This document shows positions 1 through 64,000 of a stretch of DNA of 64,000 nt, one piece after another (within the stretch, counting starts at the first letter, position 1; every line of letters starts with the position of its first letter). The stretch is from positions 576,001-640,000 of the forward strand of contig CAVRVY010000001.1 in NCBI GenBank assembly GCA_963724765.1, given 5' to 3'. Position numbers and translations under genes: made by a program. Source of the stretch: an uncultured delta proteobacterium. GTDB taxonomy: Bacteria; Desulfobacterota; Binatia; Binatales; Binataceae. The notes beneath the pieces are model-generated. The model was not told the origin of the DNA. It saw only the letters and a program-made list of their open reading frames with translations, and made no database searches.

Positions 1-2
1 CC

Positions 3-514
3 ACGAGGATCTTCCTACGATACGCTTATGAACGCAGCATCTTTTTGATTGAAAGCTTGTTGCTTTCAAGTCTCCTTTGGAGAAAAGGTAAGGGACTCGC
101 TCTTGCCGGTATTTTTCCGAACATGAAGGCTGACTTTTGGGACGAACTCTTCAGGAAGTAAACGAATCCGAGAGCTGGATTGACGACGTCAAATTGAAGA
201 TGGAAACGTACCACCTTCGAAATCAATCGGCATGAACTTGGTATTCTGAATGGCTAACTCGACGCGAGATGGACACTGCTTGGTCGGTATTCAGGCTTTT
301 TTCTTAGGTGAACAGATAAGCGCTTCTGGATCTGGAAGAGCAGCATCGAATTGGAAGCAGAAAAGCTTGCGCCTCTTGACGATACAAGGCGTAGGTTCTT
401 CTATGCCAGTTCAGGTGAGATTTCGAAAGGCAATTACTGAAAACCAGAAAGAGACTCAACGATACTTTTCTGGGGATAAGGTTCCCGAAAGGGCGAATTG
501 TTTCCTTTTTCATA
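3..514 (+). pseudogene. Decayed 3' end of a large hypothetical protein (several frameshifts and stops)
   Basis: Stitching frames gives protein-like text (…SWIDDVKLKMETYHLRNQSA*TWYSEWL…AWSVFRLF…DKRFWIWK…RRRFFY…RKAITENQKETQRYF…). No single ORF; family not identified. Confidence 0.3.
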
Positions 515-629
515 ATTGCAGCGCTCTGCACAAGCAAGAGTGACGTTAGTCAGAAACGCGATCAGGTCGAAATCCGCAAGGTCCGAACGATGCCTTCAGG
601 TTTCTTCCCGCAAACGTGATGAAAAGAGT

Positions 630-1292
630 ATGGGTTCCCTCGAAGATTCCGCGGCCCACCTGCCGCTCTGCTTTCACGAATTGACACCTTGGCATCGAAG
701 TTCAATCGCCGCAGTCCGCGAGGCGGGAGGTTTAGAACTCTCCCGGCCCCAAAAGGCCGATCTTGCTGAGGCTTCGGAAATAGAAAAGGCGCTGATTTGT
801 TCCGACAACAAACCAGCAATTGAGTTAGCGTCTGCGTTAAGCAAGCAACCGAAGCACAGCGGCGTCGTGTACCGCGGAGTAGGTCTCGACCCGATCGTAG
901 TTGACGCTTGGGTTAGGGCGCACCCGGTCGGTCTGATGCTGAGCGATCCGACCTTTGTGAGCTGTTCGCTCAAGTTGAACGTTGCCCTCAAATACGGCAG
1001 CACCATGCTGATTCGCATGCGCAGTTGTTCTGGTGTCGAGATCGGGCCGATTTCAACGCGTCCCCAAGACAAGGAGGTTGTGTTCGCACCTGGTGAACAG
1101 TTCATCATCGTCAGACAGGGTCAGCACCGGCTGCGGAAGTCGCCACAGACCATCTGGGTCCTCGACGTCGAAGATGTCTCATGGCCGGCGGGCCCGATTC
1201 CGATATGGCAGGACTATCCATTGCCGGGCAAAGTGCTCAGCGAGGTCTTCTTGCCCGGAGCACGCAGAAGTGCATCGAGCCCGGCAAAGTAG
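630..1292 (+). CDS. R-S-E clade ADP-ribosyltransferase domain protein (VIP2/ART-like)
   Basis: Ordered motifs VYRG, FVSCS, G.EI..IS..PQDKEVVFAPGEQF. ATG at 630 lies within ORF 516..1292. No signal peptide seen. Confidence 0.75.
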   Translation: MGSLEDSAAHLPLCFHELTPWHRSSIAAVREAGGLELSRPQKADLAEASEIEKALICSDNKPAIELASALSKQPKHSGVVYRGVGLDPIVVDAWVRAHPVGLMLSDPTFVSCSLKLNVALKYGSTMLIRMRSCSGVEIGPISTRPQDKEVVFAPGEQFIIVRQGQHRLRKSPQTIWVLDVEDVSWPAGPIPIWQDYPLPGKVLSEVFLPGARRSASSPAK

Positions 1293-1436
1293 CAGCGCGG
1301 CGACGCTGATAACGACACCTCTACCAAAACCCTCGAGTGCGCGTGGACAACCTCCTCAGGGTCGAGCCTGCTGATCGCCCTTCTGTCGAAGACTTCGCAA
1401 TACTTCCCACTCCGCTCGATCGCCTAACGGTCTGCG

Positions 1437-2215
1437 TCAATCGACCGAGTGATTGCTTTCAGATTGGAAGAGAAGTGCCTCGGACAGAGCCTCATCGAGG
1501 TTTTTTGGAAGGCACTCCGTTCGCAGTCTTACCGCATGATCCCGCGACCAGTCTAGAAGACGAACGAGCTGAGGCGACCCGTCGGCATTCGCGAGCTGCG
1601 CCTTAGTTGCTTCGACGAAACGTTCTATTCTCTCCGCTCGTTCGAGAACCTCGATCTTGTCGGCCAGAAATTTCCAGCGACTCTCCTCGAGCTTGCGCCG
1701 TTCCTGTTCTTCCCATCGACGCCGTTCCGCATCTTGCCATTCTCGCTTCCATCTCTCTCGCTCCGCACGTGCCACTTTTTCAGCTGCTGCGTAGGCCACG
1801 GCTCCTGCGAAAAAATCGTTAAGCAGATTCTCTATCCGCTGCTTTCTGCCGTCGGCGCAGATCCTTCGAAGACCAGTGTGATACTTTTCGTCAAGTTGGA
1901 GCACACAATTGCCAGATGGAACGTAGTCCCATTCGGGTTCTGAGGGTCTGTACAGATATTCGTTCGCGCCGCTGCGCGCTTTCTTGCTCCTTTCTTCGCG
2001 AGCGATTTCCTCCGGGGTTCGTTTGTGTGGCTGGCGGTTTTTCCGGCGGCAACTTTCGCCCAATATCCGAGGCCTGGCACAGGCACGTGGTGTCTGATGC
2101 AGATCTTCTTCAGGCCGACGTCTGAAATTCCGAGACCGGCCGCGACTTTCGTCATCGGCTGCGCCCAGACCGATTCATAGAGGGTGTGACGAGTGAGTTT
2201 CGCGCGTTCATTCAT
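1437..2215 (-). pseudogene. Conserved island-associated hypothetical protein (N-terminal HTH-like region, C-terminal coiled coil), internally deleted/frameshifted
   Basis: N-terminus LTRHTLYESVWAQPMTKVAAGLGISDVGLKKICIRHHVPVPGLGYWAK is in one frame (ATG 2215). The C-terminal half (…WDYVPSG…RIENLLNDFF…charged helix) is in another; junction ~2030-2040. Confidence 0.65.
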
Positions 2216-2344
2216 ATCGATTTCCTGTGTTCTGCTTTCGTCCCGAGCCTGCCATTGCGGTTGGCGCACTCTTCGAACTCGTTCGCTGAACAGATCTGAT
2301 CGCTCGCTGTCGTCTGGCTTCTCTTCCGATAGTCCAACCGACGG

Positions 2345-2870
2345 TTGTCGCACCACGGTCGTAACCTCGCCTCGGCATCATCTTTGCGCCGCCGGTCTCC
2401 GCTGAGCATGCTGCTGATCGCGGTCATATCCTGGTCGACGATCGCCGTTATCCCGGTTGGCAGCGAGGTAGTCAGAGGAAGAATCCGTCTCGGCAGCCAT
2501 TTGGCCAATTCTTTGTTAAACACGCGCTTGAGAAGCGCTCCGAAGATAAGAATTGCCTGCTGAGCGTGGGCGTATAAGAGACCTTCAGTGATTTCCACCA
2601 GATCGTGAGCCGCAGCGTCTCGGAAACCATTCAGATTCTTCAGCGAAACAGTTTCGTTCTCGTCCAGTACGTTGATCTGGGTCTGACAAATCGCCAAACA
2701 CTTCTCAAATCCATAGTTGTATTTTTCTCGTTTCGCGCGTATTCGGCCTTCTCGAACACCACGGTCTTCAACAGCATTTCTAAGACCTGATTCATCATTA
2801 GCAACACGCCCTCAGGTCGGCCGATATCTGACGGGCGGTTGAAGACCTCGACACCGACAATTAAAGACTC
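2345..2870 (-). pseudogene. DUF3644-like HEPN-fold protein, frameshifted and truncated
   Basis: SLIVGVEVFNRPSDIGRPEGVLLMMNQVLEMLLK, then a frameshift near 2750, then YNYGFEKCLAIC…NGFRDAAAHDL containing the RxxxxH HEPN motif. Confidence 0.6.
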
Positions 2871-3305
2871 TCGCGTACGGTCAAATACCGCTGCACGAGA
2901 CTCGGGTCGCTGCTCTTTTGCGTTTCACCAGGACAGTCCCGCGCCCTCAAAGCGCAGTACCTCGCATACAGTATCGCCGCTTCTGTGGTTCGTCAAAAAC
3001 TGGTTCGCCGGGATTAGCTCGGGGGTCGATCGCCAACCGGATGGCATGGGTTCGCGGCGAATATCGCGATGCTCTGGCTTTCAAGAAGCGGTCCCCACTC
3101 TCCGGACCTTGTGCGAAAAACGTCCGACCAATGTAATGGAGACACAACGGGACGTGCTAGCATTTCATTGACATGAAGCCTCCGGCCGATTCTAGTCTGC
3201 GGTTGCGTCGGGCTTCAAAATCGGGCGAGTTCCGTCCCTGCAAAAAGAGAGGGCGCGGGTGAAGTCCGTTTTCATTAATTACTTTCTACGGCGAGGGTTG
3301 TGGTG

Positions 3306-4241
3306 ATGGGCAAAGCATCCAAGATCGCTCTAGATGAGCGCATCAAGCGTCACTTGGCCGCCGGGCACGTTATGTCCCACATGATATTTCCGGACAGAGC
3401 CGAACTATGCAATGCGGCCGAAATTATCTTCCGAGTCAAGTTCGCGGACTGGTGGTCTGAGCAGTTCATCACTCGGCTCGGTAAGGAAGAGATCAGGCGG
3501 CTTCTGCTGGATGCGGGCTCCCAATTGCCTCAGGAACTTCCTCGACCACTTGCTGATCCTTGCGCGTGGACGAAAAGCAGAGTGTTCGAGCACTATCTCG
3601 ATCCGTTTGGCGGCGTGATTAGTGCCACGATTGCACTGAAGGACTCACCTTCCGAGCATACGCTGGAACAGGAATGGATGCGGCGCTGGTTTGCCGTAGT
3701 ATGCACAGGGAGATTGCTACTGTTAATCGGCTCAATCAATCAGCACACTCACTCTGGAGCGAGCTTGAATAAGGCGATCTACGTGCTACGCGAAACAGAT
3801 GGTAACAATACGGATGTGAAGGCGGTTCTCAAGGAATTCAAGTATCCAGCCATCAATGATTCCAGTCTGAAAAATTCCTGGCGGACATTCAAGCCGGTCG
3901 CACATCTCTGTGCCGCTTACCTAGCCAGCGAGCTTTTGCTTCGGAAAGAAATGCTTTTCCGGACTGTCTTCCAAGACTTCGGAAAGTTTCGTAAGAAGCC
4001 GCCGGTACTGTTTCAGCCCGATGTCTTTCTCTGGTTCTGCACGGTCGCCGCATGTGTCGAGGATTTTGTTACGTCATTCCGGCCGCATGGCCAACAACAA
4101 GCTCTGATTTCAAAAGAAGAGATCTACTCGCTCGACAACTTCTTCCGTACCGACTTGACGTTGCGCCTATCTTTTCCTCCACTTCTCGAAGAAGAAATCG
4201 CAGCTCTAGAAGGGTACAGAGCTCCAAAAACGTTCATATGA
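3306..4241 (+). CDS. Hypothetical protein of recombinase/methyltransferase island
   Basis: ~311-aa ORF with coding-like composition, directly upstream of the ParB-MTase gene. Confidence 0.7.
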   Translation: MGKASKIALDERIKRHLAAGHVMSHMIFPDRAELCNAAEIIFRVKFADWWSEQFITRLGKEEIRRLLLDAGSQLPQELPRPLADPCAWTKSRVFEHYLDPFGGVISATIALKDSPSEHTLEQEWMRRWFAVVCTGRLLLLIGSINQHTHSGASLNKAIYVLRETDGNNTDVKAVLKEFKYPAINDSSLKNSWRTFKPVAHLCAAYLASELLLRKEMLFRTVFQDFGKFRKKPPVLFQPDVFLWFCTVAACVEDFVTSFRPHGQQQALISKEEIYSLDNFFRTDLTLRLSFPPLLEEEIAALEGYRAPKTFI

Positions 4242-4358
4242 ACGATTCAGCCCACGACTAGGTTTTTCTCCGAAAGACTAGTCCTTGCTGCGTTGACCCA
4301 ATGGTCCTGTAGCGTAGGTCTGTCATACCGTTCTGATGACCTATCGAGGAGAGGAACA

Positions 4359-5612
4359 GTGGCAGTAGAATTATTAGGACCCCAGCTTAGTAGCGAGAAC
4401 GGTCAGGCCGAGGGCTTGAAGACGGACCCTGTCAAAACTGCAAGTTGCCTGCAGTTTCGGGATCGCATCCGCGAACTGCGCCGGGTTAGGGCCCGGGATC
4501 TGATTCCGAATCCCAAGAATTGGCGCCGACATCCGAAGGCGCAGGCGAATGCGCTGCGCGGACTTCTCGAGGGAATCGGCTTTGCCGATGCCTTGCTCGC
4601 TCGGGAGTTGCCGGGCGGGAAACTGATGCTCATCGATGGTCACTTACGCGCCGAAACTACGCCGGAAGTCGAAGTTCCGGTGCTGATTCTGGATCTCGAC
4701 GACGCGGAGGCGGACAAGCTATTGCTGACTCTCGATCCGCTCGCGTCGCTGGCCGAGTCGGACTCTGAGCGAATCAGCTCACTCGTTCAAACCGTGAGGA
4801 CCGACAACCAGGCGGTTGAAGAACTGTTGCGACGCACAGCGGGCGAGCGGTTGTGGAACCTGATCCATCCACAGGCTAAGCCGCCGGCGCAGATCGACCA
4901 AGCGGGCGAGCTACGGCGCAAGTGGGGAACCGCAACGGGTCAACTCTGGCGGGTCGGCAAGCATCGCCTGCTCTGTGGCGATGCAACCAAAGCCGAGGAC
5001 GTCGCGCAGCTAATGGGCAACGAGCGCGCGGTCTTGTTCGCGACCGACCCGCCGTATGCGGTTGGATATACGGGCGGATCGCACCCTCAGAGCTGGGGCA
5101 ACCGCGGTGCTGCGAACCGGAATAAAGATTGGTCCGGCCAATATGTCGAAGCGAAAAGCGCCGACGTCAGTAATAGCGAAGAGATTGGCGTCGAGCTGTA
5201 TCGCGGGTTCATCAAGATGGCGCTTGAGTTCGCGATCGTTCGAAATGCCGCTTGGTACCTATGGCACGCCAGCAAGCGCCATTCGATGGTCGAGAAAATC
5301 TGGGGTGAGTTCGGAGCATTCGTCCACCAACAAATCATATGGGTCAAAAGTCGACCGGTCCTGACGTATTCGACCTACTTGTGGAGGCATGAGCCGTGCC
5401 TATTCGGTTGGGTCAAGGGAGAGAAACCCAAGACCCATAGATCGCAAGTCGGTGCGGCTGCGGATGAGTTTCCGACGACCGTTTGGGAGGTCCCGAGTTC
5501 CGAAGTCGAAACCGACGCTCATCCGACCTCGAAGCCGTGTCGACTTTTCTCCCTTCCGATGGAGCTGCACACGGAACCCGGCGACATTTCTTATGAGCCG
5601 TTCTCGGGCAGT
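4359..5612 (+). pseudogene. ParB-like N-terminal domain + N4/N6 DNA methyltransferase (beta class), truncated by IS21
   Basis: PNPKNWRRHP…LIDGHLR (ParB-like), HRLLCGD, TDPPY, HPTSKP, YEPFSGS. The frame runs into the IS21 end at 5613 within the FxGxG motif. GTG start follows a GAGGA RBS. Confidence 0.85.
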
Positions 5613-5776
5613 TGTCAACACCGGAGTGAAAGTACATCAGCGCGCCAGAGCAAAAGTCCATCATTTGGATAAGCCGATGGCAGGTAGGTTGACGTCTGGC
5701 AGGGGGAGCGCGAGGGGGATCACCCCCTCGCTACTGTGTCGAAAAGATCTAGCTTTGTGGGTTGGAGTTAGTGGTG

Positions 5777-6553
5777 TTAGCCGGATTCTCGCGGTTGATC
5801 GTCACTGATGCGGCGCTTGCTGTGTTTGAGCCTGAAGCTGTCACCGTTCATCTCGAGGATGTGAACGTGGTGGGTAAGACGATCAAGCAGTGCGCCGGTT
5901 AAGCGCTCGGAGCCGAACACGCTGGTCCACTCATCGAACGGCAGATTGCTGGTAACGATGATCGAGCCGCGCTCGTAGCGCTGGCTGAAGACTTCGAACA
6001 GTAACTCTGCACCAGTTGGGGAGAGCGGGACGTAGCCGAGTTCATCCACGATCAGAAGCTTGTAGCCGGCGAGTTGACGTTGGAGGCGCAGCAGACGCTT
6101 CTCATCATGCGCTTCATGCAGCTCGTTGACCAAAGCGGCAGCGGTGGTGAAGCCGACCGCGAGACCCTTCTGGCAGGCGGCCAGACCTAGCCCGAGAGCC
6201 ACATGAGTCTTGCCGGTGCCACTGTTGCCGACCGCGATGATGTTCTCGCGGCGCGCGATATACTCCGAGCGGGCCAGTTCCAGCACTAGCGTCTTGTTGA
6301 GCGAGGGGAGCGCTGCGAATTCGAAGCTATCGAGACTTTTGACCGCCGGGAACCTGGCTTCCTTGATTCGCCGCTCGATGGTCCGGCGTTCCCGTTCGAT
6401 CATCTCCAGCTCGGCCAGGCGCAACAGGTAGCGAGGATAGTCGACATCCTCGCCGGCGCATTGGCGCGCCAACTTGTCATACTCGCGCAAAAAGGTGGGC
6501 AATCTGAGTGTTTTCAAGTAATGGGTGAGCAGAACCTGGGGCGTATCGCTCAT
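5777..6553 (-). CDS. istB: IS21 helper ATPase IstB
   Basis: Walker A GNSGTGKT, LLIVDELGY, TSNLPFDEW, LLDRLTHH; overlaps the istA stop (ATGA). Confidence 0.95.
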   Translation of the reverse strand: MSDTPQVLLTHYLKTLRLPTFLREYDKLARQCAGEDVDYPRYLLRLAELEMIERERRTIERRIKEARFPAVKSLDSFEFAALPSLNKTLVLELARSEYIARRENIIAVGNSGTGKTHVALGLGLAACQKGLAVGFTTAAALVNELHEAHDEKRLLRLQRQLAGYKLLIVDELGYVPLSPTGAELLFEVFSQRYERGSIIVTSNLPFDEWTSVFGSERLTGALLDRLTHHVHILEMNGDSFRLKHSKRRISDDQPRESG

Positions 6554-8049
6554 GAACCTGCTCCCGCCATCAGGCTCAGGTAGGATCGGGCCGAGGTGGT
6601 GCTCACAGTCGCCTGTGGCAGATAGGGATAGATCTTCAGGTCGAGTCGCGGTGGGCGCCGTTCGATGCGGCACAGCACGAGATGCTTGACCGCGTCGAAG
6701 CTAATCACTCCGCGATCGATCGCTTCTCGAACTCCTGCGACCACGTCTTCGAGACCGAACACCTCGAGCAAGCGCAGGACCTGAACGAACTCCCGCTTAC
6801 CGGGCTTGCGCAGGCGCGCTTCGAGCAGCCGGCGCAGCGTTGCGAACTCTTCAGGTAGTTCCCAGCCGACCAGCGGCGCGGCCTGGTCCAGCGCGCCGAT
6901 CTTCCGCTCCAGCAGGGCCAGGTAGTGCAGTGGGTTGAACACGAAGTCCTCGCGCTCGTAGGAACGAGCGTGCCGGGCGATCTCCTCGGTTGCACAGGCG
7001 ATCACAACTTCGTGGACGTAACCTCGGACCAGCACCTCGCGGTGACCGTATGCGCTTGGCACTGAGTAGTCGTTGCCGCGGTAGCGCACCAGCGACAACG
7101 AGCTGACCCAGGCGGGCCTCTTTTCGCACGCATCATAGGGTGCGGGCGGCAGCGGCAGGAGAGCCTCACGGTCCTTCACCAGCCGCTCGCCGATGGTGTC
7201 ATCATGACCACGTAGCCGATCCTTCAAACGACGGCGGCAGCACTCCAGCAACTGCTCATTTAGCTCAGCGAAGCTGAGTGCGCGCGGGATCGGCACCATG
7301 AAGTTGCGCCGCGCATAGCCGACCAACCCCTCGACCTTGCCCTTATCGTTACCCTTGCCCGGCCGCCCGAAGCGATCGGCGAACAGAGAGTGGGACTGCA
7401 GCTCACTGAAGACCTTGGTGCGCTTACGGGTGCCATCTCCGAGTATGCGCGCCACCGCCAGCTTGGTGTTGTCGTAGAGGATCGAACGCGGCACTCCGCC
7501 AAAGAACTCGAAGCTGACGTTGTGACCTTCGCAGAAGGCCTCGGTGCTCTCCGCCGGATAGGCCTGCACCAAACAAGCATCGCTGTGCGGCAAGTCCATC
7601 GCGAAGAAGTGGATCTTGCACTCCTCACCTGCGATTACCGCGAGCGCTTCACCGAAGTCGACTTGCGCGTGTCCAGGATCATGGTGCAGTGGCACGAACA
7701 TCTCGCGCAGCCGCTGGCGATGCTCGTGTACGTAAGCCCTTACGATCGAGATCCCGCCGTCATACCCATGCTCATCGCGCAGCCGCTCGAAAATCCGTTT
7801 CGCCGTGTGCTGCTGCTTGGCTGGGCGTAACTTATCTTCTTCCAAGATCCGGTCGATAATCCCGACAAACGGATCCAGCTTGGGCCGCGCCGGCGGCCGG
7901 CTCCGTCGATAACCAGGCGGCACCGAGAACGCCAGCATCTTCGCCACCGTCCGCGGGTCGATCCCAAAGCGCCGTGCTGCTTCCCGCCGACTCAGCCCCT
8001 CCACGTAAACCGCTCGTCGAACCTGCGCGTATAGTTCCACCCGCTTCAT
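6550..8049 (-). CDS. istA: IS21 DDE transposase IstA
   Basis: N-terminal HTH, AQVDFG, LYDNTK, KGKVEGLVG. Confidence 0.95.
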   Translation of the reverse strand: MKRVELYAQVRRAVYVEGLSRREAARRFGIDPRTVAKMLAFSVPPGYRRSRPPARPKLDPFVGIIDRILEEDKLRPAKQQHTAKRIFERLRDEHGYDGGISIVRAYVHEHRQRLREMFVPLHHDPGHAQVDFGEALAVIAGEECKIHFFAMDLPHSDACLVQAYPAESTEAFCEGHNVSFEFFGGVPRSILYDNTKLAVARILGDGTRKRTKVFSELQSHSLFADRFGRPGKGNDKGKVEGLVGYARRNFMVPIPRALSFAELNEQLLECCRRRLKDRLRGHDDTIGERLVKDREALLPLPPAPYDACEKRPAWVSSLSLVRYRGNDYSVPSAYGHREVLVRGYVHEVVIACATEEIARHARSYEREDFVFNPLHYLALLERKIGALDQAAPLVGWELPEEFATLRRLLEARLRKPGKREFVQVLRLLEVFGLEDVVAGVREAIDRGVISFDAVKHLVLCRIERRPPRLDLKIYPYLPQATVSTTSARSYLSLMAGAGS

Positions 8050-8168
8050 CCCTCCGCCCACCTCTGCCGTTCCACGGCAAATGGGCTATTGCTGCCGGAT
8101 TTTTACTCCGGTGCAACCGGTCTATCCGGCTGCTTCAGTGAGGGATTTTCTCTCTGGCGCTCTCACCT

Positions 8169-9830
8169 ATGAGACGGTGCGCAATCTATACCCGCAAATC
8201 GTCAGAAGAAGGACTGGAACAGGACTATAACTCTCTGCATGCGCAGCGTGAGGCATGTGAGGCATTTATCAGGAGCCAAGCCGGCGAGGGCTGGCGGCTC
8301 GTTAAGGCCGCGTATGACGATGGTGGATATTCGGGCGGCACCATGGAGCGACCGGCGTTGAAGCAGCTGCTGGCGGATATTCGTGAGGGCACGATCGACG
8401 TTGTAGTCGTGTACAAAGTTGACAGGCTCACCCGATCGCTCGCAGATTTCGCGCGAATAGTCGAGCTGTTCGACGCCCGCGGCGTGTCATTCGTGGCGGT
8501 CACCCAGCAGTTCAACACAACCACCTCGATGGGCCGGCTGACCCTCAACGTACTGCTCTCGTTCGCGCAATTCGAGCGCGAGGTCATTGGCGAGCGGATC
8601 CGCGACAAAGTCGCCGCATCCAAGCGCAAGGGGATGTGGATGGGAGGTCTAGCGCCGTTGGGTTACGAAGTCCGCGACCGCCACCTGGTCGTCAATCTGG
8701 ACGAAGCCCAGAAGATAAAGTACATCTTCGATCGCTACCTCGAACTAGGTACTGTCCGAGAACTGAAGCAGGACCTCGCGACGCAAGGGCTTGTGCCCGC
8801 GAGCAGGGTGTCCAAATCAGGGAACGCCCGTGGTGGCACCGCATTTTCACGCGGCGCGCTCTATCATCTGCTTTCGAGCCCTATCTATGTCGGAGACATT
8901 CCGCACAAGAAGGAACGCTTTCCTGGGCAGCACGAAGCCCTGATCAGCCGCGAGGTGTGGGACCGAGTTCAACAGTTACTGCGTAGCAAAACGCGGCGGC
9001 AGCACCAAAGCTGTCAGACTGACGCACCGCAGAGCCCGCTCACCGGCAAGCTTTTTGACGAAAGCGGTGAGCCCTTGTATGTGCAGGGAGCAGCTAAGGG
9101 CAAGCGACGCTATCGATATTATGTCTCCAAAAGTCTGGTTAGAGGCGATTCTGATGCTCCCGAAAAAGGATGGCGAATATCCGCTCCCGAGATCGAGCAA
9201 ACCGTCACCGCTGCAGCGGTGGCAATGCTCGCTGACGAATCGGCGGTTACCCTCGCGCTTGAAGAGGCGGGGACGAATTCAGATCGTCTGTCCTGTGCCC
9301 TGAAGTCGTCTCAGAGTTGGCTTGAACGCCTCCAGTCCGCGAACGAATCAGTGTCTGCGCTGGTTGAATTGGTGACTCGTGTCGACATCAGCCCGCAGGG
9401 TATGCGGCTTTTGCTCGAGCTGCCGTTTCCGACCACCGAAGCAGATGAAAAATGCCGAGATCGGATTTCTCTCTGCAGGATGTTTCCGGTGGAGATGAAA
9501 CGCCGCGGTATCGAGATGCGCTTGGTGCTCGAGGGCAATTGCAAGACCAGCAGATTCGACCGTCCGCTAATTAAGGCCATCGCTCGCGCCCACCGATGGT
9601 CCAAGCAACTGCTCTCCAAAGAGACACCTTCGATCCGCGCAATAGCACGGCAGGAGCGGATCGCGCCGCGCTACGTGCGGGACGTCCTCCCGCTAGGATT
9701 CTTGTCACCGAGGATCGTTGAGGCGATCTTGGAAGGGCGCCAGCCCCCCTGATTTAACCGTAATCGGACTCACACGTCGAATTGACCTCCCGCTTCTATG
9801 GAGCGTGCAGGAGCGGGCACTTGGTCTTCG
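8169..9830 (+). CDS. Large serine recombinase; C-terminal tail shifted by one extra C
   Basis: AIYTRKSS catalytic Ser motif, DRLTRS, FAQFERE, recombinase domain HEALIS. The ORF stops at 9752 after a C-run; the expected tail PDLTVIGLTRRIDLPLLWSVQERALGL continues in another frame. End coordinate approximate. Confidence 0.9.
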
Positions 9831-10222
9831 CGATTCGACCCGGCTAGTCAACTCAGAATCTGTCGATGGGTCCGGAGATGGGCCAGTGGAATCCCGGTCT
9901 AAGAGAGCTTGTGAAACACCGAACGCCTTCGTTCTCGACGCACGTGTCTGTGGTGACCCATCTCACGGTCGCGCCGGAAAGACGCGGACGGATTCAACCT
10001 CGCTTACATGATCACGCCGGGAAGCTTCAAGGATTTCAGACGGCGCTGACGAATCGCCTCGGCCATTGCACTCGCGGCTGAGCTTGAGAGCTTGGATAGA
10101 GGCGAACTCATTGCGTCTCTTCGCCGAAAAATTCGGCGCCCAGCCCTTCCCAAGTCGTGGCTATGTTCACCGACCGCTGTACTACGGCCTACCAAGAGCA
10201 GCCCCGCCTGAACTGAACCGGC

Positions 10223-10762
10223 CTAGCGCGGGCGGCCCAGTTCTTCAAGCTCGCGCAGCGCGCGCTGCAGGATCTCGCGCACCCGCTCTATGCGCCGTTC
10301 GCTCGCGCGTTCACCCGCCACGGCGCGGAACGCCGCCTTGACCAGCCGTTCCGCCGGGCCTCTGATCTCGGACGCATCAGGATCGAAAGCGCTGCGCCAG
10401 TCCTCCCATCGCCGGGCGCGCCGCCAGATCTCCCGGACGACCTCATCGCGCTCTTCAAGTTCCCGCCGCCCCTCGTCAGTCAGCCGGTAGACCTTCTTGC
10501 CTTCACGCAATTCGGAAGCGATCAGACCTTCGTCCTCGAGCTGCTGCAGCGTCGGATACACGGTGCCCGCACTGGCCCGGTAGACGCCGCCCGAGCGCTC
10601 CTCGAGTTGCTTCATCAGCTCGTAGCCGTGCACCGTCGCCTCCGTCAGCAAAGACAGTAGCGCGAGCCTGACCTCGCCGGGACCAAAAAACCTGCCCGAT
10701 CGGGTCATCATCCCGAAGCCATGCCAGCCCGGGCGAGCAAAACGCGAGTATCCGCAACTCAT
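10223..10762 (-). CDS. PadR family transcriptional regulator
   Basis: GEVRLALLSLL…HGYELMKQLEERSGGVYRASAGTVYPTLQQLEDEGLI…KKVYRLTDEG; ATG 10762. Confidence 0.9.
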   Translation of the reverse strand: MSCGYSRFARPGWHGFGMMTRSGRFFGPGEVRLALLSLLTEATVHGYELMKQLEERSGGVYRASAGTVYPTLQQLEDEGLIASELREGKKVYRLTDEGRRELEERDEVVREIWRRARRWEDWRSAFDPDASEIRGPAERLVKAAFRAVAGERASERRIERVREILQRALRELEELGRPR

Positions 10763-10787
10763 CACGCTGAGTCTCTCCAAATCTTCA

Positions 10788-10815
10788 ATCTGATATATCG
10801 TACGATATATCAGAT
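10788..10815. promoter_or_regulatory. Perfect 28-bp palindrome, probable PadR operator
   Basis: ATCTGATATATCGTACGATATATCAGAT, 26 bp upstream of the padR start. Confidence 0.7.
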
Positions 10816-11043
10816 GTTGGTCCACATGGCAAGCGTATTCGTGGCGATCGACGGCCAACAGACGCCTGCCGGTTCGGGCCCTTACTGGGCTTACTAAATG
10901 TGTGGTCCTTGACCCTGTTGATACCCCCGCGCACCAAACTATAAAAGGACCCGTAAGTAACATTTCGAAGGATCGGGACAGGGAGCTGATGTCCAGGAAG
11001 GTCGCATCGGGAAATGCAATGAGGTAAGCAGGAGGTGGGTCGC

Positions 11044-11385
11044 ATGAAACTCAGAAGAAAGCTGATTATGAGTTTGTTAGGTGGCGCGATGCTGGCACTG
11101 CCAATGACCGCGCCCGCATTTGCGGAACCTTCTTACAGCGCAAATTCAAATAGCATCCAGCCGGTCGATTGGTGGTGGGATAATTATAAAAACGACCGCG
11201 ACGGTTACGCTAATCATGGTTGGCATAGCGGGTTTTACGAATACGGCGGAAAGCGGTATTCCTGCGACCGCGCACGCCAGCTCCAGAACCAAGTGTGGCG
11301 AGATCGGACAACGGGGCATCCCGCTGCAGCTAGCTACGTAGAGAAGGAAGCTGCCGCCGCCCGAGCCCGCTGCTACAGCCGCTAA
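11044..11385 (+). CDS. Small secreted hypothetical protein
   Basis: GGAGG RBS; signal peptide ending APAFA; two Cys; aromatic-rich. Confidence 0.8.
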   Translation: MKLRRKLIMSLLGGAMLALPMTAPAFAEPSYSANSNSIQPVDWWWDNYKNDRDGYANHGWHSGFYEYGGKRYSCDRARQLQNQVWRDRTTGHPAAASYVEKEAAAARARCYSR

Positions 11386-11643
11386 CAATAGCCTTCTCGT
11401 CCGATGGTTGAGGGCCTCGCTTCGACCACGAAGCCCTCGAGCCGCCACGTTCGCCAAATCGAACTGCGCGACCTCTGATGGAGGCCCGCGGCAATCATGC
11501 AGAGGCGGGCTTCTAGACTGCTGGGAACCCTTCGCTCAGACCGCACCTCACCGCAGGTGTGGACTTGTGACGGCTTCCGCGTCGCGCTCCAATGAGTGCG
11601 AGGCTTGAGCGAATTCCTATGAAACCTTCAAAGCGGGCGACGT

Positions 11644-11967
11644 TCAGGCGAACTCGATCGGCCTAAAGATCAGGGGGATAGTTTGTCGTATTCCGCCGCC
11701 GCAACGTTTCATCAGTATCTCTGTCGAATTCATGTCCTCCGTCAAGTAGAGGACGCAGCCATCGACGGATTCGACCGCCAGCTCGACACTCGGGCTGATA
11801 GACTGCTGTACGCGATAGGTCATGCCTCCTTCCGACGCCGTGGCTTCAAGTTCCACGCGGAGCGGACTTCGTTCCTCTAATAGGAATCGCATTAAGCGGG
11901 TTTCTAAGCCATCTTCATCGCTCTGCCGGCGGCAGCAGATTTCCCGCGCTGCTTCAACCACTCTCAT
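11644..11967 (-). CDS. Hypothetical protein
   Basis: 107-aa ORF with ATG and upstream AGGAGG. Confidence 0.5.
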   Translation of the reverse strand: MRVVEAAREICCRRQSDEDGLETRLMRFLLEERSPLRVELEATASEGGMTYRVQQSISPSVELAVESVDGCVLYLTEDMNSTEILMKRCGGGIRQTIPLIFRPIEFA

Positions 11968-12252
11968 ATTTCTGATCTTCCACCTCCTGAATCCCTTCGA
12001 TTAACCGACTTCCGGGTCAACGGTTGTCGGCACGTGAAGAAGAGGGCGCTCTATACACCCGAGCGCCACCGCAAAAATTCACAGAGCTTGCGGAAAGTCC
12101 TTTAACTCTAGGGGAATTATCCGCACGACCCGTGGTTACGCCGGGCGCCGACCCTAGTTCGCGGGCAGCAGTCGTCGTAGCCAATTAGAATTCAGCACGA
12201 CCAAGCTTCAGCGGCGGCGTGATCGCGAATCGCGCGCACGTGCGGGATCTAG

Positions 12253-12445
12253 ATGGGGACCACGGAAATTGTCCTCGGATAAGTTTGTGAAATTTCGGAC
12301 GAGAACCGCAAATTCGCGCTGTTCTCTGGTCCCACACTAACCCCAAAACCCCGCGTGTATGCGTATTTTTTCGAACGATTCTCCAGAAGTCTCGACTCTG
12401 AGGGACTGGAGTGTGGAGGGAGGAAGATTTGAACTCTCACTACCC
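12253..12445 (+). repeat. ~190-bp structured element, copy A (island end / tRNA-like att scar)
   Basis: GGGACCA…TGGTCCC inverted repeat, second hairpin, CGATTCTCC, then GTGGAGGGAGGAAGATTTGAACT. Confidence 0.6.
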
Positions 12446-12539
12446 TCCAGCAACGGCTGAGAGACCAGTGTCCTTATACCACGCACGCAGATCGAATTCT
12501 GACTCGGCAGAACTCCTTCGATCGTAGTTATCGGCGCGC

Positions 12540-12890
12540 GAGAGCCCGTTGGCGATAGAAAAACTCGTCGTTGTCCATGAAAAGGTCGGACTACAGCACA
12601 TGCATCTGGTTGAATTCCCAGAACAGGTCGGCGGCGGCCTCCGAAGTTGGGCCGAGGGGATCGCCGGAATGCGATCGCTCCCACACTTGAAAGGCCTTGT
12701 GTGCTCCGCCGGTGTCGAGGTTGTATATGTCGCTGTATCCCACATCCATGAGCGACGCGGGCGACAGCGGGCCGGATGGAAGCGACGCTCTGGGCGCTGA
12801 GGCTCGCGCCGGCTGCGCGTCGATGGTGGATGCGAAGATGCTGGGTTGCGCGAGAGTGAGTATCGCGGCCAACAGCCACCAGCGCTTCAC
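12540..12890 (-). pseudogene. Fragment of a secreted helical (TPR-like) hypothetical protein
   Basis: Signal peptide, then GYSDIYNLD..GAHKAFQVWERSHSGDPLGPTSEAAA.LFWEF; premature stop at 12591. Confidence 0.45.
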
Positions 12891-12934
12891 GCCTTTAGAG
12901 ACTCCCAAATGAGTGCCGATGTGGACCATCTCGC

Positions 12935-13342
12935 ACCGCGCGAAAAGTTCCGCGCGCGAGCTAAGCCGAGCACTCTGATGCGACGTGCTCGCGGCAAGCT
13001 GGCTCTGCCGCGGCCGGGTTGGCCAGTACGCGTCGGCCTCCGCAGGCGTGACTTCCTCCACGCGTCCCTCGACGCGGACCTGCCTGCCCTTCGGCTGCCA
13101 GTACAGTGCGAGCGACGCGCGCGGATTGCCGCGCAACTCGCGCCCCTTGCGGCTTCGGGCGTCGGGTGAAAAACACGAAGCCGCGCTCGTCGATTCCCTG
13201 AGCAGAACGAACCGGACGGATGTCCTTCCGCCGCGCGCCGCCGTCGCAAGTGCCATCGCCTCATAGTTCGGAATTCTCATGTGCCGCGCGTTCTCGAGCC
13301 AGCGGATGAATTTCGCAATCGGGTGGTGGCCGTGCCGCGTCA
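12935..13342 (-). pseudogene. pdxH: Pyridoxamine 5'-phosphate oxidase, 3'-truncated
   Basis: AMALATA…SVRFVLL…SRKGRELRGNPRASLALYW…RQVRVEGRVE…YWPTRPRQSQL; C-terminal third missing. Confidence 0.8.
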
Positions 13343-13792
13343 TGGCCGCAATCATGCCATGTCAGCAAGCTCGACAGCGATCAATCGATAGCAAGAATTT
13401 TAATCAGCCCCCGTGCGAATGAAGACGAACCGCAATGGTTCCATGCGCGATACTCTTTCAGGGCGCGCCACGGCAAGCAATTCTACAATTCGTACTTATA
13501 TTCAACTTAGGCGTTGGCATCCGTTCGGAAGGCGGTGCCGAGTTGGTTTTTGTGTGACCTATGCGGACGCGGGTCGCTGAGGACGACGCCGAGGCTGGGC
13601 AATCGGTCGAGTCGGCCAGTGCCGGACAAACTTCCCACCGACCGAAGAGCACGCACCCCCCCCCGACCGGATTCAGCCGAGCCATAAGCCCTATCTTGGC
13701 AACGAGGGTCCGAGACGTGCCTCCGCGAGTAACAAGTGGGCGTTGTTTGAAGACTGACAAGACCCATACTTGGCGATTACAGGTTCAGTGCC

Positions 13793-14041
13793 ATGAGTAG
13801 CGTTGAACTCTCGGTGCTTCGCCGAGATCCGCAGCCGCTGTTTGGTTTTTCCCAAAGAATCGAGTGCAGATTATGCCGAAGTCGGCCTGAGCGGACCGTC
13901 ATCTTACGACCGAAACGTCCTAAGCTCCATCGGGGTGAAATAGAGAGGTCGTCATTGGACGGTTGGCTCAAGCACGACCTCGTATTCTTCGGAGAAAGCT
14001 ATCTGTGTGAAGACTGCGCTAAGGCCGGAGGTTTTATCTAG
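13793..14041 (+). CDS. Small protein with two CxxC motifs
   Basis: CRLC and CEDC in an 82-aa ATG ORF. Confidence 0.5.
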   Translation: MSSVELSVLRRDPQPLFGFSQRIECRLCRSRPERTVILRPKRPKLHRGEIERSSLDGWLKHDLVFFGESYLCEDCAKAGGFI

Positions 14042-14142
14042 CGACACCAGACGGAAACGAAGCATCAGAGCGAGCGGTCTCCAACAGCGCTTTCGCGGTG
14101 TTTTGTGGCACTTGCAGCGCCAAATCGAAAGAGGAGCGAGCG

Positions 14143-14689
14143 ATGAGAGCCAGAACTGAACCCGCTACAAGTGGGAAGGACCTGATTCGGAGCCTTAACC
14201 GGTGCGGCACGCGCTCCAACCAGAAGCCGCCGGTCGCCGCTCAAAATACCGGAGCCATTCGACCCGACCGTGTGTCAGCGATGCGGCGCAGTGTATTCGC
14301 AAGAGACCTGGCGTCGGAATCACCCTCTTACAGGCAGGCTGCTTGACCGTGCGCAATGGGGAACTTGTCCAGGATGCACGCAGGCCGTGGGCGGCGAGTA
14401 TCACGGCCGGGTGATTGCGCGAGGCGCAACAGTGGCCGCCAAGCTCGACGCCATCCGCAGAAGAATCCACAACGTCGCTCAGCGGGCGGGTTTCACGCAG
14501 CCAGAGCGGCAGATCGTTTCCATCGAATGGGATGGCACCACATTGGAGATTCTGACGACCTCGCAAAAGCTTGCGCATCGAATCGCGCACGAACTCGCAA
14601 AGGCGTTTGGCGGGCGCGCGAAGTACCAGTGGGCCGACGGCGAGGCGGGATTGCTCGCGACCTGGCAGTCCGAGGCTAGGGCCAAATGA
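14143..14689 (+). CDS. BCAM0308/NMD3-like Zn-finger protein, frameshift near 14245
   Basis: PTVCQRCGAVY…CPGC…ITTSQKLAHRI-type motif and AFGG..Y.W. GAGGAG RBS before ATG 14143, which is out of frame with the body. Confidence 0.75.
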
Positions 14690-14841
14690 TGGCTCCCGAC
14701 TCTGATTCAGTGGCCCCGCTCCGATGATGGGCTGATCGTAAGCCGCGAAATCTATCGATTCAAAGAGCTAGTTGAATTTAAAATCGACCGACAATCACAA
14801 TGTTCGAGTCAGAACCTCGTGATCAGAAGGAGACAATTGAG

Positions 14842-15189
14842 ATGAGCGACCACAAAACGCATGATCAGCACTCCCATGCGCATGGTTCAGGCTGCGGACA
14901 CACCGCCGTCAAACACGAAGGTCACGTCGACTATTTGCATGACGGGCATCTTCACAGTGCTCACCAAGGGCATGTGGATGAACATGTCCTGACGGAGGGT
15001 GGCTCGAATCCGTCCACTTGTACCCCGACTCATGCGTGTGGTGCGCACGACGGTAAGCACGCTCATGGGGCTGGTTGCGGACATGAAGCGATTCCGCACG
15101 GCAGCCACACCGACCATCTCGTCAAAGGCCACCTGCATCATACGCACCAAGGGCACTGCGATGACCACGGCGCCGTCTCGATGGCTTGA
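14842..15189 (+). CDS. His-rich metal-binding protein (two HxHGxGCGH repeats)
   Basis: HAHGSGCGHTAVKHEGHVDYLHDGHLH… repeated; AGGAG RBS. Confidence 0.85.
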   Translation: MSDHKTHDQHSHAHGSGCGHTAVKHEGHVDYLHDGHLHSAHQGHVDEHVLTEGGSNPSTCTPTHACGAHDGKHAHGAGCGHEAIPHGSHTDHLVKGHLHHTHQGHCDDHGAVSMA

Positions 15190-15214
15190 TGAAGAGATAT
15201 TGAGGGTCGGTTGC

Positions 15215-15405
15215 TGACCGGCGCCGGCAGCACGCCAGCAACTGCGCGTTGAGCTCTGCGAAGCCGGCCGCGTGCGGGATCGGCACCATGAAGTTACGCC
15301 GCGCGTAGCCGACCAACCCTTCGACCTTCCCCTTGTCGTTGCCCTTGCCCGGTCGTCCGAAGTGGTCGGCGAATAGATAGTGGGACTGCAGCTCGCTGAA
15401 GATCC
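15215..15405 (-). mobile_element. istA: IS21 istA internal fragment
   Basis: FSELQSHYLFADHFGRPGKGNDKGKVEGLVGYARRNFMVPIP, closely similar to 7230-7410. Confidence 0.9.
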
Positions 15406-15936
15406 CAGAGCCCGTCGACCTGTGTGTGGGGCGAATTACTGATTTTCGACACAAATCAGCAATTCGCCACACACTGGTGCATACGCCCGACGCCGCGGAC
15501 GACTAAGCTCTACGATCACAGGATGAAATTTCGCTCGACGACGTCGAGCGGATCAGAATCTAAGGTGTAACTTTTGGGTTCTGACCGATAACAGAGCCAG
15601 AAGAACAGCGCGCAAAGCGGGCCGGGGCGGCGTGGGCTGGTGCGTTTACGCCAAGGCCGCCTCGGCTCCCAGGAGCGTTACATAGAGCCGCTCTTCCGCC
15701 GCCTTGTAGAGTGCTATCCTCTGAAAAATGCGCGGCTCGTCGATATTACGCTCATAGGCGAGATCGAACAGACGTTCGCGGACCCAGGCGATATGCCACT
15801 GCTCGTCGGCAGACACGGCGCTAAACACCTCCGCGCGTCGCGGTGTCTATCGCCGGATGCTCCGCCTGCGTGATATAGCGGTCCAGCGCATACAGAACGA
15901 GTTGGAATCGGAGAGTCAAAACGGAAATCCCGGTTT

Positions 15937-17414
15937 ATGAACAAGGAGCTTTTGACTGTTGCCATTATCGTGGTCACCGGCTTCTTTGGCTGGGGCCGGA
16001 CCGCTCTCGCTGCCGGCGCCGAGCCAACCACCGACGCAACTTCGGCGGCAGGGCCGGGCGCGGCCGCAATCGGGGCGACCCAACCGACATTAGGCGCCAT
16101 AGAGAAGGAGGAAAATGAGCCAGAGCAGATTTGGAACTGGCACGTTCAGAACACCGAGGTGGTGCAGGGCGACCCGGGTTTTCCGGCCAAGTACTCTGGC
16201 CCACAGAGCCTGAACAGCAGGGGCGAGGCTCAGGAAACAGCTTCGCTGGACTTGTTTGCCGGCGTGCGGTTATGGCGCGGAGCCGAGGCGCACGTGGACG
16301 GACTGATGTGGCAGGGCTTCGGCCTGAGCAAAACGTTTGGCGTCGAGGCATTTCCCAGCGCTGACGCCTACAAAACCGGCACCACCTATCCCTTCGTTAT
16401 GTTTGCGCGCTTGTTTGTTCGTCAAACCATCGGCTTGGGCGGCGAACAGGAGGCCGTGCGTGACGACCAGCTCACGCTTGCGGGCGAACAGGACATTTCG
16501 CGGCTGACCTTCACCGTCGGCCGGTTCACCCCCTGGACATTTTCGACAACAACACCTATGCGCAAGACCCGCAAACCCAGTTTTTGAATTGGGCGATGAC
16601 GGGCAACCTCGCATGGGATTACGCGGCGGATACCGTCGGATACACCACCGGATCTGCCGTCGAATTAAATCAGCCGAAATGGGCTTTGCGCTACGGATTT
16701 TTCCAAATGGCGAGTAAGCAGAACGCGTTGACAGGTGACGACCAGTTTCTCTTGTGGCGCCCCATCGGAGGCACTGGCTCAGCTGGCGCCTATGGCCCGT
16801 TTTTGCACGATTGGGGAATGGTGGTGGAATTTGAGCGCCGTTACAGCGTCAACGCTCATCCGGGAGCGATTCGATTTTTGCCCTTTCTCGACGAAGCCAA
16901 TATGGCCAGTAACCATGCGGCGATTTCCATTCTAAAGGCTGAAGGTGCGGGAGCCGACATCTCAGCGGCGCAAGCCTACCGCTACAAATACGGTTTTGGG
17001 TTGAACTGGGAACAGGAAGTGGCCAAGAACGTCGGCCTGTTTTCGCGCCTGGGCTGGAACGACGGCCATGAACAAGCGTGGGCGTACACCGATGTTAATT
17101 GGACGGCGTCACTGGGCGTGAGCGTCAAAGGTGAGGCGTGGCAGCGGCGCGACGACACCTTCGGCCTTGCCGGCATCGTGAGCGGCGCTTCGAGCTCGAA
17201 CCAAAAATTCCTGGAGGCAGGCGGCTTGGGCATACTCGCCGGCGACGGCGCGCTGACTTACGGCAGCGAGAAAGTTCTGGAAACCTATTATGATTTCCCA
17301 ATCTGGGAAACTGTCCGCGCGGCCGTGGATTACCAGTTCATCAGCAACCCGGCATTCAATCGTGATCGCGGGCCGGTGTCCGTATTCGGCGGAAGACTCC
17401 ACTGGGAATTGTAA
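15937..17414 (+). CDS. OprB-family carbohydrate / high-affinity Mn2+ (MnoP-like) porin, single frameshift ~16530
   Basis: Signal peptide, YSGPQSL, ARLFVRQTIGLGG, DIFDNNTYAQDP..QFLNWA, NPAFNRDRGPV…RLHWEL; split over two ORFs. Confidence 0.85.
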
Positions 17415-17682
17415 TGAGTGAATCTGCCCTTAGAGGAAATCCTGGATAAATTATTAAACGGAAGAAATGCCCGAGCCTCAGGCACTCAGGCATTTCCGGT
17501 TGAAATGATCTTTAAGCTGCTCGCGATTTCAGTGCGACCACCTTCGGCTGCTTATGCTCGATGATCTCGCGCAGTCTGAGGTCCCATCTGATGAGTGCAT
17601 GTCGTTTATCCGCATCAGATCTGAAATCGCAATAAAATCAAAATATTTATCAATCCTGTATCTGCTGTGGTCCACTTTGACG

Positions 17683-19468
17683 TTACTCCTTAGCCATGCG
17701 GACACGACCTCTCTCGATGAGTTTCTCTACGTACCGCTCCTCTGCTTCTGCAGAATCAGAAACTGCATTATTAAGTCCTGCATTTTATAGTGACAGTTTT
17801 GCTTGATGCCAGAAGGATCTCACCAAGCGTGGGCGCCGACGCATGCGGCGCAGCGCGCGGCGGGCCTGATGGCTGAGCTGGGTGAAATCGCGGGGACAGA
17901 AGTTGGGCAGTTCGTGGTGTTTCCAGTAACCCCAGATGTACTCCACCGGGTTGAGTTCCGGCGCGTAACCCGGCAGCCACTCGAGCGCCAGCCGGCCACG
18001 CTGCGCGCGGATAAATTCGGTTACCAAGCGCGCCCGATGCGCCGGCAGTCCGTCCCACACCACCAACAGCTTCCCCGGCAGATGACGCAACAGGTGGCCG
18101 AGGAAGTCCACCACCTGAGGGGCGCGGATGGTTGTGGGATAGAGCCGGAAGTAAAAGTTCCACCAGGTGATGCCGGCTGTGGCCGACAGCACCTTCCAGT
18201 TGAAGTGATACTGCAGCACCGGAGTCTGCCCGCGCGGCGCCCAGGTCCGCACCCGATGCGGCCGTTCGCTCAGTCCGCTTTCGTCGATGAACACGATGGT
18301 GCGCCGCTCGCAGAGCGCTTTTTTTTAATCTGCGGCCAGCGGTACTTCTTCCACTGCCGGATTGCCTGCTCGTCGCGCTCGAGCGCTTTTCCAGTGGGAC
18401 GCTGGCAGGTCCAGTTAAGCTTGCGCAGGATGCGCCAGACGTGGTCCTCGTGGTATCGCACCCCGGTCCGGTACTCGATGAGATCGCGCACCCGACTCGC
18501 GGTCCACAGTCCGCTGGCAAATCCGAACGCCTCGGGTCCGCGCTTGAGTGCGCGCTCGAGGTCGCGCAACTGGGCCGGGATGAGCTTCGCTGGACGCCCG
18601 GTGCGTCCGGCCTTGCGCAGGCCGCGCACTCCCGATGCTCCAAGTTCCCGCGCCCAGCGGCTAACCGACTGGCGGTGTACGCCCAACTCTCGCGCGACCT
18701 CGGACTGGCTAAGCCCTTGTCGCAGTAATCGCGCCGCCTCCATCCGCCGCTCTTCCAACGCAGCGAAATCCCGCCGCACACCCGCTGGATTACCCATGCG
18801 CCACATATTAGCACCGACCAGAGCATTTGTCACTATATTATACAGAACTTAATAGGATCCTGTTCGTCCGTTCTGGCGCCCTTGGCCTTGAAAAATGATG
18901 GAGTCGTCTGCTTCTTTGGCGCGCGTTTTGACCCTGTAGATATATCCATTAACCATGTCGATTCTTCGCTTATCAGGTTCTGTTTGGCTCGGTCACGTTC
19001 ACGCGCATATCGAGCCTTCTTGTTCTCGACATAATGTTCCATGTCGAGCTTGATTGTGAGCATCTCCTTCTCGTAATCGTCCAACGTTACCGCAACGTAG
19101 TAGCCTGGCTCCAGAGCGCGTTCACGCCGGTGCTCCTCCCAATCTTTGCTCCCGAAGTGCTCGAAATCCACTGGCCACTCCTCTGCATCCCATTTCACCA
19201 TTCCAGTCTCAAACCTTAAACGAGGTGTAAGATGCTGTTGAAGCGCGATTCGCTCGTGTCGTTCACTTGCCCACACGCGATAAACGGTCAAAGAAAAGAA
19301 TGACAGCGCCATAGCTCCAAATATTTGACGACTGTAATGCCACTCGGATGGTAGAACAGTTGCGAGAATAGTGAAGGGAACAGTAAAAGCACCGCTCATT
19401 AGCGTCGTCCAATCGCTCCAGATAACAAGAAGAAATGGTATAAGATTAGGCGCTGGACTTTGTTCCAT
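17683..19468 (-). pseudogene. Membrane hypothetical protein interrupted by IS630
   Basis: N-terminal TM helices. Removing the IS plus one TA restores the frame …EQDP-NAVSDSAEAEERYVEKLIERGRVRMAKE*. Confidence 0.7.
17771..18852 (-). mobile_element. IS630 family IS with A8G -1 frameshift site
   Basis: IRs TTAAGTCCTGCATTTTATAGTGACA / TTAAGTTCTGTATAATATAGTGACA, TA on both flanks. HTH ORF 18270..18806 and DDE ORF (FIDESG, VWDG, LNPVE) 17785..18294; slippery AAAAAAAAG at ~18318-18326. Confidence 0.93.
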
Positions 19469-19530
19469 GGCCGAAAATAGGGCGATGTAACCATCGGAGT
19501 CAATGTTCCTTGGGACAATTTTCGCCCGAA

Positions 19531-19818
19531 TCAGCGCGACCTGATGATGACCGCGTGAAGCTCCATCGCGCTCAGCGCCTCGCGCTCAAGCAGCGCGGCA
19601 GCGACGGCCTCGACCGCGCGCCAGTGCTCGGCGACCAGACGGTCGGTTTCGATTAGCAAACGCTCCAGCCGCGAGGCGTCGACCAGCGCCAGCGCCTCGC
19701 GAAAATCGTCGGCGGTGTTCGCGGGCGTAGCGAGCAACGGTGCGAAGCGCCGATCTGCCGCGTAGCCCGCGAGATAAAAACTCGCACGCTCATCGATGCA
19801 GGGCCACGCGGGGGGCAT
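19531..19818 (-). pseudogene. Peptidase M41 (FtsH C-terminal)-like fragment
   Basis: LAGYAADRRF…ADDF..A…LVAEHWRAVEAVAAALLEREALS; HExxH region absent. Confidence 0.5.
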
Positions 19819-19877
19819 GCCTTTGTCCTTCAGCCAATCGTCATGAGGCGACCAACCTAGCGCCTTCGATCCGTAAA

Positions 19878-19918
19878 CGTCCCGACGGGATTTGAACCCG
19901 TCTTACCGACGTGAAAGG
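19878..19918 (-). other. 3' half of tRNA-Glu(TTC); integrase att scar
   Basis: Minus strand reads CCTTTCACGTCGGTAAGACGGGTTCAAATCCCGTCGGGACG (anticodon loop, T-arm); no D-arm or 5' half. Confidence 0.75.
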
Positions 19919-20048
19919 CCGAAACGGGGGCTCCGAATAACGCCATAATCGTAGCCGTTCTAGAGTTTCAAACCCCAACTGGCGCGGGGATTTCTCGCGC
20001 ATCGAGTGCTACTGAGCGCATAGGGTGATACCGCCGTTTGGCGCTCTT

Positions 20049-20095
20049 TTGGCACACGCAGTTGGCACTGATTTGTTGGCACTGATTTGGCACTT
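20049..20095. repeat. Four TTGGCAC direct repeats (arm-site-like)
   Basis: ttggcacacgcagttggcactgatttgttggcactgatttggcact, ~130 bp from the tRNA-Glu fragment. Confidence 0.55.
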
Positions 20096-20107
20096 AAAGT
20101 AGAAGAT

Positions 20108-20192
20108 GATTGGCGCTGCCGACGCAAGTCGACACTTGGTTGCTGACCAGCTTGCTGCAGCGGTTGGTGAAGACCGGCACGGCTCATCCAAC
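20108..20192 (+). mobile_element. IS1380 transposase micro-fragment
   Basis: LALPTQVDTWLLTSLLQRLVKTG matches the IS1380 remnants at 33.6 and 48.5 kb. Confidence 0.65.
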
Positions 20193-20439
20193 ATGCGCGT
20201 TAAAGTTTAATTTTCGCACACCCTTTACAACCTTGGTTGCGAGTCGCACTATAAAGCTGCCCCTTCGCTTGGGGTCGAGCAGCGACCGCTTCGCTTGCCG
20301 GCTATAAGCTTTGTACGCGGTCTTCAACACCATATCGCCGTTAAGCAGCAATTGTGCACGGGAGCGGTATTACCGACCCCCGCAGCGCCAATTGCGCCGG
20401 GGAGGACTTCTAATAGTCCCGGACCCTGGTGGATTGCGC

Positions 20440-20765
20440 AGACCGACGTCGTTGCGCGAATCGTGAACGGCTACGACCCGCGGATAGTCACCTTACCGCC
20501 GTTGCAGGCAGCTCATCAGGCCGGAACCGCTGTAACTCAGCTGAGCCAGCTATCTTACATAATCCCCTGGAATACCATGACCGTCCAAGATGCCATCGAT
20601 TTCGCGGTGGGCATGATCCAGAGCACGGCGATTGTTCAGAGATTCACCGCAGGCGTTGTAATGCAACCGGGCGGTTCAGCCGGGGTGGGAGGACCGATAG
20701 ATGTCACCGTAATACAACCCGGAACGATGGTCAGCTGGATTCGTCGGGAGGAATTTCACATCTAA
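20440..20765 (+). pseudogene. C-terminal part of a proteasome-subunit-like (Ntn-fold) hypothetical protein
   Basis: MTVQDAIDFAVGMIQST..VQRF…VGGPIDVTVI…W; N-terminus missing. Confidence 0.5.
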
Positions 20766-21046
20766 GGGTCTGTGGCGTCTTCTCTTTCACTCCCCGGTTC
20801 GAAAGTCGCGACTGGGTCGCCCTCTCGGGTAATGTTCGAACCGCATCCTCGGATCTCTCTCCGAGCTCATCCATCTTTGCGAAGAGGTCGGCAAATCCTT
20901 GTATTTGTCCCGCTAATTGGTTCAAAGCGCTCTCGAGAGCTTACGAGACTCGATAGTTTTTTTCCTCTGGGATTCAACCGCTATAGTAATACTCCGAATC
21001 CCGAAAGTTTACAGTACCGGGGATTCGTTGTAGCGTTTCCATATAA

Positions 21047-22082
21047 ATGCCAGACATTATTCGACTTCGATCGACCTCGCGTGCTTCCGCGCAGGGCGAC
21101 GACATCTTACTGCGAGAGACTGAAAAAACGCGACTCGTCTCAGGCCGCAAGTCGTGGACAACCCTTACGATGCCGCGGCATCGGTTAAGGGTGCCTTCAT
21201 ATTTCAGGCGAAGAAGCCCACTGGACTTTGGGTAGACTACAAGACGCTTGATCTGAGCAAGTTTCGAGACGGGGAATGGATCAAACTCGAGATCAAGTCC
21301 GCGGAGCTTAGAACGCTTTTCACCGAACTCGATCGATATTATGAACTCCACAAGCAGTATGGCATTAGGCCGGGAGAGCACGAGTATCTCGTTACGCCGA
21401 AGAATGCCGCCGGGGTCATAAAAAGTTTTCTTCAGAATCCCGAGAATTTCTCTAAACTCCAAGAGCTAACGGTCGACGACCTGAGAAAACTGAGCATCGC
21501 CGCTAACTTAAACAGCCTAAGAAGCGTCATCGAGACGTGGGAACATCAGCGAGAGAACGCGGATGAAGACTTCTGGCAGAGCTTTTTTAAAGAACATTCA
21601 TGGATAATCGCCCAGGTGTTTGCTTCCCCAGTCGTGCTGCTCAAAGACAATGCATACGTCGGAGGAAAGACCATCGAGAATCGGAATGGCAATCTCGCGG
21701 ATTTCCTTTTCAAGAATCGCTTCACAGAAAACGTTTGATCGTTGAAATAAAGACGCCGGTATCTCCGCTATTGAACTCAAAGGAGTATCGTCAGGGTACC
21801 TACCGTTTTAGTGATGACCTCGGCGGCGGAATCAGCCAGACCCTCAAATACAAACATGAGCTGCAGGCGAATTACCGAAGTCTTCAGGAAGGCACATAAT
21901 TCACCGCGTTCGATCCGAAATGCCTGATTCTCTCTGGCGACTATTCGAGAGAGATTCGAAACGACACCAGCAAACGCCGTTCGTTCAGTTTGCTCCGTAA
22001 CGACTCGCGCAACATCTCGATAGTTACGTATGATGAATTGCTGGGGAAAGTGAAGCTGTTGGTGCGGTTGTTAGAACAATAG
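21047..22082 (+). pseudogene. sduA: Shedu anti-phage nuclease (DUF4263), disrupted
   Basis: EDFWQSFFKEHSWI…YVGGK…ADFL…IVEIKTP…ISQTLKY…FDPKC…RRSF.L.RN…IVTYDEL. Frameshifts ~21140 and ~21735; in-frame stop 21897. Confidence 0.85.
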
Positions 22083-22942
22083 AGACGTGGCCGTCCTGGA
22101 TGAATTTGCCACTCCGGCAAGTTCCGCCGTCTTTCATCTCCCACACCGTTCGCTTATCCTGACTACAAATCTAGATAAGCCTTCATCCCAATTGGGATCG
22201 AAATGCGCATCAGAGCAGGGGAGCCGCGTTCCCGTTGTCGAAGGAAGCTCGGTGAAAGCGTGAAGAGGAAGGAACCGGATCCCCCTTCCTCCGCGAAAAA
22301 AACTCCGTGATCCGTTCAAAAAGCACCAGAGGAGTATCGCGTATTATGATCACCAATCTACCCAATATTTCGTCCCAAGTTCGACCGGTATCTTCAGATG
22401 TCCGCAAAACGGCGCGATGGTAGAAATCGAACCCCTGATGTGCCTACCTCCAGGCGAGCTCGTCTGGGCGGTTGCATTTCCTGTGCTCTAAGCATGGCGA
22501 ACTCGGTCGGGCGCTACCGATCGTCCAAGACTAGCTAGCTAGATCGGTTACTCGATGAAAAGAGCACAAGCGACATGGAGGACCGGCGTTGGCCAGCCAA
22601 GGCGTGATGCCGCCGCTGCTACCTCAACTGAGCGAGGGGAAACCTGATTTTTTCGGTCCCCTCCCGCTCGCCCCACTCTCTCAATGGACCATAATCGACA
22701 GCTTCGACTCAGTGCGAGGATGCATCGACGCTCATGTCAAACTGCTCCGCGACAGGGTTATGAAAAGCGTGAATGACGAAATTCAAATTGAACAGGTTTA
22801 CAGTGCTAGATGCAGCGCCAGCGACGACCCGCGCCTCAAGGAGAAATAGGCCGCCGTTTTCCTTTGGGCGTTGACGCCCGCGTGGGTTTTGATCTGCCGC
22901 GCATTCGGGAGAGACTGTTCCGAGCAAGGGAGGAAAACGCCG

Positions 22943-23329
22943 ATGGGCGTTGACTTGAGGATGGAACCGTACGCGGAGATGTTCCAGAAGGAACGGCCTG
23001 GGTTGCGGATAATCGATGAGTTTTGCTTCCTGGACATCGATAAGCTGTTCGGCCGGCTCGGGCTGAGTTGGGATGATTTCGGCGCGGCCGCCGACAAAGA
23101 TGGGCGCCTGCCACACGAGGCCGCCTTGAGACTCCTTGCGGCGGTCGAGCCGCATCAAGCTCCAGCTAAAAAGCTGCTTATCCTGCTTCACTACTACAGC
23201 CAGTGGTACGAGCACCCCGACCGTATTCCCATGCAGATGCACCAATTCGTAGGAACCGTGCCCGGCATGGCCGGCGTCGTTGGCCACTGGGAACCCGACA
23301 GGCGGCGTTCCTGGTTGGTGCTGTCATAA
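22943..23329 (+). CDS. Hypothetical protein
   Basis: GGAGG RBS, 128-aa ORF. Confidence 0.6.
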   Translation: MGVDLRMEPYAEMFQKERPGLRIIDEFCFLDIDKLFGRLGLSWDDFGAAADKDGRLPHEAALRLLAAVEPHQAPAKKLLILLHYYSQWYEHPDRIPMQMHQFVGTVPGMAGVVGHWEPDRRRSWLVLS

Positions 23330-23360
23330 AGAACGCGAAGCACCCGGCCTGATCTTTATC

Positions 23361-23567
23361 GTGGCTGAAGAGATTCAGTTGCTTGCGTGCGGATATTCGG
23401 CTCAGTGCACCGTTCGCGGGTGCCGAGACCGGGCAACCTGGATCGCCCGATACACCGACGATCAGGGAAGGCCACTTCGGCAACGCGAACTGTGCGACCG
23501 ACACGCGGACTGGCTCAAGGCGAACCGCCCGAACGTGCACGACTTAAGGAGCGCACCCGATGCCTGA
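23361..23567 (+). CDS. Small Cys/His hypothetical protein
   Basis: CxxxxC…CxxH pattern. Confidence 0.5.
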   Translation: MAEEIQLLACGYSAQCTVRGCRDRATWIARYTDDQGRPLRQRELCDRHADWLKANRPNVHDLRSAPDA

Positions 23568-23659
23568 GAAAACGGTCAAAAGCCGGCTACAAGACCGTGA
23601 CGCCGCGCTCGCCTCCGACGACGGCCCGATCTTCTCGACCGTCGCCAAGCTGGTCGAAC

Positions 23660-24112
23660 TCATGGTATGAAAGTCCTCAAATATACCTTATCGTCCAATC
23701 CGTCGAAGGTGTGATAACGCGCGGTGAATTTCCACTGGTTGTCCACCTTTGCATATTCATCTTCGAAGTAACCTAAGCCAAGCCACTCCATGGTGATACC
23801 CACATTGCGCACTTCCACGCAGCATCGGCCGGTTGCGCGGTCTCCGCTAAGTAGATTTACGATTTGATTGTGGATCAACAGCCGGGGTGTCGTCTCAGCG
23901 AGCGCCTTTTCATGCATCTTCTTAAGTTGGGCGTGGCCATGCGAGACAGCTTCAACCTCGATGCCTTTCATGACAAAAGTTGCATCGCCTGTGAATAGAT
24001 CAAGCAGGCCATCAACATCTTTTCTCCACAAGCAGTCGCAGTAGCGTACCGGAAGATCGCGGATGGCTTCGCGGTCAACAAGCTCACGAACCAACTCGTC
24101 AGTCGTTTTCAT
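23660..24112 (-). CDS. NTF2/SnoaL-like protein
   Basis: DREAIRDLPVRYC…FTGDA…N..V…DRATG…GYFEDEY.K…WKF. Confidence 0.9.
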   Translation of the reverse strand: MKTTDELVRELVDREAIRDLPVRYCDCLWRKDVDGLLDLFTGDATFVMKGIEVEAVSHGHAQLKKMHEKALAETTPRLLIHNQIVNLLSGDRATGRCCVEVRNVGITMEWLGLGYFEDEYAKVDNQWKFTARYHTFDGLDDKVYLRTFIP

Positions 24113-24339
24113 GATTTATCCTCTTCGTGCGCGTGAATTCCCGCTCCAGGACCGGTCGGAGCGCCTGGCGGGTACGTTTCTTTCTCTTGGCCAATGCAAC
24201 CAATAAAATCATTCATGCATCAAGGCTAAGTGGCAAATCCAGGTATTCCTGAAGGCGATGACCTCACGTCTTTTCCGTCTTCACCTCAAACTCGGAAAGC
24301 ACCCGCGAGGCTTTTTGGGCTGCGGTTTGGTCGACCGGT

Positions 24340-24600
24340 TCACGCCGACCAGGGTATTGATTCCTCGACAGCCGGTACGGCTCCGTGGTCTGGCGAAAAA
24401 ACGGGCGCGTGACGGCTCCAGCAGTAGAGTCCCACGAACATCGCCACGCATAACGCAGCAATCGCCAAGAAACTAGCCGACAGCACCGCATCGGTCTCAA
24501 TCCTTTCTTTCAGGTCACCGGAGACCCTATGCCGACCGGGTTCTTGAGGCATCGTGGTGGTTCTCAAAAGATGGCTCTCTGTATCGTTTACAGATTTCAT
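24340..24600 (-). CDS. Small single-TM hypothetical protein
   Basis: GAGGGG RBS, one hydrophobic helix. Confidence 0.4.
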   Translation of the reverse strand: MKSVNDTESHLLRTTTMPQEPGRHRVSGDLKERIETDAVLSASFLAIAALCVAMFVGLYCWSRHAPVFSPDHGAVPAVEESIPWSA

Positions 24601-25015
24601 TGTGATACCCCTCATGCCTAAGTGGCGTGAGGGAGCCACTCACAACGCGTGCGTCGATTTTTCACGGAGAAGCTATCACGAAAGGGGGCTATGCTGGCAT
24701 TTGCCTCAGCTTGCGTCACTTCGATAATGGCGGGGCCTGAACACCGCGACTTTCCTGAAAATCGAAAAAGTTACGCATGCGGGGGGACCCACGCGCAAAA
24801 TGTCGTCGCGATTTTGGGTGCTAGGGGGCGCGTCGCGGTCGAAAGGGGACCCTACTCGATGCGTCGTCCAAGGATGGTCACCATGGCAACCCCACCATCC
24901 GAGACGGGTCGCGATGGGTCAGCCGGTGGATGGTCAGCGCGGGCTCGATGCGCCTGGCGCTGGCCGAGGGCGGCGCGAGGGCGCGGGCGTGCTAGTTGAG
25001 CACGCGGACATCAGA

Positions 25016-26373
25016 TGTAAGAGGTAAGACTTAATCTGACAGTGATGGTAAGGTCCTCGGGTCCTTAGAAGGAGACGAGGGCGATGAATCAGGAGCAGAA
25101 AGTAATCCGGGTAAAGGTGGGAGTACTGGAGCTGGCCAAGCAGCTCGGCAACGTGTCGGCGGCCTGCCGGGTGATGGGCTACAGCCGCGACAGCTTCTAC
25201 CGCTTCAAGGAACTTTACGACAAGGGCGGCGAGGCGGCGCTGCAGGAGATCTCGCGGCGCAAGCCGGTGCTTCGGAATCGGGTGGCGCCGGAGATTGAGC
25301 AAGCGGTAGTGGAAAGCGCGATCAGCGAGCCCGCCTGGGGTCAGGTGCGCGTCGCCAACGAGCTGAAGAAGCGCGGACTGAGTGTGTCGGCGGCCGGCGT
25401 GCGCTGCGTCTGGCAGCGTCACGATCTCGAGACCATGCACAAGCGGCTCAAGGCCCTGGAGGCAAAGAGCGCGCAGGAAGGCTTGGTGCTGAGTGAGAGC
25501 CAGCTCACCGCGCTGGAAAAGGCCAAGGCCGACAAGGAAGCGCATGGCGAGTTCGCGAGCGAATGCCCGGGCTACTGCGGAGCGCAGGATACGTTCTACG
25601 TCGGCACACTCAAGGGCGTCGGCCGCATCTATCAGCAGACTTTCCTCGATACCTACAGCAAACTGGCGTTTGCCAAGCTCTACGATCGCAAGACCTCGCT
25701 GGTGGCGGCCGATTTACTCAACGACCGGGTGATCCCGTTCTTCGACGAACATCAAATCCCGCTGGGCCGGGTCTTAACCGACCGCGGCACTGAGTATTGC
25801 GGCGCACCCGAGCGCCACGAATATGAACTCTACCTGGCGGTGGAGAACATCGATCACACCCGCACCAAGGTCAAAAGCCCACAGACCAACGGCATCGTCG
25901 AGCGCTTCCACAAGACCGTGCTCAATGAGTTCTATCGGGTCGCCTTCCGGCGCAAGATCTACTCCGGCATCGAACAGTTGCAGGCCGACCTCGACGCCTG
26001 GCTGCGCGAGTACAACGAGTTGCGGCCCCATCAGGGCCGCTGGTGTTACGGCAAGACTCCAATGCAAACCTTCCGCGACAGCGTGCCATTGGCGAAGGAG
26101 AAGATGCTCGGCTCGACCACAGCATCCGCGGCGGCCGAGAGTCTGGGATTATGAATGGCTGCGTAGCGCAGCAGTCGCCCAGGCGACTGCATAATCGGCT
26201 GCCGAGCCGCAGCGACGGCTGCGGTCAAGGGCGGCCAAAGCCGGCGCGCATCGCGCGCGAACCCTTGACGGCGAGCCGGAGCGTAGGCTATCGCTGCGCT
26301 CGACATCTGACGTATTACTCAAACCGGACACCGGGACCACCATCCACTGTCAGAGGAAGTTTTAAGTTATACA
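25016..26373 (+). mobile_element. IS481 family IS, complete
   Basis: TGT…ACA ends with shared CTGACAGT core; 7-bp target duplication CATCAGA (25009-15, 26374-80). Confidence 0.93.
25084..26154 (+). CDS. IS481 transposase
   Basis: [50 protein letters not shown]. Confidence 0.95.
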
Positions 26374-26767
26374 CATCAGAGAATAAGCTTCGCGTTTGCG
26401 GGCGTGGCCGCGGGCTCGGGCTCGTCAGGTAGATACCCCGTAGACGGCGACGCGAATTTCCACAAGCCGAGCGCGTTCACAAGGTCGCGGCAGGCTGGCG
26501 AGCATGTCGTGATGCGTCACGATCGCGGCGAACACTCCCCTTCGTCTCGGTATAGGTAAAGAGTCGGTCCCTTCGAAGCCCTCGAAGACCTTCCCGTACG
26601 TTCCGGTTGCCTCCTAGATGGTTGGCCAGCGCCCAAGCCAGGATGAACCAGCCCTCGGTATCCCAGACGACTGGCTCCTCAAAGCGTTAGGCGTGTGGAT
26701 CTCGGGTAGATCCTGCATGCGTGGAACCCGATCGACGGGCAATGAATGCGAAGCTTGAGCGAATGTT

Positions 26768-26958
26768 CATGGACCTAGCAAAATCGCGCGCGGATAACTT
26801 TGGCTTAACTCCGGCGAATAGCGCTGCAAGAGCCGTTCTCCGGGTCCATGCGCAATCGCAAATCCCGCGAACACGTGCGGATTTCGAGCGATTCTCCAAG
26901 ATCTCCGAAAACCGATGGACTCGATGGTGGTCCAAGCGGGATTTGAACTCACGGCCCC
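26768..26958 (+). repeat. ~190-bp structured element, copy B
   Basis: CATGGACC…GGTCCATG, AAATCC…GGATTT hairpin, CGATTCTCC, TGGTGGTCCAAGCGGGATTTGAACT. Confidence 0.7.
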
Positions 26959-27024
26959 TCTTCATTAAATATCCCGCAGAGTGTGCGGTCTTTTTCGCGC
27001 AATTCAGGCGAATCCGCGCCACCG

Positions 27025-27395
27025 GAGACGCCAGATCGCAGGATGTTGCCAAAGAACTGCTCGCTTTGCGTGGCGCCCGCGTTATTCTAGCGACCGCGCC
27101 AAATGGCAAGGCGATGGGGAGCCTAATCGACGGACTTGGAGTTGACGGCAAACTGATGATAGTCGGAGCCAGAGTCGAACCATTTGCGGTCTCGTTGTTT
27201 CAACTTCTCTTGGCTCGCAAGTCGCTCATGGGCTGGCCGCCCGGAACGTCGATCGATTCCGAGGACACGTTCAGGTTCGCGGCGGCCAATGGCGTGCAAC
27301 CGATGATCGAGACCTTTCCGCTGGAGAGAGTCGCGGAGGCCTACGAACGCATGATTTCCGGCAAAGTACGCTTCAGGTCAGTTTTGAAGATCTGA
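27025..27395 (+). pseudogene. Zn-dependent alcohol dehydrogenase C-terminal fragment
   Basis: GARVILATAPNGKAM…IETFPLERVAEAYERMISGKVRFRSVL; N-terminal domain replaced by repeat copy B. Confidence 0.85.
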
Positions 27396-27769
27396 TGCCA
27401 GCCAAGGTTCCGTGGGTAAGAACGAATTGCCAGAGGCCGCCGCGTGGAATCCGCGGTGAATCCTTACACGCATTTTGCCCTGCGGCCGTGCGTCTCTGTC
27501 GGATGTCCAGCGCGACGGTGCTGTATACGCGGGAACGTAACGACCAGCGAGGTTCCGCCGCGCAGTTGGTCTAGGAGCCCGAACAGCCCCTTCACCGGGT
27601 GTGAGCAAGCTCGGGGCAGGTTCTGGTCGTAGGCTTATTTGGACAGACATAAGACGCACTAACCTGTCACGACTTCATTTGTCTTAACCGGAGCAGTGCG
27701 CTAGGTTCAGCTCGCTGGACCGGCGATTCCCTTTCGGCGAGAGATGTACGCTCTGTGGAGGGGCTCACG

Positions 27770-28015
27770 ATGGAAGCCAAGCTTCCTATGAACGGCCATC
27801 AATGGTCAGAGCACGAGATTGAAATAGCGGGACAGAATTACTTTTATCGGCACTGTAGCCTCTGCCGCCGTAATTTCGTGCGACTAGCAGAAGAGGAACG
27901 TTGGAGAGCTGCAACTCTCGGATTATCCCGTTTCACTCTTCTCGACGAGATCACAGACGACCTTTGGTCATCCGAGGAGTGTCCCGGAATTGGGACGGCG
28001 AAACTCACGCACTAG
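27770..28015 (+). CDS. Small hypothetical protein (HxW…CxxC…C)
   Basis: GGAGGG RBS, 81 aa. Confidence 0.55.
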   Translation: MEAKLPMNGHQWSEHEIEIAGQNYFYRHCSLCRRNFVRLAEEERWRAATLGLSRFTLLDEITDDLWSSEECPGIGTAKLTH

Positions 28016-28167
28016 GTTTTCGCCTCGCGACTCCCGAAGTGAAGCTCGGCGCGATAAAAGCGCATCTCGGGCGCTTCTGCCCGGCCCGATGGAGCAAATC
28101 GGCAATGTGTTCCGGCAAGACCGCTGCGATGCGCAGGAGCCGAGACGCGAGAAAGCAGCGCAGACTT

Positions 28168-28515
28168 CAGTAGCCTTTTATTGCCCTGAGCGCTGCGAGC
28201 GTGTCAGCCGGCTCCGGTCTTACCGTGTAGTCGGGATCAGCCTCGGCGGAGCGAATTATTCGCTGCGCGATCACATCACGGCTGTATCATTCGAGCTGTG
28301 GGGAGATCGCTATCAGGGTCGCGCCGAGCACTTTGATTTCGGGCCACACGTGCTGCAGAGCCGCCAGCCCCGCATTGCGGTAGGGTCACCACTTGCTCCG
28401 GTAGAAACTTACTGCGACCGGCCCCTCTTTGAGCATCGTAGAGCATCATACCTAGACTCACCAGCTTTCTGTTATGGTTGGGCAGGCTGAAGTCGGGGCC
28501 CTTGCCACCCAAAGA
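28168..28515 (-). pseudogene. Peroxiredoxin-like (AhpC/TSA) remnant with UGA at the active-site position
   Basis: G.KGPDFSLPN…GPVAVSFYRSKW*PY.NA.LAALQ…GATLIAISPQ…I.SAEADPDYTVRPEP; internal deletion. Confidence 0.65.
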
Positions 28516-28755
28516 CGTCAGGTAGTGATTGGCTCAGCTGGCCGCTGAGGCTAAGAAACTCCGTCTGCAATCTTTCCGTTGCTCGCTCGCCGGTTGAGCA
28601 GCCGAGCGGACCCAGAACTTGAGGGCTTGACCTTATATCACCGGCTAAACGTTCTCGGTCGCGGGCGCTGTCGCTGGCTTCAAATCGTGAAATTCCTTGT
28701 GTCTGTATTTTTCTTACGCGACAGGCAACAATCTGCATCAAAGAAGGAAGGAACT

Positions 28756-29796
28756 ATGAAGATTGGCGTACTCACCGGCGGCGGAGATTGTCCGGGACTC
28801 AATGCAGCAATTCGGGCAATTGTGAAGTATGGCAGCAAAAGATACGAAGACCGCTTTTTGGGCATCAAGTACGGCTGGAAGGGGCTCGTCAATAAAAGCA
28901 TGCCCATCGAGGAGCGGGTTATGGAGCTAACTCCTGTCACCGTTTCTGGCATTCTCACAAAAGGCGGCACCATTCTTTATTCTTCGCGGACGAATCCACT
29001 GAGCCAAGAAAACGGCCTTGAAGATCTTCGGCATAATTTTGATGAACTCGGCCTCAATGGACTAATTGCGATCGGCGGAGAGGATACGTTAGGTGTCGCG
29101 TACGCGGCATTTGCAAAATTCAACCTGCCGGTTGTCGGTGTGCCCAAGACAATCGATAACGATCTGTGCGGGACAGACACGACTATCGGGTTTACCACCG
29201 CTTATACTGTCGTGACCGAAGCCGTTGACCGACTCCATTCCACGGCGGAATCCCACGACACGATCCACATCATCGAGGTCATGGGGAGAAATACTGGTTG
29301 GATTGCACTTCGAGGCGGTATGGCCGGCGGAGCGGATATCATTCTAATTCCAGAGCATCCACTGTCGATAGAAGAGATTTGTAATTTGATCGAAGAGCGA
29401 CGTGATCAGAGCAAACGTTTCAGCATCATAGTAGTCGCCGAAGGATATCCACTCGAAGGACAGGTCGTGAAGAGTGATCAGAGAGATGCTTTCGGGCATG
29501 AACAGCTGGGCGGAGTTGGTAATCGACTTGCCGCAATTCTCAAAGCGAAAACCGGCTTCGAGGTAAGAGTCACCAACCCTGCATATATGCAACGGGGCGG
29601 CATTCCTGCTGCCTACGACCGGTACATTGCGATCGAACTCGGCGAGAGGGCTGTGGATCTGGTTCACAACGGGCGGTTTGGAAGGATGGCGGCGATCGCG
29701 CGCAATCAAGTGACTGACGTGGAGCTCAGGGAAGTGACGGGAACAAGGCAGGTCCCGCTTGAGCTTTTTGAAAAAATGCGCTGGCTGTTCGGGTAA
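28756..29796 (+). CDS. pfkA: Phosphofructokinase group III, probably PPi-dependent
   Basis: LTGGGDCPGLN, GGEDT, PKTIDND, EVMGR, QRGG. Confidence 0.92.
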   Translation: MKIGVLTGGGDCPGLNAAIRAIVKYGSKRYEDRFLGIKYGWKGLVNKSMPIEERVMELTPVTVSGILTKGGTILYSSRTNPLSQENGLEDLRHNFDELGLNGLIAIGGEDTLGVAYAAFAKFNLPVVGVPKTIDNDLCGTDTTIGFTTAYTVVTEAVDRLHSTAESHDTIHIIEVMGRNTGWIALRGGMAGGADIILIPEHPLSIEEICNLIEERRDQSKRFSIIVVAEGYPLEGQVVKSDQRDAFGHEQLGGVGNRLAAILKAKTGFEVRVTNPAYMQRGGIPAAYDRYIAIELGERAVDLVHNGRFGRMAAIARNQVTDVELREVTGTRQVPLELFEKMRWLFG

Positions 29797-29935
29797 AAGA
29801 GCTCGCTGCGGATCTTCCAAGTTGATCACACTGCGACGCAACGGTGGAAGCGCAGACGCCTGGCTGAAGCGAACATTACTCTGCCGGAAAATGTCAACCT
29901 CGTCCCGAATCGCACAATCAAAGAGAATGCTCTCG

Positions 29936-30627
29936 TGTGCCTATCGAAAACCTAAATCCGGACGTATTGATGATGGAGCCCGCCGAGGATAGGTATCGCT
30001 GCGATGCGGCCGAACTTCTGGGCTCGCCGAAAACATGGAGCATCTTTATCCAATGAGAGGTGAGTCCGGACATCAAGACCTCATTGTAATACGAAGCGTA
30101 AGCCTTCAGGACACCGCGCAAGTGCGCCTCGCCGAACACGATGAGATGGTCGAGAGATTCGCGCCGTATCGATCCGATGAGCCGTTCAATGTGGCCGTTC
30201 TGCCACGGCGAGAGTGGTGCGGTGGGGGTGATCTCGGATCCCCATTGCACGAATGCGGCGGATGTACGCTGGACCGAATGCGCCAACACGGTCTCGAATC
30301 AGGTGACGCGGCGCTTCCTCCCAGGGAAAGGCATCGGTCACCTGGCCCGCTATCCACTCGGCGGTCGGATTGTTCGTCACGCTGATGCTCACCAATCGCC
30401 TCCGGGCGTGACGAAGAATGACCAGGCCATAGAACAGCTTGAAAGAAATTGTACGAACCACGAACAAATCGATGGACGTGATCCCAGCGGCATAGTTGCG
30501 CAGGAATGTCTTCCACCCCTGAGAGGGCGGCCCCTGCCGCCTGGTCATGTATCGCGCCACGGTTGACTGGGCGACCTCGATCCCAAGCATCAGCAGTTCG
30601 CCGTGTATCCGCGGCGCTCCCCACAGC
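29936..30627 (-). mobile_element. rve/integrase-core transposase element, 3' half, frameshifted
   Basis: LWGAPRIHGELLMLG…SQGWKTFLRN…LIRDR…SPWQNG.IERLIGSIRRE; end TGTGCCTATCGAAAACC. Confidence 0.85.
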
Positions 30628-31075
30628 GTCACCGTTCGTGCCGGGATTGCCACAATTATTTGTGCCCGAAGGAGGTGCCGGATGAACTTGTGCCAACGTG
30701 CCGGAAAAAGATGACAGGGCAAAGGCCGAGCGGAACGTCGTCCAGTCAGCCGCATTCATGTTCGTGTCTTCGATGACTACGATGGTTTGCCCTTCTCCCG
30801 TGATAGGCGTGCTCGCAGTCCAGAGCGGCGTGACAGTGTAGATTGTAGCGAAATCCTGCGGTCCAACGTCGTACTGCTCGCTGCCTTGATACGAGAAGGA
30901 GAAAGTCGGATTCCATCCTGCCGGTACCCATTTGCCGTTCGAATCCTTCTTGACCTCGCCGACGTTCTGCATCGCCGGACGCGGCATGAAGTCGTTCAAC
31001 GAGGCGAAGCCCATCACCAGCGGCGCAAGCGCTACGGGTATCTGCGGGTCGGTAGCATTCGCGACGTGGTTTACA
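30628..31075 (-). pseudogene. S53 (sedolisin) peptidase internal fragment
   Basis: ANATDPQIPVALA..V.G…LNDF…PQDFATIY…ITGEGQTIVVI…D…FRSAF. Confidence 0.7.
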
Positions 31076-31120
31076 ACTGCCGAGTGGTTCGATCAGCAGT
31101 CGAATTTACGGCGATGATTC

Positions 31121-31210
31121 ATGGACCTAGCCAAATCGCGCCCGGATAAGCTGAAAGCCCGTGAAAAGTGTGACCACACGCGAGACCGACTGTTCCTCGG
31201 CCCCGTTACA
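31121..31210 (+). repeat. ~190-bp structured element, partial copy C
   Basis: ATGGACCTAGCCAAATCGCGCCCGGATAA is nearly identical to the start of copy B. Confidence 0.6.
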
Positions 31211-31289
31211 CTGAATTTTTTCTCGCGGTCGCGACAAGTTGAATCGGTAGTTGGCGGTTTTGAATTCCCTGCTCTTTCATCGATTGCGA

Positions 31290-31683
31290 TCATGTTTGCT
31301 TGCGGAGTTCCTGGATAAGCTCCCCGAGACTTGGTCGTAGCGCCCCCCATCGCTCTGCTACCTTCCCGCCCGAGATGCGTACGATCTCGTAAATTTCAAA
31401 TGTAACTCGCCTGCCGGTCGGTGGAATACCTCTGAATTCTCGCGAGTGGGTCTGTTCCGCTGTCATCCGAGCTGCCACTCGATCCCCTTCCGCCACGAGA
31501 TCCGAAATCGTGACCTTCTGATCAGGGAACCCGCCTGTTACTGCTTTTCGGAAGGCGATCAGGGCATCCCGGTCGCCAGGCGGGGCCAGGTCATGTGCGA
31601 CGAAATCGGCCGTGAGCAGTTTATCCAGTAGGTCCGGCTTGCTGAGTGCATCCAAGTAGCAGCGAGATCTCTTTGTTGTCCAT
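31290..31683 (-). CDS. SnoaL-like ester cyclase (frameshift near start)
   Basis: FPDQKVTISDLVAEGDRVAAR…THSREFRGIPPTGRRV…GKVAERW; ATG 31683 with RBS is out of frame. Confidence 0.8.
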
Positions 31684-31785
31684 GATCTCCATCACCTCTG
31701 GTGCCCTCCGGAAGACTCGATTAAAGCTCAATCGCCGCGCGCGGGCGGCCCAGCCGCCCACGCGCCTATCCGCCTGGCCGGAAGT

Positions 31786-33144
31786 TTACGGAACCGACGG
31801 AGGCGTAAACGGCGGCTCGGGAACCGGACTAGTCGACCACGGCGTGAACAGTACCGTGCCGGTGCCGGCCACGAAGGTTGCGCATCTTCTCGCACCGGGA
31901 CCGGCGGAGCATCCCCACCAATCTTGCGTGGCGTTGACCGTAGCACTGCCAGTGAGGACCTCAAGATTGTCGACGGCGATGCTACCGCGGCTGAAGTTGT
32001 TAAGCGTTGCGGTCAGCTGCAGCGCGATGTTGGTGCTGGTTACGATATCTTCGTCTTCGCCGTCAAACGTATTCTCTGAGATAACGATTCCGCTCACGCT
32101 GCCACCGACCGCCAGCAAGCTGATACCGTCTCCCTGCGATTGCGAAAGGCCCAGGTCCGTGTCCCCGCCGTTGTGTGCGATATAGTTCCCCACGATCACT
32201 TCGTCTTGGAGCGTTTCTGTACCGGGCGCGTGGGTATGCATGGCTACGCCGGCTATACCATTCCCGACGAGGTCATTGTTCACGACACTGTTGCCGTAAT
32301 TCATCGTCGGTCCTCCCGGAGAGAACAAGCCTACGCCGGCCCCGAATCCATTTGCTGGAGAGGTTCCATTCCCGGAAACCTCGTTTCCGCTAATGGTGTT
32401 GTGATAGACCCCAAAAGGGCTGTGCGACGGAACCGTAATGCCGCAATCGAGCACATTATTGATGACGACGTTGCTTCTAATCGAGTTGTCATGGGTCGGA
32501 CCACTGTCGTCGCTCACCAGGATTCCACCGGCGTTATTTTCCACTGTGTTGAAGGCGACGACCGAGGAATTGACGTTCGTGAGGTGAATTCCTTCCCCGC
32601 AGTCGTCGGCCTCGTTCGTCTCGAAGGGGTAAACAGTCGTCAGGCCGGGACACGCGGGAGTCGTCGGCGACGGTTCGAGACTCTCGTCGTTGTCGAAGAC
32701 GTGATTACCCCAAATCGTAACCGACGACGCGCCGTTGATGAGGATACCTTCGAAGTTGGCGTTCTTGAGCGTGAATCCGGTCACGACGACGTTGCTTACA
32801 CCAACTGCGGGGGACGTGACTGACGGATTATTGATATAAATACCGTTTGACAGGCCCTTCGCATCGATGATGGTTTTGTCGGGATCCGCGCCGACCAACG
32901 ACAGGGACTCGCTGATGGTCACCATTTCTTTGTATGTCCCGGGTTCCACGTTGATCGTGTCACCAGGCGACGCCGCCGACACGGCGCCAGAGATGGTGTT
33001 GTAACAACCAAATTTGCCTCGTGGGTTCACGCACAACGTGGCCGCCTCCGCGGGCTGAAACGCACCGGCGATCAGCAGTGTGCACAGTCCAATCAGGTAC
33101 GGAATCCGACGTGACGACGCGCTCCTCGTTCCTCTCCCTACCAT
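31786..33144 (-). CDS. Secreted right-handed parallel beta-helix (NosD/pectin-lyase-like) protein
   Basis: Signal peptide, TISGAV..A.PGDTI.V.PGTY.E, Asn-ladder repeats. Confidence 0.88.
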   Translation of the reverse strand: MVGRGTRSASSRRIPYLIGLCTLLIAGAFQPAEAATLCVNPRGKFGCYNTISGAVSAASPGDTINVEPGTYKEMVTISESLSLVGADPDKTIIDAKGLSNGIYINNPSVTSPAVGVSNVVVTGFTLKNANFEGILINGASSVTIWGNHVFDNDESLEPSPTTPACPGLTTVYPFETNEADDCGEGIHLTNVNSSVVAFNTVENNAGGILVSDDSGPTHDNSIRSNVVINNVLDCGITVPSHSPFGVYHNTISGNEVSGNGTSPANGFGAGVGLFSPGGPTMNYGNSVVNNDLVGNGIAGVAMHTHAPGTETLQDEVIVGNYIAHNGGDTDLGLSQSQGDGISLLAVGGSVSGIVISENTFDGEDEDIVTSTNIALQLTATLNNFSRGSIAVDNLEVLTGSATVNATQDWWGCSAGPGARRCATFVAGTGTVLFTPWSTSPVPEPPFTPPSVP

Positions 33145-33224
33145 ATGGTTCCCTCCAAACCGGATTTTGATCACAACCTTGGAATCCGTAGCTCAAATTA
33201 GCTGCGTAGTGACAGCGCAATAAA

Positions 33225-33975
33225 CTAGAATTTCCATTTTCAACTCGTCACTCCGACACGAGGCGGTTTGTCAAACACAAGTTTGAGTCCGGGGCTGAGT
33301 CCAAAAGGCTTTTTACGCTGCCGCAACGAGCCAGTTCTCCCTCGCGTTGAAATAAGATATCCGAAACTGCCGCTTCTCCGACGATTTTTTTACACTTCTC
33401 CCGATCGCTCTATCTCGTCACCGAGGTCTGTTGCGCACTGCGGGCCACCTATCCCGCCGGCGACAGCAGCGCCGCGATCTTCCGCAGCATGCCGGCAAAC
33501 AGCCTCCGCGTCAGATGGCTTTCCGCCAGCACAGCCAGTAGTAACGAGCATGCTTCACCAACCGGCCGCCGGTCTTCACCAACCGCCGTTGCAGTGCAGG
33601 CTGGTCAGCGACCAGTTGCCGATTGCCTTGGGCAGCGCCAGCCGCCGCCACAAGTTGCCCAGATTATAGGCGAGGACGCTTAGCCACCGCCGCACTTCGT
33701 TGGCGCGGAAGCGATGGCAGGAAAGCCGCGTCAACGCGACCGCCTGCTTGCTCTCTTTTATCCATTGTTCCGCCGTGCCGCGCTAATTGTAAAACCGCAC
33801 CACCGACCGGCATGAAGTCGTAAAATTAGTCACGATGAGGCCGACCCGGGGAAACAACTCGCCCATGTGGAACTCGACCTTGGCTACTACCCGCCGCGGC
33901 CGACTCCAGCTCCCCGCTCGATAGAGAAAGCTCTTGTAGCGGACCAGCGGCTTGCCGGTAGCTCGGGACAAGACA
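33225..33975 (-). mobile_element. IS1380 family remnant (3' part)
   Basis: YKSFLYRAGSW..PRRVVAKVEFH.GELFPRVG…RGTAEQWIKE…CHRFRANEVR, with stops and frameshifts; end AAAATGGAAAT shared with 48702. Confidence 0.85.
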
Positions 33976-34241
33976 CCGGCGTTTAACGAAGCGTGCCCTC
34001 CCCCGAGCGCGCCTCGCGGCGCGATAGCGGGAAGGTTACACCGGCGACGGCAGTCCTGCTTCCAGTAGAATCGAGCCCGGATAGGTTCTGCCGTGTTTCC
34101 GCTATCAGCGCCCTCTCAAAGGCGTTCGCTGGCCCTCCTCGACAGGGTGAGCTTGTTTTCCGTGGGCTCTAATTCATTGCCGACTACATCGCCAAAGATT
34201 CGCCGCTGGAAGGGACGGACGCTCGTCCAGCAGATGCCAGG

Positions 34242-34430
34242 ATGGACCTACTAAAATGACGACCGGATAGGTTCCGCGAGATTCTTGCAATTTCCGCCGC
34301 CGGAGACGTTCTCTGGGTCCATGCGCGATCGCAAATCGCGCGCACACGCGCGGATTTCGATCGATTCTCCGAGATGTCCGAAAACTGACGGACTGGATGG
34401 TGGATGACGGAGTCTGATGCGAACTGGTCT
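34242..34430 (+). repeat. ~190-bp structured element, copy D
   Basis: ATGGACC…GGTCCAT (81-bp span, as in copy B), AAATCGCGCG…CGCGCGGATTT, CGATTCTCC, TGGTGG…TGCGAACT. Confidence 0.7.
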
Positions 34431-34559
34431 CCGTCAACCTGTAAACCGGTTGACACTTGAGCGGCGGTTGACAAGCGGTGGTCGACAGCTCTCAGCCTAT
34501 AAACAAACTTTGTTTTATTGTGTGCCTAAGCGGCCGAATCTGCTCTTGACGCTTACTGC

Positions 34560-34799
34560 GATCAGATAGAGGCTGCCGCGCTGGCCGCCGGCTTGAAAAG
34601 AGCGCCGCGCCACAGAGAAGTAGGACATTTTGACTGGCTGGTGAGTCATCAGATCAAGGGTGAATCCTTCGCGTCGATAGCGACACATTCCTGTTACAAG
34701 TTTACTGGAGGCCGGCAGACCGTTCGCAAAGCGGTGGTCGAGCTAGCGAAATACATCGAGCTCAACTTGCGCTCGTCAACTTCAGCGAGCGCTCGCTGA
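34560..34799 (+). pseudogene. C-terminal HTH-like fragment of an island hypothetical protein
   Basis: HFDWLV.HQIKGESFASIA…QTVRKAVVELAKYI. Confidence 0.4.
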
Positions 34800-34807
34800 A
34801 GTTGACG
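34774..34807. terminator. Perfect 34-bp palindrome, possible terminator
   Basis: CGTCAACTTCAGCGAGCGCTCGCTGAAGTTGACG overlaps a stop codon and is followed by TTGGTTTAGTTT. Confidence 0.45.
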
Positions 34808-34954
34808 TTGGTTTAGTTTCCTCCTCGCGATTCCCGCTTCATGCTGTTGATCACGGCGCAAGCAGCGCCGCGACTAACGCCGCAATCGCTCAGCGCAATC
34901 GTAAATCGGATTGTGCAGCGGTGGTTCAGTGCATGCGAATGAGGGAATGAAAGA

Positions 34955-36297
34955 ATGACAACTACAGAAGCATCGTCCGAGGTCGACGGCGAACAGCAGT
35001 CGACCGTTCAGGGTCTAGACCAGCCTAACGAGAAACCGCCGCTGCAGTTCAGGGACAGGATCAAGGACTTTCGCCGGGTGCGAGCAGGGGATCTAATTCC
35101 TAATCCCCGCAACTGGCGGATACATCCCAAGTCCCAAGCGGACGCGCTGCGCGGGCTGCTCGCCGAACTCGGCTTCGCCGATGCGTTACTGACTAGAGAA
35201 TTACCCGACGGGCGCTTGATGTTGATCGACGGACATCTCCGAAAGGAAAACGTGCCTCCTGATGCGCAGGTGCCGGTGTTGGTACTCGACGTCACTGAAG
35301 AGGAGGCCGACAAAATCCTGCTGACCCTCGATCCGCTCGCCACGATGGCCGAGGCGGACACCGAACGCATCAAAGCGCTGCTTGCGACGGTGCGAACGGA
35401 GAGTGAAGCGGTGCAGGAACTGCTCAAGCGCACAGCCGGCGATCGGCTCTGGGAGATTCTGCATCCGCACGAAATTAAAGAGGTCGAGGTTACCCTCGAG
35501 AGAGCCGACGAGCTCAGGACCAAATGGGGTATTGGAGCTGGCCAAGTGTGGCAAGCTGGCCCGCATCGTATGGGCTGTGGCGACTCTACGGACCAAACCT
35601 TTGTCACGCTCTTGTGGGGCCGGCGTGGGCCGACGTGCCGGCTGGTGTGGACTGACCCACCATACGGTGTCGATTACGCTTCGAAGAACGCTTATTTGAA
35701 CAAGACCGATCGGGGCAACCGAGTTCAGAGGCCGATCGAAAATGACAATCTGACACCAGAACAAACCAGCCAGCTGTTCAAGGCCGCGTTGGGCGTTGCG
35801 ATCCCCCGATGCGAGTCCGGGGCCTCCTGCTACGCCACAGTTCCGTCGGGTCCACTACTTGTCTATTTCATTCACGCCTTTGACGCATCGGGCTTTGAGT
35901 TCAAACACCTGCTGGTGTGGGTCAAACACCAATTTGTTATCGGAATGGCAGACTATCATTATCGGCATGAGCCTATTTTGTATGGTTGGCTCCCGAATGG
36001 TGCTCACTACTTCCGCGACAATCGTTCTCAGAATTCGGTGTTCGAGGTCGATAAGCCGCAGGTGAACGCTCTCCATCCTACCACAAACCGGTAGAGCTCA
36101 TCTCGCGCATGGTCGCAAACAGCAGCAGGCCGGGCGAGCTCATCTACGATCCGTTTGCGGGAAGCGGCTCAACTATCCTCGCCGCGCATCAACTCGGGCG
36201 AATAGGCTACGGCTGCGAGATTGACGCCGGGTACGTGGCGGTCACCCTCGAGCGACTCTCGCTGTTGGGGCTCAAGCCCGAGCGAGTCGACCGATGA
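34955..36297 (+). CDS. ParB-like + N4/N6 DNA methyltransferase, frameshift ~36085
   Basis: PNPRNWRIHP, IDGHLR, TDPPY, HPTT(K)PVEL, YDPFAGSGST, CEID; one A missing from an A-run. Confidence 0.88.
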
Positions 36298-36950
36298 TGA
36301 AGCGGCAGCCCGACGGCACCTGGCGCAACGCGAGGCGGCCAGTGGTGGTGTCGCCGGCAACTCTGCGCGCGCGATGGGTTGAGTCGGAGGTTGTCCACCT
36401 TAAGCTGATGGGACTTTCATTCGATGCCATCGCCGAGCAGATCGCCCGCGTCGGCCGCGGCCAAGGGCAGGCCATGACGTCGATGCCGGAGGGTGTGACC
36501 TTTCCGCCGGATTACACGATTAGTCGGCAGGCGTGTCAGAAGGCATTCCAGAAAGCCATTGCCCGGGAGCCGGCTCTCGGGGTTGCGGAAATGAGGAAAC
36601 TCGATACCGCGCGGTGCGAAGAGTGTGTCATGAACTTGCAGCCCGGCATTCGCAAAGGTGAGGTGCGATCAACAGAGGCCCTCATCAAGGTGCTCGGACA
36701 CAAGGCTAAGATCAATGGCTATTGGCAATCCAATCCGGAGGTCGTATTGCAAACAGATGCCGGTGGCGAAAAACGTAAGAGCCAAGGCGAAATCGAAACG
36801 GAGGGCGCGAAGTATATCCATCTCTTCACCGATGCTTACCAGATTCTGGCCGACCTAGGTGTGCCAATGCCTCAAACTCGTGAGCGTCCGCAGGTCAATA
36901 CGGGCAGCTCAGTGCCAAGCTTGGATCGGACTGATGACAAAAAAAAGTGA
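36294..36950 (+). CDS. HTH protein resembling phage terminase small subunit
   Basis: LKLMGLSFDAIAEQI…RKLDTAR…KGEVRS.EALIKVL..KAKING; start overlaps the MTase stop. Confidence 0.55.
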   Translation: MMKRQPDGTWRNARRPVVVSPATLRARWVESEVVHLKLMGLSFDAIAEQIARVGRGQGQAMTSMPEGVTFPPDYTISRQACQKAFQKAIAREPALGVAEMRKLDTARCEECVMNLQPGIRKGEVRSTEALIKVLGHKAKINGYWQSNPEVVLQTDAGGEKRKSQGEIETEGAKYIHLFTDAYQILADLGVPMPQTRERPQVNTGSSVPSLDRTDDKKK

Positions 36951-37736
36951 ACACATAAAAAGGGTTCGTGCCTGTCGCGTTTCGGTCCGAAAAGGCCGGG
37001 TATCTATAATAGGAGAGACAACGACGGGCGAATTTCAGCTGCTCCGGCGATGGTGCAGCCAAGGAGCGCGTTGATCAGCGGTGAGATGATCCTGCTCCAT
37101 GAAGAAACCGCAGAAGACGCCGAAATCGGATCTGTATCTGGCGATTGCTCGTAAACGCACGCCTTGCAGGCAATGAGAAAACCTAAACATGTTGGCTCGT
37201 CGAGTACTGGGATCTTCTTTCCGAGCCAAGAGCCCAAAATTTCTCCGTCCGGCGATCCCTCGGTGCACGTAACGTCCTGAAGCCTCTTTTCGGCGTCTTC
37301 CCATTCGCATGCACGCAATGCGCGGCGATCCCGAATGCACCGTGCGGATCGAAGGGGGGAGGCGAGTGCCATGCGGGAATAGAGTCAAATCCAGGTCCAC
37401 CGTGCCAGTATCAGATGAACCCTCCCAACGGGATGATAAGAATCATGCTGCAACCTTGAACCGGAGACCCGCGAAAAAAGTGGACTGCCGATTCGAGGGC
37501 ATCAGCGTGCACTGTAAAATAGGTCGTAAAGTCGTCGGTGCAGTAATTTTCGGACTTGTAATCGTCGCTTTGCCGATGGCGATCGCAAAGGCAGCCGGAA
37601 GCAATAGTGAGACGCCATCGAATGCCGCCGCCGAGCAATTCGAAGAAGATTCCGATTCGCTGCCTTCCAGATTTACGTCTGCGCCGGTCGAGCCTCAGGT
37701 CCCGCAGGTGCGGTAGCGACCCTAAAGCGCCTCTAG

Positions 37737-39008
37737 CAGGATGCGGAAAAAGGATCGCATTTCTTTTTGATGGCATGTAGAGGAATGGGTAACTGTCGTC
37801 GGAGGAGGATGTGGTGATGCGCGGGACGGACCACGAGCAGAGCGGGATGTTCAGCTACATTTCGGCAGAACGCCGTGTGCCCACGGATCATCCGCTGCGC
37901 GCGATTCGAGTGATGGTCGATGCGGCGCTTAAGGAGTTGGGGCCGCGTTTCGATGCGCTCTACGCCAAGAGCGGGCGGCCGTCGATCCCGCCGGAGAAGC
38001 TGTTGCGCGCGCTTTGCTGCAAGTGCTCTACACGGTGCGCAGCGAGCGCATGCTGATGGAGCAGCTTGATTATAACCTGCTGTTCCGCTGGTTCGTGGGA
38101 CTCAGCATGGACGATGCGGTGTGGGATGTCACGGTGTTCACCAAGAACCGGGAGCGGCTGCTCGCGGGCGAAGTGGCGCAAGGCTTTTTTCAACAAGTGG
38201 TGGCGCAGGCGCAAGCTCAGGATCTGCTCTCGGCTGAGCACTTCACGGTCGATGGAACCCTGATCGAGGCCTGGGCCGGACACAAGAGCTTCAAGCCCAA
38301 GGACCACAAGCAGACTCCGCCGGATGATCCCGGCAATCCGAGCGTCGACTTCCACGGTGAGCGGCGCTCCAACGCAACCCACCAATCGACTACCGACCCG
38401 CAGGCGCGACTGTATAGGAAGGCCAGCGGCCGCGAGGCCAGGCTCTGCTATCTGGGGCATGTGCTGATGGAGAATCGCAACGGTCTGGTGGTGAACACGC
38501 GGTTGACCCAGGCGACTGGCCGCGCCGAACGCGAGGCCGCGCTGGCGATGGTGGAAAAGCTCCCGGGCTTTGGACGGGTGACGCTCGGTGCCGACAAGGG
38601 TTACGACGCCAAAGAGCTTGTGCGCGAGCTGCGCGACCACCGAGTCACGCCGCACGTGGCGCAAAAGCCGGCGACCGCGATCGACCGGCGTACCAGCCGC
38701 CACCCCGGCTACGCGCTGAGCCAGTGGCGGCGCAAGCGGGTCGAAGAAGCCTTCGGTTGGCTCAAGACCGTTGCTTTGTTGCGCAAGACTCGTCATCGCG
38801 GAGTTGCTCGGGTCGGTTGGATGTTCACCTTCGCCGCCGCAGCCTACAACCTGGTGCGGATGCGCACCCTGACCGTGGTCACTACCTGAACAGAGTCACG
38901 AAGCTGCGAGCCCGGACGCACTCGACCCTCACGCGCCTCTCGACCCAGAAGATATCGAGTCGTGGAAACAGAGCAACTCATGACTACTCGGCGTTTTTCC
39001 GCACCCTG
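37737..39008 (+). mobile_element. IS5 family IS
   Basis: IRs CAGGATGCGGAAAA / CAGGGTGCGGAAAA; CTAG on both flanks. Confidence 0.92.
37817..38889 (+). CDS. IS5 transposase, frameshift ~38012
   Basis: GRPSIPPEKLLRA, VDGTLIEAWA, GADKGYD, RKRVEEAFGWLK. Confidence 0.9.
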
Positions 39009-40091
39009 CTAGTGTTGTGTCCCATTAATAAGTTTACAGATGCGCTGGAGTTTGTTGAATATCGAGTCGGCGGTGGCAGTCCAGACGAAGGGCCGCTTGT
39101 GGGCATTGTAATGAGCCACGTAGGCGTCGATCTTCCCCACCAGTTCCCGGACGTTGCGGAACGAGCCGCGGCGAATCGCTTGCTGGGTGATAAGCGCGAA
39201 CCAGCGCTCGATCTGGTTGAGCCAGCTTGAGTAGGTGGGCGTGAAGTGAAGGTGAAAGCGCGGATGGCTGGCGAGCCACGCTCTGACTTTGGGATGCTTG
39301 TGAGTCGCGTAGTTGTCGGCGATCAGGTGCAGTTCAAGATCGGCCGGCATATTAGCATCGAGATGTTTCAAAAAGCTCAGGAATTCCTGGTGGCGATGGC
39401 GCGGCTTGCACTGGGAGATGACCCCGCCGTCGACGATGTCCAGTGCCGCGAAGAGCGTGGTAGTGCCGTGACGATAGTAATCGTGAGTCACTCCCTCGAC
39501 ATAACCGAGCCCCATTGGCAGCACTGGTTGGGTGCGCTCCAAGGCCTGCACCTGGCTCTTCTCATCCACGCACAATACCAGCGCGTTGTCCGGCGGATTA
39601 AGATAAAGCCCAACGATGTCGCGGACCTTTTCGACGAAGAACGGGTCGGTGGACAGCTTAAAGCTCTTGCTCCGATGTGGTTGCAGGCCGAACAGCGCGA
39701 AGTAGCGCGCGACCGTGCTCTTGGAGATGCCAGTATGCGCCGCCACGCTGCGCACGCTCCAGTGGGTGGCGACGGCGGGCTTGCTGTGCAGTACCTTGCG
39801 CAGCAAGCCCGCTACCTGTTCGTCGCTATGGCTGCGCGGTCGGCCCGGACGAAGTTCCGCGTGCAGCCCGGCGATGCCGCGTTGCTGATAACGCTGGCGC
39901 CACAGACTGACCACCGGAGCACTAACCCCGCAGCGCCTGGCGACCTCTCTGTTGGCGGCGCCAGCGGCCGACAGCAGCACGATCTGTGCGCGCCGCACCA
40001 ACGAATGCGGCAGGCTGCGCGAACGCACGATCGAGCGCAGTTGCGACCGCTCCGACTGAGTAATCATCAAGGCTGCATTCGGCCTGCCCAT
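39009..40091 (-). CDS. IS630 transposase
   Basis: CVDEKSQVQAL, ADNYATHK, SSWLNQIERWF. Confidence 0.95.
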   Translation of the reverse strand: MGRPNAALMITQSERSQLRSIVRSRSLPHSLVRRAQIVLLSAAGAANREVARRCGVSAPVVSLWRQRYQQRGIAGLHAELRPGRPRSHSDEQVAGLLRKVLHSKPAVATHWSVRSVAAHTGISKSTVARYFALFGLQPHRSKSFKLSTDPFFVEKVRDIVGLYLNPPDNALVLCVDEKSQVQALERTQPVLPMGLGYVEGVTHDYYRHGTTTLFAALDIVDGGVISQCKPRHRHQEFLSFLKHLDANMPADLELHLIADNYATHKHPKVRAWLASHPRFHLHFTPTYSSWLNQIERWFALITQQAIRRGSFRNVRELVGKIDAYVAHYNAHKRPFVWTATADSIFNKLQRICKLINGTQH

Positions 40092-40161
40092 CCCATTCAA
40101 CCTCCACCGGACCATAGCAGATGGGCCTCACTCCTGTAAAGTTATTTGTGGGACACAATAC
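39012..40161 (-). mobile_element. IS630 family IS, complete
   Basis: IRs GTGTTGTGTCCC / GTATTGTGTCCC, TA (within CTAG) on both flanks. Confidence 0.92.
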
Positions 40162-40252
40162 TAGAAACGCGCTGCGGAGCGATAACTCTTTGCAGTTCGT
40201 CTCGATGTCGCAAACATTAACCTGATGCTGTCGTCTGACTGTTCACAAATCG

Positions 40253-40445
40253 GTACCGGCAGTTCGAATTCACTTCCCTCCGCCAGCGAGTCTGCGATGT
40301 TGAGCATTCTCCGCAGAACTGCGCGGAAACGCCGCGTGTGCGGCGTTTAGTGGTTTGAAAGTCCACCAGAGATATCTCCACTTTTGAGATTCCGACGCCG
40401 TTCGCCTGGATTCTCCCCATTTCTGGTTTCGGCGGTGGACTTTGG
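40253..40445 (-). repeat. ~190-bp structured element, copy E, with tRNA-Ser-like 3' end
   Basis: AAAGTCCACC…GGTGGACTTT; AAACGCCGC-N4-GCGGCGTTT; + strand GTTCGAATTCACTTCCCTCCGCCA. Confidence 0.65.
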
Positions 40446-40658
40446 CGTTCTGAGCCAGCCCGCGCGCTCTCCGCCGCCACCTACGGCGGCGAAGCAATCG
40501 GGGTTGCTCGGCGCGGTCCGCTCTTGGTGGCGCCGGGCGGGGCGACTGGGTGGCGGACCATTCCGGCTTACGTAGACGGGCCTCGATCACCCGGTAGCTG
40601 GGTGCTATCTTCACGCCGCGCGTGGTAATGGCAGCTAACCAGGGGCGATCTGTGAGCG

Positions 40659-40871
40659 ATGGGCGCGAACAAGACCTTCCAGCAGAAGGGCGACAGGGGA
40701 CGTTTGCTCGGCGAGTCCGACGAGTTCAAACGCCTCCGTCGCGCGATCGACAAAGCCCATGGTGATCGCGAGCGCGCGATCACGTTCGTCTGCCGCCTCT
40801 ACCACGTCCGCACGCTCGACGCGCTGCCCAGCGCGATCAAAGGCGCCGTACTCGCTTTGCTCGACGAGTAG
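40659..40871 (+). CDS. Small hypothetical protein
   Basis: 70-aa ATG ORF with coding-like codon usage. Confidence 0.4.
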   Translation: MGANKTFQQKGDRGRLLGESDEFKRLRRAIDKAHGDRERAITFVCRLYHVRTLDALPSAIKGAVLALLDE

Positions 40872-40929
40872 GACGTGGGCGGCTCCATGATCACGGGCAA
40901 TTGTGCGCCGGCCGATAACTCGCTGCCTC

Positions 40930-41369
40930 GGGATACGCGGCGCACCCCAGAGCGGGTTAGCGCTGTTCATCTGCCGGATCAGATCGCGAACTTCGCGACC
41001 TACTGACGGGCGTCCAGACCTTGACCGCCAGCGCCAATAGAGCCGGAAGCCTTGACGATGCCACTGGACCACGGTGGCCGGCTTCACCAACACCATGATG
41101 TTCAAGCACCGCGGCCAGACCCGGTAGAGCCAGATCCAGAGTATGCGATCGAGCGCGAAGAGCTGGGGGCGGCCAGGACGCTGGCGATGCAGGACTGCCA
41201 GTTGGTGGCGGAGCGCAATGACCTCGAGCTCCAATTCCGCGCGGCTGCGAAACCGGCCAGCGAGCCATGAAAGAAGCTCCGAGCTGAATGCGAGCATGGC
41301 CGTGACACTACGGTCGGACAAGATAAATCGCCAGACTTTTCCATGCTTTCCGAGTTTTCAGTAGGGACA
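40930..41369 (-). mobile_element. rve/integrase-core transposase element, 5' half
   Basis: LELEVIALRHQL…VKPATVVQWHRQGFRLYWRWRS…NPLWGAPRI; end TGTCCCTACTGAAAACTC. Confidence 0.85.
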
Positions 41370-41942
41370 ACTGAAAATTGGATCGGAACCGTAAATTGAC
41401 CAGTCGGTGAGAATTGCCAACGAATCGAAGAGAAGAAAAAGGGCTTGCGAGCCGAATCACAATTGACCGACCCGGTTCGAGATCGAACACCTTTGATACC
41501 GAGACCTCAAAAATCGGATCAGCGAGCAGCAGGCCGAATTCGGCAGCCGGAAGAAGCGCGAACTCAGCGAGGGCCGCCGCGCCGAACGTGACAAGCGGTG
41601 GGCGCGGAACACCAAGAACTCCGATGAATCCATTTTGCAACCATTCAACTCGATGCCAGACCCGCTCGGCGCGGCGCTGTGTAACCCGATGAAAGACACT
41701 GAACATCAGGGTAGCAGCGCCGCCAATCCGAAATCGGCATTTTTTCGCCTCGCCCGTTGAGCCAGTGAAGGCCGAGCACGAAAAAATGCTTAATAACAAC
41801 CCCGCCCAGTCTCTCACTATGGGCGGTAGATAACATGAGGGCCAGTCCTGGGGGCAGGTGCGAAGTAATTTCGTTCAACAGCTACTCGAGCATCGCCCTG
41901 CCACGTCTCGGAAAATACTTAACAAGAGATATTCACTTTCCT

Positions 41943-42515
41943 CTACCGGCCTGGCGATGGCGCTCCAGGAACCAGATACTCCGGATAGGTGTAATAGGTT
42001 TGGGTATGCCGAGGCGATTTAGCCACAGCCGAGGCAAAGTCCCATTCGAAGGATACGGCACCATCGCTCGACGCTGTTATATTTTTCACTCGATCGGTCG
42101 AGCCAGGTGTGGTGACTGGTCCCACCGGATGTCCCGCTCTTTCACAGGACGGATCGGGCGGTGCATCGGAGGCATACAATGAAGATTCGCCGAGCAAAGA
42201 TGCTTCTTCCAGTTTATCTTTGTCGGTTCCGCTAGCGTATAACCGGTTAAATGTCAGGAGAGCATGTAAACTTGTGCACGCAACCGCGGCATGAATCGTT
42301 CTAGTATTCTGATTGGAATCCCAGAAATAATGAGATGGTTGGGAGTTGGTCGGCCGTGGAACAGAACACCCACCAAGTCCGAGCGCCATGGCAACAATTA
42401 GACACCATGCCGAGATAGTGACATCGTTAGGAAATATCTGATTGATCAGATCTATAAAGCGTACGTTTCCGGGCGCAACTACCACCAATAGGGCGTGGAT
42501 GCTGGAGCGATTCAA
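41943..42515 (-). CDS. Putative lipoprotein (start uncertain)
   Basis: Lipobox-like LGGC after a hydrophobic stretch. Confidence 0.5.
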   Translation of the reverse strand: MNRSSIHALLVVVAPGNVRFIDLINQIFPNDVTISAWCLIVAMALGLGGCSVPRPTNSQPSHYFWDSNQNTRTIHAAVACTSLHALLTFNRLYASGTDKDKLEEASLLGESSLYASDAPPDPSCERAGHPVGPVTTPGSTDRVKNITASSDGAVSFEWDFASAVAKSPRHTQTYYTYPEYLVPGAPSPGR

Positions 42516-42709
42516 GGGTGAGTCGTTCGTAGCGATGATGCAGACGGTTATCGTGCAGCTGGCGCTTCAGATCGTCATACAGAAGAAGTTGCCACTTAGA
42601 CTCGGGCTGGGACTCTTAGTGCCGAATGAAGTCGTGCCTACCCCCATGTTCGAGGCGCAGTTCGAATTCTTGTATCCGCCAAACAGTATTATCATTTAGT
42701 CAGCAGGCT

Positions 42710-43114
42710 CTAATCCGTGCGGACAACGCGGAAGCGGTGCCGATCGATGATCTCTATGAGGCGGTCGGGGTTTATGGGCTTCTTGATATAGGCCGCGACT
42801 CCCTCGAGAGGTAGATCAGATTTGTCATTTCCCGAAACCACGATCACAGGAATATCGCGCAAGACAGGATCTTGGGCGCGCTGCTTTAGGAACTGTTGAC
42901 CATCTAGAATCGGCATGAGGAGGTCAAGCATAACCAGGCACGGGAATCGAGGCGCTGTTTTCAACACCGCGAGCGCTTCTTGACCGTTTTCGGCCTCGAG
43001 AACAGAATAACCTTTTGCGTCAAGAAAGAGTGATATGCTTTCACGAACCCGAGAGTCGTCGTCAACTACGAGAATCGTTTCGACCGGGGTCTCGTTGTCT
43101 TTATCTCCAGACAT
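42710..43114 (-). CDS. Stand-alone response regulator receiver (CheY-like)
   Basis: ILVVDDD, LDLLMP.LDG, PVIVVS, KP. Confidence 0.92.
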   Translation of the reverse strand: MSGDKDNETPVETILVVDDDSRVRESISLFLDAKGYSVLEAENGQEALAVLKTAPRFPCLVMLDLLMPILDGQQFLKQRAQDPVLRDIPVIVVSGNDKSDLPLEGVAAYIKKPINPDRLIEIIDRHRFRVVRTD

Positions 43115-43445
43115 GGTTGGAGGTCTCCAATCTTCTCTTCTAAAAGACATGCAAGAACCAAACCGCTATGGTAGAAGCGCGAAAATGAGCGTAAGCACGC
43201 CGGCGACAGTATGGCGCAACTCGCAAGCGAAGTCAGATGTAATGTTTTCTTCACCTTTGGAATTTCGATGGACATGGCTGCGCGACCAAAAGATTGCTGA
43301 GCGTTCAATAAGTTCGCCTAGCCAGAGGATCGCGCAGCCTCTATCTAGCCGGAGTCCTTTTCAGCAGACAAGTCGCACATTGCAATTCATTCCATTTTAC
43401 GAACCGTGCACTGAAGAGAGATGATTGGCGTTCGGAGTACTACCT

Positions 43446-44330
43446 ATGTCCGTCAAGACCGCGTACGTCGCCGTTAATCTCGAGCAGCACAAAGACGAGA
43501 TTCTCGCACGGTGGCGCAACGCCGCGAGGCAAGAATCGGCCCAATCGAAACGGCTGGCCGAACTGGACGATAAAGACCTGCTCGACCATCTGCCCGCGAT
43601 TACTGAAGCAATGATCTGTGTACTTCGCGGCGAAAACCCGTCGAGAATCGAAGATGCTAGCCGCCGTCACGCTCATCAGAGGCGCCTCGATGGCTACAGT
43701 GTTTTGGATGTCCTTTGGGAACTGACGATATTAAGACATGTGTTCCTGGCGGTATTGCGAGAGGCCTCTGAAGGCGTTGAAGAGATGGCGGTGGACGCCG
43801 GAACAAAGACGATTTTAGACGTGCTAGACCTTTGTGCCCGAGCTTCGGTTGGGCAGCATGTTAAAGAAACGGAGGAAGAGCGTGACGTAGCCGCAGCGAA
43901 GACCGCTGATCTGGAAGTTCAGCGCCAGCGATTCCTCGGCGTGCTGTCACATGAGCTTCGCAACCAGATACAGCCGATCCTGTTTGGCCTACAATGCTTG
44001 AAAGATAGTAACCCCTCTGCTCAGCAACTGCCGGCGATCGAGATGATCGAACGTCAGACACGCCAGCAGGGCCTTCTTCTTGAAGATTTGCTCGACCTGG
44101 ATCGCGTTCGACTCGGCAAGATCGAGCTTAACCTTTCTTCCGTTGATCTCAGAGAGTGCGTACGACATGGCACGGAGTCGAACCAAGCACAAGTAAATTT
44201 GAAATCACTGAAGGTATACCAGGACTTTCCCGAAGCGCCGGTATACGCCCTCGTCGACCGCGAACGTATCTGCCAAGTGGCGACTAACCTGATGTCCAAC
44301 GCCGTGAAGTTCACGCCCAACGGAGGTAGC
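43446..44330 (+). pseudogene. Cytoplasmic sensor histidine kinase, truncated in the ATPase domain
   Basis: RsbRD-like N-terminus, LSHELRN, NLMSNAVKFTPNGG, then IS5 sequence. Confidence 0.88.
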
Positions 44331-44720
44331 ATCGGCGGGAGCTGCGCGAGCATCAGGTTACTCCGCACGTTGCGCAGAAGCCCAACAGCGCGATCGATGG
44401 CCGCACCACCCGCCGCCCGGGATATCTGCTCAGCCAGCGGCGGCGCAAATGGGTCGGGGAGATCTTCGGCTGGCTCAAGACCGTGGGCGGGTTGCGCAAG
44501 ACTTGTCATCGTGGAGTCGCTCGAGTCGGCTGGACCTTCACCTTTGCTGCTACCGCCTACAACCTGGTCAGGATGCGCAGCCTGAACCCCGTCGCCACCT
44601 GAAACACCCGCGCGGAGCAGCCCATGGCTACTCTCGACCTCCACACCCTTAACTAAGTAGCGATACCAACTCATCAGAACAGAGAAAACTCCTGACTATT
44701 CGGCGTTTTTCCGCAGCCTG
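44331..44720 (+). mobile_element. IS5 family remnant (3' end)
   Basis: Homologous to 38620-39008; ends TTTTTCCGCAGCCTG-CTAG. Confidence 0.85.
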
Positions 44721-44723
44721 CTA

Positions 44724-44850
44724 GTGACCGGGCATCTATTTGACCTTACGGCAAGCTACTCGTGGTCATTCCTGGCCTGCGGGCTGGCATCGATCTTCGG
44801 TGCGATAGCGACTTCCCTGACGGCGCCATTGCGCCTCGAACATTCGCGAA
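44724..44850 (+). pseudogene. MFS transporter C-terminal fragment
   Basis: TGHLFDLTASYSWSFLACG (last two TM helices). Confidence 0.55.
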
Positions 44851-44959
44851 ACCCACGCCTCGGCCGCTTTCAGGTCGCCGGTGTCGAGCGCCCCGGCCCG
44901 AAAACATGCAGGGGCGACTCAACGCGCCGATAACTCAAGCTCATGCAAGACGGTTTGTA

Positions 44960-46174
44960 CTATTCCAATGCTCCCTCCATTACCAGCGCGCTTATGTGCT
45001 CATCATCGTAACCGAGGATGCTCTTCAGTACATAATGGTTGTGCTGTCCAATCATCGGTGCGGCGCGGTCGACTCGGGCTGGGGTACGGCAGAGCCTGAA
45101 CCGTGAATTCTCAACCCAAGTTGTGCCCAAAGTTGGATGGGGCACTTCGACAAAGTGGCCGCGGTGGCGCAGTTGCTGATCGGTGTACATGTCGGCAGCG
45201 CTCTGCACGGCGTGCGCCGGGACCCCCTGCGCCTGCAGTCTACATTCCACCTCATGCGAACTGAGCCGACGCGTCCATTGCGCAAGGTGTTGGTCAAGTT
45301 GTACCCGGTTCGCCTGGCGTCTATTGAAGCTCCTAAATCGTGGATCGTCCGCGAGCTCTAGTTGATCCATTACTTTACATAGTGAGCGCCAGTGCTCTTC
45401 GGTGCGGCACGCGACCGCAACCCAACGGTCTTCTCCCAGTGCCGGATAGACACCGTGAGGTGCATGGTATGCATCGTAGTTAGCGGCCGGACCCCATATC
45501 CGGTGATTAACGACACAATCGAGGAGAGCCGGGGCTAAAAAGTGGAGGGCCGACTCGGCCTGCGCTTGGTCGATATACTGTCCTTTGCCAGTGCGCTTGC
45601 GATGGATTAGCGCTGCGACCACAGCTACCGCCCCGAAGCGCGGTGCTATGTAGTCGGTATATGCACTGAACGGCCCTGAAGGCGCCCGATCGGGCCATCC
45701 CACCAGATTGTAGAAACCTGAGAGAGCCGCTGCGAGATTGCCGAATCCAGCAAACGACGAAAGCGGACCTGTCTGCCCCATCAAGCACGTGCTGATCATG
45801 ATAATATCAGCCTTGATCTTGCGCAGCGATTCGTAATCCAACCCCCAGTTACGCATCGCTTTGGGTGAGAACGCCTCCGCGACTACATCGGCCCATCGCA
45901 CGAGGTCAAGCACGACGCTGCGAGCTCCGGGTTTAGATAGATCCAAAGTAATCCCGTACTTGCCGGCATTGTTGTTGCCCCAAAGCCCGGAATTTTCGGG
46001 GGCTGTGTTATTGTCCTGAAAAGGTCCGATAGTACGTGCCGGATCCGGGCGACGCGTCGACTCTATCCGCACCACCGTCGCACCATAATCCGCCAGCATC
46101 CGGGTGATTCCTGGTCCTGCTAGCACCCACATAAAATCTAGAATCTTGACGTCCTCCAAAGGAAGATGGCCCAT
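44960..46174 (-). CDS. Family III (CaiB/BaiF) CoA transferase
   Basis: PLEDVKILDF.W.LAGP…N.GK..ITLDL…YTDY…APMIGQHN. Confidence 0.93.
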   Translation of the reverse strand: MGHLPLEDVKILDFMWVLAGPGITRMLADYGATVVRIESTRRPDPARTIGPFQDNNTAPENSGLWGNNNAGKYGITLDLSKPGARSVVLDLVRWADVVAEAFSPKAMRNWGLDYESLRKIKADIIMISTCLMGQTGPLSSFAGFGNLAAALSGFYNLVGWPDRAPSGPFSAYTDYIAPRFGAVAVVAALIHRKRTGKGQYIDQAQAESALHFLAPALLDCVVNHRIWGPAANYDAYHAPHGVYPALGEDRWVAVACRTEEHWRSLCKVMDQLELADDPRFRSFNRRQANRVQLDQHLAQWTRRLSSHEVECRLQAQGVPAHAVQSAADMYTDQQLRHRGHFVEVPHPTLGTTWVENSRFRLCRTPARVDRAAPMIGQHNHYVLKSILGYDDEHISALVMEGALE

Positions 46175-47415
46175 CAGACTACCCCAAATCGTTCAAGTTC
46201 GGCGAGATCACGCTCGCTCAGGCCTAACTCATCGACGTAGATCTCGCGATTATGCTCTCCTACTCTCGGCGGTCGGCGTCGGTATGCAATAGGCTGTGCC
46301 TCGAAGCGCGCGAAGGGCCCAGGATAGTGCACCGATCGTCCCAACTCAGGGTGTTCCACCGGCTGCCAGTATTCTCGTTCCTTGAACTGTGGATTATCCA
46401 ATACCTCGTCGATCGTCGCGACGGGTGCGATAAGTAAGGTATTCGCGCGCGCAATTTCGAATAGTTCGGCCTTGGTCTTGCTGGAGAAAAAGCGCGAGAC
46501 AACGCTCTTCACTCGCTCGTACTCCTCCATAGGCTCCTTGCCCGAGAGCAGCAAGTCTCCGTACGCCAGCCAATCCTTATCGCGGGTGGCCTGATCGCAC
46601 CCACCGTTCTGGTAGATGTAGTTCATCAGCTTCTGAGTAAACGGACCGAATGCCGTGCCAAATAAGAAAACACAGGAGATCTGACCGTTCTTAGCCGGCC
46701 ACACCAGCGGAACCCGAATTGGGCCCATCCGAATTCCGCCTGCCATGCGCCGCATCTCGTTGGCCCGAAGAGGGGTTGCGAGGGTCGTCGATTGCGCCGC
46801 GAGGCTGACGCTCTCCTGCGCCGCGACGTCGACATGTTGTCCCAAACCGGAATCAAGCCGCTCATAATAGGCAATGAGCGCAGCCGCGGCTGCGTCAACT
46901 GACGCGTGCAGATATGCCTGCGGCACACTCATACGGATTGGCGGCCTATCCTCGTCACCGTAAAGAATTAGCGGTCCGCCTGCCGCCATGATGACCAGGT
47001 CGGAATCAGCATAGCCGGCCTTTGGGCCGTCCTGCCCAAAGGGCGTGATCGAAACATAGACGAGAGACGGATTATGAAGGCTTAGGTTGCGGTAGCTTAT
47101 TCCGATTCTCGCTGATTCCCCTGGAGGGTCGGACTCGATGAGGAAATGTGCATCCCTGGCAAGCCGATGAAAGATCGCGCGCCCTTTTTCGGTCGCCAGG
47201 TTAAGCGTGATGCTGCGCTTATTGCGATTGTAGGCACACCAGTAAATCGAGCGATCCGGATGCGTCTCATCGTTGAAGAAGGGCGCGAGTCTTCGTGCTG
47301 GCGAACCCCCTGGCGGTTCAACCTTGATTACCTCGGCGCCCAGATCGCCGAGAATCTGACCGCACAGAAATCCCCGTTCAGTGGTAAGATCGAGCACCCT
47401 GCATCCCCTCAGCAT
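46174..47415 (-). CDS. Family III CoA transferase, second (BbsE-like) subunit
   Basis: LRGCRVLDLT…LGDLGAEVIKVEPPGG…NRNKRSITLNL…PPRVGEHN; translationally coupled to the next gene. Confidence 0.93.
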   Translation of the reverse strand: MLRGCRVLDLTTERGFLCGQILGDLGAEVIKVEPPGGSPARRLAPFFNDETHPDRSIYWCAYNRNKRSITLNLATEKGRAIFHRLARDAHFLIESDPPGESARIGISYRNLSLHNPSLVYVSITPFGQDGPKAGYADSDLVIMAAGGPLILYGDEDRPPIRMSVPQAYLHASVDAAAAALIAYYERLDSGLGQHVDVAAQESVSLAAQSTTLATPLRANEMRRMAGGIRMGPIRVPLVWPAKNGQISCVFLFGTAFGPFTQKLMNYIYQNGGCDQATRDKDWLAYGDLLLSGKEPMEEYERVKSVVSRFFSSKTKAELFEIARANTLLIAPVATIDEVLDNPQFKEREYWQPVEHPELGRSVHYPGPFARFEAQPIAYRRRPPRVGEHNREIYVDELGLSERDLAELERFGVV

Positions 47416-47420
47416 GGCTT

Positions 47421-47476
47421 GTTGGACCCTCTTTTAGACTGCGACTAAGTTGGACCCTCTTTTAGACTGCGACTAA
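47421..47476. repeat. Exact 28-bp tandem duplication covering the RBS
   Basis: GTTGGACCCTCTTTTAGACTGCGACTAA x2. Confidence 0.9.
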
Positions 47477-47859
47477 GAATGATGATAATTTCGTCACCCT
47501 GGGAGTACACCAAGTTCTTTCGATGGCGGTTCTCTCGCCGGACATCGGCCGATATCGGCCGCGGGTAAGGCGGTGCTACGCTTCGGACATCGGCCCTTAG
47601 CCGTAGCCCAAGGGCCTTCTCAGCTAAGCCATTCCGCTATGCAAGAGCATGCCAGCCATAACTCCCTCGGTTCGTGATGCGTTCGACCTCCCAGCCGCCG
47701 AGACTGGGTCAGCTCTACCGGGGTGAGTCGCCTGGCCGAAGCAATGTTGGGTCGGCTTCAGATCCTGCCAAGGTCTCGGCTGGCAGACAAAGAAAAAGCG
47801 AACCTAACGCACCTCGAGTGTATCTTGACAACCATGTGACAGACACGGACACTTCGAGT

Positions 47860-48720
47860 CCACCTGCTATCATCCGCTGCTGCTGTTCAATCGCGAAGGT
47901 GACTGCCTCGCCGCCAATACGGCCCGGCAACGTCCACAGCGCCGATGGCTGGGAGGAACTGCTGCTGCCGGAGATTGAACTGCAACAGCGGCTGGGCAAC
48001 GAGGTAGTCTTCCGCGCCGATGCAGCTTTTGCCAGGCCGGAGATCTACGAGGCGCTGGAAGATCGGGAGGTGAAGTACGCGATCCGCCTCCCAGCGAACG
48101 ACCATCTGCAGCGGAACATTACGGAGTTGTTGACGCGGCCAGTGGGACGGCCGAGCCACAAGCCGGTGGTCCGGTACAAGAGCTTTCTGTATCAGGCAGC
48201 GAGTTGGAAGACGTTGCGACGGGTGGTGGCAAAGGTCGAGTTCCATTGCGGGGAATTGTTTCCCCGCGTGGGGTTCATCGTGACCGGCCTCGCGGCCTTA
48301 AGCCGGGCGGTGGTGCGGTTCTACAACAAGCGCGGGACAGCAGAACAATGGATTAAAGAGGGCAAGCAGGCGGTCGCGATGACGCGGCTTTCCTGTCACC
48401 GCTTTCGCGCCAGCGAGGTGCGGCTGTGGCTGAGCCTGATTGCTTATAACCTCGGGAACTTGTGGCGGCGGCTGGCGCTTCCAACGCAGGTTGCCACCTG
48501 GTCGCTGACCAGCTTGCAGCAGGACACAGGGAGAAGTGTCTGCGAATTCGGTCTGAGAAGCGGCAGTTCCGGGTATCGTATGTCAGCGCGAGGCAGAACT
48601 GGTCCGTTGCGGGGCCGTGGAAAGCCCTTTGGACTCAAAATCAGGCTCGAACTCTCCCTTTGACAAACCGTCTCATGTCGGCGCGACGATGCAAAGGATT
48701 GAAAATGGAAATCCCAGATT
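47860..48720 (+). mobile_element. IS1380 family remnant
   Basis: RPGNVHSADGW…FRADAAFA…YNKRGTAEQWIKEGK…; 5' part and an internal segment deleted. Confidence 0.88.
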
Positions 48721-48863
48721 AGTTGCAGGAGAGCCATGGAATTGCGCATTTGGCAGGTCGTAGTCCGCTTGCGTGGACAAAAGCAAAAACACCAGTTACC
48801 TTGCCAAAACATCAGGCAAGCGACATATATTCCTAAGCGCGGCGGCATCTTTGACGCGGCGAC

Positions 48864-50867
48864 ATGCTTAAGCATGATGATTGCCGCAAACGGGCAACGA
48901 AAATGGTGAGCGCGGTAACACGTGAGTGGGAACGGTTTGTTGCCGGCGGCGTTATAGATGCGTGTGTTGTGAGATCCCCCGTAGCCGAATCCTGGCAGCG
49001 CTGTCGAAAGGCAGGCTTAAGATCTGATATACGAGTAGCTCCTGCCGTCCTGGCGGCCGCAGAGCTTGAAAATCGAAAAGTCCGAAATCCGGCCTATCGA
49101 GTATCTCGGGACGTCATGCTTCTTGCGAGGGAATGCCTTCCCAACAACGATACTTCAGTAGTGATGCTCATCGATCAAGACTGCCATCTGTTGGACATTA
49201 GGGGAAGCAGCAAAATTATCGCTGCATGTGAAGAAGCGGGTGGGGTGCTCGGCTCCAGATGGAAGGAGTCAGACACAGGGACCGACGCGTTGTCTCTGTG
49301 TCTGAGGCTTGACTTGGCGGTCTATATAAATGGCTATGAGCACTACTGTGAAATCGGACATCGCTGGTTGGGCGCTGCTGCTCCGATACACGCTCTAACA
49401 GACCGCCGGCTATTAGGAGCGATAAGCATGTACGCAAATGGGCAAGTTGAACCCGCCCGACTCCATAGTCTAGTGATTCACTTCGCGTCGCTCCTGGAGC
49501 ATGAATTGCTCCTCGAGAGCAAGACCCGACAACTCTTCAGGCTCGAGATGTTAGAGAGATATCGCACTCGTTACCGACAGGACACAATCTTCTCGGTGAC
49601 GGAGTCGGGTGAAATAGAGGGTGAATTACACGATTGGGTTTTGCCTGATGACTCTATCACGAACTTACGCGCACAGGCAGAAAGGGCGATTTTGTTCGGC
49701 CAGGGAACAGGAGAGTTGACAGGGGTTGTCCGGAACCCCAAAGGATCACTGCTGGAGGGACGCTTCTTTGCTGCCGTTCGGAACCAAGAGCTTATAGGTT
49801 TCGTTGCAATTGTACCCAAACCGCAACCGCGGGGTTTTCAATCGCGAACTCAAGCTTCATATTCAGCTTCGTACTGCTTTAAGGATCTTCTGGGTTCCTC
49901 GTCTCAGTTGGAGCATTCTATTATCGAAGCTGAAAGATACGCATTATCCGATCTGCCAGTTTTGATCTCGGGTGAATCCGGCACGGGCAAAGAGCTACTT
50001 GCACACGCGATTCACAATGCCAGTCCTAGACGAAGTCGACCATTCGTGGCGATTAACTGCGGCGGCGTCACCGACGAATTAATATCCGCTGAATTATTCG
50101 GTTACAGCGACGGCGCTTTCACCGGTGCGGCACGCGGAGGCAAGATCGGGAAACTTGATCTAGCCCAAGGCGGCAGCATTTTTCTCGATGAGGTTGAGAG
50201 CATGTCGCCGTTTATGCAGGCTGCCCTGTTGAGGATCTTAGAAGAGCGTTTCTTCCATAGAATCGGAGATTTGGAGCGCCGCCCGCTCGACGTACGGTTC
50301 ATCGCAGCAACTAATGTTGACCTCTTGAGCAAGGTACAGGCTGGATCCTTTCGACTCGATATATACCACAGACTCGCTACCTTAACCCTGTCGCTCTCGC
50401 CATTACGGGAACGTAGGGCGGACATTCCCCGTCTTATTCAACACTTCATGCAAGGCCACGCCAGGGATCTCACTGAAGAAGCGCGTTTAAAATTGCAGGC
50501 GTGTTGTTGGCCAGGCAATATCAGGCAGCTCAAGAACGTTTTACATAGAGCGATGTTGCGCTCATTTAAAGAACAGATAACAGTAGAAGATCTTGGGGAC
50601 GATTTGTCCGACAGAGATAACACAAGGAGCGACGGTTCTTGCTGTCTGGAAAGTAATCCACCGGTTCTTGGGGAGCGCGTCGATTTTCTCAGTAATAGCA
50701 ACAATAGCAGCGAGGAAAAAGATCGAATCGTCAAGGTGCTCGCATCGTGTAATTGGAACGTGAGCGCCGCCGCCATAAAACTAGGACTTCACCGCGTTAC
50801 TCTGTGCAGAAAGCTTCGGAGACTGGAGGTACGAAAGACCTATTCATCGACAGGTAGAAATCTGTAG
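48864..50867 (+). CDS. GAF-domain sigma54-dependent activator (AcoR-like)
   Basis: SWQRC GAF start, GESGTGKE, ELFG…GAFTGA, FLDEV, WPGNIRQL, Fis-type HTH. Confidence 0.95.
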   Translation: MLKHDDCRKRATKMVSAVTREWERFVAGGVIDACVVRSPVAESWQRCRKAGLRSDIRVAPAVLAAAELENRKVRNPAYRVSRDVMLLARECLPNNDTSVVMLIDQDCHLLDIRGSSKIIAACEEAGGVLGSRWKESDTGTDALSLCLRLDLAVYINGYEHYCEIGHRWLGAAAPIHALTDRRLLGAISMYANGQVEPARLHSLVIHFASLLEHELLLESKTRQLFRLEMLERYRTRYRQDTIFSVTESGEIEGELHDWVLPDDSITNLRAQAERAILFGQGTGELTGVVRNPKGSLLEGRFFAAVRNQELIGFVAIVPKPQPRGFQSRTQASYSASYCFKDLLGSSSQLEHSIIEAERYALSDLPVLISGESGTGKELLAHAIHNASPRRSRPFVAINCGGVTDELISAELFGYSDGAFTGAARGGKIGKLDLAQGGSIFLDEVESMSPFMQAALLRILEERFFHRIGDLERRPLDVRFIAATNVDLLSKVQAGSFRLDIYHRLATLTLSLSPLRERRADIPRLIQHFMQGHARDLTEEARLKLQACCWPGNIRQLKNVLHRAMLRSFKEQITVEDLGDDLSDRDNTRSDGSCCLESNPPVLGERVDFLSNSNNSSEEKDRIVKVLASCNWNVSAAAIKLGLHRVTLCRKLRRLEVRKTYSSTGRNL

Positions 50868-51458
50868 AAGATCTTATTTGTGCGGATCTCATACAGTAAC
50901 AGTGGATGAATGATTGTCGCTTCTATGGCGCGTGAAGAATGAATGACTAGATGATAGGTCTGCTCTTCACGGCTGGCCTGCTTTCGCAGCCTCCCCGCGA
51001 TTAATAAGCCGCCGACATTGGGCGGTCGCGTCACGGTAAACGTGGCTTAGGCTAGGGCAGTGCGTGGTCGAATGGTCGCGGGTTCAGCCGCATTTCCGAA
51101 CCCGGCCGGCGTTGCCGATTAACCCCAGGCTGCGTGACCACGTGACCGGCGGTCGCTGCCGCCACGACAGGGCCAGTCTGTTCCCGCACAGGGATCGCCA
51201 GCGGCAAAATACGCGGGCCGCTGCTTCGGCAAGACCCGACGTCGAGTTCATTGCCTTTCAGGGGCGGTTAGCGGAGCGCTACCCGAATAGCGAGTTCGCA
51301 TTTGATCTGGTCCCTTCTAGCGAGCACGCAACACGCAAACCTCGACGGTGCAACAGTGGTTCAGCGAGCATTGGACCTTTGTGCGCACTTCAACTCGACC
51401 AATGTCTCGCAACTCAACCTGGCTCACGCGACCGATGGTCCGCTTGGCGGAGCATCGC

Positions 51459-51499
51459 GCTACAATTGTAGCACTTCATGTGTAGTATTATCCGCTACA
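51459..51499. promoter_or_regulatory. Putative enhancer (UAS) sites
   Basis: Palindromes GCTACAATTGTAGC and TGTAG-N9-CTACA, ~50-90 bp upstream of the sigma54 site. Confidence 0.55.
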
Positions 51500-51549
51500 A
51501 AAGAAGCCATTCTTGACTCACGCAAGCATACTCTATTCTGAAACGTGCG

Positions 51550-51565
51550 CGGCTCGTCTTTTGCT
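51550..51565 (+). promoter_or_regulatory. Sigma54 -24/-12 promoter
   Basis: CGGCTCGTCTTTTGCT, GG-N10-GC spacing, 66 bp before the ATG. Confidence 0.7.
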
Positions 51566-51631
51566 TGTACCCCTCCACACGAAGCTTTGCAGGCGTCATT
51601 GACTTAAACAGCCTGAGCGAGGAGGACTTCG

Positions 51632-52678
51632 ATGAAGTTTGAGTTCTTCACAGAATGCCAGACCGCCACGCGGAGTTATTACGATCGTTATTGGCAGATA
51701 CTAGAGGAAGTGCAGCTCGCTGACCAATTGGGCTGGGATTCCTTCGGTACCTCTGAGCAGCATTTTACCCCTGAATTGTTCACTACTTCTGCCCCGGAGG
51801 TTTTCTACGCGGCCGTTGCCATGCGAACAAAACGCCTCCGGCTGCGGCACGGCATTCGGTTGCTCCCCTATCGGGTGAATCATCCGTTACGCATTGCGGA
51901 GCAGGTGGCGATGCTTGACATCCTCAGCAATGGGCGTGCAGAGCTAGGCACCGGCAGAGGTAATACTCTTCGTATGCTGCGAGCGTTTGAGGTCGATCCT
52001 AAGGAGTCGCGTGAGCAGTGGGAAGAAGCTCTCAGCATGATTCCCAAAATGTGGACACAGGATCCATTCTCCTGGGAGGGAAAGTACTTTCATATACCGC
52101 CCACCCACGTGGTCCCAAAGCCCATTCAAAAGCCGCACCCCGCAATTTGGACAGCCGCAACCAATCCAGACATGTACGAAATCGCGGGTCATAAGGGAAT
52201 CGGCCTTATGAGTTTCAACTTTGGTACGCCGGAAACCGCCGAAAAAGACATCGGGATTTATAGGAAAGCGATCGAGACCGCAGAACCGGTTGGGGACTTC
52301 ATCAACAACAAGGTATCGTGGTTTCTAATGTGCTTATGTGCGGAAACTACTGAATACGCGAAACGGCTGGCCAGAGAGCCGATCATGGCCTTCTTGAACG
52401 AGGCAGTCAACATTTACGAAGAATTGGGGGCCACGGGTGCGAAAGACTACGAGTACATGGCTAAAGTCTCGAAGATGAGGAAGCTGGTTGATTTTGACTA
52501 CTTAGATGCTGCCGACATGTTAGTCGTCGGTGATCCTGTTGTCTGCCTGGAGAAGCTTAGAAAATACCAGAAGGCCGGTGCAGACGAAGTGATTCTTCGC
52601 ATTGACGGCTACCCGCACGAGAAGATTAAAGACTCAATCCGACTCCTCGCCGAGCATGTCTTTCCTCATCTTCGTTGA
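51632..52678 (+). CDS. LLM-class (luciferase-like) flavin-dependent monooxygenase
   Basis: ADQLGWD…SEQHF…HPLRIAEQVAMLDILSNGRAELGTGRG…PKPIQKPHPAIW. Confidence 0.95.
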   Translation: MKFEFFTECQTATRSYYDRYWQILEEVQLADQLGWDSFGTSEQHFTPELFTTSAPEVFYAAVAMRTKRLRLRHGIRLLPYRVNHPLRIAEQVAMLDILSNGRAELGTGRGNTLRMLRAFEVDPKESREQWEEALSMIPKMWTQDPFSWEGKYFHIPPTHVVPKPIQKPHPAIWTAATNPDMYEIAGHKGIGLMSFNFGTPETAEKDIGIYRKAIETAEPVGDFINNKVSWFLMCLCAETTEYAKRLAREPIMAFLNEAVNIYEELGATGAKDYEYMAKVSKMRKLVDFDYLDAADMLVVGDPVVCLEKLRKYQKAGADEVILRIDGYPHEKIKDSIRLLAEHVFPHLR

Positions 52679-52755
52679 CGGCATCGGCGGAACCGGCTTA
52701 ACAGCTACAGGTCAGCACTGACAAACGTCGGCAAAACACTATTGGAGAAAACGCA

Positions 52756-53100
52756 ATGGCACGTTACACACTGTTGGAGATCTGGCGACCGCGGCCCGAA
52801 TGGTATGCTCTGCCGAAGCAGCAAAAGGAGAAATTCTGCGCAAGGGGACGAGAGGTTCTGGGCGAAATACTCGGCAAAGATGCGAAAGTCCTCGGTATAT
52901 ACAAGATTCGCGCGGCTTCGAGCGACGGCTGGGATGTAATGGGATATTGGGACATGCCAAGTTTTGATCTAGCACAAGAGTTGGCAGAGAAGATCGATAA
53001 AATGGGCTGGAATCGCTACTTCGAACAAATCAATTTTGTCGGCACGGCGACGACACCTGATGAATACTTGAAGAGTCTATTGGATGAGCCCGAGTTTTGA
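52756..53100 (+). CDS. DUF6616-like dimeric alpha/beta-barrel protein
   Basis: E.W.PRPEWYALP…W.MPS…GWNRYFEQIN. Confidence 0.65.
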   Translation: MARYTLLEIWRPRPEWYALPKQQKEKFCARGREVLGEILGKDAKVLGIYKIRAASSDGWDVMGYWDMPSFDLAQELAEKIDKMGWNRYFEQINFVGTATTPDEYLKSLLDEPEF

Positions 53101-53207
53101 GCTTCGTGTTGCGCCCCAAGGCTCGCCTGTGCAAGCGCAGCGGTCAGCGTATCACAAAGCCAAGACACTGGAACGGTAGTTAACAAAGGCAAGGGAGGTT
53201 AAGGACA

Positions 53208-54788
53208 ATGCGGTTTAGGAGGGCCTTAGGACTCGCTTCGCTGCCAACCTTGTTGCTTGTTTTGTGCAGCCCTTCGCTAGGCACGGCCTGCCAGACCTAT
53301 GACGAGTACAGCCTCACTGGTTGCGTTGACTTTTGGACCTCGGCGTATGTTCGACTGCCGCAAACTCATCGGACACTCTTTAATGCTCAGACGGAGAAAT
53401 TCTTTACAACGCATGCGGATATCATCGAGTTCAATCGAAGTGAATTTCATGTAACGCTCGATCAGCAGCCGGCTCGTCTGTCCGACGCGCTGGGCTTTCC
53501 AATTAGCTGGCACTTGGAGCTCCGACCGTGGTACGATTCCACCTACGACCTTCCAGATACTGTCGGCCAGGGAAGGTTTCATCAGTTTCTGGCGGACCAG
53601 CTTGAAACGAACGTCAATGGTCGTATGGCTGATAACTACGACCCCCTCTTTCGCGAGTACTACGTCGATCTTCGACCACCTCACTTCTTTATTCGCTTGG
53701 GCCGCCAGATCATTGCCTGGGGCAAGTCTGACGGCGTGTATATGTTGGACATCGTAAACAACTTTAACCTGGTGAATCCGGAGATCTTCAACGAGCAAAA
53801 CATCAAGATTCCGGAGTGGGCGGCGAACGTTAATTATAACGTGACGGCAAAACAAACAGTGCAGCTTCTTTTCATTCCGCAATACCTCCCGACCTATTAC
53901 GCTGGTATCCAGATCGCACATGGGCTCCCGCAGCAAGGTGGCTACGGTGACTTTACCTACAACTCCACGGCCAATTTTAACAATTTCCTGAACGGATCGT
54001 TCGGCTTCAAAGTTCCGACAAGCTTTAATTTGCCGTCAACCCGCCTGAACAATTGGGTCTATGGTGCGCGCTGGTCCGACGATTCTACTGAATTTCACTA
54101 CACGCTCAACTACCTTTATACCTGGACGACTAGCATGATTGGCTATCCGAGTAACACTGCGACATGGGCAACCGCCACGACTGGTGCGTGGCGTCCGCAT
54201 CGGATGCACGTAGCAGGAGGTTCAGTCGACTACGATGTGAATACTGGAAACGCTTGGACAGATGGCACTGTGTTTCGAGTGGAGAGTGCTGTTACCACGG
54301 GAGATGTATACTACGAAGGTTTGCTGGGTCAACCTGTGGATGTTACGCACTGGGGCCTCCTTGGAGCGGTGGATAAAACGATTCTGAGCAGCTACCTCGA
54401 GCGGCCGATATTTTTCAGCTTCCAGTACTGGCAGGACTATGTGCTCAGGCGAAATAACTATTGCGCTTGCGGCGGGAATGACAGCATGTTTCAGGATGCT
54501 GGCTTCTATGGAAGCAAGGCTGGCATGCGCGGTTTATACAAGAGTATTTCGACGTTGTTTCTCGACAAGACCTGGCTGTCCGGAGATTTTTGGGACACAA
54601 ACGTGTCTGTCGTATATGAGTGGCAATTCCACGACTGGTGGATAAAGCCCCAAGTAACGTACATGGTGAATGATAAGACGAGTGTGGATGTGGGATTCGA
54701 TATCTTCGCCGGAGGGTTTCAGACACCATATGGAGAGTTCACCAATAACAGTAATATTTATGCTGAGCTTCATCGTGTTCTTTGGTAA
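53208..54788 (+). CDS. DUF1302-like outer-membrane beta-barrel protein
   Basis: Signal peptide, REYYVD…RLGRQIIAWGKSD…LDIVN, aromatic C-terminus. Confidence 0.8.
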   Translation: MRFRRALGLASLPTLLLVLCSPSLGTACQTYDEYSLTGCVDFWTSAYVRLPQTHRTLFNAQTEKFFTTHADIIEFNRSEFHVTLDQQPARLSDALGFPISWHLELRPWYDSTYDLPDTVGQGRFHQFLADQLETNVNGRMADNYDPLFREYYVDLRPPHFFIRLGRQIIAWGKSDGVYMLDIVNNFNLVNPEIFNEQNIKIPEWAANVNYNVTAKQTVQLLFIPQYLPTYYAGIQIAHGLPQQGGYGDFTYNSTANFNNFLNGSFGFKVPTSFNLPSTRLNNWVYGARWSDDSTEFHYTLNYLYTWTTSMIGYPSNTATWATATTGAWRPHRMHVAGGSVDYDVNTGNAWTDGTVFRVESAVTTGDVYYEGLLGQPVDVTHWGLLGAVDKTILSSYLERPIFFSFQYWQDYVLRRNNYCACGGNDSMFQDAGFYGSKAGMRGLYKSISTLFLDKTWLSGDFWDTNVSVVYEWQFHDWWIKPQVTYMVNDKTSVDVGFDIFAGGFQTPYGEFTNNSNIYAELHRVLW

Positions 54789-54895
54789 CGATTTGCGCAG
54801 TACGGCGTTCACGTGCATCAATAGCCTGTGCGCTGAACGGAGATGTAGGCGGGGACAAGACGTTTAAGTGATTAATTTACTAGGAGGATAGGAGA

Positions 54896-55396
54896 ATGGC
54901 GAAGATAGGAGGCACGCAAGGCCAGCCCGCGGACTTGGCGGCAATAGATGAGCTGTACGAGAGGTGGCGCTCGGCGTGGTTGAAACTGGATCCGAAACTG
55001 ATGTTGTCGTGTTTCGATGGCGAGTTCGATGGTTTAATTTACCAGTCTGAAGAGAACCCTGAAGCGCTGTTCGCCTATGCGGATCTAGTGAAATACTGGA
55101 ATAACGCGCCGAGCATTCTAACCGGGGTTTCCGAATGGACGGATTTGAATAAAAAGGTCGTTTTCCTCGGAGAGGACTCGGTCGTCATCTGGACGCTGCT
55201 GCAGACTAACCTAAATCTGAAAACCTCTCCGCCCCAGGACCTTGGCGGTAAGCTGCGTTGCGTGCTAGGGCTACGCAAAGCCAAGGGGAAGTGGCTAATA
55301 GTGCATTATAACGAGTCCCGTCAGTTTTTGATTAGTCCGGTCCCGGATAAGCTGTGGAGCTTTGGGGTCGACTACACTACAAATGTGCGGCACTAA
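54896..55396 (+). CDS. NTF2/SnoaL-like protein
   Basis: AAIDELYERWRSAW..LD…LRK.KGKWLIVHYNES. Confidence 0.8.
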   Translation: MAKIGGTQGQPADLAAIDELYERWRSAWLKLDPKLMLSCFDGEFDGLIYQSEENPEALFAYADLVKYWNNAPSILTGVSEWTDLNKKVVFLGEDSVVIWTLLQTNLNLKTSPPQDLGGKLRCVLGLRKAKGKWLIVHYNESRQFLISPVPDKLWSFGVDYTTNVRH

Positions 55397-55443
55397 GACC
55401 TCGCTGAGTAGCATAAGCTCGGGATCGCAAAGGAGTTCACCCC

Positions 55444-56745
55444 ATGGAGCTCTGTCTTAAGAGACTGCTTGTTGCTTTGCCGGTTGCAGCATGTGTCGCC
55501 CTATTAGCATCTGCTCTCTTCGCTGTGACCCCTGTCGACCACAACCCCGCTGCGCTTTGGCCGGACAATGTCGCTTCCCTTTCGAACGAAGATTTAGCGG
55601 CACTCGTTCGTAAGCTGCAACCTCTGGTGCCTACAGTCATCGCGGGTAAGCCGTACAGTATTACGGCTGGAGAAACACCAGGGACCTATACGGTAAAATG
55701 GGGTAACGAATCGATGTTATGGAAGCCGGAGCCCTGGATGGAGCCAGCCTATGCCAAGCTAGGTCCCTATTACTACCTACAATGGCTAAGGAAGGGACTA
55801 CCTTATCGCTGGGAGCTACCGTTGGACCAGAGAACCAAGCTCACAGGGCCGGATTACATGTCTCGCTGCCTCGCATTTACCTACTACATGGCTGATGCTG
55901 ATAACGGCTGGGATCAGTGGGAACAAAAGATATATTTACCAGACGGGAAGCTTCGCACGGAATCCAAGTTTTTCGAGGCCTATGGGACACCTTTGTTCGG
56001 CCGTGGACTTCAGTACTATAGCGGGTCGGAGGCTAAAAAGGTTAATCGCCTTTACGCGTGGGAAGCGTTTGCTCCCGAGGAGTTACGTGGAGAAGGTGGT
56101 ATCACTACAGAATACAGGGATCCAAATGTAATTCCCGAGGACCTACTGTATTTGCCCACGGTCCGTAAGACAAGACGTTTGGCTGGGGCGGTGGCGCAGC
56201 AATACTTTCCGGGCACTATATTTCGCTACGAGGATGTCACGTTTAACACCGCATTGCCACAGCTGAATTATAAGGTTGTAGGGTATAAACTATTTGACGC
56301 ATCGCAGGCGAAGCTTCATGGCTATAGAGCTGACGCCTACCCGGAAGCTAAAAGAATTGGCGATGATGGAGATGTTGCGGTCTTAGTAGAGATAACGCCT
56401 AAACCAGGAGTGAGCTGGTGGTATGCGAGACGAGTAGTCAGCTGCGGGTTGATGGAATTAGCCCTATCTCAAGATCAAGTATTTGATGCCGGCGGTCGAT
56501 TGATTCGACAAAGCGCGCAGCAAGTCATGACGGGTAGTGTGCTCCATATGGGGAGTCCGGATGGCCCACCCGCGCCGGATTGGTGGACGACATGGGGTGC
56601 GGAGAGCGTAGAGGAGTTCAGCACGGGTTTCGAGCAGGATGCGTGGGTACAAACGGGTGGGTATAACGCTCCAGCTCCTGCGTCGTGGTTCACTGTGGAC
56701 ACTTTAGCACGGCAGCCGATGACGCTTAGCCAATGGATACGATGA
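55444..56745 (+). CDS. DUF1329-like periplasmic (LolA-like fold) protein
   Basis: Signal peptide; APEELRG…D.LYLPTVRKTRRLA…ED. Confidence 0.7.
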   Translation: MELCLKRLLVALPVAACVALLASALFAVTPVDHNPAALWPDNVASLSNEDLAALVRKLQPLVPTVIAGKPYSITAGETPGTYTVKWGNESMLWKPEPWMEPAYAKLGPYYYLQWLRKGLPYRWELPLDQRTKLTGPDYMSRCLAFTYYMADADNGWDQWEQKIYLPDGKLRTESKFFEAYGTPLFGRGLQYYSGSEAKKVNRLYAWEAFAPEELRGEGGITTEYRDPNVIPEDLLYLPTVRKTRRLAGAVAQQYFPGTIFRYEDVTFNTALPQLNYKVVGYKLFDASQAKLHGYRADAYPEAKRIGDDGDVAVLVEITPKPGVSWWYARRVVSCGLMELALSQDQVFDAGGRLIRQSAQQVMTGSVLHMGSPDGPPAPDWWTTWGAESVEEFSTGFEQDAWVQTGGYNAPAPASWFTVDTLARQPMTLSQWIR

Positions 56746-56830
56746 TTTCCAGGGGCGGCGACCTCTCAGGATTACCCGGAGGGATTCGGGAGATGGCGCT
56801 GTTTGATGGCGCAGCGCCAGCGAGAAAAAC

Positions 56831-59329
56831 GTGGCTGAGGTGAAGGCATGGACGGACGAATATCGAGGCGTTGACTTCAGCCTCGCTCGGCTGGCGCGTT
56901 TTTTCATTCGACAGCGCAAGCTGGGGATCGCGCTGCAAATAGTTATTGCGGCGCTTTGCATCTGGTCGTTGACCACCATGCGTCTACGTGACGACCCTAA
57001 TGAGTGGGCGCCGCCGAGCGACCCGCTGGTTAAACTTAATCATAAAATAATGGGAATGTTTGGCGGGGGCAACTCCGTCAGCATCGAAATAGCGGTGAGC
57101 CAGGGCACCATCTACACCGTCGATAATCTGAACACCATCAAGGAGATTACAGACGCACTCTACCTGGTACCCGGTTGCATACCTTTCGCCGTTAGGTCGC
57201 TGTCGACATTAAGCAGTGAACATTATGAAATTACCAACCTTGGCGCGCCTGATGAGACCTTCCTGATCACTCCTGTAATGCCACAGTTTGTGCGCTCGAG
57301 CGCAGAAGTCGAACAGATAGAAGCAGCGACTCTGACGAGCCCTTTGTTGAATGGAGTTTTCGTTTCGAAAGATGGGAAAGCGGCTTTAATCCGGGCGGAC
57401 TTTCGTTCCGAGGTTCCACCTGGCGCCCGTGTGCAAATGGAAACCACCGAGCCAGTGGCCATTTACCGTGCGGTAACCTCAATCCTTCGCCGTTATCAGC
57501 GCCCCGGTGTTAGTCTGCGTGCAGCGGGAACCCCCATCATCATAGGTTGGGTTAACAGCGTAGGTCTATGGTACATTGCTGGTGCGTTCACGTTCTTCTT
57601 AGCAGTTATCGCGTGCATACTATGGTACGCGTTTCGTAGTTACAGCGCCGTCCTGCTGCCATTGCGAGTCGCCCTGCTCGGCGTACTTATGGGGTTCGGG
57701 CTTTATCGCCTCTTCTTCGGGAAAGTTATCTATTCGGCGGCCGCACTGCTCGCACCTTTCATAATAGTTGCTGCGGGCGCCTGCCATTCGGTGCAATTTC
57801 TGACGCGCTTTTTCTACGAGGAATATCCTGCTCGTCGAAACGTGGAGGAGGCAATTGTCAGTACCTTCGTTTCTCGACTGCGACCCATGTTAGTGTCTTT
57901 ACTATGTGATGTCATTCCGTTCGCTGTTATGGCGACTATTCCATTCGAAAATGTCCGAGCCCTCGGAATCGTAGCCGCTTTGGGTTTATCTTCTTTGACG
58001 ATCGATGAATTCGCCATGATGATCCCCGCGCTTAGTTCTGTAACCTTGCATGAACTCGAACGGGTGGGAAGGCGGACCGTCGCGCGGCACACTCGGCGAT
58101 TCGACAAAGTATTAGCGGCTACCTTGCGACAAGTCCTCAGTAGCAGAAACCTAATGCTTTCAATCATCGGTATCGGTGCGCTTGTGACGGTAGGGGGCGC
58201 TTGGATTGTTGGAAGAGCGACGATTGGCCAGGACAATACGTATGCTATTCATAACTATCTGACAAGATCATGGAAGTACAGTGACATCTATTTGATGGAA
58301 CGCGAAATCAGCAATCGCTTCCATGGTGTATACCCGATGATGATATTGGTTGAGCCGGACACAGCGGGAGTCAAGGCCCTGGAACAACCTCAGGTAGTTC
58401 GTGGAATAGATAGGCTGGCGACGTTTATAGCGCAGCAACCTCATGTCGGCAATGTGGTGAATCTTGCTTACCTGGTAAAACTCAATAATGCCTTTATTCA
58501 CGATGACGAGGAAACATATCTCCGCGTGCCAGGCTCGGCGTATTCCTTGGGACAGATATTGCTTGGGATCGCCGACCGCTCCCCAGGAGTATACTCATGG
58601 TTATTCACGAATGATCTAAGCTCGTGCGTGATCATCGCCTATTTGGACAGCACGAGCCCGCAGGTGGTCGAGCATGTTATGCGAATCAGTCAAAGCCGGG
58701 CAGGGAGCCTTTTTAAGGGTTTTCCAGTGAAGGTACAAGTCGCGGGAGGCTCGATTGGCATCGCCTCCGCGTTTAATCACAACGTAAGGTATTGGTTACT
58801 AGCGGGAAGCCTCTTGGGGCTCGGTGGGACATTTTTGCTTTCGGTTGTGTGCATTCGATCCGTTTCTCTTTGTTTCATTTTGTTAATTCCGCTCGTTATG
58901 AGCATGGTACTGGCACTGGCAATCATGTCACTTGCCGGGGTTGAGCTCAATTCGAACGCCATCTCGGCTTTGGCGATCGCAAGTGGGGTCGGGATAGATT
59001 CCGAGGTGTATCTTCTGTACCGCGTTCGAGAGGAGTTCAGGCGGCTGCGAGACTTTAGAGAGGCGCTGGTGCAGGGATACGTCAAAATTCGGCGCGCCCT
59101 CCTTGTATCGAATGGCGCACTCATTTTCGGTTGTTGGGCTTTGATTCCGGTTCCTCTATATATAGGCTATGTCGGTTTTGGAATGGGGCTGGTGTTATTG
59201 TCGTGCTTCATTATGAGTGCGATCCTTTCGCCGATTTTGTGGAACTGGTTCGGAGAGCGAGCAGTTATCGGGAGCGATATAGGCACGGAGTCGACGACGA
59301 GGGTAGGATGGAGAGGCGTAGCCGGATGA
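56831..59329 (+). CDS. MMPL/RND family transporter
   Basis: Twofold 1+5 TM architecture, FGGGN, HSVQF..RF.EE, GVGIDS..Y…R.REE. Confidence 0.9.
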   Translation: MAEVKAWTDEYRGVDFSLARLARFFIRQRKLGIALQIVIAALCIWSLTTMRLRDDPNEWAPPSDPLVKLNHKIMGMFGGGNSVSIEIAVSQGTIYTVDNLNTIKEITDALYLVPGCIPFAVRSLSTLSSEHYEITNLGAPDETFLITPVMPQFVRSSAEVEQIEAATLTSPLLNGVFVSKDGKAALIRADFRSEVPPGARVQMETTEPVAIYRAVTSILRRYQRPGVSLRAAGTPIIIGWVNSVGLWYIAGAFTFFLAVIACILWYAFRSYSAVLLPLRVALLGVLMGFGLYRLFFGKVIYSAAALLAPFIIVAAGACHSVQFLTRFFYEEYPARRNVEEAIVSTFVSRLRPMLVSLLCDVIPFAVMATIPFENVRALGIVAALGLSSLTIDEFAMMIPALSSVTLHELERVGRRTVARHTRRFDKVLAATLRQVLSSRNLMLSIIGIGALVTVGGAWIVGRATIGQDNTYAIHNYLTRSWKYSDIYLMEREISNRFHGVYPMMILVEPDTAGVKALEQPQVVRGIDRLATFIAQQPHVGNVVNLAYLVKLNNAFIHDDEETYLRVPGSAYSLGQILLGIADRSPGVYSWLFTNDLSSCVIIAYLDSTSPQVVEHVMRISQSRAGSLFKGFPVKVQVAGGSIGIASAFNHNVRYWLLAGSLLGLGGTFLLSVVCIRSVSLCFILLIPLVMSMVLALAIMSLAGVELNSNAISALAIASGVGIDSEVYLLYRVREEFRRLRDFREALVQGYVKIRRALLVSNGALIFGCWALIPVPLYIGYVGFGMGLVLLSCFIMSAILSPILWNWFGERAVIGSDIGTESTTRVGWRGVAG

Positions 59330-59536
59330 GAATCAGACTTGGGAAGTGCGGATTGTCATTCGAGAGAGTTTGTCAAAGATTCGATGCGACGTTGCCCGTG
59401 CGGTTGCAAGGTCGAGCAGCGTGGTGGGTAAGGTCAGTTAAGCGCGGTCGAAATGTGCGGTCGCGTTAAAGGCTGAATGCGTAAGTGTAATGGCTCGGTA
59501 TGGAGAATATGCGGAGGACGAACAGTATAGATAGTC

Positions 59537-59854
59537 ATGCCAGTGCCGCCCTTCGATACGTCTGTGGCTGACGAGTTTCGTGCTAACCCATTCGGTAAGC
59601 ACAGCCCTGCGCTGCAACGCGTTCTCAACATTATGCGTGGCGCGTCGGTTTCCGACAAGTACGTATTGATCTGTGTAAAACCCTATCAAGAATGGGTTCT
59701 TGGTCAGCTTGCCGGACAGCCGGGAGTGCCAGTTCGAGTGTTTTGGGAGCATCGATTCAATTCTATCGAAGGGGCTGAATGGTTTGTATTCAAGCTACGT
59801 TGGAAGGCGTTGACTGGCGAAGCTCTCGAGGATTCAGGCAAGCGGGCAGTTTAG
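59537..59854 (+). CDS. dmfA1: N,N-dimethylformamidase small-subunit-like protein
   Basis: EF.ANPFGKHSPALQRVLN.MR…EAEW.VF.LRW-type motif, immediately upstream of the large subunit. Confidence 0.75.
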   Translation: MPVPPFDTSVADEFRANPFGKHSPALQRVLNIMRGASVSDKYVLICVKPYQEWVLGQLAGQPGVPVRVFWEHRFNSIEGAEWFVFKLRWKALTGEALEDSGKRAV

Positions 59855-59875
59855 CCGTTGGTGGGTTGACTACGT

Positions 59876-62155
59876 ATGGAGAATGTAACCAAGACGGTCT
59901 TCGGTTATGCTGATCGCTGGAGCGTGCGACCCGGCGATCAACTTTCCGTGAAGGTCAGTTGCGCGACTGGGAAGACGTATCAGGCACGGCTCGTCCGCGT
60001 TGTCCATGGAGATGCAAATCCCGCGGGACCGGGCGTCAGGTTAGAAGCCATACCCTCGGGAATCGACGGGCATTATCCTGCGCGCCAGCAGTATCTACGT
60101 GCTGGCTCCTATGCTGTGATCCCACCGACGATGCAGCTGAATCTGCGGACTGGCTTCACTGTTCAGGCATACGTCTGGCCGACGATGCCGGCACGTAATG
60201 ATCAGACGCTGCTTTCACTTTGGGATGATCGAAACCAGGCTGGACTTGTTTTCCAAATGGATCATACCGGCGCAGCTTCGCTCGTTCTGGGGAATGGCCT
60301 CGGTGGGAAGGAGGTCTTTTCGACCGGCAAGCCGCTCCGCGGGAGAGAGTGGTACCTGATTTCAGCGAGTTACGACATCAAGGCGCACGTGATCTCAGTT
60401 TGCCAACGACCACTTAGCGTCTGTAATTTCTCTGAGGACGGAGCGTACGTAACGCGAGCGTGTACCGCCGGGAGCTTCGCCTGCCCAGGCGGCACCCCGC
60501 TGTTATTAGCCGCTCGTCTGTCGGTCGACGGCGCGTCCAACAAAGCTGACAGCTGCTTCAATGGCAAAATCGACCGACCTCGTTTGGCGAGGCGGGCGCT
60601 CAGTGAAAGTGAAATAGTGCGATTGGCAGCATATCGGATACCGGCAGATCTTCAGACCGATGTCGTTGCAGCATGGGATTTCAGTCAGGATATCTCCACG
60701 ACCACGATCCGTGACCTCTCCTCTAACCGGTTGAATGGAGAACTGATCAACCTGCCGGCGCGCGCAATGAAGGGCGCTAATTGGGATGGGCGCGAAATGT
60801 GCTGGCGCCACGCGCCGGACGAGTACGGGGCGATCCATTTTCACGAAGATGACCTTTACGACGCGGGCTGGCAGACCGATTTCATTCTTTCTGTTCCAGA
60901 TGACCTGAGGGGCGGAATCTACGCAATCAATCTTATCGGAGACGATGATGAGGACTTTGTACCGTTCGTAGTGCGGCCTAAGCAAAGCAAAGAGCGCAGC
61001 AAACTAGCTTTCCTAGTCCCCACCGCGAGTTACATGGCCTATTCGAACAATCACCTTGCGCTCGACCTACCTCTTTTCGAGGCGGCCTGCGATCATGTTT
61101 CTATTCTTTATCCTGGTGACGTTTTCCTTCAGAAACATCGCGAGTTCGGTCTTTCCGCATATGACACACACGTCGACGGTAGCGGGGTCTGTTATTCTTC
61201 ATACCTGCGTCCGGTACTGAACATGCGCCCGAAGTATGCGAGCCCGTTGGGTGGTCACGGCTCTTCGCTCTGGCAGTTTAATGCGGATACACACATCATC
61301 GATTGGCTAGAAGCAAACGACTATGCGTATGAATGCTTGACCGATGAGGATCTCCATTTCGAAGGCTCGCGAGCTCTAGACCCCTACTTGGTCGTTATGA
61401 CAGGAACCCATCCAGAGTATTGGTCACAGGAGATGTGGGACGCACTCGAACATTTCAAGCGTAGGGGCGGGCGCCTTATTTATATGGGCGGTAACGGTTG
61501 GTACTGGCGTATAGCTTTTCATCCGACGTTGCCAGGCGTGATCGAGGTGCGACGCGGCGAAGGGGGCACGCGAACGTGGGCCGCAGAGCCGGGAGAGTAC
61601 TATCACAGTTTTACCGGAGAGTATGGTGGCCTGTGGCGGCGAGTGGACAAACCGCCGAATATAATGTGTGGCGTCGGCTTCACAGCGCAAGGTTTCGACG
61701 TGTCGTCATATTACGTCCGTAAAAACGGTAGTTTCGATGCGCGTGCTGGCTTTATCTTCCAGAATGTCCGAGACGATGAAACGATAGGAAACTTTGGTCT
61801 TATCGGCGGTGGTGCCGCCGGGCTGGAATTGGACCGTGCGGATGCCCTACTCGGCACCCCGCCTCACGCGCTGGTTCTTGCCTCCTCTGTGGGGCACTCG
61901 AATGCGTACCAATTTGTGGTCGAGGAGCTGCTGGCGACCGGGCCTGGGACTGGTGGCACAGAGAACGCAATGGTGCGAGCCGACCTGGTGTTCTTCGAGA
62001 CGTCGGCTGGCGGAGCCGTGTTTTCAACCGGCTCCATCGCATGGGCGGGAAGCCTTTCGCACAACAATTACGACAACAACGTATCCAAGATCACCACCAA
62101 CGTACTGGATCGCTTTCTGGATCCTACTCCGTTCGAGGTAAACAGAAACACATAG
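59876..62155 (+). CDS. dmfA2: N,N-dimethylformamidase large-subunit-like amidohydrolase
   Basis: GYADRWSV.PG…GD.NPAGPG, LamG insert, YGAIHFH.DD, PTASYMAY.N, GLS.YD.H.DG, TGTHPEY, GGNGWYW, AAGLELD. Confidence 0.9.
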   Translation: MENVTKTVFGYADRWSVRPGDQLSVKVSCATGKTYQARLVRVVHGDANPAGPGVRLEAIPSGIDGHYPARQQYLRAGSYAVIPPTMQLNLRTGFTVQAYVWPTMPARNDQTLLSLWDDRNQAGLVFQMDHTGAASLVLGNGLGGKEVFSTGKPLRGREWYLISASYDIKAHVISVCQRPLSVCNFSEDGAYVTRACTAGSFACPGGTPLLLAARLSVDGASNKADSCFNGKIDRPRLARRALSESEIVRLAAYRIPADLQTDVVAAWDFSQDISTTTIRDLSSNRLNGELINLPARAMKGANWDGREMCWRHAPDEYGAIHFHEDDLYDAGWQTDFILSVPDDLRGGIYAINLIGDDDEDFVPFVVRPKQSKERSKLAFLVPTASYMAYSNNHLALDLPLFEAACDHVSILYPGDVFLQKHREFGLSAYDTHVDGSGVCYSSYLRPVLNMRPKYASPLGGHGSSLWQFNADTHIIDWLEANDYAYECLTDEDLHFEGSRALDPYLVVMTGTHPEYWSQEMWDALEHFKRRGGRLIYMGGNGWYWRIAFHPTLPGVIEVRRGEGGTRTWAAEPGEYYHSFTGEYGGLWRRVDKPPNIMCGVGFTAQGFDVSSYYVRKNGSFDARAGFIFQNVRDDETIGNFGLIGGGAAGLELDRADALLGTPPHALVLASSVGHSNAYQFVVEELLATGPGTGGTENAMVRADLVFFETSAGGAVFSTGSIAWAGSLSHNNYDNNVSKITTNVLDRFLDPTPFEVNRNT

Positions 62156-62339
62156 GTGTTCAAGCTCTATGGCGATAGATTGTAAACGCAACTTGGCATA
62201 CGAATAAGCCTGGTTTAGTATTAACTCTCAGCTGGTATGAGTGACGCGGGAAAAGTACTAAAATCCGAGCACGTGCAGCATCGACTCCCTATAAGGTCCA
62301 GGGATGGAGTGCTTTTTCCAATCAGGGAGCGGAACTTAG

Positions 62340-62458
62340 AAGGTTGCGGAAAAGGTGTTTTTGACGCCTGACAACATTGATAGAAGACGCACTCTGATGA
62401 TCGTAGTAATGCTCACTCTTCGCCGAAATCGTCTTTCGCTGGGTTTTTCCGCAACCTG
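62340..62458. mobile_element. 119-bp MITE with IS5-type ends
   Basis: AGGTTGCGGAAAA…TTTTTCCGCAACCTG with TTAG direct repeats on both sides. Confidence 0.8.
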
Positions 62459-62482
62459 TTAGAGAGGAGGGTCCTCAATTGT

Positions 62483-62887
62483 ATGACAAATAAAAGACGA
62501 ACCACAGAAGCTTGCACTGCAATCTTGGTAATTCTACTGGCAAATTGTGCAGTTCCTTCGGCGCAAGGTGAAGCAAAGCCAGAGCCAGTGGCGATCCTAA
62601 ATATGGGCGACATAAACATGTCTACTATGGCTCCGGCAAAGGTCACTATTCGAGTAGGCGATACCGTTGAATGGATAAACTCAGGCGCTAGGATTCATAT
62701 GGTTCGTAGCCTTCTTGGCAGTCCACAGTTTCGTAGCAAGTATCTGCGGCCAGGCGAGAAGTTCGAGTACAAGTTCACCCAGCCAGGTACGTACCGATAC
62801 AGTTGGATGGCGCACATGCAAGGGAAAAGCGCGGAAGGGTATATAGTTGTCCTGCCAGAACCCCCTCTGGCTGGCTCGCGGAACTGA
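62483..62887 (+). CDS. Secreted cupredoxin-fold protein lacking the type-1 Cys
   Basis: VTIRVGDTVEWIN…HMV…LRPGEKF…F..PGTYRYSWMAH; GAGGAGG RBS. Confidence 0.8.
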   Translation: MTNKRRTTEACTAILVILLANCAVPSAQGEAKPEPVAILNMGDINMSTMAPAKVTIRVGDTVEWINSGARIHMVRSLLGSPQFRSKYLRPGEKFEYKFTQPGTYRYSWMAHMQGKSAEGYIVVLPEPPLAGSRN

Positions 62888-63004
62888 GTGATTGACTACC
62901 CGCTCGCTTTGTCGTTACTGGCTCATGCAATTATCAAGGCGAATATATGAGCGCGCTGATCGGGACGAATGTACACGCTGGAGTGAAAGTGACGATTGAG
63001 GAAT

Positions 63005-63520
63005 TATCGATGACCACATCACCTACATTCCGACGTGGGCTGGCTTCCTGCATCTCGCGGTATGTTGGACGCCTTCGGCGGCCGAATCGTGGGCTGGGCG
63101 ATGGAAACTCATCTGCGCACCGAGTTGGTGCTCGAAGCACTGAACATGGCGCTGGCGCAGCGATGGCCCGCCGAGGTGATCCATCACTCCGACCAAGGCA
63201 CACAGTATACGCCGATTGCCTTCGGGATGCGCTGCCGGGAGGCCGCGTGCGGCCCTCAATGGGTTCAGTCGGTGACTGCTTCGACAATGGCATGTGCGAG
63301 AGCTTTTTCGCCACGCTCGAATGCGAGCTACTCGACCATTGCCTTTTCCACACCCAGGCCGAGGCCCGCATGGCGGTCTTCGAGTTCATCGAGGGCTGGT
63401 ACAACCCCCATCGCCATCACTCCGCCCTCGACTATCTGTCGCCAATTAACTACGAAAGGAGCCACTACTCAGGGGAGTCAACCGCAGGCCCTCCGCCGTT
63501 TACTCAATCGGGGTAAGTTT
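63005..63520 (+). mobile_element. IS3 family remnant (OrfB 3' part), frameshifted
   Basis: IVGWAM…IHHSDQGTQY…MGSVGDCFDN.MCESFFATLE…EFIEGWYN..R.HSAL.Y.SP. Confidence 0.88.
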
Positions 63521-63569
63521 AGCAGGACGGAAGCGGCGTTGATTTAGGGTACCAGCGAGAACTGCTGCG

Positions 63570-63882
63570 ACGTGGCATTAACGTGGAGTATGACCTCTTT
63601 GGATTCGAGCTGGCCTTCATCGCAAGTGGGATTGCAGCTCAGTGGCCCACCGATAACTCAACGTATCCAGGAGTTGAAGCGCTCGTCGATGATGGCTGGA
63701 TCTCACAGATACTCATCTCGCAGGATATTTGCGTGAAGTCGATGACCCGAAAGTACGGAGGCTGGGGATACGCTCATATTCTTGAGGCTTTGAGACCGCC
63801 GTTTGCACCTGCGGGTATCAGGCCAGACTATCTGAGGAAGATCATGGTGGAAAACCCGCGACGGTTGCTGCCTCTCGTGTAA
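63570..63882 (+). pseudogene. Phosphotriesterase-family protein C-terminal fragment
   Basis: VEYDLFG…QILISQDIC…YGGWGYAHIL…IMVENPRRLL. Confidence 0.75.
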
Positions 63883-64000
63883 GTACTCTGTCTCCGGGGC
63901 TATCCCGGATTGCAGGATGACCAATGGCAACCCGGAGCCGGTGCCGATCCGAGGAGAAAACACGTGGGGCCGAGTTTTAGAAACCGTCACTGGGAGCGAC

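Follow-up and report, generated by a model that had tools for sequence, protein, structure and literature searches.

A probably sigma-54-controlled gene cluster of a Binatus-like bacterium combining a luciferase-like monooxygenase, an envelope cassette and a DMFase-family amidase

Do the monooxygenase, envelope and amidase genes that follow one another in this window (the 64-kb stretch of DNA analysed here) serve one pathway, or are they chance neighbours? They form an intact, co-directional cluster of a Binatus-like soil bacterium, probably under sigma-54 control. The reading preferred here, at a probability of roughly one half, is a lineage-restricted sigma-54 catabolic operon with a conserved monooxygenase-envelope core, to which an amidase was added later in one lineage.

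The run lies on the + strand and comprises, in order, genes for a luciferase-like monooxygenase (LLM), a DUF6616 protein, an outer-membrane barrel, an NTF2-like protein, a DUF1329-like protein, an RND transporter, the two amidase subunits (DmfA1 and DmfA2) and a cupredoxin-fold protein. This content, order and strand assignment had been claimed in an earlier note on this DNA, and domain searches and ORF positions bear all of it out. The same is true of the description of the run as frameshift-free: every ORF has the same length as its relatives, and thus none appears frameshifted. Composition is uniform across the cluster genes, the gaps include 207 bases before DmfA1 and 327 bases before the cupredoxin gene, and none of the run's intergenic gaps contains a terminator-like site. 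On its right side the cluster is bounded by the remnant of an IS3-family transposase (62947..63516, + strand), which retains the C-terminal part only (NF033516 positions 300-369 of 369; rve_3). The adjacency of the cluster genes may be accidental, because the surroundings are an IS-rich, decayed region and the window abounds in transposases.

A sigma-54 enhancer-binding protein (bEBP) of 667 aa is encoded upstream on the + strand (48864..50867; PF00158, E 3e-59; HTH_8), with the motif GAFTGA at residue 417 and Walker A sequence GESGTGKE at residue 370. Its architecture consists of a divergent GAF(+PAS)-type sensor, an AAA+ domain and a Fis-type HTH. The earlier label of GAF-bEBP is sound for the bEBP part (PF00158, GAFTGA), whereas the GAF part is recovered by way of homologues: a Pfam search of the protein itself detects no GAF domain, but PF01590 is present at the equivalent place in 13 of 20 sensor-region homologues, and in eight of these the match passes the gathering score. 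In a comparison with 1.84 billion representatives, the nearest homologue of the sensor shares 42% identity. DhaR/AcoR-type activators share the GAF(+PAS)-AAA+-HTH architecture of about 650 aa, and DhaR is both the top NCBIfam match of the bEBP and the top PDB match for its sensor (4lrx, matched by the N-terminus at E 0.018); however, the NCBIfam match is far under the equivalog cut-off (265 bits vs 551). Sigma-54 bEBPs with a GAF sensor are typical of catabolic operons.

The GG-N10-GC promoter reported earlier is real: a candidate sigma-54 -24/-12 element, CGGCTCGTCTTTTGCT (51550-51565, + strand), is followed after 66 bases by the LLM start codon and agrees with the consensus at 10 of the 12 specified positions, GG and GC being in register. 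This score is reached by only seven of the 809 GG-N10-GC sites on both strands of the window and exceeded by none, and the element is the best among the cluster's intergenic sites; loose matches to the sigma-54 consensus number 28 in the window against 31 expected, showing no enrichment. About 80-85 bases upstream of the -24 element (about 85 from its centre) there is a perfect palindrome, GCTACAATTGTAGC (51459-51472), the sole perfect copy within 64 kb, with a degenerate copy at 51494-51507 and a spacing of 35 bases between the two. Together they represent candidate upstream activator sites (51459..51507, + strand). No second sigma-54-like site is found before DmfA1 or before the cupredoxin gene. 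Sigma-54 control of the run is plausible.

The envelope genes begin with a 526-aa protein (53208..54788) for which a direct Pfam search gives no match even at E 10. It is placed in a divergent DUF1302 subfamily of outer-membrane beta-barrels, as most of its relatives among the matches listed carry PF06980 (DUF1302), and the structural matches of its AlphaFold model (pLDDT 86.6) are exclusively outer-membrane beta-barrels; it has a signal peptide and a C-terminal Trp. The DUF1329/LolA-like periplasmic protein (55444..56745, 433 aa; PF07044, E 2e-5; LolA_like, E 6e-7) has a hydrophobic N-terminal signal and matches a lipoprotein-sorting protein in the PDB (9tp6, E 1e-7). The RND transporter of the HAE3/MMPL type (56831..59329, 832 aa; PF03176, E 2e-25; TIGR00921 HAE3) has about 12 hydrophobic segments and two large loops, and matches HpnN (6wu0, E 2e-5).

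The closest known envelope systems are AmeABCD of Castellaniella defragrans and the DUF1302/DUF1329/COG4447/COG1033 cassettes of Shewanella, Kangiella and Pseudomonas, which share with the window a DUF1302 barrel, a LolA-like DUF1329 protein and an HAE3-type RND transporter in one co-directional set, embedded in a catabolic-looking island according to the sections cited (PMC6394551; bioRxiv 10.1101/072470; PMC10866462). Such islands include those for monoterpenes, phenanthrene, p-cresol and steroids, as mentioned in parts of PMC6394551 and bioRxiv 10.1101/072470. The window differs in several respects: its barrel has diverged beyond recognition by the Pfam model, a cytoplasmic NTF2-like gene separates the barrel and DUF1329 genes, the operon is led by the LLM and DUF6616 genes, and the cluster has no COG4447/BNR (beta-propeller, Ycf48-like) member, otherwise usual in such cassettes and described as constant in the cited portions of the literature. 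The earlier proposal of hydrophobic import is right about the type of genes, which are of the hydrophobic-substrate kind, but import is an assumption. AmeABCD, in the cited part of PMC6394551 the sole characterised cassette of this kind, is described there as an efflux/tolerance system, and the characterised HAE3 pumps it covers are exporters; the RB-TnSeq authors, in the section cited, proposed export of a cell-wall component (bioRxiv 10.1101/072470).

The FMN-type LLM itself (51632..52678, 348 aa; PF00296, E 2e-55) has its best NCBIfam match, below cut-off, in the MupA/Atu3671 family (TIGR04020), and its nearest solved structure is RslO1 (7bip, E 2e-34); no flavin reductase gene is present in the cluster as its partner. 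The DUF6616 protein (52756..53100, 114 aa; PF20321, E 3e-19) is cytoplasmic, and an Atlas search returns DUF6616 and Darcynin clusters. The NTF2-like (SnoaL_3/DUF4440) protein (54896..55396, 166 aa) has no signal peptide; it matches SnoaL_3 at E 1.7e-4, just above the cut-off, and the Atlas search agrees. At the far end of the run, the secreted cupredoxin-fold protein (62483..62887, 134 aa) matches plastocyanin 1bxu (E 5e-11), scores under the Pfam gathering score and, in the 1bxu alignment, has Trp in place of the type-1 copper Cys, with the axial Met unaligned.

With TIGR04020 being a secondary-metabolite LLM family, RslO1 belonging to rishirilide biosynthesis and the NTF2-like protein being of the SnoaL / SgcJ-EcaC type, these genes could alternatively be a tailoring-and-export set, in which the LLM, NTF2-like and DUF6616 proteins would modify a lipophilic metabolite, the RND/DUF1302 pair would export it and the amidase would mature or detoxify it. 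The exporter role of characterised HAE3 pumps also fits. However, no core biosynthetic gene (PKS, NRPS or terpene synthase) occurs among the scanned ORFs of the window and the regulator is of a type typical of catabolic operons, which makes this reading distinctly improbable.

The amidase consists of a DmfA1-like small subunit (59537..59854, 105 aa) and a DmfA2-like large subunit of the DMFase-family Fe(III) amidases (59876..62155, 759 aa; PF20254, E 1.5e-99). The large subunit matches 6lvb (E 8e-164) and 8huy (E 1e-157) in the PDB; the small subunit is recognised with a profile built from 79 sequences, which matches Paracoccus DmfA1 at E 4e-9. Like Paracoccus DmfA1A2 (6lvb; plasmid pAMI2), the window has adjacent genes for the small and large subunits and the match is full-length, but tblastn puts the identity at 40.6%, the window's small subunit has only 105 aa where that of Paracoccus has 141, and the window's regulator is a sigma-54 bEBP, whereas Paracoccus dmfA1 is adjoined by a LuxR-type gene. 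All five catalytic residues of the Paracoccus enzyme, as named in the cited part of PMC7686228, are kept (Y399, Y440, H519, E521 and N547), whereas the substrate-gating Phe693 is replaced by Ala in a loop alignment made without a structure; in none of 118 clade members is position 693 Phe.

Does the amidase group with true DMFases? In a quick tree with long branches, the window amidase and its 84% relative share a branch of length 0.64 within a clade of 29 rows, and the proven DMFases (Paracoccus pAMI2, Methylobacterium DM1) stand apart on a 1.92 branch. Because it falls outside the proven-DMFase clade and has Ala for the gating Phe693, the amidase is unlikely to be DMF-specific: judged from sequence, it is probably an enzyme that resembles DMFase without being a DMF-degrading enzyme, with a substrate pocket that is probably enlarged. 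The family includes the N-acetyl-(R)-beta-phenylalanine acylase 8huy, a bulky-amide enzyme, and the acetamiprid amidase AceAB, for which the cited part of PMC11573777 gives no DMF activity; these two enzymes demonstrate that bulky amides can be accommodated by the fold. A genuine DMF-degradation island would explain why the enzyme has two subunits and a full 2-Tyr-1-Glu iron site, together with His519 and Asn547. It is nevertheless highly improbable, given 39-41% identity to the DMFases of DMF degraders, the separate clade, the absent gate Phe, the absence of dimethylamine or methylamine genes from the cluster and an envelope system for hydrophobic compounds that would be pointless for DMF.

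Relatives of the locus support co-conservation in part. The whole block recurs only in very close relatives, on contigs of 151069, 78260, 39128, 20056 and 8419 bases (84-100% identity), and the relative on the 20056-base contig keeps it, amidase included, with proteins diverged to 84-97% identity. In the more distant Candidatus Binatus genomes, the LLM and the DUF1302 barrel appear to be linked. A 110633-base contig of Candidatus Binatus sp. encodes an LLM (MGC2305104.1, 81% identical) and a DUF1302 protein (MGC2305106.1, 69%) whose accessions are two apart, which fits the window order of LLM, one gene, DUF1302; further pairs occur on contigs of 190833 and 59167 bases. Linkage in these relatives is deduced from contigs of equal size and neighbouring accession numbers, not from the DNA itself, and DmfA2 could conceivably lie on the last three contigs as well, because only the longest contig per sequence was reported.

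Co-conservation of the amidase with the LLM and envelope genes, in contrast, did not hold beyond the narrow group of near-identical genomes, an outcome that partly agrees with what the earlier note itself had named as refuting its proposal. The sample consisted of 80 genome loci, each taken with 10 kb of flanking DNA on either side of a DmfA2 homologue of 46-57% identity. Homologues of the DUF1302-like, DUF1329-like, RND, NTF2, DUF6616 and cupredoxin proteins occur in none of the 80, and an LLM in eight, all of them non-orthologous (24-34% identity). In 78 loci, DmfA2 has a same-strand DmfA1 homologue upstream, and the remaining two end at a contig edge. Genes typically found near the amidase in this clade are those for a molybdopterin oxidoreductase (22/80), an acyl-CoA-dehydrogenase-like protein (20/80), a 2OG-Fe oxygenase (15/80) and ABC transporter parts. 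It is conceivable, if unlikely, that the genes are functionally unrelated neighbours: the core would serve a hydrophobic non-amide, such as a terpenoid or alkane derivative, and DmfA1A2, a formamidase or amidase acting independently on small N-compounds, would have been placed downstream by IS-driven rearrangement and would simply be read through. The IS remnants on the flanks, the transposase-rich window and the gap before DmfA1 all fit, as do the differing neighbours. Yet the 20056-base-contig relative has kept the amidase in the block despite its divergence, the gap holds no promoter-like or terminator-like site, composition is uniform, and the 0.64 branch fits a change of function after recruitment.

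The preferred reading, a conserved core with a recruited amidase, would operate as follows. The GAF-type bEBP would sense an effector, bind the palindromes at 51459-51507 and open the promoter at 51550-51565, giving a single transcript that starts with the LLM gene and extends at least to the end of DmfA2. The first layer would be the conserved core of LLM, DUF6616 protein, interleaved cytoplasmic NTF2-like enzyme and AmeABCD-like cassette (DUF1302 outer-membrane barrel, LolA-like DUF1329 periplasmic carrier, HAE3 RND pump), which may oxidise a hydrophobic or amphiphilic compound and move it across the envelope, inward or outward. The second layer, in this lineage only, would be the two-subunit Fe(III) amidase, its catalytic centre intact and its gate opened by the Phe693-to-Ala change, hydrolysing an amide or N-substituted formamide larger than DMF and related to the substrate of the core, either before or after the LLM step. 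Counted against this reading are the 207-base gap before DmfA1, which has no visible ribosome-binding site, the absent COG4447/BNR member and flavin reductase, the quickness of the tree and the origin of the Phe-to-Ala assignment in a loop alignment.

A more specific route had been proposed in the earlier note, by analogy with PyrA/PyrC (pyridine) and TpdABC (tetramethylpyrazine), where genes for a flavin monooxygenase and an amide-cleaving enzyme share one operon: the LLM would open a hydrophobic N-heterocycle to an N-formyl product, the DMFase homologue would deformylate it, and CoA-transferases would activate the acid. The amidase and LLM do lie in one co-directional run, the probably enlarged pocket would suit such a product, a flavin monooxygenase gene opens the tpdABC operon (in the cited part of PMC6099782), and the molybdopterin oxidoreductase near the amidase in 22/80 loci has a formate-dehydrogenase-like architecture, as might be expected if enzymes of the clade released formate. 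However, more distant relatives appear to have the LLM linked with the envelope cassette but not with the amidase, the closest relatives of the LLM are of the MupA/RslO1 type, the cluster lacks a flavin reductase, and the amidase has characterised relatives that act on N-acetyl and other amides too (acetamiprid, N-acetyl-beta-phenylalanine). The model systems also differ, being Actinobacterial operons without sigma-54 or envelope genes, with TpdR of LuxR type, as far as the cited part of PMC6099782 describes them. The route is improbable and speculative; the findings do not contradict it, nor do they favour it over other amide substrates.

The last step of that route depends on a divergent pair of family III CoA-transferases on the - strand, 404 aa (44960..46174; PF02515, E 6e-103) and 413 aa (46174..47415; PF02515, E 4e-76). 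They are about 30% identical to each other, and the stop codon of the latter gene overlaps the start codon of the former, downstream one. The substrate of the 44960..46174 protein is not assignable, because it is far under every NCBIfam equivalog cut-off; versions at least 90% identical occur on the contigs of 20056, 78260, 151069 and 39128 bases. The pair is thus present as claimed, but it does not adjoin the regulator: an IS1380 remnant lies between, and no matching promoter or activator palindrome is found upstream of the pair, which weakens the proposed route. Just upstream of this operon is an exact 28-base tandem duplication (47421..47477; 2.0 copies, 100% match). The remnant itself, a truncated IS1380-family transposase (47674..48663, + strand), matches NF033539 at positions 178-395 of 419 (E 3e-48, under the family cut-off) and PF13701 at positions 187-392 of 435, and a second decayed IS1380 copy is located at 33217-33971.

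The cluster under study (44960..62887) comprises two family III CoA-transferase genes on the minus strand (44960-46174 and 46174-47415), a gene for a sigma-54 activator (bEBP; 48864-50867, plus strand) and a run of nine genes on the plus strand (51632-62887), which opens with a luciferase-like monooxygenase (LLM; 51632-52678) and closes with a cupredoxin-like gene. The gene order and strands described in the earlier note agree with the ORF map, and most of its names were upheld by Pfam and NCBIfam scans, which identified the LLM (PF00296, E 2e-55), a DUF6616 protein (E 3e-19), an NTF2/SnoaL_3 protein (E 1.7e-4), a DUF1329/LolA-like protein (E 2e-5), an MMPL/HAE3 RND pump (E 2e-25) and a DMFase large subunit (PF20254, E 1.5e-99), all encoded on the plus strand. 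That note had the genes right and overlooked several points: a shortened IS1380 transposase between the CoA-transferase pair and the regulator (47674-48663, covering positions 178-395 of the 419-position profile), an IS3 remnant (62947-63516) at the right-hand boundary, and the absence of both a flavin reductase and a COG4447/BNR protein. Since the NTF2-like, DUF6616, LLM and amidase proteins have neither a signal peptide nor a membrane segment, the envelope proteins of the run are interleaved with cytoplasmic enzymes.

In a domain scan of ORFs, the remainder of the window is populated by many transposases, recombinases and split genes, and against this background the intactness of the run stands out. 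Between 6550-9752, 25084-26154 and 38014-40115 there are a gene with a Mu-transposase C-terminal domain, a large serine recombinase and IS481/IS3-like, IS5-like and IS630-like transposases, and the window as a whole has the look of a hypervariable region laden with IS elements. An OprB-type porin gene (15937-17414) is present as two overlapping ORFs (15937-16587 and 16584-17414) and is probably a frameshifted pseudogene; an ORF carrying an NAD:arginine ADP-ribosyltransferase (ART) domain lies at 516-1292, and a fragment bearing the Shedu SduA N-terminal domain at 21154-21738. Two further genes lie just left of the CoA-transferase pair: one for a response-regulator receiver protein, on the minus strand at 42710-43150, and an ORF (43425-44585) for a HisKA kinase with an RsbRD_N domain and no ATPase domain detectable by Pfam. 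An exact 28-base tandem duplication (47421-47477) directly 5' of the CoA-transferase operon adjoins the IS1380 remnant, which is one of two decayed members of that family in the window; the other is at 33217-33971, and the two are 72% identical at the protein level.

The modules of the cluster are not separable by composition, as judged from per-gene GC and GC3. No paralogues of the operon genes were found within the window, apart from the two mutually matching CoA-transferases and the IS1380 remnants. Neither a megablast search of plasmids with the complete 17.9-kb region nor a plasmid tblastn with the barrel protein as query returned a match, and the best plasmid matches of the LLM (at most 40% identical) are uninformative. 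No Rfam family reached its gathering score between 44000 and 64000.

The regulator contains an AAA+ domain for interaction with sigma-54 (PF00158, E 3e-59), with a Walker A motif and a GAFTGA loop at residue 417. The GAF domain with which it had been credited was not detected by Pfam in the protein itself and is instead visible in its homologues: 2108 relatives of the sensor region were counted in a set of 1.84 billion representatives, and in 13 of the 20 scanned PF01590 occurs at the matching place, eight of them above the gathering score. Several of these 20 also have a PAS domain after PF01590. The 764-base spacer between the regulator and the LLM gene includes an ORF (51064-51471) to which the domain scan assigned no family, and a stretch (50868-51450) that has no second copy within the window. 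It also contains the anticipated GG-N10-GC promoter candidate, CGGCTCGTCTTTTGCT (51550-51565), which is located 5' of the LLM gene, has GG and GC in the -24/-12 register, and matches 10 of 12 consensus positions. This score is reached by seven of the 809 GG-N10-GC sites on both strands of the window and exceeded by none, and looser consensus-like sites are not above chance (28 found, 31 expected). About 85 bases upstream of the site is GCTACAATTGTAGC, a perfect palindrome of 14 bases that has a degenerate copy 35 bases onward and no second perfect copy in the window; by our estimate, a spacer of 764 bases would contain such a palindrome by chance with a probability of roughly 0.05. The palindrome and its degenerate copy are candidate upstream activator sites. 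Because a scan of the window found no sigma-54-like site before DmfA1, the cupredoxin gene or the CoA-transferase operon, and the intergenic gaps of the run contain no terminator-like hairpin, the simplest reading would be that a single promoter serves the whole run.

The envelope cassette includes the barrel (53208-54788; 526 amino acids), which matched no Pfam model even at E 10. PF06980 (DUF1302) is found in most of the barrel relatives listed (43-74% identical), and the protein carries a signal peptide as well as a C-terminal Trp. A structural model made from 41 sequences (pLDDT 86.6, pTM 0.83) matched only outer-membrane barrels in the PDB, with modest TM-scores of 0.35-0.47. On the strength of the relatives' PF06980, the signal peptide and the model, the protein can be counted as a DUF1302 outer-membrane barrel. 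The DUF1329 protein scores 24.5 bits with PF07044 (cut-off 23.1) and 29.6 with LolA_like (cut-off 30), matches PDB entry 9tp6 at E 1e-7 and has a hydrophobic segment at its N-terminus. The RND pump matches TIGR00921 and PF03176, and a hydropathy scan gives approximately 12 segments with loops at 50-245 and 461-656.

A COG4447/BNR propeller is described as the constant fourth member of the DUF1302/DUF1329/RND cassette (PMC6394551; bioRxiv 10.1101/072470). No domain of this periplasmic (Ycf48-like) beta-propeller type was detected in the ORFs, either within the cluster or elsewhere in the window, and the cassette is an AmeABCD-type variant lacking this member. In P. stutzeri and P. putida the propeller gene is located elsewhere in the genome, outside the cassette, and by analogy the missing member could be encoded elsewhere in this genome as well. 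AmeABCD has been reported as an efflux and tolerance system (PMC6394551), and Castellaniella and Pseudomonas mutants in homologous genes are described as unable to grow on monoterpenes or Tween 20 (PMC6394551; bioRxiv 10.1101/2020.07.04.188060; PMC10866462).

The adjacent small and large subunit genes characteristic of DMFases are present in the window, the DmfA1-like gene (59537-59854) lying 21 bases upstream of the DmfA2-like gene (59876-62155). Taken by itself, the small subunit (105 amino acids) is only weakly similar to Paracoccus DmfA1 (E 0.099). Of 80 related loci, 78 encode a homologue upstream in the same orientation, with a median gap of 52 bases, and the other two loci are cut at a contig edge at that position; with the search space fixed at one million, the small-subunit profile detects the small subunits of Paracoccus (E 4e-9) and Methylobacterium (E 2e-8). 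Alignment of the large subunit with 6lvb, the Paracoccus DMFase, spans the entire protein (E 8e-164), and the large subunit aligns almost as well with an N-acetyl-(R)-beta-phenylalanine acylase, 8huy (E 1e-157). By tblastn it is 40.6% identical to the enzyme of Paracoccus aminophilus pAMI2 and 38.7% identical to that of Methylobacterium sp. DM1.

The mononuclear iron site of Paracoccus DMFase is described as a 2-Tyr-1-Glu arrangement of Y399, Y440 and E521, with H519 and N547 essential and with Phe693, from the neighboring subunit, held responsible for keeping out larger amides (PMC7686228). In an alignment with the pAMI2 enzyme, all five catalytic residues are kept in the window's protein; Y399, Y440, E521 and H519 are conserved in all 118 relatives compared, and N547 in 116. 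The Phe693 position is occupied by Ala in the window's enzyme and in a relative 84% identical to it, and by Ile (78), Ala (18), Val (14), Thr (4), Leu (2) or Ser (2), never Phe, across the clade (n=118). A quick maximum-likelihood tree, which has 35 rows and long branches and should be read with care, places the proven DMFases of Paracoccus and Methylobacterium DM1 as a separate pair on a branch of 1.92, and the window's protein with its 84% relative on a branch of 0.64 nested in a starred 29-row clade from Binatia, Rhodospirillales and others. The earlier note had named a grouping with true DMFases as a point against its own proposal, and no such grouping is seen. AceAB, a member of the same family, is reported to cleave acetamiprid and to be inactive on DMF (PMC11573777). 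Because the catalytic residues are kept, the gate is absent, the clade is separate and AceAB has no DMF activity, the window's enzyme, as far as its sequence can tell, is a competent DMFase-family amidase, with the evidence against DMF as its substrate.

All parts of the cluster belong to known families, and the amidase lacks two defining traits of a true DMFase, the Phe693 gate and a grouping with the enzymes of proven DMF degraders. A genuine DMF island is very improbable. DMF is a synthetic compound, and among the candidates scored 2418 DMFase homologues reached E <= 0.001. For the entire gate-less "N,N-dimethylformamidase" clade, the DMF name is probably a misnomer.

PyrA/TpdA-type ring-opening pathways encode a flavin reductase partner along with the oxygenase. 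Pfam and NCBIfam scans detected no such domain in the cluster, and the sole split-barrel FMN protein of the window (12591-13355) is 38 kb away. By analogy with such pathways, the earlier note proposed that an N-heterocycle would be opened to an N-formyl product, which would be deformylated and followed by CoA activation; this appears improbable, with no evidence specifically favoring it and none contradicting it. A tailoring-and-export set is suggested by the affinities of the LLM and the NTF2 protein, but a core biosynthetic gene is absent nearby, and this reading is similarly improbable. A term search of the available text of the Binatota genome paper (PMC8262859) returned LadA-type LLMs, and returned none of formamidases, RND pumps or DUF13xx. 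As for the last gene of the run, its product matches plastocyanin 1bxu at E 5e-11, which bears out a cupredoxin fold; both His ligands are kept, but the Cys is replaced by Trp and the axial Met is unaligned, and it is therefore not a standard blue copper protein with a type-1 ligand set.

The expectation that the amidase would be co-conserved with the LLM and envelope genes was not borne out beyond a narrow group of genomes. In 80 genome loci with large-subunit homologues (46-57% identity, 10 kb on either side), the barrel, DUF1329, RND, NTF2, DUF6616 and cupredoxin genes are all without a counterpart. LLMs were found in eight, at only 24-34% identity and in varying positions, a distant CoA-transferase in three and a distant bEBP in two. 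The usual neighbors are instead a molybdopterin oxidoreductase (22 loci), an acyl-CoA-dehydrogenase-like gene (20), a 2OG-Fe oxygenase (15) and ABC transporter parts. Versions of every operon protein that are at least 90% identical do recur on a shared set of contigs, of 151069, 78260, 39128, 20056 and 8419 bases (84-100% identity over the block as a whole), which indicates that the block is stable in a narrow group of genomes. The 20056-base contig, just long enough for the 17.2-kb span, encodes CoA-transferase 1 (90.1% identical to the window's), LLM (96.6%), DUF6616 (92.1%), barrel (90.6%), NTF2 (87.9%), DUF1329 (91.0%) and large amidase subunit (84.3%).

More distant relatives preserve a smaller set. 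A 110633-base contig of a Candidatus Binatus sp. encodes an LLM (MGC2305104.1, 81% identical) and a DUF1302 protein (MGC2305106.1, 69% identical), whose accession numbers, two apart, fit the window's order of LLM, one gene and barrel. Further LLM/barrel pairs are found on contigs of 190833 bases and 59167 bases (the latter at 60% and 63% identity), with linkage judged throughout from equal-sized contigs and neighboring accession numbers, one contig (the longest) being available per sequence. The lengths 110633, 190833 and 59167 are not represented among the contigs reported for the best 120 of the 2418 amidase relatives. This indirect evidence suggests that the LLM and the envelope cassette, together with DUF6616, make up a conserved core, and that the amidase genes may have joined it in the window's lineage; among the sequences compared the full combination is confined to that one narrow lineage. 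The naming of these relatives also points to a Binatus-like member of the Binatota as the source of the window. The modules may also be unrelated neighbors with only location in common, as the 80 loci would allow and the recurrence of the block in close relatives would not especially favor; this is unlikely, though deserving of serious consideration, and it would make the cluster an ordinary mosaic island.

A two-layer model of core and appended amidase is taken as the most likely working, at about even odds. In this model, the GAF-type activator would sense a hydrophobic compound and fire the promoter, and the barrel, LolA-like carrier and RND pump would move the compound across the envelope, inward or outward. 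The LLM would oxidize it, assisted by the DUF6616 and NTF2-like proteins, and the appended amidase, its gate opened, would cleave an amide or N-substituted formamide version of the compound; action of the amidase before or after the LLM is compatible with the model. A more specific and rather doubtful proposal is that the window catches a DMFase-family iron amidase in the course of joining an operon for hydrophobic compounds that is conserved in Binatus. If true, it would give the large gate-less clade a natural role in cleaving lipophilic N-substituted formamides or amides delivered by the DUF1302/DUF1329/RND system, with isonitrile-derived or terpenoid formamides and fatty amides as candidate substrates.

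No description of an LLM, a DUF1302/DUF1329/RND cassette and a DMFase homologue together was found in the literature searched, the coverage of which was limited. Thousands of genomes contain "DMFase" homologues though DMF is synthetic, and the cluster is a lead to the natural substrates of the clade, for which an opened-gate enzyme, a transport set for hydrophobic compounds and a ligand-sensing activator offer a concrete handle. It also represents a propeller-less variant of a poorly understood envelope system and gives the uncultured Binatota a further catabolic trait that can be tested.

In some of the relatives these genes are reported in pieces or more than once. The large amidase subunit is present as two pieces of 529 and 245 amino acids on the 78260-base contig (P0003/P0383), the bEBP as pieces of 221 and 326 amino acids on the 151069-base contig (P0368/P0371), and three genes are called shorter on a 1431147-base contig; these are possibly real breaks, assembly errors or start-codon choices. 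Four LLM paralogues of this subfamily, P0181, P0323, P0301 and P0190 (97.4, 97.1, 81.6 and 64.9% identical to the window's LLM), are all reported on a contig of 78260 bases, which suggests that one relative has multiple copies of the LLM or of the entire core.
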